Assembly (NCBI GenBank): GCA_963770895.1
Contig: CAVYRF010000002.1
Span: 5,216,001-5,280,000 of the forward strand
Direction of reading: 5' to 3'
Length of the DNA stretch: 64,000 nucleotides
Origin: an uncultured Acidobacteriota bacterium
Lineage (GTDB): Bacteria > Acidobacteriota > Thermoanaerobaculia > Multivoradales > UBA5704
Shown: piece by piece, positions 1-64,000 of the stretch
How positions within the stretch are numbered: position 1 is the first letter of the stretch
Layout: each line of letters starts with the position of its first letter
Position numbers and translations under genes: made by a program
The notes under the pieces: generated by a model
Database searches by the model: none
What the model was told of the DNA's origin: nothing
What the model saw: only the letters and a program-made list of their open reading frames with translations

Positions 1-263
1 GCGGCGACACCGGTGGCACCGGCGACGGCGGAGTGGTCGGTGCCGGGGGAGCAGGCGATTTGCACGGCCTCGGCGGCATCCAGCGCCGCGCCGCGCAGGG
101 TGGGACCCAGCTCGACGGGATCGGCGGCCGGGAAGTGCCGCGTTTCGCGGCACAGGGCAAGGATCAGCGCATGAAACGGCGCCAAGGGCCTGGCAGTCGG
201 CGCCGGCGGCCTGGCGATAAGGGTGGATTCGATCGAGCTTGCAGGTAGTGACAGAGCGTCCAT
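1..263 (-). CDS. Hypothetical protein, possibly four-helix-bundle (23S rRNA IVP-like); runs off the left edge
   Basis: Manual translation from ATG 263: MDALSLP...FHALILALCRETRHFPAADPVELGPTLRGAALDAAEAVQIA. Loosely matches the T..FP..E...L...LRRAA pattern. No stop before the edge. Confidence 0.4.
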   Translation of the reverse strand, partial: MDALSLPASSIESTLIARPPAPTARPLAPFHALILALCRETRHFPAADPVELGPTLRGAALDAAEAVQIACSPGTDHSAVAGATGVA

Positions 264-413
264 ACCCACCAGAGACGCAAAATCTCCCGCGCAGGTGCCG
301 CGCCGCCGCCAACTCACCACGCGGCCGCTCGGCCGGCCGCCAAGCTTGGTGTGGAGGACACCAACGCGCCAGGCCGCGGATGGCCTTGGCGCGAGGCCTG
401 GAGGGATGAGCCG

Positions 414-881
414 CTAGCGCTGGTGACCCGCGGCGCCGCCCTGGTTGCCTTCGCCGGCGGCTTCCATCTTGCCCTTGGCGGGAGGCGGCGTCGCCGGGGC
501 CGGAGTGACGGACGGCGGCGCTGCGACGCCGGGCGTTGCGGCGGCGGCGGGCTGCGCTGCGGCGGCGGGCTGCGCCGCGGCGGCCGGCTGGGCGGGCGGC
601 GCGACCTGGGGTTCGGCCGGCGGCAGGGCCGGCAGCTGGACCGACGTCGCGGCTTGTGCATCGGCCGCCGACAGCGGCGCCGGGCGCGCTCCGGAGGGGA
701 CGCTTTCGGGGACCTGCTGATCGTCTTCGCCGCAGCCGGCAAGCAGCAGCAGGCCGCAGGCCAGCAGCGCCGCCAGGGCCACGGTGGTGAGGGCTCGGAA
801 GACCGGCGCCGCCGCGCGTACCCCGCGGGACCGGGGCGCCTGGACGGACGGACGGAAACGCGCTTGCAGGTTGCGGATCAT
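414..881 (-). CDS. Pro/Ala-rich putative lipoprotein
   Basis: Hydrophobic stretch ending in lipobox LLAGC, then a low-complexity region with QPAAAA repeats. Start chosen at ATG 881. Confidence 0.6.
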   Translation of the reverse strand: MIRNLQARFRPSVQAPRSRGVRAAAPVFRALTTVALAALLACGLLLLAGCGEDDQQVPESVPSGARPAPLSAADAQAATSVQLPALPPAEPQVAPPAQPAAAAQPAAAAQPAAAATPGVAAPPSVTPAPATPPPAKGKMEAAGEGNQGGAAGHQR

Positions 882-1262
882 GTCTCTCCCCTGAAGAGTT
901 GGTCGGTCGGGGCACGCCGCACGCCCCGGCGGCCGCCCGGCGTCGCGCGCCCGGCCCAGCCGCAAAATCCTGCCAAGCATGCCACACCCCGCGGCTGGGT
1001 GCTCGTGCCGCGACGCGGGAAAGTGCCGTTGCCTGCAATTTCCGGCGGCCTTGCTTCACCTCCTGAGTGGACCTCAATGCGAGGCCCGACCCAATGCCGC
1101 GATGAAATATTTATTTTTGCAAGTCTGTGATGCTTTGACTATGCTTCCTGGACTACAGCGACCTCGGAGGTGAGCGGCGAAGAAAAAGCGCCCTCAGCCA
1201 CTACGGCTAGCCACGACAGTCCATGGCACCTCGCCTGGCGCCTGCCCGACACGAGGGATCCT

Positions 1263-1733
1263 ATGCAAACTCACCGTCTCGTCAGTCTCGCACTCGTCCT
1301 GCTCGGCCTCTTGGGGACGTCCAGGGCCAATGCCAACGATTTCGCCGGCACCTACCTGGCGTCGCTCCCGACGCGGGCGGAGATCCTCCAGCTGCATGCC
1401 GACGGCACGGCGGAGATCATCTTGTCGGATCAGGTCACCGCCGGCGCGGGCGGCTTCACGTTCAGCAACAGCCTGGGTTCCTGGAAGGTCGCCGGGCCAC
1501 GGCAGCTCACCGCCCGCTACCTCGACCTCGACTTCGCCGGCACGTCCTTTTCCGGCACCGCGGTGGTCGATTACGTCTATCATTTCGGGGCGGACTTCCT
1601 CACCATCGACACAAGCTGTCAAGGGAAGATCTTCGCCCCCGGCGTGGAGCCGTTCAACCCGAGCTCTGTCCCCTACGTCACGTTCGACTGTAGCTATCTC
1701 ACCGGACACCCCTACCAGCGCATGCCGCTCTGA
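1263..1733 (+). CDS. Secreted hypothetical protein
   Basis: ATG 1263 after GAGG; signal peptide MQTHRLVSLALVLLGLLGTSRANA; beta-rich mature part. Confidence 0.7.
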   Translation: MQTHRLVSLALVLLGLLGTSRANANDFAGTYLASLPTRAEILQLHADGTAEIILSDQVTAGAGGFTFSNSLGSWKVAGPRQLTARYLDLDFAGTSFSGTAVVDYVYHFGADFLTIDTSCQGKIFAPGVEPFNPSSVPYVTFDCSYLTGHPYQRMPL

Positions 1734-1837
1734 GGCCACCACGCCGCGCCGTGCCTCCGCCGGCGAAGCGTTCCAGTCGTCGATCCTGCCCAGGCGCGCC
1801 GCGGCCGGGCCGGTTCCGGCGCCGGCTGCCGTCTGGG

Positions 1838-3571
1838 TCAGTGGGCCAGCAACCAGCTGGCGGCGAAGAGGACGGCGGCGAGGGACATGAGCACCAGGCC
1901 CAGCCGGTCGGCGGGGGTGGCGGCGTGCAGCCAGGCGCCGGATAGGAGGAGCGCCGCGGCGGTGACGGTCCAGATGAGGCGGCGGACGATGCGCTCCAGG
2001 CGCTCGCGGGCGCGGCGGGCTTCGGCGGGCAGGGCGGCTTCGAAAGCCAGGGTGCCCTGTTCGGCGCGGGCCAGCAGCGATTCGAGGCGGCGCGGCAGGG
2101 TGAGCAGAGTGGCGGCTTGCAGGCGCAGCTCGCCGGCCAGCCGCCGCCAGTCGCGGCGCAGCTGGTCGGCGGCCAGCTGCTCGGCGAAGGGCAGGGTTTC
2201 CTCCCAGGGGTTGAAGGCGGGATCGAGCTGGGTGCTGAGGCCGGCGAGCAGGCCGACGGCGCGGCCGACGAAGAGCAGGTCCACCTGGACCTGGAAGGGC
2301 GCGGCGTAGAGCAGATCGCGGTACTCGCTCAGCAGGCTGCGGGCCTCGGCCAGGGCGACGTCGCGCAGGTCGCCGATGCGCACGCCCCAGAAGCGGTCGA
2401 ACAGTGCCGCATGCATCTCCTCCAGGCGCCGCAGGTCGGCCCCCGGCAGCAGCACGCCGGCCATCATGTAGGAGCGGACGACGCGCGCGGCGTCGCGCGT
2501 GCCCAGACCGATCAGGTATTCGCGCAGGGCGCCGCGCAGGCGCTCGGGCACCTCGGCCACCATGCCGAAGTCGACGAAGACGATCTGGAACGGCCGGGCG
2601 GCCCCGGTGCGGGGAGTGGCTCCGCCGCTGCCGGCGATGGCGGCGGGCCGCTCCACCGCCTGGCCGGGCGCCGCCGGCGCTTCGCCGCCGACCGGCAGGG
2701 GGCGGATGAACAGGTTGCCCGGATGCGGATCGGCGTGCACGAAATGGTGGACGAAGATCTGGCGCATGTAGACCTGATAGAGGTCGCGCGCCACCTGGCA
2801 GCGGTCGATGCCGGCCGCGTCCAAGGCGTCGGTGGCGGAGATCTTGAGGTAGCCGACGTCTTCGAGCGTCAGGGTGTGGCGCCGGCTGTAGTCGTGGAAG
2901 ACGCGCGGCACGTAGACGCGGCGGTCGCCGGCGAAGTCGCGCGCAAAGCGCTCGGCGTTGCCGGCCTCGGCGGCCAGGTCGAGCTCGCGCCGGGTGACGG
3001 TGCGGAACTCGCGGTCCAGGCGGTCCAGGTCGACGCGGCGGCGCAGCCGGCGCCACAGCTTGAGCAGGCGCACGGCGAGCGAGGTGGCGGCCAGGTCCGT
3101 TTCGACCAGCACCTCGATGCCCGGACGCAGCACCTTGACCACCACCCGCTCGCCGCCGGGCAGCACGGCGCGGTGCACCTGGGCGAGCGACGCGGCGCCG
3201 GCGGGCGTCGCCTCGAAGCTGACGAAGACCTGGCCCAGCGGGCGGCCGAAGTCCTGCTCGACCTGGGCGACGATCGCCGCCAGCGGCTCGGGCGGCACCT
3301 CGTCCTGCAGGCCCGCCAGCTCCTGGATGAGCGACGCCGGCAGCAAATCGACGCGGGTACTGAGAAACTGCCCCAGCTTGATCAGCACGCCGCCCATCTC
3401 GGCGGCGAGCGAGCGATAGCGCCGCGCGATCCGCCGGTAGCGCTCGACCGCCGGGCGCCGGAACCGCGCCAGCCCCGGCAGCGCCATCACCACGTCCCAC
3501 CACAGCGCCTGCAGGAAGACGCCCGTCACGAACCGGCGCATCTTGCGGTAGCGTCGAAAATTGAGCGCCAC
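1838..3571 (-). CDS. AarF/UbiB (ABC1) family atypical kinase
   Basis: Motifs IKLGQ, AASLAQVH, VVVKV, HADPHPGN, DFGM; two C-terminal TM helices. GTG start at 3571 is inferred. Confidence 0.9.
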   Translation of the reverse strand: MALNFRRYRKMRRFVTGVFLQALWWDVVMALPGLARFRRPAVERYRRIARRYRSLAAEMGGVLIKLGQFLSTRVDLLPASLIQELAGLQDEVPPEPLAAIVAQVEQDFGRPLGQVFVSFEATPAGAASLAQVHRAVLPGGERVVVKVLRPGIEVLVETDLAATSLAVRLLKLWRRLRRRVDLDRLDREFRTVTRRELDLAAEAGNAERFARDFAGDRRVYVPRVFHDYSRRHTLTLEDVGYLKISATDALDAAGIDRCQVARDLYQVYMRQIFVHHFVHADPHPGNLFIRPLPVGGEAPAAPGQAVERPAAIAGSGGATPRTGAARPFQIVFVDFGMVAEVPERLRGALREYLIGLGTRDAARVVRSYMMAGVLLPGADLRRLEEMHAALFDRFWGVRIGDLRDVALAEARSLLSEYRDLLYAAPFQVQVDLLFVGRAVGLLAGLSTQLDPAFNPWEETLPFAEQLAADQLRRDWRRLAGELRLQAATLLTLPRRLESLLARAEQGTLAFEAALPAEARRARERLERIVRRLIWTVTAAALLLSGAWLHAATPADRLGLVLMSLAAVLFAASWLLAH

Positions 3572-3983
3572 CGGCCGCTCGCCGGTGGAGGAGGAGGCTG
3601 GGTTTGGGCTGTCGTCCACGAATCGTCGCGGTGTCCGCCGCTGCCGCACCTGGCGCCGGCAACCCGGCAGTGAGGCGCCGCGGCCTTCGTCCGCGGCCCA
3701 AAGATGAACCACCGCCGGGGTCGCGGTCAATCCCCGGCCGCACCTGCCGGCAAGCCAGAGCAGGCCTGCGCCGCGCTCGCCGGGGACGCGGTGGCCAAGG
3801 ACTCTGCTCGCCCCCTCTTGGCGCGCTTCAGGCCATGTCAGCGGATCGCGACGAACCGGACCTATGGCGCACAGGTGGTATGGACGACTCCCCATCGCGC
3901 AGGTTTTTTCCGTGGCTCCAGCGACAGATTTGAAGCGGCACTGGTCGAGCTTGGCCAGCGTGTCACGGTTGATGCAGATATAG

Positions 3984-4033
3984 CGTGACTGAAAATCACG
4001 GTGTCGGCGGTTCAATTCCGTCCCTGGGCACCA
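3984..4033 (+). repeat. att copy 1: 3' half of tRNA-Phe(GAA), anticodon arm to CCA
   Basis: CGTGA-CTGAAAA-TCACG anticodon arm, GGTTCAATTCC T-arm, CCTGGGCACCA end. No GCCCAGG acceptor 5' strand or D-arm upstream. Confidence 0.9.
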
Positions 4034-4047
4034 AATAAGCCCAATAA

Positions 4048-4060
4048 AATCAATGATTTA
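4048..4060 (+). promoter_or_regulatory. Putative IHF-binding site in att arm
   Basis: AATCAATGATTTA matches the WATCAANNNNTTR consensus, 14 bp after the att CCA. Confidence 0.55.
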
Positions 4061-4100
4061 CGAGTAGTCGCCGGCCGAGGTGTCTTCGCTCGTTTGGCGC

Positions 4101-4122
4101 CAGGGCTGTCGCTGGGCTGTCG
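4101..4122 (+). repeat. Putative integrase arm-type sites (2 x C[A/T]GGGCTGTCG)
   Basis: The same decamer recurs three times at 37987-38018 and several times at 52918-52978, each upstream of an integrase. Confidence 0.7.
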
Positions 4123-4272
4123 CGGATCGGGTTTCGCGAGCCCGGCCGGTCGGCCGCTGAGCAGCCCGCGACGGGGTCCAGAGTTGCCGAGAAGAGGCGC
4201 CGAGGAGCGGCGAAGGCCGTCAGCTGGCGGCACTATGGCCCGCTCGGAGGGGCGATCCCCTGATTGCGAGCT

Positions 4273-4608
4273 TCAGCGTGAGATTTCGACCTCGCCCGTC
4301 AGCTCCTCGGGGTCGACCTGGACCGCCGGTACCGACGCCTGGCCAAGCGTCTCCAAGAAAAGCTCCACTGGAAGGTCTGCCATCCTCGCAGCCTGAGCCA
4401 GGGTCAACTGCTCGGCCGCGAAAAGCCGGATAGCCAATGCGCGGTGCACCCCGAACGACAGCAGAAGGTCGTCGAACGGTACCGCCAGGATCACAGGCCG
4501 GCCGTGCTTCGTGATGATCGAGAGCTTGCCCTCCTCGGCACCACGCATCAGGTCGCCCGAGCGGTTGCGCAGATCGCGGATGGTGAAGATGCCGAAGGGC
4601 TCTCTCAT
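4273..4608 (-). CDS. Phd/YefM-UPF0175 fusion antitoxin; toxin partner missing
   Basis: N-terminal [21 protein letters not shown] (Phd-like), C-terminal [20 protein letters not shown] (UPF0175). Close paralog of 39416-39751. Confidence 0.85.
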   Translation of the reverse strand: MREPFGIFTIRDLRNRSGDLMRGAEEGKLSIITKHGRPVILAVPFDDLLLSFGVHRALAIRLFAAEQLTLAQAARMADLPVELFLETLGQASVPAVQVDPEELTGEVEISR

Positions 4609-4668
4609 AGGTCGATGCGAGCGGCCGCGACGAGTCTAGAATGGCGGACGGGGGCATCTTAGATCGCC

Positions 4669-4977
4669 GTGATCCCGACCACCTACGAGCACATCGCCCT
4701 CGACGACCAGGGTATCCCCTGGATCAGTGCGGCCAACACCAAAGTGGTCGAGCTGGTCGCCAGCGTCAAGGCGCACGGCTGGAGCCCCGAAGAGCTGGTC
4801 TTCCAGTACCCCCACCTGACCCTTGGCCAGGTGCACTCCGCGCTCGCGTACTACTGGGACCACCGCCAAGAGATTGACGCCGACCTGGCCCGCCGGGAGG
4901 ACTATATCGAGCGGTTGCGGGCCGAGACGGGTGATTCCCCGGCCGTCGCCAAGCTCAGAGCCCGAGGCCAGCTCTGA
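4669..4977 (+). CDS. DUF433 domain protein (VapB-like antitoxin)
   Basis: G.P.I..T.V...V....GWSPEEL..QYPHLTLGQVHSALAYY signature. Confidence 0.85.
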   Translation: MIPTTYEHIALDDQGIPWISAANTKVVELVASVKAHGWSPEELVFQYPHLTLGQVHSALAYYWDHRQEIDADLARREDYIERLRAETGDSPAVAKLRARGQL

Positions 4978-6132
4978 CCCGGCTCGGCGGTTTCTACTGC
5001 GACCACCGGGGTGAACCCGGCAGGCGATCATCCTCCCCCGTATCGATCTCCTCGCCGCGTTTGTAGACCAGCCCAACCGCCTTCCCCCCCGACTAGCTGA
5101 ACGGGCAACGGTCCTTGGCCAGGGGCCTCGTCTCTTCCGACGGGGGTTTGGTCGCCGAGGCCCGCTACCGCCCGACCGTGCGTCGTCGTCGCCATGGGTC
5201 GGACTAGCTGGCTTCCCAGCGCGCGGGACAAATCGGGGCGCCCAGTACTGGGTAGTCTCCCCTGGGCGAACGGTTGCCATCATGCGCTAGTAAATCGCTA
5301 AAATAGCTGTACCCGACGCCCGTAAGTCCAATGTTGTCCATGGAATATGCCTCTGGGCCACTTGCGCGATTCTGAGCAAGCCGTGTGCTCCCCCCTCGCA
5401 GGCTCACGATAAGGCGCGTGGCGCCGGAATCTGAGGCTCGGGCGAGGGGCCATCTGGGCGCCGCGCTACCTGGTTAACCCTTGAACTTCGCGGTCTTCCG
5501 GCACCGTCGCGATCACGGGCCGGACTTGAAATGAGCCGACAGACCTTGCTGACAGCGCCGCGCCGGACGGGCGACGACGTAAGCGACTACTGGTAGACGA
5601 CGGGTGACGGGGGTCACAGGACCGGTGGCCGTCAGGCTGGGGTTGTGTCGCCACCTTCGGTCGACCGTCAGCCATAGGAGAGGCACCGGTTCGATCGCCT
5701 GGCGGGGCTTACCTTGATCGCGGCCGGTGCGGTTGCCTACAGGTCGTCACCGCACCCTCCTGTTCGACTTGGGGCGCATGGACTCTCAGCCCTCCGGCCG
5801 CCCGCCATCTTCGCCGAGCTGGTCCGCAGCCTGCGCCCCGGCACCCGGCATTCCCAACGTCCAGGGCCGATCTCACCTCGGCGAAGGTTGCACCCGCTAC
5901 GCGCTCAAGTCCTCAGCCAACAACGCGGGTCGCTGACGCCACGGCGCGCCCACAGCGGTACCGCCTTACAGCGGCTCGTGACTGACCTCCGGCGACCCTG
6001 GGTCCTTATCGGGAACGAAACACCGTCTTGCCCCCTTGGCAGCCCCCGACGCTCCCCATCTGTCTCGCTGAACCCGGACCTGAGGTGCGGAAGCTCAATC
6101 GAGAGCACCGCATCGTCGATGGAGGTTCAGCC

Positions 6133-6393
6133 GTGTCGCCGACGAAACCACTTGCCAGCACCTCTCGCACCACCGGCCCGCTGTGTGGACCCCGCTTTCT
6201 CCGGCCCGAGCAGGTTGCATCGGCTTACTCCCTTTCCCGGAAGTTTCTCGCTCACGCACGCGGACGGGGTGACGGGCCGGTCTACCGCAAGATTGGGAGG
6301 AAGCTGGTCCTCTACGCCATTGAAGACGTTGAAGCGTGGCTTGCCGCCCGACGGCGTCAATCCACGTCAGACCCAGGCCCCGCGGAAGACTAG
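6133..6393 (+). CDS. Excisionase/AlpA-like HTH protein
   Basis: GTG after GGAGG; FLRPEQVASAYSLSRKFLAHARGRGDGPVYRKIGRKLVLYAIEDVEAWL. Paralog at 40256-40501. Confidence 0.8.
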   Translation: MSPTKPLASTSRTTGPLCGPRFLRPEQVASAYSLSRKFLAHARGRGDGPVYRKIGRKLVLYAIEDVEAWLAARRRQSTSDPGPAED

Positions 6394-6844
6394 GTCCGTA
6401 CCGCGCCGAGCCTGGGCATGGTCGGAACGACAACACCTCCGCTCGTAGTCCATGGCGCTCACCGCCAGCTGGCGAACGCGCGCAACTTGGCGCATCGGGT
6501 GTGCCAGTTCCTCCGACAGGGGCATCGGGCCGAAACCTTGAGGCTTGCGCAATCCATCGCAGGTTGCGCAAGCCGCTTCAGGGTTGTTGAAGGCCACCTT
6601 GAAGGCGCATACCCCTGTTTCGGTCCCCTGTGCCCGGCCTGTGCTCTCTTGCGGCAGCGGCGTTTGTACCGCAGGCTACTTGATGTCGAAGAGAGGCTGC
6701 GAAGGGACACGCCCGAGGTGGTTGCAACTTTCTTGACGCTTACCATCAGGACCCCTCGGGGCATTGAAGGCTTCCACGGCGAGATCACCGGGTTCAAAAG
6801 AGGTGTCGCTCGGTTTGTCGCGAGCCTTGAACTTAGGGGGGCAC

Positions 6845-8289
6845 CAGTAATGTCCGGTTAGAAGTCGAACAGAATGAGTTGGTTAGCCGCAGTGCGCAGT
6901 TCTCGCTGGGACCGGTCAGGCTGGAAAGCGCATGAAACCTCGGTTTTCTCGAAGACCGAGACCGACAAGATCTGTAGACATGTGTAGAGCGAGGCATCGA
7001 GTTGAAGCTCCTTCTTAAGGATGGCAATCAGCACGTAGGTCGCGACGGCGCACCAGATTTGCGTCTTCACGGCGTTCTCGCTGGTGCCCAGGAATCGCTT
7101 GATGCGCAGATGTTGCTTGATCCACTTGAAGAACAGCTCGACCTGCCATCGGCTCTTGTACAAGGCAGCGATCGCCAACGGTGGCAAAGTCGTGTTGTTT
7201 GTCAGGAAAACAAGCGTCTTGCCCGAAAAGGGGTCCTTGAAACGGACGCGCCGCAAATGCTCCGGGTAGGCCTTGGCCGAGTAGAAGCCATTGAGCATCA
7301 CGCGCTGGTCGCAGATCACGCCAGTGGCGCGTTGCGTCTCAAACGAATACACCCGCCGGGCGGCCATTCCATGCTTGGCGCGGGTGACGAAGAAGGCTCC
7401 GGTCTGATGCATCGCATAGAGCCGCGCGAAGTCGACATAGCCGCGATCCATGACGTAGAAGGCTCCAGCCTCGACGGGCAGGATGTCGAGCACGTTCACA
7501 TCGTGAAGTTTGCCGTCGCTGATGAGGATGAACGTTGGAATCGCGCCGCGCAGGTCCAGAAGCGTATGCAGCTTGACCGCCGCCCTGGTCGATTGAAACG
7601 GCGCCCAGTCGAACAGGCTCAGGCACAGATCGATGGTGGTGGAGTCGAGGGCGTAGACGCTGGTGTCGAGATCGAGGACCGAAGGCTCTTGCGCATAGAG
7701 TGCTCTGGCGCGCACGATCAGCCGCTGAGCCAGCGCCTGATAGATACGCCAGTCGCGACGCTCGAGCGCGTCGGCCAGCGTCGAGCGGGCGGGCGCTGCC
7801 TTGATTCCCATGTGGAAGAGCTTGCCTTGATTGGCAGCGAGGCAAGCCTCGATGTCGCGCAGAGACTCGCGCCAAGTGAGCTGCGCGAAGGCCATGATAC
7901 GGAACAGGTCGGCGCAACTGAGGGTACGAACGCCAGCATCGCCCTTGTGTCGCTCGATGATGCGTCCGAAGGTCTTCCAGGGGACGAACTCCATCACCTG
8001 TGCGAACAGCGTCTTGCCCACGTTCATGCGTCACCTCGGATCGGTCTGACCCGAGAGCATCGCAAATCGTCTGCTCAAGATGGGGCATCGCGGTGAAGTG
8101 CGGGGAGCGTGCCTCAGGCCTCAACCGCGGTCTCGAGCCGTCGAGCTCGGAGCCGCCCTTTGCACCGGACTCCAGGTCATCCTGTACGCAAGGCCAGGAA
8201 TTCAAATCGTGGACACCCATCGGAGGCCGCAAGTGCCAGTCACTGCCACGTTTGTGGCAACAGGTCGCCAAAACAACCGGACACTACTG
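6845..8289 (-). mobile_element. IS4-family element
   Basis: TIRs CAGTAATGTCCGGTT / AACCGGACACTACTG; 9-bp TSD GGGGGGCAC at 6836-6844 and 8290-8298. Confidence 0.95.
6858..8027 (-). CDS. IS4-family transposase
   Basis: DUF4372-like N terminus; DSTTIDL, VMDRGY, YKSRWQVELFFKWIKQHL. Confidence 0.95.
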   Translation of the reverse strand: MNVGKTLFAQVMEFVPWKTFGRIIERHKGDAGVRTLSCADLFRIMAFAQLTWRESLRDIEACLAANQGKLFHMGIKAAPARSTLADALERRDWRIYQALAQRLIVRARALYAQEPSVLDLDTSVYALDSTTIDLCLSLFDWAPFQSTRAAVKLHTLLDLRGAIPTFILISDGKLHDVNVLDILPVEAGAFYVMDRGYVDFARLYAMHQTGAFFVTRAKHGMAARRVYSFETQRATGVICDQRVMLNGFYSAKAYPEHLRRVRFKDPFSGKTLVFLTNNTTLPPLAIAALYKSRWQVELFFKWIKQHLRIKRFLGTSENAVKTQIWCAVATYVLIAILKKELQLDASLYTCLQILSVSVFEKTEVSCAFQPDRSQRELRTAANQLILFDF

Positions 8290-9261
8290 GGGGGGCACTG
8301 CGAATCATCGAGGTCCAGCCGCGGGAAGATCAGGGGCTTGGGTTGCACTGTCACGTCGTCGCGTTGACGGACCGGCTATCGCCTACGACGGCCACCGTGC
8401 GCAGCCCGAGCCAGCTCAGTACTGAGTGGCGCACGAGTTGCCGTCTAGCCTATGCGCCGCAGGTAGATGCTCAGGTCATCGACCTCCGAGAATCGCGGAG
8501 GCTCGCCCGCCTCGGGTACTACTTGCGGAAGTCTTGGGGGGACGACTTGTCGTGCAGGCGAAGCCGGAGGATGCTTATTGACCCCGACCACGCTGCGGCT
8601 GTGGCTCTCGTTTTCAAGGGCTGCTGCCGCATGAGCGCTGCCGGGCTGATGAAGCAGGCCCTGGCCGCCGGCATTGCCGAATACCGAGCGTCAAGACCCC
8701 AGCCTTCCCTTCCGCCCCGAGCGGAGTCCGCGCCCAGGACGCCGGCGAAGGTGCCGCGCCGCGGGGCACCTCCTGCGAGGCAGCGACCCAGCACGCCGGC
8801 TCCAAGCCAGGAAGCCTCTCCACGTCCGCAGGTCTGCACGCGCTGTGCCTGCCGGTTCATCGTCAGCCGGCGCACCAAGTACTGCGGCGCGGCTTGCGCG
8901 GCTGCTGTCCGAAGAGAGAGGCAAAGAGCCTCGAACAAGGTCTATCAGGCGACTGCGAACGGGACACGGCACCACAACGAACGCCAGCGCCGGTACCGCG
9001 CACGCAAAGGAAAGTGACGGAGCAGTGTTGCCAGCTCCCATCCCTTCAATCCATATCGCCTTATGCTCGATCGCGGGATGCAGCATCCAGGTCGCGGCTG
9101 GTGTCGGCTTCACCTGGAAGAAAGGCGCTCTTCCAGCCCTTGGCACTCCCGAAATACTCCGCGATTCGGAGTCTTCGGACGTCCCGCGTGGATACCCATC
9201 CAGACCCGCACCGAGCTGCTGGCGAAGGGGATTCGGAGCCACTGGGTATCAAGGTCTTCGG

Positions 9262-9859
9262 TGCGTCTTCCGGTTGAAGCCGGCCACTGATTCCGACCAA
9301 GGTGGCCACCTGTTGCGACGAAACCGGCCACCGAATCCAGCGGGAAGGCGGCCACTTTGCCGGTCCGGCCGTAACAGCCGGCCAGGATCGTCGCAGTGGG
9401 TGGCCGAGCTGGTCGCGGCATGGGCCGTAAAGCATTGGCGGAGAAGCGATTGGTGAGGCTCTTTGGGCCTGGCGTCCTGGCAGATTGGACGACCAGGAGA
9501 GGCTATGCCAGCACGGAGAGTAAGCATGGGAAAGAGTCGAGAGGTCCTGCGGTTGCTGTAGGACCGAGGATTGAGCCAGCGACAAGCAGCGGCTTGCTGC
9601 GGGGTGGGCCGCGCGACGGTGTCGGCGATCGAGGCGCGAGCGCGGCGGAGCGGTCTGGACTGGAGCGGCGCCCAGGGCCTGGCGGACGCGGCGTTGGAGG
9701 AACGCCTGTATCCGCCGGCGGCAGTCGAGGTCGAGACGCGGCCGCCGGTGGACTGGTCGCAGGTCGATCGGGAGCTGCGGCGCAAAGGCATGACGCTGCA
9801 GCTGCCGAAGGGGGGAAATTAAGCCTGCGACTGGGTCCATTTTCGGCGTGCAGATGACA
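9262..9859 (+). mobile_element. Degenerate IS21-family remnant
   Basis: TG-starting end with repeated GGCCAC units; istA 5' fragment 9505-9803 (MPARRVSM..REVLRLL*..DWSQVDRELRRKGMTLQL) with an in-frame TAG; IS21-type end GGTCCATTTTCGGCGTGCAGATGACA. Confidence 0.7.
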
Positions 9860-10143
9860 GGTGTGAGCGAGCGTCGGAATCCGTCGAAATCCGAGCATCA
9901 GATCGAGCCTGAGCGGTCAGCATCATCCCGCGCGTAGCGCGGCGGGTGGAGGGGGTGCGGGGGAGGAGGGGCGAGGGGGGATATGCTGAGCCGAGCTGGG
10001 TAGAGAAACGAAAACCCCGGTGGACGCCGGGGTTTTCGCGTCGTTCCGCGGCCCGCCAGCAGCGAGCCTCGGCCCAACCGAGACAGTTGGAGCCTGGCAC
10101 AGGCGGGCCGCGTTCGTCCAGTCCCCCAGCGACTGGAGGCGAG

Positions 10144-10600
10144 GTGCCTGCGCCTGAGGTTCCGGTCCTTCATCCCCGTTTCTGCCGGCGGTGTGGTCGT
10201 CCGTTCGCGATCTGCTGCGGTTGCGACCGCGGGTATGCCTATGGTTCTCGGGCATGCAGCGAGGCCGCTCGTCGGGAGCGGCATCGGGAGGCCAAGCGGC
10301 GCAACCTGAAAACGCCTCAGGGACGGGCCAACAATGCTCGTCATCAGCGCGAGTATCGAGCGCGTCGCCGGCAGGGCGGCGGCGGTGGTCCTGGCGGGAG
10401 CGTAAGGGATCGGTCTTCCGCGGTGCGGTGCGGTCCTGAGACGCTGTGGGCGGGGCTGCCGCGGGTCCGCAGAGAGCGGAGCGCCGCCGAGTCGCCCTGG
10501 GAGAGCGCCTGTGAAGACCACAATCAGGGTTGGAGTGGCTGTGTGGTGTGCGGGGGCGGTAGTCCGTGGCTCGATCCGTTCGGAGCGCGGGGAGTAGGCC
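10144..10600 (+). CDS. Cys-rich basic hypothetical protein upstream of istA (domain extent shown; frame stays open to 11160)
   Basis: GTG after GGAGG; CRRC..AICCGCDRGYAY..C..ARRERHR..TPQGRANNARHQREYRAR. Homologous to 36218-36634. Confidence 0.6.
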
Positions 10601-12106
10601 ATGCTCGATGCCGGGATCGTCACCGAGATCAAACGCCTGCATTACGCCGAGCACTGGCGGATCGGCACCATCGCCGCCCAACTCGGCGTCCATCCGGATG
10701 CTGTCCGTCGGGTGGTGTCCGGCGAGCCGGGAAGCCGGCGGCCGGCGGCGCCGCGGCCGTGCCGGATCGATCCGTTTCTGCCCTTTGTGACCGAGACCCT
10801 GGAGCGCTATCCGCGTCTGTGCACCACGGTGCTGCATCGCATGCTGCGCGAGCGCGGCTTTGTCGGCGGCGTATCGCAGTTGCGGCGGGTGGTGCGTGCG
10901 CTGCGGCCTCATCGTCGCCGGGTCTTCGTGCGTCTGGCCAGTCTTCCCGGCGAAGCCGCGCAGGTCGATTGGGCCGACTTCGGCTGCGTCACCGTGGGCC
11001 GTGCCCGGCGCCGGCTGGCGGCCTTTCTCATGACGTTGGTCTACTCGCGGGCGCTCTACGTCGAGTTTTTCTTCGACCAGACGCTGGGCAATTTCTTGCT
11101 CGGCCATGTCCACGCTTTCGAGCACTTTGGCGGCGTACCGCGTCAGGTCGCGACGGATAATTTGCGGTCGGTCGTGCTGGAGCGCCATGGCAACCAAATC
11201 CGGTTTCATCCGCGCTATCTCGAACTGGCCGGTCATTACTGCTTCGAAACTCGCCCCTGCCACGTCGGCGCCAGCCAGGAAAAGGGCCGCGTCGAGCGCT
11301 CCGTGCGTTACGTACGAGATTCGTTTTTCGCCGCTCGCGGCTTTACCACCCTGGCCGATCTCAACCGCAGCGTCGGGCGTTGGATGGCCGAGGTCGCGTC
11401 GGTGCGCCGCTGGGTGGACGATGATGCTCGTGCCGTCGCCGACGTCTTTGCCGAAGACGAGCAGCGCCGCCTCCTACCGCTGCCGCGGCATTCCCTCGAT
11501 ACCAGTCAACGCAGTACGGTGCGCAGCGAAAAGCTCCTCTTTATCCGCTTCGACCGCAACGACTACTCCATCCCACCGACCGCGGTCGGCAAAGATTTGA
11601 CCCTGCTCGCCACGGATTGCGAGGTCCGTCTGCTCGACGGCACCGTCGAGATCGCCCGCCATCGCCGGTCCTACGACCAGGCCGAGCGCCTCACCGACCC
11701 GGCTCACAGCCAAGCCCTGCTCGCCCACAAGCGCGGCGGCGTACCGACCGCCGTCGAGTCTCCCCTGCGACTCGCCGTACCCGAGGTCGCGGCCTTCTGC
11801 GATGCCGCCTTTGCCCGCTATCGGAGCGTGGCCCTGCTGACCACCGCACTGACTCGCATGCTCCATCTCTACGGAGCCACATCCCTGAGCGCCGCAATCG
11901 CGGAGGCCCTTGGGCGTCAGACGCCGACCCTCGATGCCGTCGAGTACCTGCTCGAAAGGCACCGCCGCGCCGCCCAGCGGCGCCCTCCTCTGCCCGTCGA
12001 CCTGACCGACAAACCCGAGCTCGCCACCTATCATGTCCAACCCCATCCTCTCGCCGGCTACGACCAGCTCGCCCACGACGCCGCCACGGAGGATGTCGAT
12101 GATTGA
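10601..12106 (+). CDS. istA: IS21 transposase IstA
   Basis: [40 protein letters not shown]. Confidence 0.95.
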
Positions 12107-12857
12107 CCTTGCCGCGCAGCTCCGCGCTCTCGGCCTCTACGCCACCGCCGCCGGACTCGACGATCTCATCGCCACGGCCAGCCAACGGCGCCTCGGGCCT
12201 CGCGCTCTGCTCGAACACATCGCCACCGCCGAAGCCGCCGACCGCGCCCGCCGCTCCCTCGAACGGCGGACTGCCAGAAGCCGACTCGGCGCCTTCAAAC
12301 CCATCACCGATTTCGATTGGAGCTGGCCAAAGAAAATCGATCGCCCCCTGCTCGAACGAGCTCTTACACTCGATTTCCTCAAGGACGGCAGAAACCTCAT
12401 CGTCCTCGGACCCAACGGCGTCGGCAAGACCATGCTCATCAAAAACGTCGCCTATCAGGCTGTGCTCGCCGGCTATTCCGTGCTCTTTCGAACCGCTGCC
12501 GAACTGCTCGACGACATCGACTGCGACTCCCCAGAGCTACGACGCCGCAGAATCGCCGCCTACACCACGCCCGCCCTCGTCTGCCTCGATGAAATCGGCT
12601 ATCTCTCCTACGACGACCACGCCGCCGATCTCCTCTACAAGGTCATCAACCCCCGCTACGAAAAACGACGCTCTCTGCTCCTCACCACCAACCTCGCCTT
12701 CAAAGACTGGAACGCTGTCTTTCCCAACGCCACCTGTATCGTCACCCTCATCGATCGCCTCACCCATCACGCCGACGTCACCGCCATCGAAGCCGACAGC
12801 TACCGCCGACGCGAGAGCGAGGCCGAGGCCGCCGCCCGCCGCAAGCGCAAGCCATGA
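12099..12857 (+). CDS. istB: IS21 helper ATPase IstB
   Basis: Walker [26 protein letters not shown]. Confidence 0.95.
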
Positions 12858-13189
12858 CTCGCAACGAGTACGTCCGCTGCGTCCTGGCTCTCTTCCACAG
12901 CGCACTCCACGCCGCCCCACGCCGCAGAGCCGCCGCCGCCGACCGACGCCTCGCCGCCCAACTCTTTGATGAAGGAATTGACCTACAAACCGTCGAAGCC
13001 GCCTCGCTCCTGGCCACCGCCCGCCGTACCATCCGACCTGCCCAACTCGGGCCCCTTCCTCCGATCCGCTCCCTGGCCTACTTGCTGCCCGTCATCCGCG
13101 AGATCCAGCAACAGCCGCTCGACCCTGCCTACCTCGATTACCTACGCCGACGATTGCCGACCTCACGCTCGCTTTTCGACGGAAACTGA
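12854..13189 (+). CDS. Hypothetical protein, fourth IS21 ORF
   Basis: ATGA overlap with istB; ends inside the right TIR. Confidence 0.7.
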
Positions 13190-13348
13190 CGCTCGGTAAC
13201 AACAGGGGCCTGTTGCCGGATGAATAGACCTACCGGCCGAGCGGGAGAAATTCGCCGGCAACGTCCGTCTACATAGATAGCTAGCCACCCTCGGCAGCGA
13301 AAGAGCCCGACCCAGACCCCCTTAGCCTGGGCGCAGGGAGGTGCGGAG

Positions 13349-14542
13349 ATGCGCCGTCAGAGTCTGGTTGGGGTCGTCCTCCTGATCGCCGCCCTCTGGG
13401 GACCGGCGAGAGCAGCGCATGCCGTGGAGGTGGCTGCGACCGATGCGACGCTGGAGCAGGAGTTCCTGGTCCTGTTCAAGCACTTTGAGAAGGCGGACTG
13501 GCAAGGATCAGTTTTCCATGTCGGACCGGGCGAGATGCCAAAGAGTTCAGGCCGCCCCCCGCTGGCGCTTGCCTGCAAGGGGGCTGGCGCGCGCGTTTTG
13601 GCGCTCTTCGACAGCACGTTTCACAACACGGCTGATCTGGGCGTGGTCTTCTGCGACACCGGGATCTTCTACCGCAGCCGCATCGCATCTCCCAAAGAGG
13701 GGGTGCTGCCTTACAATGACTTCAAGCGAGCGGACTTCCGCGCTCGCAGTGGAGTTTTCGTTGACATCGATCAGAACCATACTCTCGACGGCCCTCCCGC
13801 GCTGGCTCACCTTTTCGATGGCTTGAAGACTCTGATCGAGGTGCATGACGGCGCATCCGTCATCCCGCCGGGCAGCAAGCTGGTCAAGCCCTTCTGCGTC
13901 CTGCCACCCCAGACCGCCATCGTAACCAACGGATCGCCCCTGACGATCCACTGCAAAGAGATCTTCGTCTATGGAGTGGCCACCATCCGCTCGTTCGATC
14001 GGCCCGCCGGGTTTGGCCAGCAAGCAGGTGATGGCGGCCCCATCGATCTCGATGTCGAGACGATCTCAGGAGGGCGTCTGGAGATCCTCGACACGGGTCA
14101 AGAAGGCTACGTCGGAGCGGCTGGTCCAGCCGGAGCTCGGGGCGAACCGGGAGCTGCGGGCGCTGCGCGCAGCTTGGGGCGCACGGTGCTCTCCGGCTGT
14201 GCCTCCGGAGGGCAGGGAAGCCCTGGGCAACGGGGCGGGCCCGGAGGCGTTGGCGGGATGGGAGGGAAGGGCGGAGATGGCGGATCGGTGAGGATCACGA
14301 CGAACAGCGCCACCAAAAAGCTGATCGCTGCAAAGGCATCCGGAGGTGAGGGCGGAAAGGGCGGTCCAGGAGGCCGCGGCGGCCCTGGCGGTCCTGGCGG
14401 TCAGCCAGGACCTGGCGATGCCTTTTGTGGTGGGGGTCTCCCAGGTCCTATCGGCCCCAATGGAGAAAACGGTAGCGCTGGTCCTGCTGGAGGTCAAGGG
14501 AAAAACGTTCCAATCAACTGGATACTGAAGGAGAGGGGCTAG
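13349..14542 (+). CDS. Secreted protein with C-terminal collagen-like Gly-X-Y repeats
   Basis: GGAGG RBS, signal peptide ending AHA, runs such as GAAGPAGARGEPG and GKGGPGGRGGPG. Confidence 0.75.
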   Translation: MRRQSLVGVVLLIAALWGPARAAHAVEVAATDATLEQEFLVLFKHFEKADWQGSVFHVGPGEMPKSSGRPPLALACKGAGARVLALFDSTFHNTADLGVVFCDTGIFYRSRIASPKEGVLPYNDFKRADFRARSGVFVDIDQNHTLDGPPALAHLFDGLKTLIEVHDGASVIPPGSKLVKPFCVLPPQTAIVTNGSPLTIHCKEIFVYGVATIRSFDRPAGFGQQAGDGGPIDLDVETISGGRLEILDTGQEGYVGAAGPAGARGEPGAAGAARSLGRTVLSGCASGGQGSPGQRGGPGGVGGMGGKGGDGGSVRITTNSATKKLIAAKASGGEGGKGGPGGRGGPGGPGGQPGPGDAFCGGGLPGPIGPNGENGSAGPAGGQGKNVPINWILKERG

Positions 14543-14543
14543 C

Positions 14544-15359
14544 ATGAGGACCCACATCCTTGCAGTGTCACTGATCATGGCAGCATGGATCGCGCCCACT
14601 CTGAACGCCGCATCCGTGTCCCCAGGGTTTTGTGAATCCGACTACCTGGATGCGTGCCGACAAGGCTATCAGCCTACAGTTTCGGAGTCGCTGAGAGATC
14701 AGAAGAGGCTTGACCACTACCGAGACTGCGTAGACCAGGAAGGGAACACCTGCCTGTTGATCGCCAGTCGCAGCTCCCGGGAGAACCTAATCAAATTGCT
14801 AATAAATTGCCGCGTGAATATCGAGCAGGTAGACGAGAAGGGTATGACCGCCCTGATGTGGGCCGTCACCAATGGCAATTTTTCAATCGCCAAGGTCCTC
14901 GTGAAAGAGGGTCACGCTGAGGTGGAAAACAGCAATGCGCGCGGCGACACGGCAATCAAGATTGCGCAACGAGAAGGATTTGTCGATATTGAGCACTTCC
15001 TGGAAGCAAATCGTGAGCGGTGGACAGATGCCGCAGGCCAGAGCATCTGGATCTTGATTGCATTGGGCTGCGCTGGTGGGTTCTTGTTGACGCTCTTTGA
15101 ATTCTTCGAAGGCAGCAATAGCTCCGCGCCGCCAGGCGGGGGCAGGCGCTTGGTCGCGTGGTTCGGGATCCCTGCGCTCGGTGGCTTCCTCGTCTATGTC
15201 TTCGTCTTGACTGGCGCCTTGCTAACGCCTCTGTTGGCACTGGGTCTCGGTATCTCCGGCCCGGCCTTGATCCGCGCTTGGCGCATGAATCCGTTGACCT
15301 ACTCGCTGGGCGACCTGTCCAAGACCCCACCGCCTCAACCTAAGCCTCCCCCTCCGTGA
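14544..15359 (+). CDS. Ankyrin-repeat membrane protein
   Basis: Signal peptide; repeats GNTCLLIA, GMTALMWAV, GDTAIKIA; three C-terminal TM segments; starts 1 bp after the upstream stop. Confidence 0.8.
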   Translation: MRTHILAVSLIMAAWIAPTLNAASVSPGFCESDYLDACRQGYQPTVSESLRDQKRLDHYRDCVDQEGNTCLLIASRSSRENLIKLLINCRVNIEQVDEKGMTALMWAVTNGNFSIAKVLVKEGHAEVENSNARGDTAIKIAQREGFVDIEHFLEANRERWTDAAGQSIWILIALGCAGGFLLTLFEFFEGSNSSAPPGGGRRLVAWFGIPALGGFLVYVFVLTGALLTPLLALGLGISGPALIRAWRMNPLTYSLGDLSKTPPPQPKPPPP

Positions 15360-15548
15360 GGCTGCCGGTATGTCGGTGGCAGGGCTGGCCGAGGCGGGCG
15401 CCTCTGGCGTCCAGCCCGATCTTGGATCGTGGTGCGAACTGCCGGCGATTACTGCCCCCCTCCACACACAGCAACGGAGCGCGCAGGCCCTTGCGGACCG
15501 GAGTGTCAGGGATCAAACCTGAATGGCCGCGAGTCGCCGCGAGGCGCG

Positions 15549-15785
15549 TGTCAAGTGACGGCAATTTCTATGAGGTTAGCGATCGCGTAGTTCTACGACC
15601 CTCCTGGTTAGCTGGGCCGAAGGCCCAGGATGCGGTAGGGACCGGGGGGAAGGGTCCCGCCGCGCGCGAGCTTACGCACTTACTTGAGCATTCTTTCGAG
15701 ATCTCGCAGCCGGTAAGGCCGGCCCTTGATGTTGATGACGTGGCGGCAGTGCAGGAGCCGATCCAGCAGGGCGGTCACCGTGGCG
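15549..15785 (-). mobile_element. IS21 remnant: istB 3' end plus terminal repeat
   Basis: Minus strand reads ATVTALLDRLLHCRHVINIKGRPYRLRDLERMLK*; end TGTCAAGTGACGGC at 15549. Confidence 0.7.
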
Positions 15786-15865
15786 GTAGAGCTCAAGGTG
15801 ATGAAAGGAATCAACGCACCACAGCTCATCAATACATGCCAAGCTTGCACCGCCGCGAGCTCATA

Positions 15866-18800
15866 CTACATGCCGGCCGAGGCAGTCGCGATCGCCCGCC
15901 GCGTGATCCCAGATTGCAGCGGGCTCACAAGGTCGAGGCGCTGCAGCAAGTCCCAGCACACGAACGCCGGATCTCCCGGCAGCACGCGGCCGGTCAGGCT
16001 TGCCAGACGTTGCTCCAGCCAGGCCGCCCAGGCAGCTTCGTCTTCATGTACGGCGGCGGCGGTCACCATGATACCGACGAGGCTGGCGATCCCTTCCTCC
16101 GCACGGGTGCGCGGGGCGACGGCAAGAAGAGCGTTGGCCACGGCGTCGGCCAGGTCGAGATCGCGCTGCGCGACTGCGACCAGCGCCGCCTGCTCAAGGT
16201 CCTGCCAGCGCTTCTGGGAAGGTTCGCCGCCCTCGTCATCGGCGGCGAGGGATGCAGCCAAGCTCGCCCGTACCGCAGCGGGCAGCCGCCCGAGCCAGCC
16301 GTACAACAACGCTCCGGCCCAAGCGCCCTGGCTCGGGATCCCCGCCAGCTGCGCCAAAAGCACTTCTGGCAGCTCCTCTCTTGGGCGGAGATGCGCGGCG
16401 AGCGGGTCGGTTGGGAGCACCGGCCAGACAGCACGGTAGGCGGCTTGGATGTCATCGGCCCCTGGCACGCGTCTGCCCGCCGCTTGATGGGCCACGACGA
16501 GCCGCCATAGCCGGGAGAGAAGCTCCGCGCGCACATACGGTGCCGCAAGCAACCCAGGACGGACGAGGGGTTCCCGCCGGCGATCGATCATCTTGGCCCA
16601 CCTGCCCACCAGCCAAAACCCGGTCTGTACGAATTCGGTAAGCGCGCCGAGATCGACTGCGCCTTGCGGCAGCATTGGGGCCATCAAAGCCGCCTCCATC
16701 CAGGCGCACATGCGCCGCCAGAACGGCGGGCGGAGGGCGCTGCCCCCAACCAGCATGAGCTTATCCAGCATGAGCTCGACGAGCAGCGCAAAGACGGCGT
16801 AGAAGTCGCCACCACAAGGGAGCGGAAATGTATCTGAGACGAGTGCCGGCAGCGCCCGATTCAGCAGCGCCGCGAAGCGGGGGTCGTGCTGGCGATGCAG
16901 GGCCACGTCCACCGCGGCCAGGAGCGAAATCGGCTCGGCCTCGGGATGGCTGGCTTCGAGAGCGTTCCACACCTCGTCGTCGTTGTACGGCGCGAGCCAG
17001 AGCCCGGGCAGGAGCTCGTCGCGTAAGGCGCCGCGAAGGCAGGTGCGGAGACCCTGCACCAAATCGCGGCGCAACAGGTCCTGCCGGTGCGCGGGCAGAG
17101 TGACCGTGAGATACGTTTCGGGATCGGCCGTGCCCGGGTCCGGGCCGTAATATCGCTCCATCAAGAGGAACGAGGGGGGAGGCAACTCGTCCAGCGGGAT
17201 CTGCCGATCGGCGAGCGCTGCGCCCACCTGGTGTTCGTGCGGCACGAGCGCGTTCTCGAGAGCACTCAAGAGTTGATGGATCTCTTCGACGGTCAATTCT
17301 CGGAGATCGGCAGCCGCACGCAGTGCGGCCAGCTCTGGCGGCGCCATGCCACCGAACCGCGCGAGCACCTGGTCCAGAGCGTGCAAGCGCGCCGCGCGGT
17401 CCACCGCGAACAGATTCGTGTCAAAGAGCTGAAGGACGATCCGGTTCGGCTCGCCCTCCCCCTGGGGTAGATCGATCGCAGGGACCTCGTCGTGGAAGAC
17501 CAAGCGGGCGGCCCTGCCGTCTGCGGTCGTGAGCGCCTGAGGCTCCCGAGTCACCAGGAGGCGCCGCGTAGCCTCGAAAAGGGGCTCGGGGTGGAACGCG
17601 ACGAGGCCTCGCAGAACGACCACCTCCTCGGAGCGCAAGCCGAGCTCGGGCCGGAAAACGAAGTTCGCACGGAGCCAGTCGCAGACGGTCTGCGGTTGAC
17701 TGTTGAAGAGATGGCGTGCGAAAAGCGCGGCATGCTCCATCGGCTCGGAGGTCCATCGCTCGATCAGCTCGCCTGCCTGGCGGCCGAGGGCCTCGACCAT
17801 TCCAGGATACTGGGCGAGGCGCGGCCGCAGCACATATGCCTCCACCCACTCGCGGTAGGCCGCCAGGCGGCCTTCGCCCATGGGAGGCAGCGGCTGGAGG
17901 AGCCCCCAGGTGTGCCGCACGAGCGCCTCGGTGGCATGCTCCGCGGTCGGTCGCGCATCGCTCAGGCCCTCATGGGGCGAGGGTGCGACATGGTGCCAGA
18001 TCCAGTCGGAGACCTGGGCCGCGCGTTCGGACGGCAGGTCTGCCCTTTGCCAGAGCTCGCGGATCGCCAGAACGCTCGTCGGGTAGAGCGCTTCACCGAG
18101 GCCCCGTCTGGCGCTCTCGTGAAGCGGCGGGATCGCGCGCACCCTTGCCAGGGACTGACGAAGCGTGCGCAGTTCGGCGCTCTCGACGAGATCGCCCGCT
18201 TCCGGCCAGCGTGCGCGTGATCCCAGGGCGACCAGCTCGTCAGGCGCCAGGGGCACGAAGCAAAAGCCCGCCTCGCGCAGCCGGTGATGGATCGTCTCTT
18301 GCTCGGCGGCCGTCAGCACGCCCTGGTCGACCAGGAACTGCACCAAATCGAGAACGCAGAGGACCGGCACCGTGCGGCCCTGCTTGTCGGTAAGGCCGCG
18401 GTACCGGTTGATGGCCCGATCGTCGATGCAGATCGCGTCACAGATGCCGGTGTCCGCATCAAACTGCAGGAGTGTCGGTGGCGCGGCACCCGGCAGCTGC
18501 TGGCCGTCGATCGAGTCGCGGCGCGGCAGGAGCCGGATCTTGCCGGCCTCGATACCCGACCGGAGCGCGCCGCGGATCTGGTCGAGGGTCGCGGCAAGCA
18601 GGTCGCCATGGCGCGCGCTGTCAAGCATCCGGTTGGTGTCGGCGCGCAGCGACGGATGCACCCTGAGGTCGAGACCGGCCGCGATCATCGGCTCCAGGAG
18701 CTGGGCGTGCTGGAGATAGGTCACGGCGAGATCGTCGAGGTACAAAGGACGATCTAGCAGCGAGCCGTCGCGCGGCACAGCCCCCGGGCGGTCCTGGGTC

Positions 18801-21800
18801 AGCAGATAACGCTGAGCCTGCTCGTGCTGAGCGGCGTCGAGGTAGCCACGCTCGTAGAGCGCGAGTTCCAGATCGACCGTCGACCAGATGCGCTGCTCGT
18901 CGGCGCCGAGCACCGCGAGCTCCTCCATCAGGCTCGCCGGCCGGTAGATCGGCAGCGGCCGGACGACGCTGCCGCCGCTCGTGCGGGCGGCCAGGAGAAG
19001 CTGCGCGAGATCGCCGCCCACCTCGGCGGCGAGCTCGCGGAGGTCACCGGATGCTGGCTCGGCGTCGCGAAGCTGCTGCCGGTCCAGCATCTCCCGCAGC
19101 CTCTCGGCCGCGCGCACCAGCGCGGGCTGCTGGTGACGGACCTGATTGCGGTCGTTGAGGATGACGAGCAGCGTGTCGGCCGCGACACAGACCTTGGGCA
19201 GCGCGGCGAGGACTCTGTCCAAAAGCTCCAGGTAGGCGAGGACAAAGATCGACGTGATATCGAGGCCCACGACCCAGTCCGGCGGCAAAACCTGGGGCTG
19301 GCTGTGCTCCGAGAGGATCGGAACGAGGGTTCGCTGGCGTCCGTCCTGGGACTGGCGGTTCGCACGCGGTATGCCGATAAGGAGATGGGACAGCGGGACA
19401 TGCAGCTCGATTGCGGCCTGATGAAGCGGTAGTTCACCGCGCAGCCAACCTTCCTCCACCCTGCGCCGGTGTTCGCGTTGCGCCGGCATCATCTGCGTAA
19501 CGACAGTCCGCAGGTCCAGCGCGCGCGCCGGGCCGTCCTCGGCCGACAGCGCCAGCGCCTGCCGCGGCCATGAAGCCGTCTCCCGATCGTCGTCGCGGCC
19601 CAGCTTGAAACGCAGCCAGATCGCCGATACCAGGAGGTGCGCATCGCCTTCGTTGCGCTCCACCGCGAGCTTCGCCAGGTCCCAGGCCCGCTCGGCGGCC
19701 ACATCGACCTGGGCGGCAATCGAAGCCAGTCGCATGAGGGTGGCGGGAGTGTGCCCATCGCGTCGCGGCCACTCCCGGTCAACGATCGCTGAGAAGCGCT
19801 CCCATTGCCCTCCGGCGAGGGCCAGGTTGATGTCGAGGTCGAGATCGAGGTCGTCGACCCGCTCCGCCATCAGCTGGCGATTGAGGTCGTTGGCCTCGCC
19901 GAGACGGCCGGCCCGAAAGAGCGCCCAGGCCCTGGCCGACTGGAGCTCTGGCGCCTGCTCGACGAGATCGGGATTCGCGTCCAGGAACGCCAGGATCTCG
20001 TCCGGTGCGGCGTCCCCGGAGCGTTCCATGCAGACAACCAGCTCCAAAGCGTTGCGCCGGTTCGGCAGCCGCCGGACGAGCTCGGCGACGAGTGGGTGGA
20101 GAGCAGCCCAGTCCCTGGCTTTCCTCAGATAGCGGATCAGGTTCTCGAGATCGATCAGATCTCCTGTCCGAGCGAAGTTGGCCTCGAGGCCCGGGCGCAG
20201 GTCCTCCTCACCCTCATGCTGCAGGATGCGGAGCTCGATACGCCGGATGTCGTCCTCGTCGAAGATCCCTTGCGATGCCTGGAGCTCTGCCTTGGCCCGA
20301 GCCAACTGGCCGTCTCCGAGGAGGACCTCGATGCGTGCCCCGGCCAGGCGGTCGGGCGCCAGCACATCCTGCAGGCTGGTCGCTTCCCGATCGAGATAGG
20401 CGAGCTGGTCACCAGGCGAAAGGGCCTGCTCGTTGATGAGGAATTCGGCGACGCGCTCCTCACGCGACAGCCCTCCCAGATGCGACCGGCGCTCGAGGTA
20501 TCGCATCGCTTTGGCGGCATCGAACGGGATGTCGCGGGCGCGCGCCAGCGGCAGCAGCCGGACCATGCTCTCGCCTTCGCTGCTCATGCTCCGCTCCAGG
20601 TCCTGCCGCGCTGCAGCGACCACCTCGGGATCCGGGTGGGTCAGGAGAAGCCACCTCGACCAGATGCCGGCCTCCAGGGCGAGGGGAGGGAACAGATCTC
20701 GCCACAACACCTGGGTGCGCTCGAAACAAAAGCTGGCCTCGGCCCGATGCCGATCGGCCCCACCCCCTTCGAGTGTGCGCAGGCCGTGCAGGTACACGAT
20801 CCCACCGAGCACCTCGCGGCGCAGCTCTGGGGACACCAGGAAGGCCACTCGCACCCGCCCCTCGATGTTCGGCAGCTCCGGGTAGTCGTCCCAAAGGTGG
20901 CGAACCCGCTCCAGGGAGGCTAAAGCATCCTCCCAACGGCCCTCTTGGGCGAGGGCCACGGCAAGCTGACGCCAACCGAATCCAGTGAGGAACTCAGGCC
21001 GCTCGCCGCCGGGCAGGGAGGCAAATCGAGCGAGGGCCTCTTCCCGACCATGGACGCGGTAGAGGACGGCAAACAGGTTGGCTCGCGCATCGGGGTCGTC
21101 GAGGTCGCGCAATGCGTGGAGCGCACCTTGGGGATCTCCACCAGCCTCAAGCAGGAGAGCGGCGAGGATGGGAGTGCCGGGCGGCAGGGCGTACCGCGCC
21201 AAGCGAGCACGGAAAGACTGCGCTTGCTCGAAGGTCGCGGCGTTGGCGTGAAACCGGGCGGCCCAATACAGGATCTCCGCCTGCTTCGCCGCGTCCGCGT
21301 GTCGGAGATCGCCAGCGGTGGCGCGGTCGACAAGGCGCACGATGTCGGAGCAGCCCTCCTCGAGGGTCGTCACGCCTCGGCGCCGCAGGATGAGGTTCAG
21401 CTCGCGGGCGGCGCGGGCCGAGTGGTCCTCTTGGATCACGCGGTCCGGCGCCGGATCGATGGGGAACAGATCCTCGATCTCCTCAGGGGAGAGCTCCTCC
21501 CGCAGCAGGCCCCAGAACGAGTCGATGCCGAGGACTCTGAAGGTGACCGCGGGGTGGCTGGCCTTGAGGCCGGCAACCGCGCTGGCGGCGAGCTTGCCGA
21601 TTGCGTCCTCGGGGTAGTTGTGGACGAACGACCAGCAGCGAAGGTTGCCCTCAAGGGTCGAGTAGGCGGTTGTGAAGTTGTCTCGCAGCTTGGTTACCAG
21701 GATGCTGTCGGTTTGCTCAGTGATCCTGGCGGGTGCATAGATCTGGTACACCTCACCGGTGTTGATGACCAACCCATCGAGGCCACCGTCGCCGCTCGTC

Positions 21801-21946
21801 TTGCGGATACGCTGGAAGTCGCCACTTTTATGGAGTGCGCCCACCAGCCGTTCGATCAACGACTGGAACTCCTCGTGGAACAAGGATCGGAACTGATCGC
21901 GAAATCGGAGACGCTGGAGATCGAGGCGTGTCATGTCAACCGGCAT
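15866..21946 (-). CDS. 2026-aa protein: N-terminal PD-(D/E)XK-like nuclease, TPR-like repeats, PIN-like domains; putative anti-phage
   Basis: FQRIR...GDGGLDG......VYQIYAP head; helical repeats; PIN-like LDITSIFVL, LYLDDLAVTYLQ, ICIDDRAIN. Confidence 0.7.
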   Translation of the reverse strand: MPVDMTRLDLQRLRFRDQFRSLFHEEFQSLIERLVGALHKSGDFQRIRKTSGDGGLDGLVINTGEVYQIYAPARITEQTDSILVTKLRDNFTTAYSTLEGNLRCWSFVHNYPEDAIGKLAASAVAGLKASHPAVTFRVLGIDSFWGLLREELSPEEIEDLFPIDPAPDRVIQEDHSARAARELNLILRRRGVTTLEEGCSDIVRLVDRATAGDLRHADAAKQAEILYWAARFHANAATFEQAQSFRARLARYALPPGTPILAALLLEAGGDPQGALHALRDLDDPDARANLFAVLYRVHGREEALARFASLPGGERPEFLTGFGWRQLAVALAQEGRWEDALASLERVRHLWDDYPELPNIEGRVRVAFLVSPELRREVLGGIVYLHGLRTLEGGGADRHRAEASFCFERTQVLWRDLFPPLALEAGIWSRWLLLTHPDPEVVAAARQDLERSMSSEGESMVRLLPLARARDIPFDAAKAMRYLERRSHLGGLSREERVAEFLINEQALSPGDQLAYLDREATSLQDVLAPDRLAGARIEVLLGDGQLARAKAELQASQGIFDEDDIRRIELRILQHEGEEDLRPGLEANFARTGDLIDLENLIRYLRKARDWAALHPLVAELVRRLPNRRNALELVVCMERSGDAAPDEILAFLDANPDLVEQAPELQSARAWALFRAGRLGEANDLNRQLMAERVDDLDLDLDINLALAGGQWERFSAIVDREWPRRDGHTPATLMRLASIAAQVDVAAERAWDLAKLAVERNEGDAHLLVSAIWLRFKLGRDDDRETASWPRQALALSAEDGPARALDLRTVVTQMMPAQREHRRRVEEGWLRGELPLHQAAIELHVPLSHLLIGIPRANRQSQDGRQRTLVPILSEHSQPQVLPPDWVVGLDITSIFVLAYLELLDRVLAALPKVCVAADTLLVILNDRNQVRHQQPALVRAAERLREMLDRQQLRDAEPASGDLRELAAEVGGDLAQLLLAARTSGGSVVRPLPIYRPASLMEELAVLGADEQRIWSTVDLELALYERGYLDAAQHEQAQRYLLTQDRPGAVPRDGSLLDRPLYLDDLAVTYLQHAQLLEPMIAAGLDLRVHPSLRADTNRMLDSARHGDLLAATLDQIRGALRSGIEAGKIRLLPRRDSIDGQQLPGAAPPTLLQFDADTGICDAICIDDRAINRYRGLTDKQGRTVPVLCVLDLVQFLVDQGVLTAAEQETIHHRLREAGFCFVPLAPDELVALGSRARWPEAGDLVESAELRTLRQSLARVRAIPPLHESARRGLGEALYPTSVLAIRELWQRADLPSERAAQVSDWIWHHVAPSPHEGLSDARPTAEHATEALVRHTWGLLQPLPPMGEGRLAAYREWVEAYVLRPRLAQYPGMVEALGRQAGELIERWTSEPMEHAALFARHLFNSQPQTVCDWLRANFVFRPELGLRSEEVVVLRGLVAFHPEPLFEATRRLLVTREPQALTTADGRAARLVFHDEVPAIDLPQGEGEPNRIVLQLFDTNLFAVDRAARLHALDQVLARFGGMAPPELAALRAAADLRELTVEEIHQLLSALENALVPHEHQVGAALADRQIPLDELPPPSFLLMERYYGPDPGTADPETYLTVTLPAHRQDLLRRDLVQGLRTCLRGALRDELLPGLWLAPYNDDEVWNALEASHPEAEPISLLAAVDVALHRQHDPRFAALLNRALPALVSDTFPLPCGGDFYAVFALLVELMLDKLMLVGGSALRPPFWRRMCAWMEAALMAPMLPQGAVDLGALTEFVQTGFWLVGRWAKMIDRRREPLVRPGLLAAPYVRAELLSRLWRLVVAHQAAGRRVPGADDIQAAYRAVWPVLPTDPLAAHLRPREELPEVLLAQLAGIPSQGAWAGALLYGWLGRLPAAVRASLAASLAADDEGGEPSQKRWQDLEQAALVAVAQRDLDLADAVANALLAVAPRTRAEEGIASLVGIMVTAAAVHEDEAAWAAWLEQRLASLTGRVLPGDPAFVCWDLLQRLDLVSPLQSGITRRAIATASAGM

Positions 21947-22043
21947 GGTGGGATTGCACTACCATCGTAGCGTGGGGAATCCAGACCCGGCTCCTGGTAC
22001 CAGTCCAACATGGACCACCACTGAGGGGCGGGGCGGTGTCGGG

Positions 22044-25000
22044 TCAGTGATCGAAACCGGTCCGCCGCCTCTCGGCTCCTTGGTCCACGATGCGGGCATC
22101 GCGCTCATAGGAATTCGCGAGGGAGTGGAGGATGGCAGCGGTTCGCGGCGAGCGGTCGAGAAAGAGCACGGCTTGTGCACGAAACGTAGCGGCGAGGGTC
22201 CGCTCCTGATCTCCCCCGTCGAACATGCCTCGGCTGGTGACACCGCGGCTGTTCAGGACGGCCGTTTTGAAGCCACTCTCCACGTCGCGACTTTGGAGCG
22301 TCTCGAGGAGATCGCGAACCTCCACGCAGGGCCACGCGCCGTCGGGGTCTGCAGGACAGCTGGCGAGCACCTGGCCGATGTGGATGTCGCCGACAGCGAG
22401 CCTCTGGAGGCGCTGCAAGTCGCGGCGACTCGCGGTAACCCAATCGACAAGAACCTGGCTGTCGAGAGCCCCGTCGTCTCGCTGACCTGGAAGGACACGC
22501 CACTTGGAGAGGAGCCGATAGGCGTTCCGGGCTAGGGCCTGCTGCTTCTCGGTTGGCTTGGCAGGCTCCAGTTCCTCGGGTGGCTCGCCTGTTCCCGAGG
22601 CCTCCTCGCGCTGGGGACGGTAAACGGTGGCCACGACTTCGACAAAAAAGCTTGGGTTTGCAGCGAGGTAGCGGCCCAGAGTCGATGTATTGGCATTGCG
22701 GCCGAGCGCTGACAGGTACGACCATTCAAGCTCGGCAAGCCGGTCTCTGGGAAACGTCGATGTCTCGAGGTAGTCGAAGAGCTGAGCGATTTCGTAGTGC
22801 GAGATAGCTTGGGCCTCGGGATCAGCTGGCGTCCGATCCAGCAACGCCGCAAGGCCTGCCGCTACGCTCTCGGCCGAGGTGAAGTCGGTGTTGTGGCGTA
22901 AGTAGAGGCTGATGATGTGCAGCGCTGACCCGGGTCGTCCTGCAGCGAGGAGCCTCGGCACGACGACGTCCAGATGGGCGAAATTGGAGCCGAGTCCAAA
23001 GATTTGAAAATGCTGCCAGAAGACACCTTCAACCTCGGCGCCCAGGCTCTCAGCGGCTTCCCAGGCGGCAGGGAAGTCATGGGTTGCTAATAACAGACGG
23101 CCTGATTGCTCGGGCGAGAGGCTACCTCCGTGCAAGAAGCTGTCGACCCAGGGCCAACCCTCGGTGCGGAAGCGCTCGTAGAGGTAGCTTGGGGCGAAGG
23201 TGGAACCCAGCGGATTGTCGGAGCCGAGTAGGGCGAGAAGCTGCGGGTCGTATCTGGTGACTTCGGCATGGGCGATTGCCCAGCCGAATATGGAAGGTTG
23301 GTGCCGATGTGATGCGAAAGTGTGGAGCTGTGGCCAGTCCGCTGCCGCAGCGATTTCCCGAACGGCCGCGATCCGCAATGTCTTGATCGCCGCGTCGTAG
23401 GCTTCCACGCCGTCGGCGTGGCGAACGTTGGGAATCTTCGGCATGGCCTGATCGAACAACCACGCAAATCGGTCGAACACCGCAATAGGCTCAAGACGCT
23501 GGACGATTCTCTCGAACTGAGAAACCTCATCCGAAGAGAGCGCCCAACTGCTGTCTGTGAACTCGCGGTGGCGAGCGACGATCGTCCGGAGCACTTCCCA
23601 AATTTGCTTCCTGCTCTCGGCGGCGAAATTCTCTTGGTCGGCCAGCGCGAGAAGCCGTGTCTTAATCTCTGCTCGCGTCTGGAAAGGAAGATTGGCGAGC
23701 TCTTCGATCAATGCGATCCATCGCTGCGGATCCGAGCCCACGTGCTCCATGAGGCGCACGCACGCCGCCTCGACTACTTGGGAGCGCTCGCTATCGGTGG
23801 GCTGGATCTGTTCTGGTTTCCAGGGGCGGAAGCGCGGAGCATAGGTGAGGTCGGCGAAATGGCCGCCACCGCAGCTGATCGCGAGCAGCAGCGGCCAGGC
23901 CACACTCTCGTGCCGCTGGCAAAGCGCATCGAGCGCTGCGATACGCCGATCCACGGTAACACTGTTCTGCGGATACCACGGGCGAAAGATGGCAATGAGA
24001 CTGGCCTGCGGCCGATTGAGGAGCTTGCCGCCGGGATCAATCTTAGCCAGACGGGCAAGTACGTCAACGGCTTGGCCGAAATCGACGGGCGACCAGGCGC
24101 AGACTTCGAGTGCCCAGAGGAGACCCGTGTGGGGAGAAGATGTCTGGTCCCGATCGGAGAACATGGCTTCCAGGACGGGCGGATCGCCGGTGAGGCCGGT
24201 AATGGCGGCCTCCAGGAGAACCGACGGCGCAGCCTCGGCGAGCAAGGGTAGAACGTCATGCAGGGATGCCCAGATCCGGCAGGTCGGATCCTGGTTCGCC
24301 GCCTCGAGGATTCGCCACACCGTATCCGCTGCCCAATCCCCGGCGGTTTGTGTCGTCCCGCTTATCGTGAGGCCGACCGAGTCTCCGAGCAGCGCCAATG
24401 TTACTGCAAATCCGTGCCGGAGCTCACCCGAATAGGGCGGAGTTTTACCGTAGACCTGCGCCAGCCATCGCTCGGCAGCGGGAAGGTCGAGCGCTGGGTC
24501 ACAGGCGCCGAAAACTCTGGCGGCGCTGGCCTGGAACACCTTGAGATCCTCGTTACGTAGGTCGCCTTTGAGCAGCCGCCAAGCATCGAAGGGGGAGACG
24601 AGGCCGACTGCTGGACCGAACCGTGCGAGGAGCGGGTCGCCCGGCGCTAGGAGAGCCCCTAAGCTCTCGGTAAGGGCGTCGTAGGTGTCCAGTCCGGTGA
24701 GGTCGGAAAGGACCGCCCGATCTTCGGTAGAGCTGTCAAGCCATCGGCCGGCGAGTAGAACCCGGCGAACCAGTCCGGGGACGGGGGGGCGGGCCCACTC
24801 CGGACGATACAGCTCCGGGTGGCTGGCGATGGAGCGCCGGGCCGCCTGCAGGTTGAGACGGGCCAGGGCAGCGACTTCGCCAGCGCGACCTTCTTCCAAG
24901 CCTGCGGCGATAAGCGCGTCCTGGGCTTTCTGCGCAGCGATCGGCGGTAGTTTGATCGTGAAAGGCCCGGAGTCGAGAGGCACCAGAAGATGGTGCTGCG

Positions 25001-25847
25001 AAGAAGAGCTGAGGTCGTCAGCGACCTCTTGGGTGGTCGGCACGAGGACGAGCGGGGCTGCGTGATCCCGCCATCGTCGCCACGCCGTGACGTCGTCGAG
25101 GAACGCGATCCTCGCGAGCAGCTGGCCGCGATCGACTCTTGACTTGCGGACACCCAGCGCGCTGATGAACGATAGGACATCGTCGCGGCTCGCTCCCTGT
25201 ATCGTGGTGATCTGGCCGGGCTTCGCGAGGCGCTCCTCGATTTCCTCCACTGCCTCATTGCGGCCGGCGAGAAGGGCGTCGGGCGGGAAGGCAGGAGAGG
25301 TTGCTTCGGACCACCGAGCCCACCAGGTTTCTGCCGGGACGAGGCCATGAGGGGACAGGCCAAGGAGCTCCGAGAGCCATACGTGGGTCACGGGCGCTGC
25401 CTCAAGCCATGTTTCGATGTCGTCGAGGCCGAAGGCGCGAACGGCCCGCCACCGACCTTCGGCTTCTTTTTCTCTGGCCCACGCGGCGCGGTCCTTCCAT
25501 CGCCGAAGGAGAGCTGCAACGTAGGTGCAGTCGCCTGTCGGTGTCCCGTCCGGGGTGGAGAGGCGCTTTGCATAGTCGAGGTCGGCTTTGCGCTTGACCG
25601 CCTTCTGCGTCGAAACCTCCCATAGGGAAAGGCCCGCCGGAATGAAGGCGGTGGCTTCGTTAGTCCGCACAGTGCCGTCCCAGCCTGCGTCGCCGACGCC
25701 CTCGCCAGCTGGAAAGCCCAAGCGCACTAAACCGCGCCCTGTTTCCAAAATCAGGCGACGGAGCAGCCTGGGGAAATCACCCCGCGCGGCGAGCGAGTCC
25801 GCCCACCGCAAGAGATCTGTCTGGTCGGCCAAGCCGAGTCTAGCCAT
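22044..25847 (-). CDS. 1267-aa protein: N-terminal restriction-endonuclease-like domain, possible degenerate NTPase, long helical region; putative anti-phage
   Basis: FPAGEGVGDAGWDG...GLSLWEVST..KADLDYAKR head; LLAGR...ITTIQGASRDD; tail NSRGVTSRGMFDGGDQER. Confidence 0.7.
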   Translation of the reverse strand: MARLGLADQTDLLRWADSLAARGDFPRLLRRLILETGRGLVRLGFPAGEGVGDAGWDGTVRTNEATAFIPAGLSLWEVSTQKAVKRKADLDYAKRLSTPDGTPTGDCTYVAALLRRWKDRAAWAREKEAEGRWRAVRAFGLDDIETWLEAAPVTHVWLSELLGLSPHGLVPAETWWARWSEATSPAFPPDALLAGRNEAVEEIEERLAKPGQITTIQGASRDDVLSFISALGVRKSRVDRGQLLARIAFLDDVTAWRRWRDHAAPLVLVPTTQEVADDLSSSSQHHLLVPLDSGPFTIKLPPIAAQKAQDALIAAGLEEGRAGEVAALARLNLQAARRSIASHPELYRPEWARPPVPGLVRRVLLAGRWLDSSTEDRAVLSDLTGLDTYDALTESLGALLAPGDPLLARFGPAVGLVSPFDAWRLLKGDLRNEDLKVFQASAARVFGACDPALDLPAAERWLAQVYGKTPPYSGELRHGFAVTLALLGDSVGLTISGTTQTAGDWAADTVWRILEAANQDPTCRIWASLHDVLPLLAEAAPSVLLEAAITGLTGDPPVLEAMFSDRDQTSSPHTGLLWALEVCAWSPVDFGQAVDVLARLAKIDPGGKLLNRPQASLIAIFRPWYPQNSVTVDRRIAALDALCQRHESVAWPLLLAISCGGGHFADLTYAPRFRPWKPEQIQPTDSERSQVVEAACVRLMEHVGSDPQRWIALIEELANLPFQTRAEIKTRLLALADQENFAAESRKQIWEVLRTIVARHREFTDSSWALSSDEVSQFERIVQRLEPIAVFDRFAWLFDQAMPKIPNVRHADGVEAYDAAIKTLRIAAVREIAAAADWPQLHTFASHRHQPSIFGWAIAHAEVTRYDPQLLALLGSDNPLGSTFAPSYLYERFRTEGWPWVDSFLHGGSLSPEQSGRLLLATHDFPAAWEAAESLGAEVEGVFWQHFQIFGLGSNFAHLDVVVPRLLAAGRPGSALHIISLYLRHNTDFTSAESVAAGLAALLDRTPADPEAQAISHYEIAQLFDYLETSTFPRDRLAELEWSYLSALGRNANTSTLGRYLAANPSFFVEVVATVYRPQREEASGTGEPPEELEPAKPTEKQQALARNAYRLLSKWRVLPGQRDDGALDSQVLVDWVTASRRDLQRLQRLAVGDIHIGQVLASCPADPDGAWPCVEVRDLLETLQSRDVESGFKTAVLNSRGVTSRGMFDGGDQERTLAATFRAQAVLFLDRSPRTAAILHSLANSYERDARIVDQGAERRRTGFDH

Positions 25848-26096
25848 GGGGGGTGGCCTTTGCAGGTGACGAACAATGGGTGAGGCCGGCGCGATCTGTC
25901 TCTGGCGAGAAAGGCGGCTCTTGGCTGCCGCTGCGCCTGGTTGGTGAGAACGGCACCGGCATGGCGGGACGATTCATCGCGAGAATTCTATCGAATGCGG
26001 TGCCATTGGGGCCATCATGCAAAGAGTAGCCGGCGCGATTTCGTCTCGGCAAGAGGTCTCTCTTTCATGTAACGCGAGCAAGGCTGCTGTGGCGGC

Positions 26097-26300
26097 TCAA
26101 CGGGGTAGGGCGTGGCTCCCGCCTAGGTTCGTGACGCGGACAGGCAGGGTTTTTGAGCGGAGGCGGATAGCCAGGTCGTTGGCTTCGGCAAGGGTCAAGG
26201 GGCCTTCAATGACAGCGGCGCGAACTGGGGCGCTGATGAAAGGCGCGGTGAGGATCTGGTCGTCGATCACAAACGCCACGCAGACTCGCCAGGGCGAGCG
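26097..26300 (-). pseudogene. SecD/SecDF P1-head fragment
   Basis: VAFVIDDQILTAPFISAPV..AVIEG.LTLAEANDLAIRLRSKTLPV resembles the SecD periplasmic segment; no plausible start. Confidence 0.55.
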
Positions 26301-26448
26301 AGGCATGCAGCAGGGGAGCTCACGCGGCACGTGGTTCGGGAGAACCGCCGCCTATCCTGGACCGGGTCACGCTGGAGGTGGCAGAAGCGGAGTGGGCGGC
26401 GAGCGATTGGGAGGACCTCGCTGCGGGCGGCGGCGCGCTTCCTCCGGG

Positions 26449-26538
26449 TTAGCTTCGACGGGCGCGCTTCGCAGCCCCCTGCGGCGGAGGCTCCGCCAGA
26501 CGCACCGAGGACTGCGCCAGCTCCAGCAGGCCCCGCAG
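26449..26538 (-). pseudogene. 3' fragment of BrnA-like antitoxin, duplicate of about 33294-33383
   Basis: LRGLLELAQSSVRLAEPPPQGAAKRARRS versus LRGLLELAQSSVRLPEPTPQGAAKRARRS. Confidence 0.75.
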
Positions 26539-26931
26539 GCCGGCCCCCACCGCAAGCTCGCGCCGCGCCTCTAAGGACGGTTCGGTGTCACCATCGAGGT
26601 GGGTCTGCCGTGTCTGACCTCGCCCGATTTTTCTGGGCGAGGAGGCGCTTTCGCAGTTCTTGGTACTCCCGACGCCCCTCGATCTGGCGTCGCAGCTCCG
26701 CATGATCCCGTGCACGCAGCGCCAGGTACTCCTCGACTTCGGAGCGGTGCCGAAGGTAGTAGGCGATGACGGTGTACACGTCCGGGAGCGAGACAGGCGG
26801 GTAGTCCTGCACGATCTCCTCGGCTGTCGCTCCGCGCCGGAACGCCCCAACGACGGTATCCAGCGTGAGGCGGGTGCCCTCAATGCGGATTGCCGAGCCG
26901 TTATCGGTGAAGACCAGCGGAACGGGATCTA

Positions 26932-28097
26932 GTGTAGTGCGTCACACAGATGGGACCTTATTCAGTCTGAGACGTGCTCTCTTGACCTTTTCGAGGATGT
27001 CAGCAGCCTTAGCCGTCCAGATGTAGGGTTTAGGATCAGAGTTGTGCCGCTCGATCGCCCCCAGAATCGCGGATTCGAGCTGGTCGACACTGCGGAACAC
27101 TCCACGGGAAATTTGCTTCTCGGTCAGGTGTCGGAAGAAGCGTTCGACCATGTTGAGCCAGGAGGCACTGGTCGGAGTGAAATGAAGGTGAAATCGCGGA
27201 TGCCGAGCGATCCAGCGTAGAACGACCGCGTGCTTGTGGGTGCCATAGTTGTCGGCGATCAGGTGGATTTGCTTGGCTGCGGGTGTCTCCCGATCGATTT
27301 GTTTGAGGAACTTCAACCACTCCTGGTGGCGGTGCCTCGGCATGCAGCTACCGATGACTTTACCGTCCAGCGTACTCAAGGCCGCGAATAACGTCGTGGT
27401 GCCATTGCGCTTGTAGTCGTGCGTCATCGTGCCGCAGCGGCCCTTCTTCATCGGCAGGCCGGGTTGAGTCCGATCAAGAGCCTGGATCTGGCTCTTCTCA
27501 TCGGCACACAAGACGAGGGCGTGCTCTGGCGGGTTGAGATAGAGCGCGATGACATCTTCCATTTTCTCGACAAAGCGTCGATCGTTGCTCAGCTTGAAGG
27601 TCCGCACCCGATGAGGCTTGAGGCCGTGCCGCTGCCAGACCCGGCGCACCGTCGAGGCGCTGACCCCGACCGCCTCGGCCATGCTCCGCGTGCTCCAATG
27701 AGTGCCGTCCTGCGGCGTCTCTTGCGTTGTCTTGCGCACGATCTTCCGTAGCAAGCCCTGGGACAGGCTCGGCAGGCGCCCACTTCGATGCGCGTCTTTC
27801 TCGATCCCGCTCAGGCCGAACTGGCAAAAGCGGCTCCGCCAACGTCCGACGGTATGCCGCATGATGCCAAGACTTTCGGCAATTTCCCGATTCTCCTTGC
27901 CCTCGGCGGCCAGCAAGACGATCTTCGCGCGCTGCACCAGACGCGTCGGCGTGCTGCGGCCTCGGGCATAGGCCTCCAACTGCCGCCTTTCCTCCGGCGA
28001 AACCAGAACCAACGGTGCGATCCGCATCGTCCCAATCCTCCCACAGGACGATACGTACGAACCGCATATAAGGATTCCTAATTAGGGCGCACTACAC
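26932..28097 (-). mobile_element. IS630-family element
   Basis: TIRs GTGTAGTGCG / CGCACTACAC; TA duplication within a CTAG target. Confidence 0.95.
26942..28027 (-). CDS. IS630 transposase
   Basis: [41 protein letters not shown]. Confidence 0.95.
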
Positions 28098-28178
28098 TAG
28101 CAAAGCCGGGAGGTTCATCGGCGAAAGACTTTTAACCGTTGCCTAACAAGCGCATGCCGCTATGTCTTGGACTAGCGG

Positions 28179-29531
28179 TCACTCAAACTTCAATCGTTCA
28201 AGGCTATCAATGAAAGCATCCTTGGACTGGAAGTCATCGATATGGAGTAATAAATGAAGCATGAACTCCCAGGCTGCCTGCATAAAGCGGCCAACTGTCT
28301 CTAGGTCTGTCGCCGGCCTCCCATGGTGCACGAATGTTGAGCGTAGATCGTAGCCGGCCCGCATGAGACGCACCAGTTCTTGCCGCTCGTCAGCCGTTCG
28401 TCGAATAGCGAACGCGACACGCTCTGCAATGTTGCCACCTATTGGCTCACTTTGGTTCCGAAGGAGCATGGATTCCAAGCCTACCGTGACAAACAGCAGC
28501 TTCTCGGATGGGTCTCTCGTTATTGAATTGCGGGAATATGTCAGCAGGGCCGCCCGGACGGCCTCTTGAAACTGCGTGAGCGACTCAGCGGCCAAAAGAC
28601 GACTTAGGCGAGCGAACATTGGTTCCTCCGCCGCGATGACTTCGTTGGGCATAATCAACTGCGTCGGAGGAGGTGGCAACATTTTGCCGTTGCGCCCTGC
28701 GAATGTTCCGCCGGCATAGACGTAAGCATCGTAGCTGTCGATGTGCTCTGTCCCTAGAGGGCCACAGTAAAGGGCCATGTGTGGAGACGAGTTCGCCGGA
28801 TGAACAATGCGGAGTAGGGCGACCGCGTCTTCAGCTAGATCGAAGCACTCATCTACCGCAGAGTCCCGCTCTGCTTCGGTTTCAAGAACAACAGCCGTGA
28901 GCCCTTGCAGCTTTTGGCGCCGCGCGTTAAGAACTCGCCTAGTGTCTTCAAGGCGTTCAGGAGGTGAGTGTGCCAAGAAGGGCTCAAACCAGCTGTCTAA
29001 GATTTCTCTTGTAATAACCCGGAAAGTCACGGGGCCAAAATCTACATCAGCTTCCATTAGCAAGTTAGCGATGGGAATCCAGATGCTATGTACCGCAACT
29101 TTCTTTTTGCCTTGCTCGATGAGAAATCTGCTCAATTCGCCGTCGCCCCCCTTTGAGCGCACTTCAAGCCAGCCGACCACTAACGACTGAATAGTTGCGC
29201 GCGAAAGACCCCTGAGGTGCTTCCTAATCAATGCGGTAGCGCCTGAAAATGCTGCGTAGTCTGGGCCCACAATGCCAACCGGGCCGGAGGCGCCCTCGAA
29301 CACGATACTCGTCGGCTGGTTTGAGTAGAAGTCAATGTTCTGCATCCTGACCGTGCCAATGACGTTGGCTTCGGTGATGGTGTCTGTTGGCACCCGGTCA
29401 GGGTGAAACTGATACGGCCTTTCTGGCGGCTCCTTAAATGGTTTTATGAGAGTGATAAGGTGCGCGCCATGAGTATCAATGCTTGCCGCCGCACCGGGGT
29501 GTAGGCTTAGATGCGGCATAGAGAGTACCAA
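28179..29531 (-). CDS. ApeA-like HEPN domain protein, putative anti-phage RNase
   Basis: C-terminal GLESMLL...YDLRSTFVHHG (RxxxxH motif); lower GC than flanks. Confidence 0.7.
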   Translation of the reverse strand: MVLSMPHLSLHPGAAASIDTHGAHLITLIKPFKEPPERPYQFHPDRVPTDTITEANVIGTVRMQNIDFYSNQPTSIVFEGASGPVGIVGPDYAAFSGATALIRKHLRGLSRATIQSLVVGWLEVRSKGGDGELSRFLIEQGKKKVAVHSIWIPIANLLMEADVDFGPVTFRVITREILDSWFEPFLAHSPPERLEDTRRVLNARRQKLQGLTAVVLETEAERDSAVDECFDLAEDAVALLRIVHPANSSPHMALYCGPLGTEHIDSYDAYVYAGGTFAGRNGKMLPPPPTQLIMPNEVIAAEEPMFARLSRLLAAESLTQFQEAVRAALLTYSRNSITRDPSEKLLFVTVGLESMLLRNQSEPIGGNIAERVAFAIRRTADERQELVRLMRAGYDLRSTFVHHGRPATDLETVGRFMQAAWEFMLHLLLHIDDFQSKDAFIDSLERLKFE

Positions 29532-29537
29532 GAGTGG

Positions 29538-29933
29538 TTAGGGAGGTGAGACATAAATAGTTCTCCTTGACGATGGCGTGCAAATGCTACCACAAGAAAA
29601 GTTCATCCCTGCTCGATTCCGTTTCGCACTCGATTGAGGCCAGCCTGTAGCTGATGCCGGCGTCCACTCATAACTGTGAGCCGTTGTGCCGGCTACAGAG
29701 CAAATCTCTCCGCAATCTCTGTTTTGGCAGTGCAGAAGGCAAGCAAAGAACTTTGTAATCCATTCGGGGTCCCAGTCTCTTTCTCCGTGGCTCTCGCGCG
29801 AGTCACGCGTCTCTGCCGTCGCGAGGCTGTCCGGCTGGATGGACAGGGAATGGCGTCCACATCGCGGACAGGGCCACGGAGGGAAGCCCTCCTCGTCATA
29901 CAGTCCAATCCAAAGTATTTCTTCAATGGGCAT
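29538..29933 (-). pseudogene. N-terminal Zn-ribbon part of a DUF4145-type protein, probably truncated
   Basis: WPCPRCG...F.CLLHCQNRDCGE; no C-terminal HEPN-like region follows. Confidence 0.5.
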
Positions 29934-30191
29934 TGATGGTGTAATCTCCAGGCCCGCTCATCGGAGCGGCATTACAGAGTTCCAAGCAAGAGGCGGTCTC
30001 CGGTCCTGCGGCGATCCTGCGTTGGGGTCAATGATCGTTTCGCCAACAGCAGGCGTGTGCCGCGCGCCGCCGGTTCTCTGGAAGCTGCGTGCGCGTCCGC
30101 CGGGGGATCTCGCGGCTAGCTCTGACCTTGCCCATGCGTAGTCTGACCCCAGGCCGTCGTGCATGGGCTGTGGCTCCGCGGCCTGGATGTC

Positions 30192-31931
30192 TTAACTGCC
30201 TTCAACGCTGAGCGCCTTATGATGATGAATTACCGCTGCAAGATTTGTCAAGAGTGGTGCAAAACCGGTGAAATCGATCGTGCTGGCTTTCGGTCGAATG
30301 ACCTTTTGTGCGAAGATCGCCTTGCCGTAGTGTTTGGCTGTGTCGAGATCATTTCCGATATGGAAGGTCTTCCCTCCAATTGCGGTCTCCTTGATCGCCG
30401 CGTCGAAAAAATCCTCGATCATCGAGGCCGTTGACTCCCCAGCGAGGGGGGTTGCGACGGTGTACAAATTTTTCAGTACGTGGATGAACGGCTCCTTGCC
30501 GGTCCACGTAGTCTTGGAAACATTCTTGACCGCGTTCCTTATGCTTTTACTGCCCGAATCATTATCATGCAGAATAATGACCGGGTTCGTGAAGCCCGGT
30601 GCCCTGAATCGCTTGAGGGCATTCCTGTACGTTTCAATGAGTTTGGCTAGCATTGAAGCTCCGCCATCGCCAAGGCCAAGAAGTCGTGCCGTGCTCGACT
30701 GGGTGTACTTGAACAATCTCACCTTCAGCTTAATTTGACCGTTGGGCATTAACTCGGCCAAGTCTGGGAACTCCGTCGCGAGGCTCCGGATAGCGTGCGT
30801 AAGATAGACATTGTCCGTCTTGCCTTCGCAAATGATGACGGGGATCTCTGGCGCGTAAAATGTGCTGTAGAGCAAGAAGTCGCGATAAACCTTGTCTCTG
30901 GAGCTGCTGCTCTCCTGTGCGGGCTTAGGGTCAGATATCTGGTTATAGACTTCGATGTTGTCAATAAAGCCGAGCATGCCGTGGAGTTCGACGAGCGAAC
31001 CCGACCGCTTCTCCGCAACCGCAGGCTCTTTGTTATGTGTCACGTCTAAGATGTCGAACTTGCCAGTCGTCACAAGGCTGTGCACCATTGCGCGCACGTT
31101 GTGGCGATACTCCCAGCGCACGTTAACCTTGTCGTTGACAACGAGGCCGGTCACGTCTTGACGCGACGAGCGATACATGAGATTGGTCTTTGCGGCGTTG
31201 ATCTGGAATCCTGTGCGCTCAATTACTCGTTGCAGTGCTTCGCTCGCCAGCCAAATATGAGCTTCAGCGCCGTCAGCGCCTGCCTGCACCGCGATCTCGG
31301 CTGGAGGCACTCTCTTGTTGGTGGAAAAGGTTAGGTCGTCCGCGTATCGTGAGTAGGTGCAGCCGGCTTTAGACGCCAGAGCGACCAAGCGCATATCCAA
31401 AAGGTGTGCAATGAGATTGGAAATGATGGGTGAGCAGGGACTTCCTTGAGGTAGGGAGTTGTTGTGACATGCAATCTGCGCAATAACCGTGGCGACCTCC
31501 TCCCGAAGCGCGAAATCGCGATTCTTGAGCAGAAAGCCGCGGACTCTCCCGAAATTAATCGAAGGAAAGAAATCCTTCAGGTCAAGGTTGAAGACCCATC
31601 GGCGTTTTCGGTGTTGTCGGGCGTTGGTGATGATCGAACGTTTACGCTTGAAGCCATGTGCCGCCTGGTCTCTTCGCTGTGCGTCCTCGTTTATTTCGTC
31701 GGTGCAATCTTGCAGCAAATCAGATAGTTTTCGTTGTAGAAGCTTCAGTGGCTCTGAGGGTGCGCTGATTGTTCGTTGCCCACCGTTTCGTTTGGGAATC
31801 TGAAAAGTGGAGTACTTCGTCTCTTGTGGCTGCATGTACAAGATGTACGAGACAGACTTAGGCTTGAAGCCCAGCAGCTTCGCCACGTCGCTTAGCGATG
31901 TCGCTGCCTTTAAGGTGGCAAGTCTGGACAT
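30192..31931 (-). CDS. Retron Ec67-type (type I-C) reverse transcriptase-TOPRIM fusion
   Basis: NARQH (region X), LDLKDFFPSI, LPQGSPCSP, YSRYADD, VTGL (region Y); TOPRIM CEGKTD...DNDSG. Confidence 0.92.
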   Translation of the reverse strand: MSRLATLKAATSLSDVAKLLGFKPKSVSYILYMQPQETKYSTFQIPKRNGGQRTISAPSEPLKLLQRKLSDLLQDCTDEINEDAQRRDQAAHGFKRKRSIITNARQHRKRRWVFNLDLKDFFPSINFGRVRGFLLKNRDFALREEVATVIAQIACHNNSLPQGSPCSPIISNLIAHLLDMRLVALASKAGCTYSRYADDLTFSTNKRVPPAEIAVQAGADGAEAHIWLASEALQRVIERTGFQINAAKTNLMYRSSRQDVTGLVVNDKVNVRWEYRHNVRAMVHSLVTTGKFDILDVTHNKEPAVAEKRSGSLVELHGMLGFIDNIEVYNQISDPKPAQESSSSRDKVYRDFLLYSTFYAPEIPVIICEGKTDNVYLTHAIRSLATEFPDLAELMPNGQIKLKVRLFKYTQSSTARLLGLGDGGASMLAKLIETYRNALKRFRAPGFTNPVIILHDNDSGSKSIRNAVKNVSKTTWTGKEPFIHVLKNLYTVATPLAGESTASMIEDFFDAAIKETAIGGKTFHIGNDLDTAKHYGKAIFAQKVIRPKASTIDFTGFAPLLTNLAAVIHHHKALSVEGS

Positions 31932-31948
31932 AGATTGTGAGGAGCAAC

Positions 31949-32078
31949 GACTCACCGGTACTCTTATGCGTAGGCGTACTACGAACAGCAGAAGGCGCAG
32001 TTACCAGCTGAGGCCAGCATAGGCCCTCACATTTGTTTCATATGCCACGAAGCATGGCACAAAATCTGCCGGTGAGTC
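31949..32078 (-). ncRNA. Retron msr-msd ncRNA
   Basis: 10-bp inverted repeats GACTCACCGG / CCGGTGAGTC; GGCAGATTT after the 5' repeat as recalled for Ec67 msr; hairpins TGCCATG-CTT-CGTGGCA and GAGG(G)CC..GGCCTC; 17 bp upstream of the RT ATG. Confidence 0.85.
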
Positions 32079-32849
32079 TGGCCGGAACGCTATCACAGGA
32101 CGGGCGGAAGCGCTAGCGCGATCATCTCCGTCGCATGTGCGGGCGACTGCCTCTCCCCGGCCTCCGCCAGGGCTAGAGGGGAGCGTGGCCCGAGGCGCGG
32201 CTGTCGCGGTTCCGGAAGGATTTCGTTACTCTGACTATCCTCGGCGGCACGGGGACTGGCAAAACGCACGTTGCGGTGGCGGTCCTGAGGGAGGCTATGG
32301 AAAGTGGGGGCCGGAGCGCCGGTGTTACAACGAGCTGGTGATTCTTCTCCGCGACGGCGCTCAGGTGGAGAAATTCCGGGGTCTAGGCGCGCGCTGGCGA
32401 CATGTCGGTCAGCGACGCCAGTAAGCTCCCGCACGTCCTCTACACGGTTAGCCGCATGCTGGTCGCCCAGGATCTTGAAGAGCGAGTCGAAAAGCTGGAG
32501 CAGGCCGCCAACGGCCAGAGGAACGGAGGAGGGTAGGCCGCCTGGCTTCTCGTGTGCGGCGTCTGGAGGGAAGGCCCCGGCATCATTTTCAGTATGTGGT
32601 GAGATTCGAGGAAGACCCCTCGCACCCTGACGAAGGCCAGCCTTGGTGCTTTACGTATGTGGTGAGAGAGCTGGAGTGCCCTGGTGCCTCCCCTTTGGAG
32701 CGCCGTGGGCGCGACGGTCAGATTGTCGAGGCCGATGCCAGCGTCTCAGCCCGGTAGCGGCATGGGCACCGCCCGGATGGTGCTGGCGGATGCTAGCGGC
32801 GTGGCGCCTCTGGCGGGCCTGGCAGGCCGCCGCGGCTAGGCCGCCTCAG

Positions 32850-33293
32850 AAATGGGCGTTGCCCGATCCCATGCTCTCCTACGGTGCCGCACCGGGGCAG
32901 CCTGACGGGTGGCAGTCTGCGATTCGGGCCAGCAGATCGAGCTCAGCCGGCATCGGCCGCTGCCGGTTCGGCGGCGGCTGCGGAGCGACCAGGCGGCGGC
33001 GGTAGCGATGGGGCGGTGGCGGAGTACCGCACGGTGCTCGCAGGACGCTATGCCGCCGGGACGTGCGGGTCGATCGCCCGGACGCCCACGGGTGCGCAGG
33101 TACCACTCGCGCCGGTGGCGCTGGTCCAGGCCACGACCGGGCCGCCAATGATCCGCAGCGAGGGCGGGCTCCTGGCGGGCTTCGTCTTTCTCGGCGTCGC
33201 CGGCCGGCCGCTCGCCGCTATGTCCGCGCGGCGCGGCGCCAGGTCGAAGCCGAGGTCAAGCTGCCGCTAGGCGTCAGAGTCGAATGGGCCGGC
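32850..33293 (+). pseudogene. Degraded CusC/CusA-like heavy-metal efflux fragments
   Basis: ALPDPMLSYG, then TPTGAQVPL..TTGPPMIRSEGG and, after a frameshift, YVRAARRQVEAEVKLPLGVRVEWAG. Confidence 0.55.
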
Positions 33294-33560
33294 CTAGCTT
33301 CGACGGGCGCGCTTCGCAGCTCCCTGAGGGGTAGGCTCCGGTAGACGCACCGAGGACTGCGCCAGTTCCAGCAGGCCCCGCAACGCCGTATTGACCGCGT
33401 CGTCGTTGGGGAACGCCTTAGCCACTTGCGGGTCGAGCACGACGACATTGCTAGCCTCGCCGAGGCGCTGGGCATACTTGCCGCGTTCGACCTTTCCGAG
33501 GTCCGAGCGCTGGTATTCCGGGCGCAGCTCGTCGCTATCTTCGGTCTTAGCCTTCTTCAT
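33294..33560 (-). CDS. BrnA-like antitoxin
   Basis: DELRPEY..RGKY..VVLDPQVAKAFPNDDAVNTALR; overlaps the brnT stop. Confidence 0.8.
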   Translation of the reverse strand: MKKAKTEDSDELRPEYQRSDLGKVERGKYAQRLGEASNVVVLDPQVAKAFPNDDAVNTALRGLLELAQSSVRLPEPTPQGAAKRARRS

Positions 33561-33819
33561 AGATCTTTCGCTCCAATCTGGTGGCCAAGCGCGCGCTGAT
33601 GATGCGAAGGACGTCCTCTTGTTCCGTGTGGGCCACGATCAGGAGGCGCCCCTCAGCCGAGACGCCGAAGGTGAGGAAGCGGTGTTCCGCTGCCGAGTGG
33701 TCCGGGTCGCTCGCGGTGGCGGCGAAGGGGTCGCGCAGAGCCGTCGCGGCTTCAACGAAGGAAACCCCATGCTTGCGCAAATTCGCTTGCTGCTTTCGCG
33801 GGTCCCACTCAAACCTCAT
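33547..33819 (-). CDS. brnT: BrnT family toxin
   Basis: MRFEWDPRK...NLRKHGVSF..DPDHS..E.R..IISARLAT. Confidence 0.9.
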   Translation of the reverse strand: MRFEWDPRKQQANLRKHGVSFVEAATALRDPFAATASDPDHSAAEHRFLTFGVSAEGRLLIVAHTEQEDVLRIISARLATRLERKIYEEG

Positions 33820-33992
33820 CATCGAAAGTATAACCCTCTGCCCTGCCGCATCCGAGGCGCCTTGAGCCGAAACCGGCGGCGCCAGCACCCTCCCAATGCC
33901 GGGCAGGTGCATCGATCCTTTCCCGTCGCCTCCCCCTAAGGGGGGCGTAGGAAGCCGGCTCTAGCCTCTCTACGGATGGTTCGGCGTCATCA

Positions 33993-34349
33993 TCAATCCG
34001 GGCCTGCCCTGTCTGACCTCGCCCGGTTTTTCTGGGCGAGGAGGCGCTCTCGCAGTTCTTGGTGTTCCGAACGTCCCTCGATCTGGCGTCGCAGCTCCGC
34101 ACGATCCCGCGCGCGCTGTACCAGGTACTCCTCGACTTCGGAGTGGTGCCGAAGGTAGTAGGCGATGACGGCATACACGTCCGGCAGCGAAATAGGTGGG
34201 TAGTTCTGCACGATCTCCTCTGCGGTCGCACCGCACTGGAACGCTCTCACGACGGCGTCGAGCGTGAGACGGGTTCCTGCGATGCGGATGGCCGAGCCGT
34301 CATCGGCAAAGACCAGCGGCACTGGATCGAGCAGGGGCGGGCGGTTCAT
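33993..34349 (-). CDS. DUF433 domain protein
   Basis: RIAGTRLTLDAVV.AF..GATAEEIVQNYP.ISLPDVYAVIAYYL. Confidence 0.85.
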   Translation of the reverse strand: MNRPPLLDPVPLVFADDGSAIRIAGTRLTLDAVVRAFQCGATAEEIVQNYPPISLPDVYAVIAYYLRHHSEVEEYLVQRARDRAELRRQIEGRSEHQELRERLLAQKNRARSDRAGPD

Positions 34350-34536
34350 CGAGGAAGATTCTAGTGAAACGCCACGCCGTCAGGCTGCTCGCCGAGTATG
34401 AGGTATCTGGCGCTCATGCGCCGCTGTGCCTTGTCGTCAGAGCATGAAATTCGGCCGGTCCGGGGGCGCCGTTTTGCACACACCGGACCGGCAGAGAAAA
34501 GGCGCGATCGTTACTGAGCCCTTTGGCGCTGGAACG

Positions 34537-34995
34537 TCATGTTGCGCGGTCCCAGCCGCCGGCCTGCAACTCAATAAAGGCGAGGCAGCAGTGGGCAACA
34601 GCCTTGCCGCACTCCTGGGCCAGCCGGAGGGCGGCTTTGTGGGTAGGAGGGGGAGCCTCGGCCGGCGGTGTTCGGGTGTCCGGCGGCAGGGTGCCGTCTT
34701 GTCCCTGCTCCTCAGCTTGGCGCTGGGCGCGATAGAAGTCCGCCATGGTCAGGCCCAGGGCTTCGACGATGCGGCGAAGGTTGCGGGCTCTCGGCTGCAA
34801 TTCGCCGTGTTCGTAGCGGCAGATCGAGGTTAGCGTGACACCGGACTCTGCGGCGAGCTGCCGAAGGGTCATTCCCGATGCTCGACGGGCAGCCAGGAGC
34901 GCGCGGCCAACGATCTCGGCTTCGTCGCTGTTTCGCTTCGTGGGCCGCGCCCGGTGCAGTCGAATCTTTGCTGGGTTCTCCGTGTTGGTCGGCAT
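34537..34995 (-). CDS. XRE-family HTH regulator
   Basis: LAARRASGMTLRQLAAESGVTLTSICRYEHGELQP. Confidence 0.85.
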   Translation of the reverse strand: MPTNTENPAKIRLHRARPTKRNSDEAEIVGRALLAARRASGMTLRQLAAESGVTLTSICRYEHGELQPRARNLRRIVEALGLTMADFYRAQRQAEEQGQDGTLPPDTRTPPAEAPPPTHKAALRLAQECGKAVAHCCLAFIELQAGGWDRAT

Positions 34996-34997
34996 GG

Positions 34998-35720
34998 TCA
35001 CCAGGCTCCCCGGCGTGAAAGCGACGCCCAGCGGCCAGTTGCGCCGAGGACGATATGGTCCAGGAATTCGATGCCTAGGAGGTCGGCGGCTTCCTTCAAC
35101 CGCTTGGTGAAGTGCCAGTCGTTGGCGCTGGGCGTCGGATCGCCGCTCGGATGGGTGTGGAAGAGCGCCAAGCCGGCGGCGCCGCGCAGGAAGCATTCCT
35201 TCAGGATTTCGCGGGGCTCGGCTGGGATGCGGTCGAGGGTGCCGCGGTAGATGTCCATTTCGCCTATCAGGGCGTGGCGCTGGTCGAAGAACAGGGCGCC
35301 GAGGACTTCCTGGTCGCGGCGCTGGTAGTGCAGAGTCAGGTAGCGGGCCAGCTCGGCCGGCCGGGTCAGCACGTGATGCTCGGGGATGTGCTGGCGAGCC
35401 AGGCGGGCGGCCAGCTCGGCGGCAGCAAGGACAACCGCTGCCTGGGTATCCCGCAGGCCAGCGTGCCGAAGAAGAGCCAGAGACGCGGCAGGAAGGGCGG
35501 CCAGGCCGCCCCGATGGGTCAGGAGATGGTGCGCCAGGGCCAGCGGCTTCTCGCTGTTGCGCCCGCCGCCGATCAGGACGGCCAGGACTTCGGTATCTGA
35601 GAGGGCGGCGCTTCCCGTTCTCAGAAGACGGGTCGCTGCTGGCTCCGGGGCAGGCATGGGCAGAGGGTCGGTGGGGAGCGTGGCCGGTGCCAGCGCCGCC
35701 ACGAGCTGGAGGGCGGTCAT
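34998..35720 (-). CDS. radC: RadC family JAB-domain protein
   Basis: GSAALSDTEVLAVLI, QE, HTHPSGDPTPSAND, LDHIV. Confidence 0.9.
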   Translation of the reverse strand: MTALQLVAALAPATLPTDPLPMPAPEPAATRLLRTGSAALSDTEVLAVLIGGGRNSEKPLALAHHLLTHRGGLAALPAASLALLRHAGLRDTQAAVVLAAAELAARLARQHIPEHHVLTRPAELARYLTLHYQRRDQEVLGALFFDQRHALIGEMDIYRGTLDRIPAEPREILKECFLRGAAGLALFHTHPSGDPTPSANDWHFTKRLKEAADLLGIEFLDHIVLGATGRWASLSRRGAW

Positions 35721-36055
35721 GGGCGCCTCCGCTGCGTCTGCAACTGTTCGTGGAAGTCGCGCGCCAGCTCGCCGTTGGTGATCTCGGCCGACCGCAGCAG
35801 CGAATGAATGGCGGGCCAGAGGTCATCGCCCACGACGCACTCGATCGTACCCAGGATGTCTGTTGCCACGTCGAACGGTTTCCGGCCTTCGTGGCGATCG
35901 TCGATGTCCTGCGGTGCCGGCAGTCCGTCGTGGACCTCTTCAAGGAGATCCGTTACGGCCAGGAGTTGGTTGGCGGCGTCGCTGAGGGCGGCCTGTGCCC
36001 TGGCGACCGTCCACGGGATAGGGGAAGAAGAGGTATCTTCGCTACAGCTCGGCAT
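35717..36055 (-). CDS. Hypothetical protein
   Basis: GGAGG RBS; ATGA coupling to radC. Confidence 0.65.
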   Translation of the reverse strand: MPSCSEDTSSSPIPWTVARAQAALSDAANQLLAVTDLLEEVHDGLPAPQDIDDRHEGRKPFDVATDILGTIECVVGDDLWPAIHSLLRSAEITNGELARDFHEQLQTQRRRP

Positions 36056-36217
36056 CGGGTGTCCTCCGGTGTCGGGTCAGGTCTCGGCGGGAGCGTCCAA
36101 CTCTCGCCGGGGCCGTCTGGTTAGGAAATTGGGGCGGCACAATGCCGCCCCGCCGTGTATTCAGGGCTTCTTGTTGCCGGCTGAGCAGACCCGCTGCTAT
36201 TCGGTGAAGAACGCGTG

Positions 36218-36634
36218 TCACCGCCGCTGCTTAAATACCGCTGCTGGAGGGCGCCCTCGGCGTCGGCTGGTATTGAACCAGCGGTGGAGGGGTCGAAAGC
36301 GTAGGAACTCTGTCCGAACTGTTCCGCAGACTGGGCAGACTGGCGGCCGCGGTTCGGTATCGGGCGAGAGGAGGCCGGCAGGCTGGGGCGTATTGCGACA
36401 CTGCTCCGTCACGACCGGTCGGCGCTCCGATTGGCGGTACCGGGCTTGGCGCTCTGCATGAAGCAGCCGTCCGCGTGGCGTAGCCTGGTGGCGCCTGTTG
36501 GATGCTCGCTGCTTCTCCCTGCGTGCGGCTCGCGCACACACCTTGCCGCAGTAGATGTTGCCTCGGTCGCACCCCGAGCAGATCGCGACCAATGCGCGAC
36601 ACCTGAGACAGCAGTACAAACGCTGAGCCTTCAT
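36218..36634 (-). CDS. Cys-rich basic hypothetical protein (CxxC-CxxCDRGxxYC family)
   Basis: CLRC..AICSGCDRGNIYCGKVC..RREKQRASNRRHQATPRGRLLHAERQARYR..VTEQC..CPVCG. Confidence 0.7.
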   Translation of the reverse strand: MKAQRLYCCLRCRALVAICSGCDRGNIYCGKVCARAARREKQRASNRRHQATPRGRLLHAERQARYRQSERRPVVTEQCRNTPQPAGLLSPDTEPRPPVCPVCGTVRTEFLRFRPLHRWFNTSRRRGRPPAAVFKQRR

Positions 36635-36747
36635 GGTAGAGCCAGTCTACCGCCAGCCGCCGGCCCGCCGGTCCACCTTGTCCACCCCCCCGGCGGGGAT
36701 GATGCTGAGGGAACTTCACCACCTCCGATGGCTGAGAACTGCGTTCT

Positions 36748-37977
36748 TCACCGGATAGCAGCGGGTCTGCGCAACCGCCAACACTTCTTGAAGGGGATGA
36801 CCTCCGCGGCCGTGTGGCCGTTGAGAGCGGCGGCGATCTCCGAGGAGATCCGGGCAGCGGCGGCGCGCCGCGGGTCGTCGTCGAGGTGCGCGTAGCGGGC
36901 CGTTGTCGCCGGATGCCGGTGCCCCAGGATCGAGCCGAGCACGGGCAGGCCCAGATTGGCCGCTACGCCCACACTGGCGAAGCTGTGGCGCAGATCGTGG
37001 AGCCGGACATCCTCCAGGCCGGCCCGTTCGCGGATGCGCGCCCAGGGGCGCTGGAGGCCCTGGAAACGGCCTCCAGCGCGGTGACCAGGGATGACATAGG
37101 GGCTGCCCTCGATGCGCAGCGCTGCGGCCAGCACCTCGGCCGCCGCCGGCCCCAGAGGGATCGACTTCTTGCCGGTCTTGCTGTCGGGCAGGTTGAGGGT
37201 GCCCGTCTCCAGGTCAACTTCCTCCCAGCGCAGGTCCAAGATCTCGTCCCGGCGGGCGCCGGTCAGGAGCAACAGCCGGACGGCCAGCACCACCGCGGGG
37301 TCCTCGGAACCCTCGCGCTCCACCGCCGCCAGGGCATCGCCCAGCCGCCGTAGCTCGGCTCCGGTCAGAAACCGCTCGCGTTTGCGTTCGCTGTACCGGC
37401 CGATCCTGGGGCAAGGGTTAGAGTGGAGCGGGCGCAGGCCCCAGGTTTCGGCAAGGTTGAGCATCTTGCTCAGCAGGGCCAGCACCCGGTTGCCCTGGAT
37501 CGGTTTGTCCCGCAGCGAATGGTGCAGGTCGGCGGCTTCCTTCAAGCCGACCGTCGCGACCTTGCGCCGGCCGAGGGCGGGCAGGATGTAGAGCCGCAGC
37601 AGGCGGTCGTCGCCCTCGGTGCTGGAGTGCTTCTTCTTGGGGCCGGCGTGTTGCTCCAGGTACCGGCGGGCGAGGTCGGCTACGGTCGGCGCCGCCACCT
37701 GCGCTGCGTGCTCGGCGGCCGGGTCTTCGCCGCGGGCGACGCGCGCCAAGGTCTGGCGGGCGGCCTCGCGCGCCTGATCGGGAGTGATGGTGCCGTACTC
37801 GCCGAGGGTCAGGCGCCGGGTCTGCCGGTCGCGCATCCATTCGACGATGAACCTCCGGCTGCCGCCGGCCCGGACGCGCAGGACGAAGCCGCGCAGCTCG
37901 GTGTCCCAGACCTTGACCTCACCCTTGGCAGGCATGTCGAGGGAGTCCACAAGGCGCTTGGTGATCTTGGCTCGCAT
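36748..37977 (-). CDS. int: Tyrosine integrase of element A, with arm-DNA-binding N terminus
   Basis: WDTELRGFVLRV arm domain; catalytic TGARRDE, SKTG, HDLRH, LGH, RYAH. Confidence 0.95.
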   Translation of the reverse strand: MRAKITKRLVDSLDMPAKGEVKVWDTELRGFVLRVRAGGSRRFIVEWMRDRQTRRLTLGEYGTITPDQAREAARQTLARVARGEDPAAEHAAQVAAPTVADLARRYLEQHAGPKKKHSSTEGDDRLLRLYILPALGRRKVATVGLKEAADLHHSLRDKPIQGNRVLALLSKMLNLAETWGLRPLHSNPCPRIGRYSERKRERFLTGAELRRLGDALAAVEREGSEDPAVVLAVRLLLLTGARRDEILDLRWEEVDLETGTLNLPDSKTGKKSIPLGPAAAEVLAAALRIEGSPYVIPGHRAGGRFQGLQRPWARIRERAGLEDVRLHDLRHSFASVGVAANLGLPVLGSILGHRHPATTARYAHLDDDPRRAAAARISSEIAAALNGHTAAEVIPFKKCWRLRRPAAIR

Positions 37978-37986
37978 GGTCGTTGG

Positions 37987-38018
37987 CTGGGCTGTCCTGG
38001 GCTGTCGCTGGGCTGTCG
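37987..38018 (+). repeat. Three CTGGGCTGTC direct repeats, putative arm-type sites
   Basis: Lie between the integrase start and att copy 2. Confidence 0.7.
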
Positions 38019-38123
38019 GAGAACAGGATTCAGAGGGTAGCACAGGGAACGCCAGAGTCAAGAAAGCCCGTAGAATAAGGATTTCAGGGATGTGTCGGGA
38101 CTGCCTTGGACCCCGTACATCAA

Positions 38124-38170
38124 GACTGAAAATCACGGTGTCAGCGGTTCAGTTCCGTCCCTGGGCACCA
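38124..38170 (+). repeat. att copy 2: tRNA-Phe 3' fragment at the junction of elements A and B
   Basis: GACTGAAAATCACGGTGTCAGCGGTTCAGTTCCGTCCCTGGGCACCA; two mismatches to copy 1. Confidence 0.9.
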
Positions 38171-38412
38171 AGTAAACCAAACAAAATAAGCGACTTACGG
38201 CTAGGCGGCCTGATTGTCGTCATGGCAGAAATGCGTCCTGGGGAGCGCCTGGGGAGCAGTAGAATTGGGATTGCGCCGGCCAGGCGCCCTGCCTCTCGGG
38301 GATTGCGCGGGTCCGTCTTGACGCTCCGCAGCGGCCTGGAGGTCGCCTCCCGCCATCGTCCCCAGGAGCCGGGGCTGGCGCCTGGGCCGTGCTGCTTTCG
38401 AGAGGTACCGCT

Positions 38413-38844
38413 ATGCCAGACGGGTCCAAGGGTGCCGGCGGCCGGCCCCGGAAGGAGTTGGACGCGGGAGCTGCCTACAAGCTCGGGCAGCTTGGCTGCA
38501 CCGACGCGGAGATCGCCGCCTTCTTCGGCGTCAGCGATGAGCTGGTGCGCCAGCGCAAGCGAACCGACCCGGAGTTTCTTGGAGCGCTCGAAAAAGGGCG
38601 CGCCACCATGAAACTGTGCCTCCGGCGCAAGCAGCTCAGGATCGCCCTCCGCGGCAACGTGCCGATGCTGATCTGGCTCGGCAAGCAGCTGCTCGGCCAG
38701 TCGGAGCAGGTACAGGACGTGACGCCGCCGCAGCCAAGGGAGGAAGTTGTGCTGCCTGCGCCGCTGTCCCCCGACGAGTACGCCGAAGTCGTCGAACGGC
38801 TGCGCAAGCGCGGTGCACTACCTGGCAGCTCAGAGATCAGCTGA
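38413..38844 (+). CDS. Phage terminase small subunit-like HTH protein
   Basis: GRPRK..KLGQLGCTDAEIAAFFGVS..F...EKGR..LRRKQ..A..GN..MLIWLGKQLLGQ. Confidence 0.7.
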   Translation: MPDGSKGAGGRPRKELDAGAAYKLGQLGCTDAEIAAFFGVSDELVRQRKRTDPEFLGALEKGRATMKLCLRRKQLRIALRGNVPMLIWLGKQLLGQSEQVQDVTPPQPREEVVLPAPLSPDEYAEVVERLRKRGALPGSSEIS

Positions 38845-38921
38845 TCTCTTGCCAGGCGCCCAGGAGAGGCGAATCCTTCGGTTGGGGCCTGCGGCCGCTC
38901 GGGATCGTCCAGCTCTGGCGG

Positions 38922-39419
38922 TTATGTCTCGCCCGCCAGCTTCAGCAGCTGAGCCCTCAGCTCCGGCGACAGCCGATAGCCAACCCCGGCCAGCTCGTCC
39001 AAGGCCGGGGCAATCTGGCTGAGCAGCCCATTCCGCCGGGCGGCCAGCAGGACGGCGCCTGTCCCTGCCACCGGCACGCCGCGCGCCTTCGCCAGGGCTC
39101 TGCCGCGCCGGTCATCCATCAAGAGGAAGCGGCAGGCGCGCTGCTCGAACAGCACAATCGCCTCGGCCTCGCCTGGGTCCACTACTCGCTGTAGAACTTC
39201 GATATCGGCGGAAGGCGCCGGCACTTCCTGCACTAACCACCCCGCGGCGAGCGCCGAGCGCGCAGCCTTGGAGCCGGGGCGGTCTGCGTCGACCTGCAGC
39301 TCCTCAAGCACCTTCGGAGGGATCACCACCGTGCCGTAGAGGCTGCGCAGCAGATCGAGCCGACCAGTCCGCGCCAACGCGATGAGCGGCCCTGTATCGG
39401 CAATGATTGCGGTGTTCAA
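38922..39419 (-). CDS. DUF3368 PIN-domain toxin
   Basis: [37 protein letters not shown]. Confidence 0.9.
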
Positions 39420-39751
39420 CGTGCGACTTCGACCTCGCCCGCCAGCTCCTCGGGGTCATACCCGACCACTGGCACGCCCGCCTGGCTGAGAGTTTCCACG
39501 AAGAGCTCTACGGGAAGCTCTGCCATCTTCGCGGCTTGAGCCAAGGTCAACTGGCCGGCTGCGTAGAGCCGGATCGCAAGGGCGCGATGAACCCCGAACG
39601 ACAGCAGGCGGTCGTCGAACGGTACGGCCAGGATCGCCGGCCGGCCATGCTTCGTGATGATCGAGAGCTTGCCTTCCTCAGCGTCGCGCATCAGGTCGCC
39701 ACTCCGGTTGCGCAGGTCGCGGACGGTGAAGACGTCGAAGGGTTCTGCCAT
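39416..39751 (-). CDS. Phd-UPF0175 fusion antitoxin
   Basis: Paralog of 4273-4608; overlaps the DUF3368 start. Confidence 0.85.
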
Positions 39752-40255
39752 GAGTTGGATGCTCCTCCAGGCCCTTGTGCCCACAAACTGTAGCACAAGT
39801 ACTGTCCTGCGTAGGCTCGGGGCGCTTGGCTTGGATTCCAGGCGGCCAATGGCCCGCGTGGCAATTAGGGGGGCTGCGCCTCCAACGCTCAGCGCCGCCT
39901 GAACGGCCTCGTGCCGCGATCCTCTCCTTCCGAGGGTGTTGACCTGGCTCAGATGTTTTTTTAACGGGTACCGCTTTGGGAGGCGGATCTAAAGGTCAAT
40001 TCTTCCCCCAACAGTCGAGCTTTCATGAGCGGGATGTGCTGGCAGACAGCTCGCCGGTAGTCTGATCGATTGTGCAGCCATGCTTCCCTCTGGGTGACTT
40101 TGAGTGTTTTTAGATTAGGGGCTTGCCTTAAGCCTCCCGTTGTGTGTCAAATGGTTTGCATTGCAGCAAGGTGAGGCAACCATGCCGGTGTCTCTCCAGG
40201 GAAGCGCAGCGCCAGAGCTGGATAGCCCAGCCTGGCCCGTTATCGGAGCAAAAAG

Positions 40256-40501
40256 ATGCGAGACGACGCCCGGCCGCTTACCGAAGTTCCTTCGAATAGT
40301 TCTCGGTTTCTTCGCCCTCACCAAGTCGAAGCCATTTACGGACTTTCCAAAAAGTTCCTTGCGCACGCGCGGATGCGGGGCGACGGTCCGCAATTCTGCA
40401 AGGCGTCTGGCAAGTTGGTTCTCTATGCCGTCGACGACATCGAGCGGTGGCTGGCCGCCAAGCGTCGCAAGTCCACTTCCGATCCGGGCGTCGTGGAGTG
40501 A
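40256..40501 (+). CDS. Excisionase/AlpA-like HTH protein
   Basis: FLRPHQVEAIYGLSKKFLAHARMRGDGPQF.K..GKLVLY; paralog of 6133-6393. Confidence 0.8.
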   Translation: MRDDARPLTEVPSNSSRFLRPHQVEAIYGLSKKFLAHARMRGDGPQFCKASGKLVLYAVDDIERWLAAKRRKSTSDPGVVE

Positions 40502-40596
40502 GCTGCGGTGTCCAGGCAGACGAATATGCGCCAGGAGCTGCTTGCCAACCTGGCGGCGGCGGTGCGTGCGCGTGGCGGTCGGCGCGAAGGGCAGGA

Positions 40597-42001
40597 GAGG
40601 TATAACCAGATCTTGTGTTTGAGGTAGGCGAGAAGGCGGCGTACCCTGGGTGTGTTCGAGGCACCCATTCCGCCCCGAGGGGCAGGAGGTACGCCACCAT
40701 GGACGATGGTAACGGAAAGTTGGTCCAGTTCCCAGGCGAGCCGCGCGAATCGGTCTCCGATGTATTGGGGGAGGTTCTGCGGCAGGGCGCGCGGAAGATG
40801 CTCGCCGAGGCGATCGAGGCAGAGGTCGCCGAGTACCTGAAGAGCCATGAGGGGCTGCGCGACGACGCCGGTCACCGAGTGGTGGTGCGCAACGGCCACT
40901 TGCCGGAACGGAAGCTCCAGACGCCGGTGGGCGACATCGCGGTGCAGCAGCCTCGCGTGCGAGACCGCCGCCTGCCTGCCGATCGCGAAGCATTCCAGTC
41001 GTCGATCCTGCCGAAATACCTGCGTCGCACCCGGTCGCTTGAAGAGTTGTTGCCGTGGTTGTACCTCAAAGGCGTGAGCAGCGGCGACTTCAGCGAAGCC
41101 CTGGCGGCGCTGCTTGGCCCGCAGGCGCCGGGGCTCTCGGCCACGACGATTGGCCGCCTGAAAAGCGGCTGGGAGGACGAGTTCAAGGCCTGGGAGGCTC
41201 GCTCGCTGGCAGCCCAGCGCTACGTTTACCTTTGGGCCGACGGCGTGTACTTCAACGTGCGACTGGAAAGCCCTGGAAACAGTCGGCAATGCATCCTGGT
41301 GATCATGGGCGCCACGGCCGAGGGCAAGAAGGAGTTGCTAGGCGTGGCCGATGGGTACCGGGAGAGCGAGCAGTCCTGGCAAGAGCTGCTGCTGGCTTTG
41401 CGATCACGCGGCCTGGTGGTGGATCCGGAGCTGGCCGTAGGCGATGGTGCACTCGGCTTCTGGAAGGCGCTGCCGAAGGTCTACCCGAACACCCGGCCTC
41501 AGCGCTGTTGGGTGCACAAAACGGTCAATGTTCTCAACAAGATGCCCACGAGCAGTCAGGCCAAGGCCAAGTCGATGCTCCACGACATTTGGATGGCGGC
41601 CACTCGCGCCGAGGCCGACCAGGCTTTCGACCTCTTCATCGACATGTTCGGCGCCAAGTACAGCGCGGCGGTGACCTGCCTGCGCAACGACCGGACCGAG
41701 CTGCTGGCGTTCTACAACTTCCCAGCCGAGCATTGGATCCACCTGCGCACGACCAACCCCATCGAATCGACGTTTGCCACGGTCCGCCTGCGCACCGACA
41801 AGACGAAAGGCTGCGGCAGCCGCCTTGCCTGCTTGACGATGGTGTTCAAGCTCGCGATGTCGGCGCAGAAGCGCTGGCGAGCGCTCAACGGCGCTTCATC
41901 GCTACTTGCCGACGTGATCGCGGGGGTGAAATTTGAAAATGGGGTCAAGAAAATTGCCGCCTGATCGCCGGCCCCCCACACACAAGTCTTGACCATACCT
42001 C
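40597..42001 (+). mobile_element. IS256-family element
   Basis: TIRs GAGGTATAACCAGATCTTGTGT and (reverse complement) GAGGTATGGTCAAGACTTGTGT; 9-bp TSD AGGGCAGGA. Confidence 0.95.
40699..41964 (+). CDS. IS256 transposase
   Basis: RNGH, WADGVY, GDGALGFW, QRCWVHK, RTTNPIES. Confidence 0.95.
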   Translation: MDDGNGKLVQFPGEPRESVSDVLGEVLRQGARKMLAEAIEAEVAEYLKSHEGLRDDAGHRVVVRNGHLPERKLQTPVGDIAVQQPRVRDRRLPADREAFQSSILPKYLRRTRSLEELLPWLYLKGVSSGDFSEALAALLGPQAPGLSATTIGRLKSGWEDEFKAWEARSLAAQRYVYLWADGVYFNVRLESPGNSRQCILVIMGATAEGKKELLGVADGYRESEQSWQELLLALRSRGLVVDPELAVGDGALGFWKALPKVYPNTRPQRCWVHKTVNVLNKMPTSSQAKAKSMLHDIWMAATRAEADQAFDLFIDMFGAKYSAAVTCLRNDRTELLAFYNFPAEHWIHLRTTNPIESTFATVRLRTDKTKGCGSRLACLTMVFKLAMSAQKRWRALNGASSLLADVIAGVKFENGVKKIAA

Positions 42002-42710
42002 AGGGCAGGAGGTGCGCTTCCTCTGCCCGGAGCACGAAGACCATCGCCCTTCGGCAATGTGGAACCCCGAAAAAGCTGTCTGGTGCTGCCCTGCATGCGG
42101 CGCGAAGGGCGGCGCTCACGACCTCGCCGCGCGGCTTGGCGTCGAGCTCTCTGCCGCGCAGCGGATGCACGCGCCGAACGCGACCACGGTGTATCCCATC
42201 CGCGACTCAGCCGGGCGCCTGGTCGCGGAGCACATCCGCATCGAACGGCCGGGAGGCGAGAAGACCTTCACCTGGCGGCGCGATGGCCGCTCGGGACTGC
42301 AGGGGCTGCGGGTCGCCGAGCTGCCGCTGTACGGCACTGACCGCGTTGGATCGTTCGCCCGTTCCCGACCGGTATTTCTCTGCGAGGGTGAGAAGGCGAC
42401 GGACTGCCTGGTCCGCATCGGCGCCCAGGCGGTTGGTACGGCGACAGGTGCGGGGGCAGTGCCCGCCCCTTCATCCTTGGGCGTGCTCCAAGGAATTGAC
42501 GTGCGGCGAAGTGACCTCGACCCGAGCCATATGGTTACACCAGGAAGGGGGGCGCCAGCCACACGGGACATGCCTCTCCCTCAGCGGCGGCTTGGAGCGA
42601 TGCCATCGAGGAATTGCCATGCATTAATTTGACGCCGAACGCCTGCGCTCCTATTCTGCTCTAGGTTCATTCTATGAATGCCAGGGGATTTCATCGAAAG
42701 TGAGGTGCGC

Positions 42711-44381
42711 ATGTCGGAGGCGGAACTCATTCTCGGGTGGCAAGTCACACCTAACCTAGATCCCAGATATTGGTTTTCGCCGGATGCAATGTGCGGGAAG
42801 CAAGCAGATGCGGATCTTTTCAAGGTTCCCGCAGGCGAAATGGCTGCGCACACAGCGATTATCGCTCAATCGGGATCGGGCAAGTCATTCTTCTTGGGTC
42901 GTATAGTGGAAGAGATTGCCCTCCGCACGCGAGCTCGGTGCCTGATCCTCGATCCCAATGCTGACTTTAGGCGCCTTCACGAGGTGGAAGGTGCCGAGTT
43001 GTGGAGTACTGGCCGCTATACCTCGGCGTCGCGATCCGGCAAGTTGTGCCATGAACCATCGCGCGCCGAATTTGCGAATGCCTGGTCTGAGATCAAGGTT
43101 GAGGTGCTCAGCGCGACTCGATCAAGGGAGGGCGTCGCAACCAAGCCTCTGCGCTTCAGCTGGCCATCCGTTTCCGCCGAATTCCTTGCTGAGGACTTGG
43201 GTCCTGCCCAACGGAGTGAGCTGGAGAATCTGCATGCTTTCGTCAAGATCATATACGACGCCCTGTCTCTCGGCTCGACTGATCACAGAAAAACAGATGA
43301 TTATCTCCGCAAGGCCGAGATGCTGCTGAATCTCGCCATAGCCAATCCAGCGGATTTCGAGACAGCCGTCAAAGACCTAAGTAGGGCCGAATTTCATGAT
43401 GCCTCATCTTTGCAATCTTCTGTCCTATTGCGCTTGGGGCTGTTTCGAACCTCCTCCCTGATGACAAGGCGCCGGTCGATCGATCATTTGGTAAAGGGAG
43501 CATTGGCAGCCGCGCGATATGTAAGCGATGACACGCGGCGGTTTTATTTCGGCAAATTAAGCAGCATCCTGGCCGCGGGGATAATCCAGACCGGAATCAG
43601 CGATGAGGAAGGCGCAAGTGCGACCGAAGCTGATGCCAGGATATCGGTGATAGACTTGCCGTCCATCGCTCACTTATCTACGCGGTTATTGGCCGTAAAC
43701 GCTTGCATAAAGTCTCAATGGGATGCAGCCAGAGCTGCTTGGGATGAAGCATTGCAACACCTCCCCGTCGATGATGCGCGGGTGCCAACCTTCATCGTAG
43801 TTGACGAAGCCCATAACGTTATACCACGCGAGCAGCGCAATCGCGCCGAATACGCACTGCGGGAGCAGTTTCGCACCATAGTAGCAGAGGGCCGCAAATA
43901 TGGCCTGTTTTTGATCCTCGTTAGCCAGCGACCCGACAAGCTGGATCCTTTGATCGTGTCAGAGTGTGAAAACCGCGCAATCATGAAGCTCAGCTCGCGC
44001 AGCGCCTTGGATGTCACCAGGGAAATGCTTGCCCTGGAAGACATTCCGCCCAACGTCCTGGCCAAATGTTTGGAGCTGCCGGTCGGGCGGGTGCTAATGG
44101 TGGGAAGTTGGGCTAAAGACGGTCCTCAATTTCTTTACTCTGCCGCAAGGCGCACAGTAGAGGGTGGCCGCAATCTGCGACGTGAAAAGTGGGCTGTCGC
44201 CCCTGCGCGCCCTTCGCCAGCGACACAGCAACAACTAGCGGCAGCGCCGCAAGAGGTCGAGAGAAAAGCCGCGGAAAGTGGTGCTATTTCGGCCAAGAAG
44301 CCGCCATCGAAGCGGCAAGCGCAAAAAAAGAGGCCGATATCCGCGCGCACTCCCAAGCGCACGCTGTCTAAGTCGTCCTGA
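42711..44381 (+). CDS. HerA/FtsK-like (DUF87) ATPase
   Basis: AIIAQSGSGKS, ILDPNADF, IVVDEAH, EGRKYGLFLILVSQRP; start may be 42678. Confidence 0.85.
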   Translation: MSEAELILGWQVTPNLDPRYWFSPDAMCGKQADADLFKVPAGEMAAHTAIIAQSGSGKSFFLGRIVEEIALRTRARCLILDPNADFRRLHEVEGAELWSTGRYTSASRSGKLCHEPSRAEFANAWSEIKVEVLSATRSREGVATKPLRFSWPSVSAEFLAEDLGPAQRSELENLHAFVKIIYDALSLGSTDHRKTDDYLRKAEMLLNLAIANPADFETAVKDLSRAEFHDASSLQSSVLLRLGLFRTSSLMTRRRSIDHLVKGALAAARYVSDDTRRFYFGKLSSILAAGIIQTGISDEEGASATEADARISVIDLPSIAHLSTRLLAVNACIKSQWDAARAAWDEALQHLPVDDARVPTFIVVDEAHNVIPREQRNRAEYALREQFRTIVAEGRKYGLFLILVSQRPDKLDPLIVSECENRAIMKLSSRSALDVTREMLALEDIPPNVLAKCLELPVGRVLMVGSWAKDGPQFLYSAARRTVEGGRNLRREKWAVAPARPSPATQQQLAAAPQEVERKAAESGAISAKKPPSKRQAQKKRPISARTPKRTLSKSS

Positions 44382-44525
44382 GTCGCTAAAACATCGATGT
44401 GACGAATGAAAGCGGTAGGGGGGTAGCGGACGATTCGCGGCAGGTGGCGGATCGTGACGTGCCCCCCTGAAACTGGCCAGGCGATAGAGTGAGTCCTCCG
44501 GCAAAGGCAGTGCCTGGAGGAAGCG

Positions 44526-44792
44526 ATGAGGAAGAGTCGATTCACGGAAGAGCAGATCATCCGGGTGTTGAAGGCGGCTGAAGCTGGGGAAAAAGCCACG
44601 GACCTGTGCCGGAAGCACGGCATCAGCGAGCAGACGTTCTACCGTTGGAAGGCCAAGTTTGGCGGTATGGACGTCAGCGAAGCGCGGCGCCTCAAGCAGC
44701 TGGAAGACGAGAACCGGCGCCTGAAGCATGCGGTGGCGGATCTGACCTTGGAGGCGCAGGCGCTGAAGGCGGCGCTGGCAAAAAAATGGTGA
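44526..44792 (+). CDS. IS3 transposase OrfA
   Basis: MRKSRFTEEQII..LCRKHGISEQTFYRWKAKFGGM. Confidence 0.95.
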   Translation: MRKSRFTEEQIIRVLKAAEAGEKATDLCRKHGISEQTFYRWKAKFGGMDVSEARRLKQLEDENRRLKHAVADLTLEAQALKAALAKKW

Positions 44793-45565
44793 AGCCCGCG
44801 GCCCGGCGCGAGGCAGCCACGTTCTTCCGGGAGGAGTATGGAACCAGCCAGGTGCGTGCCTGCGCAATGGCGAGCCTTCATCGCTCCACGTACGCCTATC
44901 GTAGCCAGGTGACGACAGAAGCTCAGGTCTTGCGCCGGCGGCTGCGCGAGCTTGCCGCAGAGCGGCCGCGGTACGGGTACCGGCGCTTGCATGTGCTTCT
45001 GGTCCGAGAGGGCCATGAGGTGAATCACAAGCGCGTGCACCGGCTCTATCGCGAGGAAGGCTTGATGGTGCGTCGGCGACTGCGCAAGCGTGTTTGCCGA
45101 GAGCAGCGCCAGCCTCTGGCACGAGCGGAGCGGCTGAACCAGTTTTGGTCGATGGATTTCATCGGCGACACCTTGGCCAACGGCAGAACCTTCCGCAGCC
45201 TCAACATCGTCGACCAGTGCAGCCGGGAATGCCTTGCTTTGGAGGTCGACAGCTCGTTGCCGGGCCTTCGGGTGACGCGGGTACTGGACCGTCTGGCCGG
45301 CCAGCGTGGCCTGCCGCAGACCCTGGTCGTGGATAACGGCCCGGAGTTCGCTGGAAAGGCCCTCGACCTCTGGGCTCACCAGAACAAGGTGCATCTCCAC
45401 TTCATCCGGCCTGGGCGGCCGATCGAGAATGCCTTTGTGGAAAGCTTCAACGGCCGTTTTCGGGACGAGTGCCTCAACCAGCACTGGTTCACCAGCCTCG
45501 CCGATGCTCGGGCCAAGATCGAGGCCTGGCGCGACGACTACAACGCCCAACGTCCCCATAGCGCG

Positions 45566-46969
45566 CTAGCAGCCCGTGGTGCAAGCCGGATTCTGACGGT
45601 GGGCCAGATCGCGGGGGGCCAGGGTGAAGCAGGTGATGAGATCGATCCGAGACATCCAGGATTGAAGCGATCTGGCGCAGGAGTCGGGCCGTAGGGCTTC
45701 GAGGAGCCCAAAACCAAGAGAAAGCCAGCGGCGGAGGCGTCCCTGAAGGCCGCGCGGCGTGCCATGGCCGATTCGCTGGCGCATCACCAAGCCGAGGTTG
45801 AAGGCTGCCTCGTGAATCAAGAGGCGCTTGAGGATGTTGGCGTGACCGCGCAGAAAAAGGCGCCGCAGACCGCCGGTTTCGTAGCTATGGGCCATGCTGC
45901 GCTCCACCTTCTCGCAGCGCCAGCGGGACAGCCTCTTGCCGCGATCCCCTCGCATCCGACGATGGTTGGCGTAGGTAGCTTTTTGTTCGGCAATCCGACC
46001 CCGCCACTTCCGGCGCGGTCGCTTGGGTTCCGCGATGTAGCTGCGCAGGCCGAGCTCCTGCATCCCCACCAGCACAGCGCCGCTGTGATAGCCCCGATCG
46101 GCCACGACCTCCCGCAGCACTTGCGGGGACAAAGTGATCGAATCGGGGAGGGCCGCCAGATTCTCCAGCGTTTCGCTCAGGGTCTGCTCGTAGCTCTGCG
46201 TGTCCCCTCGATCCGCCGGCTGGAGGGTCACCGCGACGACCGCTCCGGTCTCCAGATCCACGGCGTGCTCTGCTTTGTGCGCCAGATGGGTCCGGCCATC
46301 TTTCATCTTGGTGATCTTGGCGTCAGGATCGTGCGGGTTCGTCCAATCGTCGTTCGACCCTTTCCCTTTTCGTTTCTTGTCTTTACGCGCCAGCTCCGCA
46401 CGTGTGGGCGTCGCTTGCCCGCTCTCTTGAGCCAGACGCTGGAGAAACTCCTTGTAGCCTTCCCCGGTGTCCCGCCGCACGATGCTCTTCATCGCCGCGT
46501 TGGCTTCCAAGGTCGTAGCGTCGACCCCGATTGTCTGCCCCCGCAGAAGGCCTTCCTGGCCCAAAATCCCCAGGACCCAGGCGAAGACCTCCTGATGCGT
46601 TTCCACGTCGATCAGACGCCGGTTGCGCGAAATCGTCGAATGATCCGGCGGGGCTTCCGACAGGCTCAAACCCAAGAAATCGCGCAGCGTCAGCGAATCC
46701 GACACCCGCCAGGCGATCCCCCGTTCCGAGTTGAGCCCTTCGAAATAGCCGATCAGAAGCAAGCGGAAGTAGGTGCCCGGCGGCAGCGACGGCCGGCCCA
46801 TCCGCTCCGCATAGAAGCCCTGGCACTGTGCCTCCACGAAGCCGTCGAACCCGTGCTGCTCAAGAACCCGGTTCAAGCGTTCGTAGAACGGATGGCCAGG
46901 ACCGCGGGCCAGGTCGCCCGTCGCGATCCACATGTCCCCTTGCCGGCCCTTCTTCTTGCCCATCGCCAT
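45566..46969 (-). CDS. IS1182/IS5-like transposase (DUF772 plus DDE)
   Basis: GRPSLPP, PDHSTISR, VDATTLEANA, ADRGYHS, VERS; the stop TAG comes from the TSD. Confidence 0.9.
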   Translation of the reverse strand: MAMGKKKGRQGDMWIATGDLARGPGHPFYERLNRVLEQHGFDGFVEAQCQGFYAERMGRPSLPPGTYFRLLLIGYFEGLNSERGIAWRVSDSLTLRDFLGLSLSEAPPDHSTISRNRRLIDVETHQEVFAWVLGILGQEGLLRGQTIGVDATTLEANAAMKSIVRRDTGEGYKEFLQRLAQESGQATPTRAELARKDKKRKGKGSNDDWTNPHDPDAKITKMKDGRTHLAHKAEHAVDLETGAVVAVTLQPADRGDTQSYEQTLSETLENLAALPDSITLSPQVLREVVADRGYHSGAVLVGMQELGLRSYIAEPKRPRRKWRGRIAEQKATYANHRRMRGDRGKRLSRWRCEKVERSMAHSYETGGLRRLFLRGHANILKRLLIHEAAFNLGLVMRQRIGHGTPRGLQGRLRRWLSLGFGLLEALRPDSCARSLQSWMSRIDLITCFTLAPRDLAHRQNPACTTGC

Positions 46970-47045
46970 TCGGCAATCCTCCGCCAGTGTGACAAGTCTC
47001 TCAGGTGACACGACCCTCGACAACTACTACTTGCACCACGGGCTG
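45570..47045 (-). mobile_element. IS1182/IS5-like element nested in IS3
   Basis: Perfect 16-bp TIR CAGCCCGTGGTGCAAG; CTAG TSD at 45566-45569 and 47046-47049. Confidence 0.92.
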
Positions 47046-47195
47046 CTAGGTGATCGCACGCCCAGAGAGTTTGCCGTTTTGACCCAAGAGCTGCGAGAGC
47101 CTTCGTCTCTCGCAGCTCCCCCCGCCCCCTTGGCTGGGGCGTCTAACCCGCCGGCGACGACTCACCTTTCAGACTGACCGGTCATTGGGGGCAGG

Positions 47196-48368
47196 TCAAT
47201 GGCTATCGTCCTCGGACGCGAGTTTTCGACGCCCAACTTCAGCTCCTCTTCGGACCGAGGCAATAGTTGTCTCCACGTTACCCATAAAACGATCAAGCTC
47301 AGCACCAACTACCTTCGCTGTCCGAGTCAAGCCTCGTTCCAGCCCCTCCATTGACTTGAGACTCGTCCGCATCGCGCTGATGTTAGGTAGGGCGCCGCGC
47401 GCGGCCTGCTCTACTTGATCTAGAGTCGTCACGAAAGAAAGAAGGGCGTCGCGATCTTGAGCAGATTTTATCCTTCCGTGTGATATCATGAACTCGATGC
47501 TATCCTGAGTGGCCCGAGCAATTGCTTCGTAGTTGTCGTTTGTTGATGACAGCTCTTGACCGTACTGCACCAGCTCTCGACTGTACGCATTAGCGATGAA
47601 CCGAACGCTAGACAGTACTTGTTTTCCTTGGGTCGCCCTAGCAGTATCGATTCGCTTTGCATACTCGCTCGACTTTGTGCCTATTGAAAGCGTTGCAGCA
47701 GTGGATGAACCCAAAGCATTCACCAAGCGCTCGAAGCCCTCCGCAAGCCCTGCCGCATGGTCAAGCCAGCCGGCCTCTCCATCTCCGTCATCGTCGCCGT
47801 CTTCATCGGACGCGCTTTGGGGTTTTAGGGAGGGAGATCGAGGGCGGTTCTGTGGACGCTCGCCAGAGAAGTCGGAAACAGGACTCCCGAATTCCAGTGT
47901 ACCCCGGAACGCTTCCAAAGCTGTTTGCTGAAAGGATTCGCGCGCCCTTTGAATACGCGCAAAATGCGTGTCGTAAATTACGACCCTGTAAGATCGCAAA
48001 TCGAAGGGCAGTTCATCTATATTTTGGGTTAACAGTACGACAGGCGTTCCGAGGCCATGCGCTATACCTAGTTCATAGAAAACGTTGGCGTTGAGGCCTG
48101 TTAGGTCGGCTATAACTAGAGCGCTAGTCTTAATGCGCTGAACTATGTCTCTGAGTATATTGTTCTGGCCATATAGATCGTCGGCACGAGATACCGAGTA
48201 GCCTACCCCTTCGAGGACAGGTAATATAAACTCGCGATACACCTCGTCAAGCTCGGCGTCAAAGGGCATTATTACGAATGCCGCTGGCGCCTCGTTGTCA
48301 TTAGTCATAGTTGGCGTCATGAGCTGTTGCTCCGGCACTTCAGGGGCCGCGAGCATGCCTCCTCCCAC
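47196..48368 (-). CDS. Nucleoside 2-deoxyribosyltransferase (NDT)-like domain plus helical region; 3' end set by the IS3 terminus
   Basis: AFVIMPF..RADD..IADLTGLNANVFYELGIAHG..LPFDL; stop TGA is the IS3 end; true start may be 48320 or 48356. Confidence 0.8.
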   Translation of the reverse strand: MGGGMLAAPEVPEQQLMTPTMTNDNEAPAAFVIMPFDAELDEVYREFILPVLEGVGYSVSRADDLYGQNNILRDIVQRIKTSALVIADLTGLNANVFYELGIAHGLGTPVVLLTQNIDELPFDLRSYRVVIYDTHFARIQRARESFQQTALEAFRGTLEFGSPVSDFSGERPQNRPRSPSLKPQSASDEDGDDDGDGEAGWLDHAAGLAEGFERLVNALGSSTAATLSIGTKSSEYAKRIDTARATQGKQVLSSVRFIANAYSRELVQYGQELSSTNDNYEAIARATQDSIEFMISHGRIKSAQDRDALLSFVTTLDQVEQAARGALPNISAMRTSLKSMEGLERGLTRTAKVVGAELDRFMGNVETTIASVRRGAEVGRRKLASEDDSH

Positions 48369-48563
48369 TCCCTCAACAATCTAATTGTATATGGTAGGTA
48401 CAAACTGATGGAAATTACAATCTCATAACCCAATGGCTATGCAGCTATTTGCGTCGGTCAGCCAGCCCCGTCTTCGACCGCCGGGCCTGCCACCTTCACA
48501 GGCCCGGACGGTTTGACGGTTGAGGATTGGTGACGTTGACGCGGGGGGTGCGGTGGGCTGGTC

Positions 48564-48863
48564 CTACTCGTGCAGCGTGGTCGCCACAATTTCAAGCTGC
48601 CGCCGGAACGGACTCGGCTCCTTGGGCGCCTTGAACACCATGCGGAAGAACTCGGCGGGCGCCATGTCCACCGCTTCTACGATTGCCAGCACTTGCCACA
48701 GCCGCAGGTCGGTCCTGCCGGTTAGAGCGCGCTGCACGTCGCATGTGAAGCCCCGACCCTGAAGGCGGCGGGACATCTCCACCCGACTTACCCCTGCCAA
48801 TCCAACGAGACGACAAAGCGCCTGGCGCGACCGCTCGGCGTCCGGGTGGCGGCCAGTGGTCAT
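48564..48863 (-). CDS. Small HTH-like protein
   Basis: GVSRVEMSRRL..VQRALTGRTDLRLWQVLAIVEAVDMAPAEFF; ATGA-coupled to the upstream gene. Confidence 0.65.
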   Translation of the reverse strand: MTTGRHPDAERSRQALCRLVGLAGVSRVEMSRRLQGRGFTCDVQRALTGRTDLRLWQVLAIVEAVDMAPAEFFRMVFKAPKEPSPFRRQLEIVATTLHE

Positions 48864-49225
48864 GACAGCCTCCCTTCGATCGACTCCGCGATGGCGCCGA
48901 CCTTCCCGGCGAGCTTGCCGGCGAACCGGGCCAGATCGTCGTCCGGCGGCGGGAGCGATGAGGCGCTGTGCGCATCGCCGATCATGGCAAGGTAGCCTTC
49001 GAGATACCTGAGATCGGCAGCGGCGGCGCGCAGCTCGTCGCGGGTCGGAGACTCGGTGAAAGGCGCGCGTGTCGTCTCCAGAGCGTATAGGTACAGCATT
49101 CTGCTGAGACGGCGGATCGCCTTCCGGTCCTTCGCGTTGTCGATGCTGCGCATGGTGGTTTCCCGGATCGAGGCTGCCTCGGTCCAGGTGGGGGGCGGAG
49201 TGGTAGATTTGTGGCGGTTGCGCAT
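48860..49225 (-). CDS. Hypothetical protein, paralog of the gene starting at 51605
   Basis: Shared STxPPPxW..RETT..RAAxAxLRxxEG..LARFAGK; AAAGGA RBS. Confidence 0.7.
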   Translation of the reverse strand: MRNRHKSTTPPPTWTEAASIRETTMRSIDNAKDRKAIRRLSRMLYLYALETTRAPFTESPTRDELRAAAADLRYLEGYLAMIGDAHSASSLPPPDDDLARFAGKLAGKVGAIAESIEGRLS

Positions 49226-49250
49226 TGGGCTTGGTCCTTTGCGTGACTAG

Positions 49251-49284
49251 GCTCCGGTAGGAGTTAGCCGCTCTTGCCGGGGCC
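49251..49284. terminator. 14-bp stem-loop used as the group IIC intron target
   Basis: GGCTCCGGTAGGAG pairs with CTCTTGCCGGGGCC (with G-T pairs); ends about 3 nt before the intron start; no clear U-tract. Confidence 0.55.
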
Positions 49285-49287
49285 GCT

Positions 49288-51144
49288 GTGTGCCCAGCAT
49301 GGGCGTGACTTGGAGGTGCAAGTCCTCTGGGGAACCTGGTCGCAGGGACCCCGAGCGAACCGCAAGGCGACCGGCCGCGAGGCCGGCGCTGAAAGAAGCG
49401 GTAGCGAAACCGCGGGTTGACGAACAGAAACCGGATAGGAGGCGGCGCAAGCCGGGGCGAGCGGGCAGCGAACCGCGAAGCTCCTGCGACCAAGGGCGAG
49501 CGCCGTAAATCCGGCAGCCGTGCGGGGAAAGCCACGACCCTTACCTGGGGAGGTCTCGCCTGACGCCTGAAAGGGCGACGCCGCAGGGCGGAGCGAGAAG
49601 TCAGCAGAGGTCATAGTAGCCGGGGAGGCGGGAGGGGAGAGGCGAAGGACCGAACGGGGAGGAGAGAGCAACGACCATGGGTCTCGAAGGTGCACGGCGC
49701 CAGATGACCGGGCAACTGGAACTCCCGTTCGAACCAAGGGGTGAAGCCCCGCGAGGAGAGCGGAGTGGCGAAGCACCGACGGCGAGTCAGGGAGACGAGC
49801 GCTCAGGGACCGACCGCCTAATGGAACAGGTGGTGGAGCGGGGCAACGCGAAAGCGGCGTTGCGGCGAGTGAAGCAGAACCACGGAAGTCCTGGCATCGA
49901 TGGGATGACGGTGGGAGAGCTGTCAGCTCACCTGGTGAAGCAATGGGAAAGTATCCGGGCACAACTCCTGACCGGGACTTACCAGCCGCAGCCGGTGAAG
50001 CGGCAGCCGATTCCAAAGGCGGGAGGAGGAGTCCGGGAGTTGGGGATTCCGACCGTGCTCGACCGTTTCATCCAGCAGTGCATCTTGCAGGTTCTTCAGC
50101 CGCGCTTTGATCCGACTTTCTCTGAGCACAGCTACGGCTTCCGACCTGGGCGGCGAGCGCACGACGCCGTGCGAGCGGCGCAGAAGTTCATCCAGGAAGG
50201 GCGCCGTTGGGTCGTGGACGTGGACCTGGCGAAATTCTTCGACCGGGTAAATCACGATGTGCTCATGAGCAGGCTGGCCCATCGAATCGCGGACAAGCGC
50301 ATGCTGGGACTGATTCGTCGTTACCTTGAGGCCGGAATTCTGGCCGAAGGGGTGACGAAGGAGCGGCACGAGGGGACTCCTCAGGGAGGTCCTCTCAGCC
50401 CGCTACTGGCAAACGTGCTCCTCGACGAAGTGGATCGGGAGCTGGAAAAGCGCGGACACGCCTTCGTGCGTTACGCCGACGACAGCAATGTGTATGTGCG
50501 GTCCCGGCGTGCCGGCGAACGAGTCCTTGGGACTCTTCGGCGGCTCTATTCGCAACTCCGGCTCCAGATCAACGAAGGGAAGAGCGCGGTGGCGCGGCCA
50601 TGGGATCGCAAGTTCCTGGGCTACAGCTTCTGGATAGCCCCCGGACGCGTGATTCGCTGTCGCGTCGCACCCGAAGCTTTGGAGGCGATGAAGACGCGGG
50701 TACGGCACATCACCGGCCGCAGCGAGGGCCGGAGCATCGACTTGGTGGCTGCGAGCCTCCGAGAATATCTGACCGGCTGGAAAGAATACTTCAGTCTGGC
50801 AGATGGCCGGCAAAAGCTCACCAGCATCGACAAGTGGATCCGTCGTCGCCTGCGTATGGTCCAGCTCAAGCAGTGGAAACGAGGTGCCACGACCTACCGA
50901 GAGCTGCGCAGGCGGGGCGTTCCCGAACGCGAAGCCTCCTGGTCGAGTGCCCACGCCCGCAGCTGGTGGAGGACCGCCAAGAACACCGCCCTCAACATGG
51001 CCCTGCCAACGAGCTACTACGACCGACTGGGAATACCCAGGCTTGCCCCGTAACCTCAACTCCTCGAACCGCCGGATGCGGACCCGCATGTCCGGTGGTG
51101 TGGGAGGGGAACGGCGGGGATGACCCGCCGTCCCCTATCCCGAT
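49288..51144 (+). mobile_element. Group IIC intron, apparently complete
   Basis: 5' GTGTGCCCAGCATGGGCG; domain V GAACCGCCGGATGCGGACCCGCATGTCCGGTGG; domain VI ending ATCCCGAT; inserted after a hairpin. Confidence 0.92.
49677..51053 (+). CDS. ltrA: Group II intron reverse transcriptase/maturase without endonuclease domain
   Basis: PGIDG, LGIPTVLDR, SYGFRP, GTPQGGPLSP, RYADD, FLGY. Confidence 0.95.
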   Translation: MGLEGARRQMTGQLELPFEPRGEAPRGERSGEAPTASQGDERSGTDRLMEQVVERGNAKAALRRVKQNHGSPGIDGMTVGELSAHLVKQWESIRAQLLTGTYQPQPVKRQPIPKAGGGVRELGIPTVLDRFIQQCILQVLQPRFDPTFSEHSYGFRPGRRAHDAVRAAQKFIQEGRRWVVDVDLAKFFDRVNHDVLMSRLAHRIADKRMLGLIRRYLEAGILAEGVTKERHEGTPQGGPLSPLLANVLLDEVDRELEKRGHAFVRYADDSNVYVRSRRAGERVLGTLRRLYSQLRLQINEGKSAVARPWDRKFLGYSFWIAPGRVIRCRVAPEALEAMKTRVRHITGRSEGRSIDLVAASLREYLTGWKEYFSLADGRQKLTSIDKWIRRRLRMVQLKQWKRGATTYRELRRRGVPEREASWSSAHARSWWRTAKNTALNMALPTSYYDRLGIPRLAP

Positions 51145-51239
51145 TCTAGGGAATGGGGGGCGCGATGCCCCCCTCTGTGTCTCTGGACTACTCGACTGCG
51201 ATCACCTCTCTGCCTTGTCGCCGGCTCAGGTGGCGACCG

Positions 51240-51605
51240 GCCGCAGTCGCGCTCGACGGCGGCGACAATTGCACTTACCTGCACGGCCATCTTGCCGGCG
51301 AAACGGGCAAGACGGGCTTCCTGGGGTTCGAGGCACTATTCCTCTGCCGCCTGGCGCATCGAGAGGAAGAACCCCTCGATGAAGCGCAGCTCGGCCAGGG
51401 CGGCGCGCATCTCCTCGTGGCTGGTGGACTCGTCGCCGGGGAACTCGGCCGTCACGATCGCCATGTCGTAGATCATCCGGCCAACCTGGCGCAGCGCCTC
51501 TCGCGATACCGGATCGTCAACGCAGATGAGGGTCGTTTCCCGGAAGGAATCGGCGGCGTTCCAGGGTGGCGGTGGGGGCGGGGTAGACTGGTTGCAGCTC
51601 TGCAT
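51240..51605 (-). pseudogene. Paralog of 48860-49225 with an internal amber stop
   Basis: After TAG 51336-51338 the frame continues CLEPQEARLARFAGKMAVQVSAIVAAVER, matching DDDLARFAGKLAGKVGAIAESIE. Confidence 0.7.
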
Positions 51606-51706
51606 GAGGCTGTTCCTCCTGCTGGGTTAGGCGTCGGTCGGGGCTGTACACCCTGCCCGGCGCCGCTTGTAAGGAAATGGAGCGGCACGATACCGCCCCG
51701 CTTGCT

Positions 51707-52906
51707 TCAGGGCTTCTTGAAGGGGATCACCTCCCCGGCCGGCTGGCCGTTGAGATCGGCGGCGATCTGGCTGGAGATCCGCGCGGCGGCGGCGCGGCGT
51801 GGGTCGTCGTCCAAGTGCGCGTAACGTGCGGTTGTCGCCGGGTGGCGGTGGCCGAGGATGGCGCCAAGCACCGGCAGCCCGAGATTGGCTGCTACGCCCA
51901 CGGAGGCAAATCCGTGGCGAAGGTCATGCAGTCGGACATCCCCCAGGCCGGCCCGCTCGCGGATGCGCGCCCAGGGCCGCTGTAGGCCCACGAAGCGCCC
52001 ATTCGGCCGGCGGCCGGGGATGACATAGGGGCTGCCCTCCAAGCGCGGCGCAGCGGCCAGCAGCTCGGCCGGCGCCGGGCCGAGCGGGATGGACTTCTTG
52101 CCGGTCTTGCTGTCGGGCAGGTTGAGGGTGCCGGTGTCGAGATCCACGTCCTGCCAGCGCAGATCGAGGATCTCGTTGCGCCGAGCGCCGGTCAGCAGGA
52201 GCAGCCGGATTGCCAGGACCGCGGCCGGGTCCTCCGAGCCGTCCTGCTCGACCGCGGAGAGCGCCTCGCCGAGCCGGCGCAGCTCAGCACCAGACATGAA
52301 GCGCTCGCGCCTGTTCTCGCGAAAGCGGGCGATCCTCGGGCAGGGGTTCGAATGGAGCGGCCGAAGTCCCCACGTCTCGGCCAGGTTGAGCATCTTGCTC
52401 ACCAAGGCGAGGACGCGGTTGGCCTGTACCGGCTTCTCCCGCAGGCTGTGGTGCAGGTCGGAAACCTCCTTCAGCCCGACCGCGGCAACCTTCCGCCGCC
52501 GGAGCGCCGGCAGGACGTAGAGCCGCAAGCTCCGCTCATCGGCTTCGATGCTGGCCGGCTTCTTCTTCGGCCCGGCATGCTCCTCCAGGTAGCGGCGGGC
52601 GAGATCGGCGAACGTCGGCGCGGTCTTCTCGTCTGCCCGCTCGGCCGCCGGGTCCTCGCCGCGGGCTACTCGGCCGAGGATTTCTCTCGCGCGGTCCCGC
52701 GCCTGGTCAACGGTGACGGGGCCGAACTCGCCCAGCGTCAGCCGCCGGGTCCGGCGCTCCCGCATCCACTCGACGGCAAACCACTGGCGCCCGCTGGACC
52801 GCACCCGGACTACGAAGCCGCGCAGCTCGGTATCCCACACCTTGACCTCGCCGGCTGCCGGCGGCGGCAGGGAGTCGAGCAGGCGTTTGGTGATCTTGGC
52901 TCGCAT
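51707..52906 (-). CDS. int: Tyrosine integrase of element B
   Basis: Same catalytic motifs and long identical stretches versus 36748-37977. Confidence 0.95.
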   Translation of the reverse strand: MRAKITKRLLDSLPPPAAGEVKVWDTELRGFVVRVRSSGRQWFAVEWMRERRTRRLTLGEFGPVTVDQARDRAREILGRVARGEDPAAERADEKTAPTFADLARRYLEEHAGPKKKPASIEADERSLRLYVLPALRRRKVAAVGLKEVSDLHHSLREKPVQANRVLALVSKMLNLAETWGLRPLHSNPCPRIARFRENRRERFMSGAELRRLGEALSAVEQDGSEDPAAVLAIRLLLLTGARRNEILDLRWQDVDLDTGTLNLPDSKTGKKSIPLGPAPAELLAAAPRLEGSPYVIPGRRPNGRFVGLQRPWARIRERAGLGDVRLHDLRHGFASVGVAANLGLPVLGAILGHRHPATTARYAHLDDDPRRAAAARISSQIAADLNGQPAGEVIPFKKP

Positions 52907-52917
52907 GGATCGGGTCG

Positions 52918-52978
52918 CTGGCTGGGCTGTCGGGCTGGGCTGGCGCTGGGCTGTCCTGGGCTGTCGCTGGGCTGTCGG
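52918..52978 (+). repeat. About five CTGGGCTG(TC) direct repeats, putative arm-type sites
   Basis: Expanded version of 37987-38018. Confidence 0.7.
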
Positions 52979-53082
52979 AGAACAGGATTCGAAGGGTATC
53001 ATAGGGAACGGCAGAGTCAAGAAAGTCCATAGAATAAGGCTTTCAGGGATGTACTTGGATCATGGCAGAACACGGACACCAA

Positions 53083-53097
53083 GACTGAAAATCACGG
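53083..53097 (+). repeat. att copy 3, truncated (GACTGAAAATCACGG)
   Basis: Same upstream context as copy 2; the T-arm/CCA part is replaced by intron sequence. Confidence 0.85.
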
Positions 53098-53230
53098 GTC
53101 GAGTGGCTCGGGGGAATTTCACCCCCGCGCTCTCACGGAACCGGACGTGAGGCTCTCGCCTCATCCGGCTCTTACGATCCAGCCTCCAGTTGCGCCCCGA
53201 GGGTCCACAGCACGAATAGCGTCGGGTCGG
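53098..53230 (-). mobile_element. Group II intron 3' remnant: IEP tail plus domains V and VI (class D-like)
   Basis: Minus strand PTLFVLWTLGAQLEAGS*, then GAGCCGGATGAGGCGAGAGCCTCACGTCCGGTTC (domain V) and GGGGGTGAAATTCCCCCGAGCCACTCGAC (domain VI, ends AC). Confidence 0.88.
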
Positions 53231-53260
53231 GGCCGCGGTTTGGCTACCTGGCCTCTGGCC

Positions 53261-53488
53261 CTAAACCGAGCACCCTACGACGGGGGTGCTTGGTACACAG
53301 CAGACGGTGTATGCCGAGCCTCCGTCGCCAGTCCCGGTCGTAGTGCGGCACTGCCCCAACGTGCAAACGGCACTGCAATCGATACAACTGGCGGCTGGGC
53401 CAGTCCCACCGCCCGCGATCCTTCCGAGGTCGAGGCGATTCAGGTGGCGAAGAGTCTCGCGATTCAGTTGCAGCTTTCTCGTCTTCAT
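53261..53488 (-). CDS. RiPP (lanthipeptide-like) precursor 2, 75 aa
   Basis: AAGGAG RBS; leader MKTRKLQLNRETLRHL..IAGG; core with 7 Cys and many Ser/Thr. Confidence 0.8.
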   Translation of the reverse strand: MKTRKLQLNRETLRHLNRLDLGRIAGGGTGPAASCIDCSAVCTLGQCRTTTGTGDGGSAYTVCCVPSTPVVGCSV

Positions 53489-53657
53489 TTGCCTTCTCCT
53501 TGCTGAACAACACTGAGCTGGAGCATCAATGCGCCATCTTCGACTGTATGGCGCATCTGGCACCAGTAGCTGCTTCCCCATGGTTCGGGGCGGTTCGGCG
53601 CCGGCCGAGCCGGCGCCGAGGCGTCGTTCCTTTAGGTGGGCTGGATGCGGATTCCGG

Positions 53658-53828
53658 TCAACACCCTCCGGTCTTCGCACAGGAGTAACAGAATGTGCCT
53701 GGGATGCTGTCACAGCTGTCGGCGGCTGTGCAGGTGGCGCTGAGACCGCCGGTCGCCTTCCGCAGATTTCCCTCCAGAGAGCGGACGGTTTCCCGGCTCA
53801 ACGTGAGCTTCGGAGTCTGCTTTTTCAT
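53658..53828 (-). CDS. RiPP (lanthipeptide-like) precursor 1, 56 aa; not in the ORF track
   Basis: AAGGAGG RBS; MKKQTPKLTLSRETVRSLEGNLRKATGG-LSATCTAADSCDSIPGTFCYSCAKTGGC. Confidence 0.8.
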   Translation of the reverse strand: MKKQTPKLTLSRETVRSLEGNLRKATGGLSATCTAADSCDSIPGTFCYSCAKTGGC

Positions 53829-54265
53829 GGCTTGATTCCTCCTTGCAGGTGGGCCGCTTCCGCGGCCGACATTTGTATGGCCTGGCCAGGCGTCATCGCC
53901 GTGGTCACCCCGACCCTAGCGAACCGACAGGCGGCCTTCCATGAGCGATCGATGAGCGCTGGCTTAGGAGGAGGTGAGCAAGGCAGGCCGGGGATTGCGA
54001 GCATGGACGAAGGCGGCGTGGAAGGCAGGAGGGACGGTGCGCCCAGCAGGATCTCGGCACACGGGCCGGCGGTGATATCGGCAGCGTCGAACAGCAGGTA
54101 GCCGCTATCGCCGCGACCGGCGTCGTACATCGGGCTGACCAGGTGGCGCCGCCGGCCTGGCGTTTAAACGCTCAGAATGCGCGACCGGCGACGGATCGGC
54201 CCGCGGATGCGAAGCTGGCTTGCATTGGATCAGGGGCTCCGGCCGCGTGGCCCGCGCCCGCTGGC

Positions 54266-54568
54266 TCACGTCTTAGACCGGGGGCCGGGGGTGGTCATGT
54301 GCTTGGGGATGTCGGCACCCCGTTTGCGAGCTCGACTGCGCTGCTGGCTCAGACGCTGGCGCTCGCGTCGGTCAGGGGCGGTCTTCGGCTCGGGGACAAC
54401 CTGAGCCAACACCGCTGTCAGGGATGGGATTATTCCAAATACCTCAGCCTGCGCCACGATGCCGGTGATGACGACTTCGGTACGGTTGAGACCGCGTGCC
54501 TCGCAGACCCGATCCAGGAGGTCGACCACGGCAGCGGGGATGCGCATATTGATCTGGTGCCGAGCCAT
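54266..54568 (-). CDS. Ribbon-helix-helix DNA-binding protein
   Basis: MARHQINMRIPAAVVDLLDRVCEARGLNRTEVV. Confidence 0.6.
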   Translation of the reverse strand: MARHQINMRIPAAVVDLLDRVCEARGLNRTEVVITGIVAQAEVFGIIPSLTAVLAQVVPEPKTAPDRRERQRLSQQRSRARKRGADIPKHMTTPGPRSKT

Positions 54569-54999
54569 GGCGCATTCTGGCACATCGACGCATCGTGCCT
54601 GGGGTTGCCGCCGACAGGGCGACGGGTGCCGGAGACGATGAGGTCTACGATTGTTTGTAGACCCCCCTCGGAGTCCCGGCCCACGAGGCTGACGATTGGT
54701 GAGCTGAACGACATCGCCAATGCCCGTCGTGAAAGCGGACTGCGTTTAAACAGCTGCGACCGCAGGACGCAGCTCGGCCGTCCAACCTCCGTCAATGCGA
54801 GGGGTACGTGCCTCGCCAGCTGCGCCGGGGACCTGGCGTGGGCATGTCGCGTCCCGCGTCCAGCCCGACCGGGCCTGACCTGGCCGCGGCCCAGCCACGG
54901 TGCCGGTCCGCTTCGTGCATGTCGGTTCCGTCAGTGCGCCTGACATCACGCTGTCAAGTGCCATGGTCATTTCCTCAGTGAATTGTTTCCGATAACCCG

Positions 55000-55614
55000 T
55001 CAGACGCGCCGCGGCTGGAGCACCAAGTCGGCCGCTTCCTCGGCCTCTTTCAGGAGCGTCTTGCGCGGCGTGCCTATCAACGCACGCATGGTAAGGCCAC
55101 GAACAAAATCCGTGACTTGGATCGCGCGCACGGCTACGGGAAAGTCAGACGGGATTTCTCCAGCAGTGATCGCGTCCCGGAAACGGCGCTCCACCAGTGC
55201 CGCGCCGCCCGCGACCGCGCTCTGCAGGAACCGCTGAACCTCAGCGTCGTTCACAAGCGGCGCGACGCACACCATGAGGCAGCCACGGGCGGACCCTTTC
55301 TCGGTCGCACTTTCGACGGCGTACCTCAGAAAGCCCATGATCGAGTCGCGAAGACTCTGTGGCGAGAGGAGTGCCTTCGCGGCTGATGCGCCCTTCCGTT
55401 CTGCGTACGCCTTAAGGACGCGCAAGAATATCGCCCGTTTGCCCCCAAAGACGGCATACAGGCTCGGCCGTCCCACGCCCATCCCGGCGACGAGATCGTC
55501 GATCGTCACTCCGTCGTAGCCCTTCGACCAAAATACCTGGGTCGCCTTTTCCAGCGCCCCTGTCTCGTCGAAGTTGCGCGGCCGTCCACGCGGCTTAGGA
55601 TGATTCTGAACCAT
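55000..55614 (-). CDS. TetR/AcrR family regulator
   Basis: RGRPRNFD..FWSKGYDGVTIDDL...GVGRPSLYAVFGGK..GCL. Confidence 0.92.
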   Translation of the reverse strand: MVQNHPKPRGRPRNFDETGALEKATQVFWSKGYDGVTIDDLVAGMGVGRPSLYAVFGGKRAIFLRVLKAYAERKGASAAKALLSPQSLRDSIMGFLRYAVESATEKGSARGCLMVCVAPLVNDAEVQRFLQSAVAGGAALVERRFRDAITAGEIPSDFPVAVRAIQVTDFVRGLTMRALIGTPRKTLLKEAEEAADLVLQPRRV

Positions 55615-55643
55615 TCAGTTAAAAACTCCTTGCAATGCATCTT

Positions 55644-55666
55644 CCGATTATGATACTAAATAGTTC
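55644..55666 (+). promoter_or_regulatory. Putative TetR operator, copy 1
   Basis: CCGATTATGATACTAAATAGTTC; 21/23 identical to 56850-56872. Confidence 0.65.
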
Positions 55667-55738
55667 GGAATTAGCAAGTCGTCCGTGGCCCTCGCGGGGC
55701 CTCACGACTCGACCTTCACCCTTTACCACGGAGACGCC

Positions 55739-56713
55739 ATGAAAAATTCGTTCGCGCTCGTCACCGGCACCACGTCCGGGCTCGGTTATGCGGCAGCCGG
55801 CTTGCTCGCCGCCAAGGGCTACCGCCAAGTCATCGTCACCGGCCGCAGCCTGGCCCGGGTCCAGCAAACGGCCGCTCAACTCGCGACTGAGACCAAGAAA
55901 AACATCTTCACGCCGCTGGAGCTGGATCTGGACTCGCCGTCCAGCGTTCAGTCCGCCCTCGCCGAGCTGGTCAAGCGGGGTCAGCCGATCGATTTCCTGC
56001 TGCTCAATGCAGGGATGGTCCCCGGTAAGAAGCGCGTGATCACGGCGGCGGGCTTCGAGGCTTCTCAGGCCCCGCTGATCGGCCATCATCAACTGACTGT
56101 CGGGCTGCTCCGCGCCAACCTGCTGAGCCCCAACGCTCGGATTGTTATCGCCGGGGCAGAACCTGCCCGGGGGGGCGTACCTATGTTCAGCTACACCGAC
56201 TTGCCGGCCTTTGCGGCCAAACAATACCACGGCGACCGAACCGCCGCTGTTGAAGCCCTGCTGCGCAACGGGCCGAACGTGAGGTACGTGCCCAACAATG
56301 CGTATGCCGACGCGAAGCTCATTATCGCTTGGTGGGTCGCGGCGCTGGCACGGCGGCTACCCTCCGGCATGGCGGTATACGCTGTCTCGCCCGGTGCGGC
56401 GACCGACACCAAGGTGGTGCGAAACGCTGGCCCGGCGTTGAAGTATCTGTTTATCCCAATCGTGAACCTCATTCCCGGCATGAATCAGGCGCCGGAGACC
56501 GCGGCCCGTCGGTACCTCCAGGCGTCGGAGTTCGGAACCGACGTCTCGGGGCAATTCTTCGCCTCGGCTAAAGGGAAGTTCACAGGCCCAATTGAGGCGC
56601 AGCGCCAACCACACCTCCACGATCGCGCCAGCCAGGAAGCCGCATGGCAGGCCGTCGTCAAGGTCTCTGGCGTCGACTTCGCTTCCGCACCGTCCTTGAG
56701 CGCGGTGTCCTGA
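55739..56713 (+). CDS. SDR family oxidoreductase
   Basis: VTGTTSGLG, LLNAG, YADAK. Confidence 0.9.
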   Translation: MKNSFALVTGTTSGLGYAAAGLLAAKGYRQVIVTGRSLARVQQTAAQLATETKKNIFTPLELDLDSPSSVQSALAELVKRGQPIDFLLLNAGMVPGKKRVITAAGFEASQAPLIGHHQLTVGLLRANLLSPNARIVIAGAEPARGGVPMFSYTDLPAFAAKQYHGDRTAAVEALLRNGPNVRYVPNNAYADAKLIIAWWVAALARRLPSGMAVYAVSPGAATDTKVVRNAGPALKYLFIPIVNLIPGMNQAPETAARRYLQASEFGTDVSGQFFASAKGKFTGPIEAQRQPHLHDRASQEAAWQAVVKVSGVDFASAPSLSAVS

Positions 56714-56849
56714 AGGAGCGCCGGTCGCGGCGAAACGGTTGCGGTGACCAGAATCAGCAGGCGATTGCGCCGCTGCGTGCTCGTTCACTGGGCACTTACG
56801 GTATTTTGAATTAAATAGTTCAACACGCCCTTGACCGCAGCCTCCGCGC

Positions 56850-56872
56850 CCGATTATCATACTAGATAGTTC
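56850..56872 (+). promoter_or_regulatory. Putative TetR operator, copy 2
   Basis: CCGATTATCATACTAGATAGTTC upstream of the second SDR; related palindrome TTGAATTAAATAGTTCAA at 56806-56823. Confidence 0.65.
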
Positions 56873-56913
56873 ATTATCAGCAAAGAAACTCTAACCTCGC
56901 GAGGAGACTACAT

Positions 56914-57660
56914 ATGGAACGGTACCAAGGTAAAAGGGTGGTGATTATCGGCGGCACGAGCGGCATGGGGCTCGCGACGGCGAAGATGCTCCTCGATGGG
57001 AGTGCGCGTGTTCTGGTGACTGGTCGCTCGAAGGACGGCCTGGAATCGGCGCAGAAAGAGCTCGGAAAGGGCGCCCTCGTGGTTTCGAGCGACGCGCGGT
57101 CGTTGACGGACATCGACGCTCTGGCATCTCGGGTGAAGGCCGAGTTCGACACCTTCGACCTGCTCTTCGTCAACGCCGGGTTCAGCATCCGAGCGCCTCT
57201 CGAAAGCATGACCGAGGCTGTCTACGACGAGATGTTCAACCTGAACGCCAAGGGACCGCTTTTCGCGGTGCAGAAGCTCGCGCCGCTGATCAACCGGGGA
57301 GGCTCTATCGTCTTCACGACCTCGATCGCCAACGTCAAGGGAATGCCCGGCAACGCCGCATACGGAGCCGCCAAGGCCGCGGTGCGATCATTCGCTCGGA
57401 CGCTCGCCGCCGAGCTGATTCCTCGCGAGATTCGCGTCAACGCAGTGACGCCCGGCCCCATCGACACAGGGATCTTGGGCAAGATGTTCCCCGATAAAGA
57501 CGCGGCCGCCCAGCTTAGGGAGAAGATGATAGGCATGGTTCCCATGAAGCGCTGGGGGACGTCGGAGGAGATCGCCAAGGCCGTCCTCTTCCTCGCGTTC
57601 GATGCGACCTTCACGACCGGCGCAGAGCTTCCGGTAGACGGAGGATGGTCTCAGCTCTAA
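56914..57660 (+). CDS. SDR family oxidoreductase
   Basis: IGGTSGMG, VNAG, YGAAK, VNAVTPG, VDGG. Confidence 0.92.
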   Translation: MERYQGKRVVIIGGTSGMGLATAKMLLDGSARVLVTGRSKDGLESAQKELGKGALVVSSDARSLTDIDALASRVKAEFDTFDLLFVNAGFSIRAPLESMTEAVYDEMFNLNAKGPLFAVQKLAPLINRGGSIVFTTSIANVKGMPGNAAYGAAKAAVRSFARTLAAELIPREIRVNAVTPGPIDTGILGKMFPDKDAAAQLREKMIGMVPMKRWGTSEEIAKAVLFLAFDATFTTGAELPVDGGWSQL

Positions 57661-57848
57661 GGCTTGGACCGCCCAGGATGGTGCTGGCATCGAGAACGGT
57701 CTTCAATGGCTCGCATACCAATTGGTGAGCGGCGAAGTGATTTTGGCTGTCGATTACAGCAGGCGTGCCAGCGTCAAATGGTCCAGTTTTGAGGAACAGG
57801 GCAAGTAGTCCAAGCCTGTTCGGTGTAGCGCAACCCACGGAGGAAACA

Positions 57849-58284
57849 ATGAAAACGATGAAGCAGATCGTGGTAACGGTAAGTTTAGTCGTCATCTCGG
57901 CGATGGCACCGAGAGTGGAAGCGCAGCAGGGCGTCGAGAAGGCTGCTGCAGGGACGCTGGTCGCTCCGGCCGAGGCGCTAAATTCGCTGCTGAATATGAC
58001 TGAGAGCCAGATGATAAGTCTGGTGAAGGCATTGCCTGCCGACAAGTATGGATTTGCACCAAGCCCGATATCAATCCAAGCACGCTTGCTAAGTTGACGA
58101 ACAAAGATGAGCTTGTTGCTGCCCTTGAGGCCTCGTTTGCTTTCGATCACAAGGCGATTGGGATGCTCACGACCGCAAACGCATTCGAAAGCGTGGGTGG
58201 ATCGTTCACGCGCTCCACTCAGGCCGCCATGATCGCGGTGCATGCTTCCGATGAGTACGGGCAGATGGTGGAGTATCTGCGCAT
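57849..58284 (+). pseudogene. DinB-family secreted protein with internal deletion/frameshift
   Basis: Signal peptide, ALPADKYGFAP, then in another frame KDELVAALEASF..HASDEYGQMVEYLR. Confidence 0.65.
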
Positions 58285-59206
58285 AAGAGCGACAAGCGGC
58301 CTCGGGCTGGCCACGGCCCTGCTTCTGGCGGAGCGAGGCGCGGAGGTCGTGATGGTGGGACGTGATCGAACCCGCTCGAATTTCCTGCGCACTGAAATCG
58401 CGCAATATGCTTCCGGTAGCGAGCCCATCCTGTTCCTCGCAGACCTGTCGTCGCAGGCGGAGATCCACCGCCTGGCCGAAAAGCTTCATGGAAGTTTGTC
58501 ACGGATCGATGTCCTGATCAACAATGCGGCCGCTGTGTTCGCAGAAAGAGAAGTGACGCCGGATGGCCTGGAGAAAACCTTCGCCGTTAATCACCTTGCG
58601 CCGTTCGCGCTAACTCACCTTGTGCTCGATCTCATCCGCGCCGCGCCCGCCGGGAGAATTCTCACCGCGTCCTCGGAGTTCCATAGCGGAGAACTGGATT
58701 TGTCCAATCTCCAGGGAGAGCGGCGATACAACTGGTTGGGGGCCTACAAGCGCTCGAAGCTTTGCAACATTCTGTTTACTTACGAACTCTCCCGGCGCCT
58801 CGCAGGATCGACGATTACCGCGAACTGTTTTAGTCCCGGACCCACGCTCACACGCCTGGGCGACAACATGCGAGGTCTACCTGCAGCAGTCCCGTGGTTG
58901 TTAAAGCGCATTCCATCTTTGCTTGCATTTCCGGAAGGCGCAGCGAGAACTCCCGTCTACGTCGCGTCCTCGCCCGATCTCGACGGTGTCTCCGGCAGAT
59001 TCTTCAGGCAGTGCCGAGAGACGCACACAAAACAGATTACGTACGACAATAGCGTCGCAGTCAGGCTCTGGAACATGAGTCAAGAGCTGTATGGGAGCCG
59101 CGCCAGCGCCGTCGGCGTGTTCCTTTTCGGTAAGGCGGGCAATGACGAATTTCGTGCGCTGCCGCCGGTTGCTGCCCGCGCTAATGATCGCCCCGCCAGA
59201 CGCTGA
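58285..59206 (+). pseudogene. SDR (retinol-dehydrogenase-like) lacking its N terminus, fused to the DinB tail
   Basis: Starts abruptly at ATSGLG; INNAA, FAVNHL, YKRSK. Confidence 0.7.
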
Positions 59207-59246
59207 GTTGCCGAGCCGGCTGACAGTCTCTGGGCGCATCCAACCG

Positions 59247-59464
59247 GTGGACGGCCTCTACTTCGCGCTACCCACCCGCACGGCGGCCACCCAGATCTAT
59301 CGCCGCACCCATGCCGCCATCACCCATCTCTTCCCGGATACGGCCAGCCGGCCGGCCGTTGTCCTCGCCGTACCCGGCTACCTCGATGTCGACGGCGTCG
59401 CGGGCATCCGCTTGCCACCCTTCCGTGTCCTCTGGCCCGACGAGCCCCTGCGCGATCGCGGCTG
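59247..59464 (+). pseudogene. cas3: Fragment of CRISPR-associated helicase Cas3 (type I-E-like)
   Basis: VDGLYFALPTRTAATQIYRR..LFP...RPAVVLAVPGYLDVDG..LP.F.VLWPD resembles Cas3 helicase motif Ia and the following segment. Confidence 0.65.
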
Positions 59465-59485
59465 CGGGCGTGCGGGCGGGTCAGG

Positions 59486-62400
59486 TCAGGCGGTCTTGCG
59501 GCGCCGCAGGCGGACGAAGGCGGCTCCGCCGAGGCCCAGGGCCAGGAGCAGGAGACCCAGGGTCGAGAGGGTGGGGATGGGGGCGGAGGTCGCGGCCACC
59601 GTGAAGTTGGTGGGATCGGCGGGGCCGCCCACGCCCGGATCGTCGGTTACCGCCGTGGCGTCGTTGGTGCCGTTGCCGTCGCTGTCATAGGAAATCGACC
59701 CCTGATTGGAGACGGTCTCGCCGGCGGCGCTGGCGAGGATGGTGGCGGTGATCGTGATGGTCACCGAACCGCCGGCCGGAATCGCGCCGTTCCAGGTGAC
59801 GGTGTTGCTGCCGGTGTTGGCCGCCGCGGCGCCGCTCGAGGCGGTGGCGGAGACGAGCGTGAGGCCGCCGGGGAGGATGTCGGTGAACTCGTTGCCTGGG
59901 TTGTCGGCCTGGGCTCCGGCGCCGGAGTTGTGCAGGGTCACGGTGTAGGTAACGGTGCCGCCGACGGCGTACGGGCCGCCGGAGACGGTCTTGGTGCCGG
60001 TGACGGTAGCTCCGAGCGGCTGGGTGATGGTGTCGGTGTCGGTCGCCGAGTTGTTGCCCGGAGTCGGGTCGGTGACGCCCGCCGGGGCGGTCACCGTGGC
60101 GGTGTTGGAGACGGTGCCGGTGGCGGCCGCCGCGACGTTGCAGCTCGCGGTGTAGGTGACGCTGGCGCCCGCCGGGAGGTTCACGGTGCCGTTGATGTTG
60201 CCCGCGCCGGAGGCGGTGCAGGTGCCGCCGCCCGCGCCGAGGCAGGTCCAGGTGCAGGTGAGCGACGCCGGGAAGGTGTCGGCGACGGTGGCGCCGGCGG
60301 CGTTGCTGGGTCCGGCGTTGGAGGCGGTGATGGTGTAGGTCACCGAGCCGCCGGGGGTGGCCGTGGTCACGCCGTCGGTCGCGGTGATCGCGAGATCGGC
60401 GCTGGCCGCCAGCGTGTCGGTGTCGGTCGCCGAGTTGTTGCCCGGAGTCGGGTCGGTGACGCCCGCCGGGGCGGTCACCGTGGCGGTGTTGGAGACGGTG
60501 CCGGTGGCGGCCGCCGCGACGTTGCAGCTCGCGGTGTAGGTGACGCTGGCGCCCGCCGGGAGGTTCACGGTGCCGTTGATGTTGCCCGAGCCGGCGGCGG
60601 TGCAGGTGCCGCCGCCCGCGCCGACGCAGGTCCAGGTGCAGGTGAGCGACGCCGGGAAGGTGTCGGCGACGGTGGCTCCGGTGGCGTTGCTGGGACCGGC
60701 GTTGGAGCCGGTGATGGTGTAGGTCACCGAGCCGCCGGGGGTGGCCGTGGTCACGCCGTCGGTCGCGGTGATCGCGAGATCGGCCTGTGGCGTCAGCGTG
60801 TCGGTGTCGGTGCCGCTGTTGTTGGCCGGGTTCGGATCGGTGGCGAAGGAAACCGTGGCGGTGTCGGAGATGGTGCCGGTGGCGGCCGCCGAGATGGTGC
60901 AGCTCGCGGTATAGGTGACGCTGGCGCCCGCCGGGAGGTTGACCGTGTCGTTGATGTTGCCCGAGCCGGCGGCGGTGCAGGTGCCGCCGCCCGCGCCGAC
61001 GCAGGTCCAGGTGCAGGTGAGGGCTGCCGGGAAGGTGTCCGCCACCGTGGCCCCGGTCGCCGGGAGGGGGGACGAGTTGGAGGCGTTGATGGTGTAGGTC
61101 ACCGAGCCGCCGGGGGTGGCCTCGGTCACGCCGTCGGTCACCGTGATCCCAAGGTCCGGTGGCGCCTCGTCGTCGTAGCAGGCGGTGACGTCGTTGAGCG
61201 TGGGGCTCACCGTGGCGTCGGAGGTGGCGAAGAACGCCCGGTACTCCAGATACTGGAAGCCGTTGAACTGGCTGAGCGAGGCGCCGCTGGTGGTGAAGTA
61301 CGTCGCGGCGGTGCCGTCGGGGCCGACGAAGGCGAAGGGGCCCGACGGCGAGTTGCTGGCCGCGGCCTGGAACTGCAGGGTGGTGTTTGCCGGAACCGTG
61401 GCGGTCCAGGAGAGCGTCGTCCAGGTCGGTGTGTCGCCGGCCGGCGGGTTGCTGTCCTTGACACCCGAGATGAGGTCGCCCGACGAGCCGAAGCCGCTGT
61501 CGACGTGGATCTTGAAGCCGGCGTCGGTGCTCACGCCGCCGGTCAACGGAATCGACCAGACGGTGCCGCTGGTGGCGCCGGAGACCCGGCTGCCGCCGGG
61601 GTAGACGTCCGAGCCGGCCGTCGAGGTGCCGCTCCTGGTGAGCGCGTAGGTGCCCGGCGAGGGGTTCGCCGTCGGGCGGATCACGATGGCGTACTGCGTG
61701 CCGGCGGTCAGGGACGGCGGCGAGCTGAAGGTCGCCGTATAGAAGGCGGCCGCGCCGCTGCTGAATCCGGTGATCGTGGCCGCGGCCAGGTCGGCGCCGG
61801 TCGGCAGGCCGCCGCTCGTGGCGCGCAGGCTCAAGGTGAGGTTCGGCGTCGTCCCGGTGCAGCCGCTGCAGAAGAGGTTGATGTCCGCCGCGGTGAGCGT
61901 GCCCGAGCGCGAAGGCGTGAAGGTCTGGCCGCCCCAGGTCGTCGTGGTGATGCCGACGCCGCTCGTGCCGAGCGTGGTGCTCTGCTGGTCGATGTCGGGC
62001 TTGGCGAGCACGACGTCGCCGGGGCTCGCCGTCAGGTCGACGTTGGTCGGCGTACCGGTCTGGAAATCGGCCTGCGTCGTGTCGGTCAGGCACGCGCTGG
62101 TATCTGCCGTGGCAAGGGAGAAATTCTGCGTCGTCGTGTTGCCGTCGCTCACCACGATGCCGGACGCCGTGCTGGAGACGGACCCGGGATCGCTGGCGCT
62201 GGCGGTGGGGTAGGTGCCGGCGGGGAGGCTCGCGAAGGCGTAGGAACCGGCGCCGTCCGTGGTTGTGGTGCGGCTGCCGAGGCGCACGGTCGCGCCGGCG
62301 ATCGGCGCGCCGCCCACCGTGGCGGTCACCGTGCCGGAGAGCGTGCCGCCGGCGCCCACCGGGGTGCAGGACGGGTAGGAGAACGAGCCGACCCGGGTCA

Positions 62401-64000
62401 GGAAGTTGAGGCCGTCTACCCCGTAGTACTCGTTGGTGAGCCAGAACGTGCAGCCGTCGGGGTCGAGCGCCATGCCGGTGTAGTCACCCCAGCGGATGCA
62501 GGCCGAGCCGCCGCAGTTGCCGGTCTGGGTGCCGGTGCCCTGGAAAAAGAGCTGCTCGGTCTGGCTGAAGGTGTTCACCGGATCCGTCGCCAGGCGGCCG
62601 GCGTACCGGACCGCCGGCTTGGTCGTGCTGTTCGAGGTGCTGTAGCCGAGGGCCATGTCCCCCGCCCGGTCGATCGCCAGGCTGGGCACGAAGCGATACG
62701 TGACGTTGGCGCCGTCCGGGTCCCAGGTCGTGGCCTGCGGCAGGGCGGCGGCCACGGTGCCGCCGGTCACGGTCACCTGGTACCAGCGCGGCGCGGCGAA
62801 GCCGGTGGTGTTCTGGCGCCGCACCGTATGCGCTGCCCAGAGAGATTCGACGCCGCCGAAATTGGTGTACTGGTTCTGCATCATGCCGCGGATCTGGAGG
62901 ACGTCGAGGCTGTTGCCGCCCAGGGAGGGGGCGTTCGGCACCGACGCGTTCGGCCAGCTGGTGGCAGCCAGGGGCGTGTCCGGGCCGGTGAAGGTCGACG
63001 TCGAGAGGCGGTTCCAGTCGACGTGGAACTTGTAGACGCTCAATGCGTTGGTGAACTGCCAGGTGGAGACGAAATAGTTGGGGCTGCCGGCGGGCGGCGT
63101 GCCGGTCTGCAGCCGTGCGTTGCTCGGCAGGAGCGCGAAGTCGGCCGCCGGGGCGTCGAAGGTGACCACCTGGACGGTCGGGGCGCCGGCGTACATCTGC
63201 GCCTTGTTGAGCGCAAAGACCCGCGGGTTCTGAAACGGCGCTCCGGAAGGGTAGCCGAACACGTTCGCCGACATGTAGAGGCCGTCCGGCCAGATGCCGA
63301 ACTTCGGATAGTCGCCGAGCCCGTTGGCGATGTGGATCGAGTAGAAGTTCCAGCCGCCGCTCACCGGATCGCCGCTCTTCGACACCGCGAAGCACTGAAA
63401 GGCGCCGGGTGGATTGACGATATTGCCGGAACCGTCGACTTCGAACGCGAAGTCGGTGATGATCCAGCGGTCCTCGAACGTGTCGTAGAGCACGACCGGA
63501 TCGCCGAAGTTGTTGGTGTCGCACAGGTTGCCGAAGTTGCCCTGGCTCATGAAGGCGTCGAAGGTGAACGCCGCGATCTGGCTGCCGCTCTTGCTGTAGA
63601 TGCCGATCGAAGTGTTCATCGCTTGCATGAAGTAGGTCGGTCCCACGTCGCCCACCGGGTCAGGAGGGTGGCCGGCGCCCCAGGTGGCGAAGTCGAGGCC
63701 GTCGAAGCTCGCCGACGGCGCCGGCGCGGCCGCCAACGGGACGTTCATCCGCGGCGCTGGGGCGGCCAGCGGCGGCACGCCGGGGAGCTCCACCGGCTCC
63801 GGGTCCGGCTCCTCGAGCTCGGGCCGCTCGAACTTTCTGGGCTTGACCTGGGGCAGCCGGCGCAGGTCGATCTCGACGCTCCCCGCCCGCTGCATCGCCA
63901 TCTCGTGCGGTCTGGTTGCGGCTGGCAGGTAGGTCGCCTTCACCTCGCCGCGCTCCTGGGCCGCGGCGCTGCCGGCACCGATCAGGCACGGCAGGACGAG
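59486..64000 (-). CDS. Large surface protein with DUF11 repeats and IPTL-CTERM sorting signal; 5' end outside the window
   Basis: C-terminal APIPTLSTLGLLLLALGLGGAAFVRLRRRK; repeated DLAIT..PGGSVTYTIT..N.GPS..NNSATDTD; frame open to the edge. Confidence 0.9.
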   Translation of the reverse strand, partial: LVLPCLIGAGSAAAQERGEVKATYLPAATRPHEMAMQRAGSVEIDLRRLPQVKPRKFERPELEEPDPEPVELPGVPPLAAPAPRMNVPLAAAPAPSASFDGLDFATWGAGHPPDPVGDVGPTYFMQAMNTSIGIYSKSGSQIAAFTFDAFMSQGNFGNLCDTNNFGDPVVLYDTFEDRWIITDFAFEVDGSGNIVNPPGAFQCFAVSKSGDPVSGGWNFYSIHIANGLGDYPKFGIWPDGLYMSANVFGYPSGAPFQNPRVFALNKAQMYAGAPTVQVVTFDAPAADFALLPSNARLQTGTPPAGSPNYFVSTWQFTNALSVYKFHVDWNRLSTSTFTGPDTPLAATSWPNASVPNAPSLGGNSLDVLQIRGMMQNQYTNFGGVESLWAAHTVRRQNTTGFAAPRWYQVTVTGGTVAAALPQATTWDPDGANVTYRFVPSLAIDRAGDMALGYSTSNSTTKPAVRYAGRLATDPVNTFSQTEQLFFQGTGTQTGNCGGSACIRWGDYTGMALDPDGCTFWLTNEYYGVDGLNFLTRVGSFSYPSCTPVGAGGTLSGTVTATVGGAPIAGATVRLGSRTTTTDGAGSYAFASLPAGTYPTASASDPGSVSSTASGIVVSDGNTTTQNFSLATADTSACLTDTTQADFQTGTPTNVDLTASPGDVVLAKPDIDQQSTTLGTSGVGITTTTWGGQTFTPSRSGTLTAADINLFCSGCTGTTPNLTLSLRATSGGLPTGADLAAATITGFSSGAAAFYTATFSSPPSLTAGTQYAIVIRPTANPSPGTYALTRSGTSTAGSDVYPGGSRVSGATSGTVWSIPLTGGVSTDAGFKIHVDSGFGSSGDLISGVKDSNPPAGDTPTWTTLSWTATVPANTTLQFQAAASNSPSGPFAFVGPDGTAATYFTTSGASLSQFNGFQYLEYRAFFATSDATVSPTLNDVTACYDDEAPPDLGITVTDGVTEATPGGSVTYTINASNSSPLPATGATVADTFPAALTCTWTCVGAGGGTCTAAGSGNINDTVNLPAGASVTYTASCTISAAATGTISDTATVSFATDPNPANNSGTDTDTLTPQADLAITATDGVTTATPGGSVTYTITGSNAGPSNATGATVADTFPASLTCTWTCVGAGGGTCTAAGSGNINGTVNLPAGASVTYTASCNVAAAATGTVSNTATVTAPAGVTDPTPGNNSATDTDTLAASADLAITATDGVTTATPGGSVTYTITASNAGPSNAAGATVADTFPASLTCTWTCLGAGGGTCTASGAGNINGTVNLPAGASVTYTASCNVAAAATGTVSNTATVTAPAGVTDPTPGNNSATDTDTITQPLGATVTGTKTVSGGPYAVGGTVTYTVTLHNSGAGAQADNPGNEFTDILPGGLTLVSATASSGAAAANTGSNTVTWNGAIPAGGSVTITITATILASAAGETVSNQGSISYDSDGNGTNDATAVTDDPGVGGPADPTNFTVAATSAPIPTLSTLGLLLLALGLGGAAFVRLRRRKTA
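60031..61160 (-). repeat. Three tandem DUF11-coding repeats (spacing 384 and 375 bp)
   Basis: Units starting at 60031 and 60415 are nearly identical at DNA level; the third is slightly shorter. Confidence 0.9.

Follow-up and report, generated by a model that had tools for sequence, protein, structure and literature searches.

A tandem pair of probably decayed integrative elements with unlike replication genes and defence cargo in a soil acidobacterium

Tandem accretion, in which sibling genomic islands or cis-mobilizable elements with related integrases and repeated att sites come to lie head to tail at a tRNA gene, is known from phyla other than the Acidobacteriota, with well-described cases among Proteobacteria and Firmicutes. 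Modular replication on a common integrative chassis is also already known, both from AICEs and from phage satellites. According to passages of PMC2440964, AICEs integrate at tRNA genes, carry int, xis and replication genes together with one FtsK-like transfer ATPase, and combine a common organization with mutually unrelated replication proteins (RCR-type, RepAM or Prim-Pol); pSAM2, SLP1 and pMEA300 are small examples integrated at a tRNA 3'-end, with int beside attP and the replication gene beside xis. Among the satellites, the portions of PMC10085698 that deal with PICIs list five core components (integrase, AlpA/MerR/Stl-type regulator, primase-replicase, capsid-morphogenesis gene and small terminase), deem 'Type C' sets (int, alpA and primase) unreliable, allow that three-component sets may represent mobile elements of another kind or chance aggregates, and present defence cargo as typical of satellites, while part of PMC10803314 describes the PICMI as minimalist satellites without capsid-remodelling genes. 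The mobile elements of Acidobacteriota, on the other hand, are almost undescribed: a search for literature on mobile genetic elements and integrases of the host class, Thermoanaerobaculia, returned none, which agrees with its earlier description as a poorly studied lineage.

The locus considered here was analyzed in a window of 64,000 nucleotides from a soil Acidobacteriota genome. It comprises two sibling integrative elements, A and B, with unlike replication initiators right after xis, a Rep_1-like ORF in A and a primase ORF in B, as the original prediction had proposed. We consider it probable that they belong to a so far unnamed family of integrative elements whose replication genes are modular, and that they have decayed and now persist as worn-out carriers of defence genes. 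Their limits are defined by the following features:

3984-38170, element A, head to tail with element B
38124-53097, element B, tandem sibling of element A
3984-4033, plus strand, attL of A, equivalent to the tRNA-Phe gene from the anticodon stem through CCA (positions 27-76) without the 5' half
4100-4136, plus strand, repeats of the CTGGGCTGTCG motif, candidate arm sites of the integrase, with further copies at 37997-38018 and 52922-52977
38124-38170, plus strand, junction of the two elements, serving as attR of A and as attL of B, with positions 30-76 of tRNA-Phe
53083-53097, plus strand, attR of B, 15 nt, with tRNA positions 30-44 left and the rest gone
53098-53229, minus strand, antisense remnant of a second group II intron, comprising its 3' end with domains V-VI and adjoining the 15-nt core of B, the remainder deleted

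An att core common to A and B is indeed present, as repeats of the tRNA-Phe 3' half at three sites: the first is identical to the tRNA-Phe gene of the genome (C2:3299036-3299111) at 50/50 positions and the second at 45/47, with 84 nt there matching the left end of A at 85% identity. The third, likewise predicted, exists only as a 15-nt core because the antisense intron remnant abuts it; Rfam RF00029 matches this remnant over the full model (53098-53173, minus strand, 59.3 bits against a gathering score of 40), and the congener G003 holds a full-length copy of the intron at the equivalent position. The 15-mer has just six exact occurrences in 8.16 Mb, every one of them at these arrays or at the real tRNA, and the att repeats are therefore far above chance expectation. 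The CTGGGCTGTCG motif has six exact matches versus 0.08 expected, each at most about 170 nt from an att core, and we infer that these repeats are candidate integrase arm sites. The claim that the elements target tRNA-Phe holds for relatives, in which complete siblings sit at the real gene, but not for the site of A and B itself: ARAGORN finds no tRNA gene in the window, and the only tRNA-Phe of the genome, 1.9 Mb from the A/B array, bears a second array of such islands. In three congeners (G003, G002 and G009) a kinase orthologue is directly followed by the orthologue of the region from C2:5299234 onward, and thus the A/B array heads an approximately 80-kb insertion at a non-tRNA site. It differs from the tandem island arrays described at tRNA genes in this detachment and in its intron-cut outermost att.

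The genes common to both elements are these:

36748-38136, minus strand, IntA, P4-type tyrosine recombinase (Phage_integrase E 2.2e-21, Arm-DNA-bind_3 E 2.8e-14, phrog_1 E 3e-58)
51707-53020, minus strand, IntB (Pfam Arm-DNA-bind_3 and Phage_integrase)
6028-6393, plus strand, Xis/AlpA-like HTH gene of A (HTH_17 E 4.7e-5, below the Pfam cut-off; phrog_66 excisionase E 7e-7)
40256-40501, plus strand, Xis/AlpA-like HTH gene of B (HTH_17 E 5e-4, below the Pfam cut-off; phrog_66 E 3.2e-7)
4273-4608, minus strand, Phd/UPF0175 antitoxin-like gene of A (Pfam UPF0175 E 7.7e-11), PIN partner absent
38922-39796, minus strand, PIN/DUF3368 toxin (38922-39419) and Phd/UPF0175 (39416-39796) genes of B, candidate defence pair PDC-S70 (PADLOC E 9e-39)

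IntA and IntB, with the same two Pfam domains, are 78.9% identical across 436 aa, the Xis-like proteins 63% over 73 aa with phrog_66 matches in both, and the Phd/UPF0175 proteins 82%, all of which bears out the predicted similarity of the integrases and paralogy of the other two pairs; the gene order, also said to be common, is not the same in A and B in the stretch that lies between their ends. IntB is 94% identical to the integrase of the array at the real tRNA-Phe. The integrase and xis ORFs retain their full length in both elements and the two att repeats of A are intact, so that excision of A or B may still be possible.

Of 300 genomes from the order, 71 contain Xis homologues. At 13 loci, which had the highest scores among more than 110 xis matches and are not a random sample, the gene after xis encodes a primase-helicase (three), an AAA_25 helicase (three), a convergent integrase (three), a protein without a Pfam match (two), a host PKS (one) or a VapB/PIN pair (one); an HUH Rep follows xis at none of the 13. 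Seven of these loci have the tRNA-Phe core, and two are complete elements of 6.4 and 8.7 kb at real tRNA-Phe genes; those of G234, G020 and G250 host complete siblings. The 6.4-8.7 kb siblings from Thermoanaerobaculia combine int and xis with either a helicase or a primase-helicase gene, and the layout of intact siblings of 6-9 kb runs from int through three small genes and an AlpA-like xis to the replication gene. Together, the locus and these relatives define a tRNA-Phe-specific int-xis-replication element family in Thermoanaerobaculia.

In A and B the region directly downstream of xis contains:

6418-9017, plus strand, Rep_1-like HUH Rep gene of A, divided into the pieces 6418-6844 and 8299-9017
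6845-8289, minus strand, IS within the Rep gene, with a DDE_Tnp_1 and DUF4372 transposase (Pfam)
40508-42632, plus strand, primase gene remnant of B, with about 30 N-terminal codons left of the IS256 and, beyond it, the CHC2 zinc ribbon and TOPRIM part at 42012-42632
40597-42001, plus strand, IS256 (Mutator-family transposase) in the primase gene (Transposase_mut E 2e-65)
42678-44381, plus strand, HerA/DUF87-like ATPase of 567 aa, cargo (DUF87 E 5.7e-10; PADLOC HerA E 1e-24)

The original prediction placed an HUH Rep here in A and a Zn-finger/TOPRIM primase in B; ORFs of both kinds are present at these positions, but an IS interrupts the first, and the second, interrupted by IS256, has no helicase domain. 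After discounting the IS and one duplication copy, the Rep gene reads as about 381 codons in a single frame, and this continuity, together with the 9-bp target duplications flanking the IS (6836-6844 and 8290-8298), establishes that the gene is broken by its insertion. The same IS has two full copies elsewhere in the genome (99.9% identical), likewise bordered by 9-bp duplications of their own, and one partial copy (99.3%). The N-terminal part of Rep matches Pfam Rep_1 (PF01446) at E 2.7e-6 with 27.5 bits, below the cut-off of 33.2, while the C-terminal part has no Rep_1 match even at E 5; the nearest named Atlas clusters of the latter are Rep_1, with scores of 0.75-0.84 that lie under 0.9 and offer a lead only. 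The motifs FLTLT, HCHVV and YYLRK, which we take to be Rep_1 motifs I, II (HUH) and III (Tyr), occur in one frame across the IS and in the canonical order of the pC194/pUB110-type initiators, from which the protein differs in its sub-cut-off scores and its Cys-rich C-terminal domain, a domain that also exists as a stand-alone multi-copy ORF. Neither 300 related genomes nor an index of 5.8 billion proteins yielded a homologue of the catalytic part. Given these sub-threshold matches, the HUH Rep of A is a putative assignment.

The primase ORF of B shows the DnaG-type hallmarks, namely the CHC2 zinc ribbon and the acidic residues of TOPRIM, with C5, C26, C29, E125, D168 and D170 invariant in the alignment with relatives. 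It matches Zn_ribbon_DnaG at E 6.9e-5, just below the Pfam cut-off, PHROG primases at E 2e-9 and 1.5e-8, and the PDB primase 1d0q at E 0.0024. The IS256 is flanked by 9-bp duplications (40588-40596 and 42002-42010), and the in-frame piece upstream of it matches the N-termini seen in relatives. Since the IS256 lies inside the frame, and the stub ends about 30 aa past the TOPRIM DxD motif, without a helicase domain, where four relatives continue for another 400 aa or so, into AAA_25 or DUF3987, the gene is broken; freed of the IS, so short a primase might in theory function together with helicases of the host. An alpha-type primase-helicase of the P4 kind was considered and rejected, as B retains the zinc ribbon and TOPRIM only. 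The HerA-like ATPase lies in a low-GC patch beginning where the primase homology stops, and its one close homologue in 300 genomes is found among TPR, outer-membrane and LacI genes with no primase nearby.

Of the alternatives, the likeliest is that the family consists of integrative mobilizable elements that rely on a conjugative helper for their movement, in which case the HUH Rep of A would be a relaxase-like nicking enzyme instead of, or besides, an initiator. RCR-type Rep proteins do act as relaxases in some mobilizable elements, and NikA-like/MobC relaxosome accessory genes adjoin xis at a further locus of the same genome (C2:2951 kb, E 1.3e-16) and in G001, the closest relative of B (E 1.1e-18), which hints at conjugative mobilization. 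However, these accessory genes are present only at those two loci, a Pfam search of A and B found neither them nor a relaxase, coupling protein or type IV secretion genes, no oriT was identified, and most siblings have helicase or primase genes, suited to replication over nicking. We accordingly regard mobilizable elements as possible, if on balance unlikely. More doubtful is a broader proposal: the intact 6-9 kb siblings might represent an undescribed helper-dependent family of Acidobacteriota, either minimalist phage satellites or replicons open to mobilization, with free exchange of the initiator (helicase, primase-helicase or HUH Rep), and a genus-restricted group II intron, homing into the antisense strand of the displaced tRNA-Phe halves, may lock them in tandem arrays for good.

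That A and B still function, or did so until recently, as PICI- or PICMI-like satellites, induced and packaged by a helper phage and exchanging replication modules, appears improbable. In its favor, the minimal layout flagged in satellite searches, in which an integrase and an AlpA-like regulator accompany either a primase or a Rep without capsid genes, is present, one ORF gives a partial small-terminase match in PHROGs, siblings of 6.4 kb are in the size range of satellites, the defence cargo fits, by the passages of PMC10085698 cited above, and the PICMI of PMC10803314, as partially described there, give a precedent for lacking capsid-remodelling genes. The predicted PICI layout nevertheless breaks down, since only the integrase (two full-length P4-type proteins) and the regulator (sub-cut-off HTH_17 plus phrog_66 in both ORFs) are intact among the five core components; a capsid-morphogenesis gene is absent from A and B, as are the P4-like Psu, Delta, Sid and Ash genes, and the primase-replicase module is seen as broken genes only (the IS-split Rep and the IS256-split, helicase-less primase). 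PHROGs gave no match to capsid-morphogenesis, Psu, Delta, Sid, Ash or portal proteins in 58 ORFs, and Pfam none to these or terminase in 76 ORFs and 294 six-frame segments. The predicted small terminase is the following:

38389-38844, plus strand, small HTH protein of B read as 'TerS' (phrog_309 E 1.4e-7, residues 22-74 only, 53/151)

This one partial PHROG match is accompanied in Pfam by HTH matches alone (E 0.06), and the protein has no paralogue in A or the rest of the genome, making the terminase call unconvincing. No helper is known, the set in A and B amounts to 'Type C' at most, in the terms of those parts of PMC10085698, a class put to one side by the authors of SatelliteFinder, and the NikA/MobC-like genes of two family members favor conjugation; satellite status of A and B is unsupported.

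Least probable is that A and B are self-transmissible AICE-like elements moving double-stranded DNA through the ATPase at 42678-44381 as a single FtsK/HerA-type translocase: int, xis and rep at a tRNA 3'-end (found at a real tRNA in relatives only) and unrelated replication proteins do recall the AICEs of PMC2440964, as far as the passages above describe them, and a DUF87/HerA-superfamily ATPase follows the primase stub of B, but this ATPase has no FtsK_SpoIIIE match in Pfam at E 0.01 or better, sits in the low-GC patch, has its one close homologue in the setting noted above and is missing from 13/13 sibling loci, whereas Nudix and spread genes were not found, the host belongs to another phylum than the actinomycetes, xis and rep lie at the opposite end of the element from int, and A and B are decayed and much enlarged by cargo and IS.

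Returning to the favored reading of A and B as decayed members of an integrative family, the genes, breaks, repeats and distribution in relatives seen above would fit the following course. The P4-type tyrosine integrase would recombine the tRNA-Phe gene with an attP bearing the 3' half of that gene, the AlpA-like Xis would direct excision, and the initiator encoded directly after xis would copy the excised circle; depending on the member, this initiator would be a helicase or a primase-helicase, the HUH rolling-circle Rep being confined to A. With the Rep cut by an IS, the primase cut by IS256 and helicase-less, and the outer att of B cut by an intron, the tandem copies have probably lost their autonomy, and their remaining use to the host would be the cargo. 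The other features of the two elements, cargo as well as IS and intron DNA, are these:

10601-12857, plus strand, IS21 (istA, istB) in A (Pfam rve/Mu-transpos_C_2; IstB_IS21 E 7e-52)
15866-25847, minus strand, pair of very large cargo genes in A, one for a 2026-aa protein with HTH_upst_double_PIN, the other for a 1267-aa protein with a match to phrog_18693
26928-28100, minus strand, IS630-type IS in A (DDE_3 E 1.5e-21), three 100% identical copies elsewhere
30192-31955, minus strand, retron type I-C RT-Toprim gene of A (PADLOC RT-Toprim_I-C E 9.2e-231, full length)
33294-33912, minus strand, BrnT toxin (33547-33912; BrnT_toxin E 1.7e-26) and small upstream partner, A
34540-36055, minus strand, int-proximal module of A: XRE HTH (34540-34998), RadC (34998-35720) and 112-aa protein (35717-36055)
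44455-47049, unstranded, IS3 fragments and IS1182/IS5-type IS, B (Pfam and genome copies)
47196-48368, minus strand, TIR-like effector-domain protein of B (PADLOC TIR effector E 2e-15; phrog_3634 E 6e-34)
49288-51139, plus strand, complete group II intron in B, RT/maturase 49677-51053 (RVT_1 and GIIM)

By their domain matches, the type I-C retron, the PIN/UPF0175 pair, the TIR-like protein and BrnT form a predicted defence and toxin-antitoxin cargo, accompanied by the large proteins. The locus thereby illustrates decay into fixed defence islands, through IS in replication genes, an intron at att and separation from the tRNA, and the small intact siblings are a useful start for genetic tools or helper discovery in this hard-to-study group. 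The retron gene, in a 54% GC patch, is the only full TOPRIM-bearing gene of A, and the int-proximal module has copies with 77-85% identity beside a third integrase (C2:3347389-3348886). IS or intron DNA accounts for roughly 40% of B; its complete intron (Rfam RF02001, 100.9 bits; RF00029, 41.3 bits against a cut-off of 40, at 51067-51144 on the plus strand) is flanked by paralogous small genes at 48860-49225 and 51336-51605, and an uninterrupted paralogue lies at C1:1428998-1430301.

Elements A (3984-38170) and B (38124-53097) are tandem integrative elements built on one chassis. The original prediction is borne out for the parts it gave as shared: the att repeats, the integrases (IntA and IntB, both P4-type tyrosine recombinases, 78.9% identical), the AlpA-like Xis ORFs (63%) and the Phd/UPF0175 ORFs (82%). 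Small genes were recovered by reading all frames and by a Pfam scan of 294 six-frame segments; the Xis ORFs match phrog_66 (E about 3e-7 to 7e-7), with Pfam HTH_17 matches under the cut-off. The left ends of the two elements have 84 nt in common (85% identity) and their int-proximal arms 108 nt (93%). The 11-nt motif CTGGGCTGTCG is present in six copies where 0.08 would be expected, none of them more than about 170 nt from a core; these repeats are candidate integrase arm sites.

Features of the att sites and replication modules (window positions; strand where recorded)
3984-4033: att repeat, identical to tRNA-Phe positions 27-76 at 50 of 50 positions
6028-6393: Xis ORF of A
6418-6861: ORF of A with a Rep_1 match
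6845-8289: IS within the Rep gene, 9-bp duplications on both sides
8299-9017: continuation of the Rep frame
38124-38170: att repeat, identical to tRNA-Phe positions 30-76 at 45 of 47 positions
40256-40501: Xis ORF of B
40597-42001: IS256 inside the primase gene of B, with 9-bp duplications
42012-42632: ORF of B with a CHC2 zinc ribbon
49288-51139, plus strand: complete group II intron
53083-53097: third att copy, 15 nt left
53098-53173, minus strand: group II intron domains V-VI (Rfam, 59.3 bits, full model), ends adjoining the core

ARAGORN finds no tRNA gene in the window, and the single tRNA-Phe gene of the source genome (8.16 Mb, 70.8% GC) lies on the same contig, CAVYRF010000002.1 (hereafter C2), at 3299036-3299111. 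The 15-mer core has six exact matches genome-wide, three in the window and the other three at the array of the real tRNA-Phe gene. The third att copy, which had been taken as a core, is a repeat cut to 15 nt by intron insertion; the "15-nt core" is thus an artefact of that insertion and not the recombination core. About 132 nt of the abutting intron are left (53098-53229, minus strand). The congener G003 has the same intron complete, about 1.88 kb long and with an RT frame of 446 aa. There it interrupts a displaced tRNA-Phe half in antisense orientation, between tRNA positions 44 and 45, and the rest of that half comes after it. Four of 300 genomes, all belonging to the genus of the source genome, have this intron/tRNA-half junction, at eight sites in total. 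None of these is a functional tRNA: the 29 nt upstream differ from the tRNA 5' half by 17-23 mismatches.

Junction sites outside the window
C2:3327901: source genome
C2:3350370: source genome
L027 and L028: two loci of G003
L029: locus of the congener G002

An antisense T-arm hairpin lies directly upstream of the insertion point. The pattern suggests putative hairpin-guided, class C-like homing of the att-site intron; our literature search found no description of group II intron homing into displaced tRNA-Phe halves. The second, complete intron is inserted between two paralogous small genes, and its RT shares just 31% identity with the RT of the att-site intron; C2:767461 is the position of another copy, 97.8% identical, that has its left flank in common.

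Directly after xis, A had been predicted to encode an HUH Rep. The gene is present, with a Rep_1 match below the Pfam cut-off (E 2.7e-6; 27.5 bits vs 33.2) and the motif FLTLT, but it is split by an IS, two other genomic copies of which each have their own 9-bp duplication. With the IS and one of the two duplication copies removed, reading continues in frame into the downstream segment, where HCHVV and YYLRK are found; this continuity gives a Rep of about 381 codons. The C-terminal part has no Pfam match even at E 5, and its catalytic part no homologue among the 300 genomes of the order, in which Rep matches lie in the C-terminal region, mostly the Cys-rich tail; one weak match in G270 (E 6.6e-5, residues 16-105) falls within a 1896-aa frame. 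In a 5.8-billion-protein index the query itself is the sole match, and phmmer searches of the N-terminal part against PDB found nothing. The AlphaFold2 model of the C-terminal part is unusable (mean pLDDT 45.5); among named Atlas clusters, those closest to this part are Rep_1 (scores 0.75-0.84), a lead only. We accept the gene as a probable divergent HUH Rep that the IS has broken.

The Zn-finger/TOPRIM primase predicted after xis in B likewise stands in part. The zinc ribbon is there, PHROG primases are matched at E 2e-9, and alignment with four full-length relatives (511-773 aa) shows the TOPRIM residues E125, D168 and D170 to be kept. However, the gene is split by IS256, to the left of which 32 in-frame codons, running from directly after the xis stop, match the N-termini of the relatives, and its helicase domain is absent: the protein stops about 30 residues past D170, where the relatives run on into AAA_25 or DUF3987 helicase domains. 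The next gene, in a patch of lower GC, encodes a HerA/DUF87-like ATPase. It is not a habitual partner of the primase: across 300 genomes a single close homologue was found, and its neighbours are TPR, outer-membrane and LacI genes. We therefore rejected the ATPase as a substitute for the missing helicase.

Integrase relatives are present in 31 of the 41 closely related genomes, xis relatives in 71 of 300. The gene following xis was tabulated for 13 loci, the best-scoring of more than 110 xis matches.

Gene after xis in the 13 best-scoring loci
Primase-helicase: 3
AAA_25 helicase: 3
Convergent integrase: 3
No Pfam match: 2
Host PKS gene: 1
VapB/PIN pair: 1
HUH Rep: 0

The tRNA-Phe core is present in seven of the 13. 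Complete elements at real tRNA-Phe genes measure 6.4 kb (G234) and 8.7 kb (G020), and both comprise int, three small unknown ORFs, xis and a helicase. A third xis locus of the source genome, near C2:2951 kb, contains a NikA/MobC-like gene alongside one for a primase-helicase of 603 aa, and the closest relative of B, in G001, also has a NikA-like gene.

The real tRNA-Phe array of the source genome (C2:3299065-3350355, loci L118-L120) is made up of two units. The first (28.8 kb) combines an A-like left end with a 31%-identical integrase, a TIR-CHAT protein, a large serine recombinase and LanC. The second (22.5 kb) encodes RadC, a 112-aa protein, an integrase 94% identical to IntB and lanthipeptide genes, and is bordered by ~700-nt direct repeats consisting of the att-site intron.

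The reading of A and B as PICI-type satellites is not supported. Of the five components that define PICIs (PMC10085698), integrase and regulator are intact and the replication genes broken, while a capsid-morphogenesis gene is absent and the small terminase doubtful. The "TerS" of B is a 151-aa HTH protein with a single partial PHROG match, making it a doubtful small terminase. Neither the PHROGs scan nor the Pfam scans, the latter covering six-frame segments as well, gave a capsid, terminase, portal, relaxase or secretion gene in either element. Unrelated replication proteins on one chassis have already been described for AICEs (PMC2440964). Because the PICI set is incomplete and AICEs show such a common chassis with unrelated replicons, the locus is one of decayed integrative elements of an already-known type, in a little-studied phylum.

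In three congeners (G003, G002, G009) the orthologue of C2:5299234 onward comes at most about 400 nt after that of the ABC1 kinase, and the stretch between these two flanking genes is missing. Given these joined flanks, the array heads an insertion of about 79.7 kb, from window position about 3850 to beyond 64000 (C2:5219850-5299170), of which the integrase islands are the first 49 kb only. The rest, which extends beyond the window, encodes transporters, a GH15 enzyme, an aldo-keto reductase and a kumamolisin-like protein; no integrase was found there. That the site is a decayed second tRNA-Phe gene was rejected: the kinase orthologue has no tRNA-Phe in the roughly 17 kb upstream of it, either in the three congeners, whose flanks are directly joined, or in the related genome G011. 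This stretch has no tRNA at all in the congeners, and tRNA-Cys plus two tRNA-Gly genes in G011.

A contains IS21, an IS630-type IS, a 614-nt repeat, an ankyrin protein, BrnT, DUF433 proteins, RadC, an XRE protein and a type I-C retron RT-Toprim (E 9e-231). The last lies in a 54% GC patch (28179-31955), beside a 450-aa protein without a family match. Neighbouring minus-strand genes at 15866-25847 encode a 2026-aa protein (HTH_upst_double_PIN, weak PIN-TPR-GreABC) and a 1267-aa protein matching phrog_18693 over its full length (E 2e-137), and are possibly an undescribed defence pair. B contains a PIN/UPF0175 pair (PADLOC PDC-S70), a TIR-like protein, IS3 and IS1182 pieces and the complete intron; IS or intron DNA makes up about 5.9 of its 15 kb.

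The 614-nt repeat (36171-36784; ORF 36218-36634, minus strand) encodes a 138-aa Cys-rich protein, has a 99.7% identical copy at C2:1993577 and may be a small unclassified mobile unit. Its Cys-rich domain recurs at 8880-8999 and 10183-10359, forms the Rep C-terminus and is found in relatives as a multi-copy ~148-aa ORF (eight matches in G003, seven in G034). A family of 89-121 aa proteins without database match (48860-49225 and 51336-51605, minus strand) has about 15 further genomic copies, which adjoin XRE regulators and integrases throughout the islands of the genome. Finally, the minus-strand gene at 59486-63943 encodes a surface protein of 1485 aa that has DUF11 repeats and an IPTL-CTERM sorting signal; it contains tandem repeats of about 380 nt (60030-61156) that are 74-98% identical.

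Follow-up and report, generated by a model that had tools for sequence, protein, structure and literature searches.

What protein lies hidden in the fragmentary open reading frames between 6418 and 9017 of the window (the whole 64,000-nucleotide stretch of DNA analysed here), and where does the Cys-rich, very basic domain at its C-terminus belong? The answer we favor is that these fragments are probably the wreck of a gene for an HUH rolling-circle initiator of the Rep_1 (pC194) type, to which the Cys-rich tail was joined ancestrally, and that the gene came from a decayed plasmid-like, phage-like or integrative element.

The gene lies on the + strand and is split by an insertion sequence of 1445 bp, at 6845..8289 on the minus strand. 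The inserted element belongs to the IS4 family: it has 15-bp terminal inverted repeats with one mismatch, matches to DUF4372 and DDE_Tnp_1, a transposase ORF at 6858-8027 (minus strand), and a score of 275.9 bits against the IS4-family model NF033592 (cutoff, 115 bits). A 9-bp target-site duplication, GGGGGGCAC, occupies 6836..6844 on the left and 8290..8298 on the right. We set the limits of the element by its inverted repeats and by two further full-length copies elsewhere on the assembly, each with a 9-bp duplication of its own; together with one partial copy, these are 99.3-100% identical. When the IS4 element and one copy of the duplication are taken out, translation restores a single frame, …SLELRGA|LRIIEVQ…, that joins a 5' piece, 6418-6843 (142 codons; feature row 6418..6844), to a 3' piece, 8298-9017. 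An intact metagenomic homolog of 415 aa, P0004, reads SLDLRGCLRIVDVK over the same junction and aligns with the two pieces without insertion or deletion there; its residues 1-142 are 55% identical to the 5' piece.

The initial annotation had proposed just such a frame hidden by IS4, and its landmarks are all where it placed them. The 5' piece holds an N-terminal Cys cluster, CFGPLCPAC, and motif I, FLTLT, at 6730-6744. The catalytic part of the 3' piece (8298..8693), which aligns with P0004 and with strong Rep_1 members, holds the HUH motif HCH at 8346-8354 and the catalytic-tyrosine motif YYLRK at 8517-8531. A Pro/Arg/Ser-rich linker of 46 residues, 14 of them proline, follows at 8694..8831, and then the Cys-rich basic domain at 8832..9017, comprising 61 aa (8832-9014) and a stop codon (9015-9017). 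The same annotation would have given up its reading had no intact homolog carried the C-terminal domain; P0004 carries it. The gene is present once in the 8.16-Mb genome.

Recognition as a Rep comes from Pfam family Rep_1 (PF01446), which P0004 matches at 36.2 bits (E 5.9e-9; gathering threshold, 33.2 bits). The window's 5' piece scores 27.4 bits (E 2.9e-6), below that threshold, and the 3' piece has no Pfam match, so the window gene enters Rep_1 through its homolog because its own pieces fall under the cutoff. Among relatives, the closer P0010 scores 52.6 bits and distant matches score 213-229 bits; motifs I, II and III occur in the expected order, aligned with FLTLT, HPHIH and KYSVKP of these 213-229-bit members. 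By tblastn, ten small Firmicutes rolling-circle plasmids are matched at sites annotated 'protein rep' (25-29% identity over residues 47-207), as are six Inovirus records, in three of which the matched site carries a replication-protein annotation. The earlier reading as an HUH Rep thus draws support from the Rep_1 score of P0004, the match of the window's N-terminal piece and the three aligned motifs, and we regard the gene as a divergent member of this known Rep family, and a rare variant of it.

With Reps of the pC194/pUB110 type the window protein shares the N-terminal Cys cluster, FLTLT, H-x-H and Y-x-x-K, in the same order. It differs in being very divergent, such that P0004 is barely over the Pfam cutoff, and in having a doubled tyrosine (YY) without an acidic residue four positions before. 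An acidic residue at that position is required in pC194 RepA; in our alignment this position is G or R. A further difference is a C-terminal extension of ~130 residues, made up of the linker and the putative zinc-binding basic domain, which is absent from all seven of the other Rep-part matches among the best 150 of 346. No such domain is mentioned, and the word 'zinc' does not occur, in the review PMC5714925.

Structural matches to HUH Rep nucleases are of middling strength. A profile search of the PDB with the Rep alignment found no sequence relative. The AlphaFold2 model of P0004 has a core with pLDDT of 75-92. Ten HUH-type entries are among its 50 best VIA rows, all at Z 5.0-6.5—values below 8, as are those of all its matches, and mixed with generic ferredoxin-like, S6/ACT and Thg1 folds. 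SIRV1 ORF119 stands at 6.5, and the HUH domains of parvovirus, AAV, geminivirus, Helitron and RepB at 5.1-6.0; Foldseek returns 2x3g with probability 1.0 (E 4.8e-3). Against SIRV1 ORF119, AAV5 Rep, parvovirus NS1, geminivirus Rep and pMV158 RepB, the central beta-sheet and helices of P0004 align over 100-141 residues at 7-14% identity and Z 5.1-6.5, values of a size that, by the review, may signify a common arrangement only. All of these solved nucleases lack the C-terminal domain.

If the protein behaved as other members of its family do, the intact form, of about 381 aa or more, would bind a divalent metal ion by way of its HCH motif, cleave a single strand of the origin with the tyrosine of GYYLRK, and stay covalently bound to the DNA thereafter. 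A disordered linker of roughly 46-60 residues would tether to this enzyme, at its C-terminus, the 61-residue, very basic domain with its four cysteines. In the AlphaFold model of P0004 the corresponding residues, 276-337, have pLDDT below 50 and are predicted to be disordered.

The tail and the N-terminal halves of certain small proteins are homologous; these form a family found as the first gene of certain IS21 elements and in mini-transposons. An HMM built from 50 stand-alone members (alignment A2) matches it with 55.9 bits (E 2.6e-18) over model positions 3-75 of 152, and a search of genomes with the same alignment finds it at E 1.2e-13. Tail and family share CxxC…YCxxxC, then two Arg-rich helices that form a helical hairpin, and VT(E/H)Q, although this last is out of frame in the tail. 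The tail has a net charge of +16, and models of both the P0004 tail and a stand-alone member (pLDDT 83) predict a beta-hairpin plus the helical hairpin. Family members are mostly stand-alone proteins of 130-230 aa, for which Pfam, NCBIfam and PHROGs offer no model, and have eight conserved cysteines: six N-terminal (in 49-50 of the 50 members) and a C-terminal CxxC (in 45 of 50). The Rep tail, in contrast, lacks the C-terminal CxxC…FLR half and sits outside any IS21 element. It and P0004 retain only the cysteines at family positions 9, 12, 29 and 33, four of the eight; a 4-residue deletion common to both removes Cys 19 and Cys 22, the second CxxC. No IS21 ends surround the tail, nor is it in the ~615-bp mini-element that is the family's other usual location.

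One such mini-element is present in the window, at 36171..36784 on the minus strand. It is 614 bp long; its terminal inverted repeats (TGTTGG…/…CCGGCAACA) are imperfect and span ~43 bp, and the duplicated sequence is the 5-bp AGAAG. A 614-bp copy elsewhere in the genome is 99.7% identical. Its sole gene, 36218-36634, encodes a Cys-rich protein of 138 aa. The initial annotation called this gene a homolog and noted VTEQC in it as well; the shared block stands, but the gene is no relative of the Rep part.

Might deletion have thrown together two originally distinct genes, that for the Rep and a Cys-rich one, such as the gene of a mini-element inserted behind the Rep? Insertions crowd the region, mini-elements carrying the Cys-rich gene alone are present in this genome, and the Rep gene already bears at least two lesions. 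Against such an accident, P0004, encoded on a 28,481-bp contig from an unrelated metagenome source, agrees in domain order, linker and boundaries at only 49-55% identity, the 4-residue deletion is common to both fused proteins, and a 16-base repeat motif of the mini-element occurs only at 36185-36200 and 36755-36770, with none near the Rep gene. Fusion by accident is so improbable on this evidence that it is close to refuted; by the shared architecture, the fusion goes back to an ancestor and did not arise through decay. It is also rare. In a search of 1.84 billion representative proteins, just two of the best 150 of 346 matches, P0004 and the fragment from the window itself, cover Rep part and tail alike; 141 of the 150 match the tail only. 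The Rep part had no match in 400 further genomes from the phylum, all matches there being to the tail domain; no fused relative was found in metagenome contigs searched with P0004 and with the two-row alignment, and no relative in genome contigs searched with P0004.

Two further readings keep the HUH chemistry and give it a different purpose. The protein might have been the relaxase, or mobilization initiator, of an integrative mobilizable element, acting at an oriT, with the small gene upstream as an excisionase-like partner. This gene, 6028..6393 (+ strand), ends 25 bp before the Rep start and is AlpA/excisionase-like by its match to Pfam HTH_17 (E 3.9e-5, 24.3 bits); that score is below the Pfam cutoff of 27 bits, there is no NCBIfam match, and it is possibly a partner gene of the lost element. 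Also in keeping with mobilization, the Rep gene is chromosomal and shares its region with integrases and other mobile DNA, and the Rep_1 proteins of pC194, pUB110 and pTA1060 serve in conjugative mobilization as well, according to the review PMC5714925. The surroundings speak against it: the window contains no tRNA gene, no integrase or att site adjoins the Rep gene, more than 27 kb separate it from the nearest integrases, and no integrase or other element gene attributable to the Rep was found. An oriT and a double-strand origin would look the same at this locus, and we judge mobilization improbable as the protein's calling. A rolling-circle transposase of the IS91/ISCR kind, with the tail derived from a DDE transposon and used to bind the element's ends, we consider very improbable. 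IS91-type transposases are related to the pC194-type Reps, the tail domain's other home is a transposon, and one distant Rep_1 match, P0091, scores with Zn_Tnp_IS91 at E 8.5e-6, just under the cutoff. P0004 itself, however, matches only Rep_1 in Pfam at E up to 10, without Y2_Tnp; and a gene present in single copy, absent from the 400 genomes and with two examples among the best 150 matches does not have the distribution of a transposon.

We return, then, to a rolling-circle initiator, for which an origin might be expected nearby. No double-strand origin or nick site was found near the Rep gene by searches of the window flanks for nick motifs and inverted repeats; there is one weak inverted repeat upstream and none downstream. 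The sequence CTTGATA, which we take to be the pC194/phiX nick core, occurs exactly once in the window (2.0 expected by chance), at 9247-9253 on the minus strand, and variants with one mismatch occur about as often as chance would have it (82 against an expected 63). The exact match is not a candidate origin because it lies within a 75-bp remnant of another gene, where it supplies the codons for GIK. The remnant, at 9188..9261 (+ strand), is a fragment of a CusA/CzcA-like RND efflux-pump gene and has a 1-base gap inside it; over 75 bp it is 84% identical to C1:530999-531073, within an ORF of 999 codons, and blastx pairs WIPIQTRTELLAKGIRS with PLGIKVFG. The interval 9020-9260, proposed earlier as a nicking substrate, is therefore in part pump gene. 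Beyond it, native DNA is bounded at 9262..9861 (+ strand) by the remnant of an older IS21-family element, which resembles other IS21 copies from 9260 onward and carries an in-frame TAG in the N-terminal part of istA, 9527-9822. Since the flanks have been truncated, the absence of an origin may be secondary. ORF fragments on the two sides, 4636-6445 and 9014-9840, have no Pfam match.

At the 3' end the gene probably suffered a second lesion. The VTEQC block, 9014..9028 (+ strand), corresponds to the VT(H/E)QG motif of the Cys-rich family and is not in the frame of the sequence before it. All 15 of its bases are identical to those of the copy in 36218-36634, and the segment before it is shorter by 7 bases; because the block is homologous yet out of frame, and 7 is not a multiple of three, a frame-breaking indel between ~9003 and 9013 is likely. 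The suspicion of an extra frameshift at the stop, raised by the initial annotation, is thus upheld by DNA homology and, weakly, by the family profile, which gives the block 2.1 bits. Split by IS4, broken before VTEQC, and with its downstream flank lost to insertions, the Rep gene is non-functional in the present genome, and so by itself matters little to the host. It documents, nonetheless, an architecture of rolling-circle initiators seen just twice among the best 150 of 346 matches, and its tail leads to a protein family of some size, with no fewer than 346 representative clusters, that lies outside the curated libraries.

The Cys-rich domain is unnamed by Pfam (E up to 10), NCBIfam and PHROGs; it matches nothing of known function in the PDB by sequence, and by fold its best hits are YacG in Foldseek (E 5) and a VIA row at Z 4.2; the 30 nearest clusters in the ESM Atlas are all hypothetical. 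The N-terminal zinc finger of lambda NinG/Rap (PF05766) has a similar CxxC…(W/Y)C-x-x-x-C and basic helix, one family member matches it weakly in Pfam (E 0.023), and the nearest ESM Atlas cluster that has a Pfam family scores 0.86, with 12% of its members NinG. We take this for a likeness of motif and reject membership in NinG/Rap: hhalign joins A2 to lambda NinG over 14 columns, with a probability of ~1%. In a Pfam scan, 17 longer proteins with the Cys-rich domain had no partner domain save for one RHS-repeat protein, and this case probably reflects a mini-element within an RHS gene. With no match of known function in sequence or structure, it is from charge and context that DNA binding is argued, and at somewhat less than even odds we would picture the tail as a zinc-stabilized nucleic-acid-binding module that helped to hold the Rep on its origin, or on DNA generally. 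Because the tail is fused to an enzyme that needs a specific DNA site, it offers a testable hint that the family as a whole binds DNA; were that so, IS21 would gain a further regulatory or targeting component, and HUH initiators a new solution to origin binding.

IS21-family elements are normally described as transposons of two genes, istA and istB. In one subgroup the Cys-rich gene is the first of three inside the terminal repeats. Another copy of this three-gene kind is on Cupriavidus plasmid pMTS3. In the window, an element of this kind lies downstream of the Rep locus at 9862..12857 on the + strand, as listed to the end of istB (HMM, 63.9 bits; NF033546, 255.4 bits; IstB_IS21). A partial copy on C1, 91% identical to it, sets its left end, TGTGAGCG…, and its genes are the Cys-rich ORF (aligned by the HMM at 10180-10557), istA (10601-12106) and istB (12033-12857). 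Elsewhere, IstA lies directly downstream of the Cys-rich gene at 19 of 30 loci and in 14 of 23 other genomes, and the Cys-rich ORF is within the repeated unit in all four multi-copy pairs. Searches of the literature yielded no account of a third gene in IS21, nor of a zinc-finger-tailed Rep_1. A bolder proposal, and in our view a rather unlikely one, is that the module is an undescribed, portable zinc-finger protein for recognizing DNA ends or origins: a genuine third gene of an IS21 subgroup in at least Acidobacteriota, Myxococcota and Pseudomonadota, important enough to be the only gene of ~615-bp mini-transposons, and taken up a single time by an HUH replicon as a means of directing the Rep. 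Were that true, DDE transposons and rolling-circle replicons would be using one and the same targeting or regulatory module, unnamed in the databases.

A 616-bp counterpart of the window's mini-element is present in seven copies in one Acidobacteriota MAG. The window's own copy clips the 3' end of an integrase ORF, 36748-38136. In annotated plasmid tables, the Cys-rich first gene of the IS21 subgroup is usually missing.

The Rep gene appears in the ORF list as two forward-strand fragments (6418–6861 and 8109–9017) separated by a reverse-strand ORF for a 389-aa transposase (6858–8027). The transposase contains DUF4372 and DDE_Tnp_1 domains, scores 275.9 bits on the NCBIfam IS4-family model (cutoff 115), and its ORF is flanked by the inverted repeats CCAGTAATGTCCGGTT and AACCGGACACTACTGG. 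BLAST of the window against the genome found two further full copies of the inserted element, at 100% and 99.9% identity, plus a partial one; a comparison of the sequences that border each of the three complete copies places the element's limits at 6845–8289 (1445 bp). Each full copy is bordered by a 9-bp target duplication: here GGGGGGCAC, at 6836–6844 and 8290–8298. Once the element and one duplication are removed the frame stays open, and the 142 codons of 6418–6843 (P0001, the 5' piece) continue directly into the 239 codons of 8298–9017 (P0002, the 3' piece). Each piece was analysed as a separate query.

A word-index search with P0002 returned three proteins among 6951 candidates: the window's own 285-aa fragment; an intact metagenomic homolog of 415 aa, P0004, 49% identical over 95% of the query; and a 171-aa protein similar to the tail only, the ‘tail’ being the C-terminal Cys-rich basic domain. 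P0004 bears a precomputed PF01446 match, and aligns to P0001 N-terminally and to P0002 from residue 143 onward. The insertion point itself is gap-free, SLDLRGCLRIVDVK in P0004 aligning with SLELRGA, then LRIIEVQ, in the window. This gapless alignment of both pieces shows that the split gene was formerly one gene with the architecture of P0004. The initial annotation had seen that the fragments form a single frame without the IS4 element, and had proposed a search for intact homologs; the frame is intact, and P0004 carries both Rep part and tail.

The catalytic half belongs, though divergent, to a known family, Pfam Rep_1, defined in the review PMC5714925 as that of the pC194 and pUB110 initiators. 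P0004 scores 36.2 bits, above the gathering score of 33.2; P0001 alone scores 27.4 bits, and P0002 alone has no Pfam match. A HMMER search of 1.84 billion representatives with P0004 gave 346 matches at E ≤ 0.001, and all counts by match type refer to the best 150 of these. Seven of the 150 match the Rep part alone; scanned against Rep_1, with P0016 left out, P0010, P0062, P0083, P0091 and P0149 score 52.6–229 bits and P0008 scores 25.7 bits, under the cutoff. The three forward-strand motifs that had been taken to mark a HUH Rep—FLTLT (6730–6744), HCH (8346–8354) and YYLRK (8517–8531)—align with FLTLT, HPHIH and KYSVKP, respectively, of these Rep-part matches, strong Rep_1 members among them, and this supports that identification. 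Four positions before the Tyr, strong Rep_1 members have Glu, P0004 has Gly and the window protein has Arg; this Glu is catalytic in pC194 RepA. By tblastn, residues 47–207 match ‘protein rep’ of 10 small Firmicutes plasmids (25–29% identity), and six Inovirus records match at 26–31%, in three of which the matched stretch is annotated as a replication protein.

Structure prediction, also proposed at the outset, was applied to P0004: from an alignment of 10 rows, AlphaFold gave a model with a mean pLDDT of 69, and of 75–92 in the core. Foldseek returned one meaningful match, SIRV1 ORF119 (E 4.8e-3, probability 1.0). VIA-align returned ten HUH-type entries with Z of 5.0–6.5—ORF119; NS1 of MVM, bocavirus and B19; AAV5 Rep; geminivirus Rep; Vientovirus Rep; Helitron; and two of pMV158 RepB—although Thg1, S6 and ACT folds of equal Z are interspersed with them. 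The matches are thus consistent with a HUH fold in the model without proving one.

As initially described, a Pro-rich linker and a Cys-rich basic domain follow the Rep part. The linker has 46 residues, 14 of them Pro and 9 Arg or Lys; its counterpart in P0004, residues 276–337, has pLDDT below 50. The tail, the last 61 residues, comprises CxxC...YCxxxC and two Arg-rich stretches, with a net charge of +16. Among the best 150 of the 346 matches, 141 cover the tail region only (query residues about 276–415), mostly in proteins of 73–275 aa with the match usually N-terminal; Rep part and tail are both spanned only by P0004 and the window's own fragment. We aligned 50 stand-alone members of this tail family (alignment A2), in which eight Cys are conserved—six of them towards the N-terminus (49–50 of the 50 members) and two in a C-terminal CxxC (45 of 50)—together with VTHQGS and C-terminal FLR motifs. 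Against the A2 profile the Rep tail scores 55.9 bits (E 2.6e-18, model positions 3–75). A stand-alone protein, the window's 138-aa copy, is modeled with pLDDT 83 as a beta-hairpin that leads into a helical hairpin; the P0004 model has both elements in its tail. In the two fused proteins a common 4-residue deletion has removed the second CxxC, and the C-terminal CxxC is missing as well; on one reading, these two motifs could make up another zinc site in the stand-alone members.

The tail family has no entry in Pfam, NCBIfam or PHROGs, and the tail domain has no describing PDB match by sequence or by fold. Its 30 nearest clusters in the ESM Atlas are all hypothetical. Lambda NinG was considered as a relative and rejected: hhalign gives a probability of about 1%, and the two have the Cys motif in common and nothing beyond. 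The literature searched does not describe the family; ISfinder may. The fusion is therefore one of a divergent Rep of known family with a tail of a family undescribed in the sources searched. Because it is a pseudogene, the Rep gene itself is of moderate interest; the family of IS21 first genes that the fusion exposes is the more interesting lead.

A search with A2 matched 24 of 401 sampled genomes of the phylum, a count that includes the window's own genome and G049 (flagged unpublished). Several have many identical copies: nine each in G015 and G385, and eight in G258. At 19 of 30 fetched loci, spanning 14 of 23 genomes (the window's own excluded), an IS21 IstA gene lies directly behind the Cys-rich ORF on the same strand; one of these IstA proteins reaches 269 bits against NF033546. 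The other 11 loci include one contig end, the G049 locus and three with an ArdC-like gene. In these three (L017, L020 and L023, of G250, G393 and G399), it is the ArdC-like gene (N-terminus MAKRPPKQ...APWQKPWKPGE), not istA, that comes after the ORF, and so the family may have a second, conjugative-element context. In all four copy pairs from multi-copy genomes the repeat unit starts 291–383 bp upstream of the Cys-rich ORF, which therefore lies inside the element, and TGT occurs within the first three bases of the unit.

The window has such an element, from 9862 through the end of istB at 12857: the Cys-rich ORF (10180–10557, HMM-aligned; 63.9 bits), istA (10601–12106) and istB (12033–12857). 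The ORF also occurs in 22 annotated plasmid records, from Burkholderia, Paraburkholderia, Caballeronia, Cupriavidus, Rhizobium, Mesorhizobium and Methylotuvimicrobium; for most, no gene is listed under the match, the plasmid table being incomplete. On Cupriavidus plasmid pMTS3 it adjoins istA-istB. These elements form an IS21 subgroup with a conserved third gene, Cys-rich and of about 140–190 aa, inside the left end and upstream of istA; besides the window's, examples are loci L012, L015, L022, L008 and plasmid NZ_AP025174.1 (L055, 3501–6179).

The 138-aa gene at 36218–36634, initially called a homolog, is no relative of Rep but the sole gene of a 614-bp unit, 36171–36784, whose terminal inverted repeats are imperfect and about 43 bp long and which shows a 5-bp duplication (AGAAG). 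The genome carries the unit once more at another site, at 99.7% identity. One Acidobacteriota MAG has seven copies (L046, 5871–6486, and six more loci, L047–L052) of a counterpart of 616 bp, whose terminal repeats are 11 bp long and perfect and whose left end resembles that of the window's three-gene IS21. The mini-elements look like non-autonomous IS21 derivatives that keep just the Cys-rich gene. An intact ORF is unusual in a TIR-bounded element of MITE size (614–616 bp). The unit overlaps the last 37 bp of a tyrosine-integrase ORF (36748–38136, reverse strand); as these derive from the mini-element, the native C-terminal tail of the integrase has been replaced, its Pfam catalytic domain ending ahead of them.

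The 3' end of Rep and the mini-element gene have CGGTACCGC in common at the DNA level. After it Rep is 7 bases shorter, and beyond this difference the two agree at 15 of 15 bases (GTGACGGAGCAGTGT, 9014–9028), which encode VTEQC in a frame other than that of Rep. The A2 profile has KVT at the expected model position, at 2.1 bits; at this site P0004 reads RTDDCG in frame and ends nine residues on. The shortfall and the out-of-frame identity make a frame-breaking indel ahead of VTEQC likely, as first suspected, the DNA speaking for it more clearly than the weak profile match. Its effect on the window protein is limited to the loss of a short tail.

The Rep region is single-copy in the 8.16-Mb genome, and a search of 400 other genomes of the phylum found no Rep part, only matches to the tail domain. 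Upstream of Rep is a sub-threshold HTH_17 ORF (6028–6393); downstream of its stop come about 170 bp without assigned feature, then a 75-bp remnant (9188–9261) 84% identical to the genome's own CusA/CzcA-like RND gene. This orphan, with a 1-base gap relative to the intact gene on contig C1, lies between Rep and an older IS21 remnant. The exact CTTGATA, considered as an origin, occurs once in the window and is ruled out because it encodes GIK within the RND remnant. The older IS21 starts at about 9260 and is itself broken at 9862: its istA N-terminus (9527–9822) has an in-frame TAG, and it ends at 9861 where the three-gene IS21 inserted. The insertions are nested.

The window has no tRNA, and its nearest integrases are far from the Rep gene. 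A group II intron (49371–51144; Rfam D1-D4 and domain V/VI matches) carries an RT/maturase ORF (49677–51053), and a second group II domain match (53098–53173, reverse strand) lies just past an integrase gene (51707–53020). Small modules of toxin–antitoxin type, UPF0175/Phd-like with DUF433 or DUF3368/PIN-like partners, recur at 4273–4977, 33993–34349 and 38922–39796, scattered in mobile DNA. The stretch 28001–32000 has no ORF passing the coding filter, and a G+C of 0.54 versus 0.61–0.72 elsewhere in the window. Two very large ORFs lie on the reverse strand: one of 1267 aa (22044–25847) without any Pfam or NCBIfam match, and one of 2026 aa (15866–21946) with HTH_upst_double_PIN and a sub-threshold PIN-TPR-GreABC match only.
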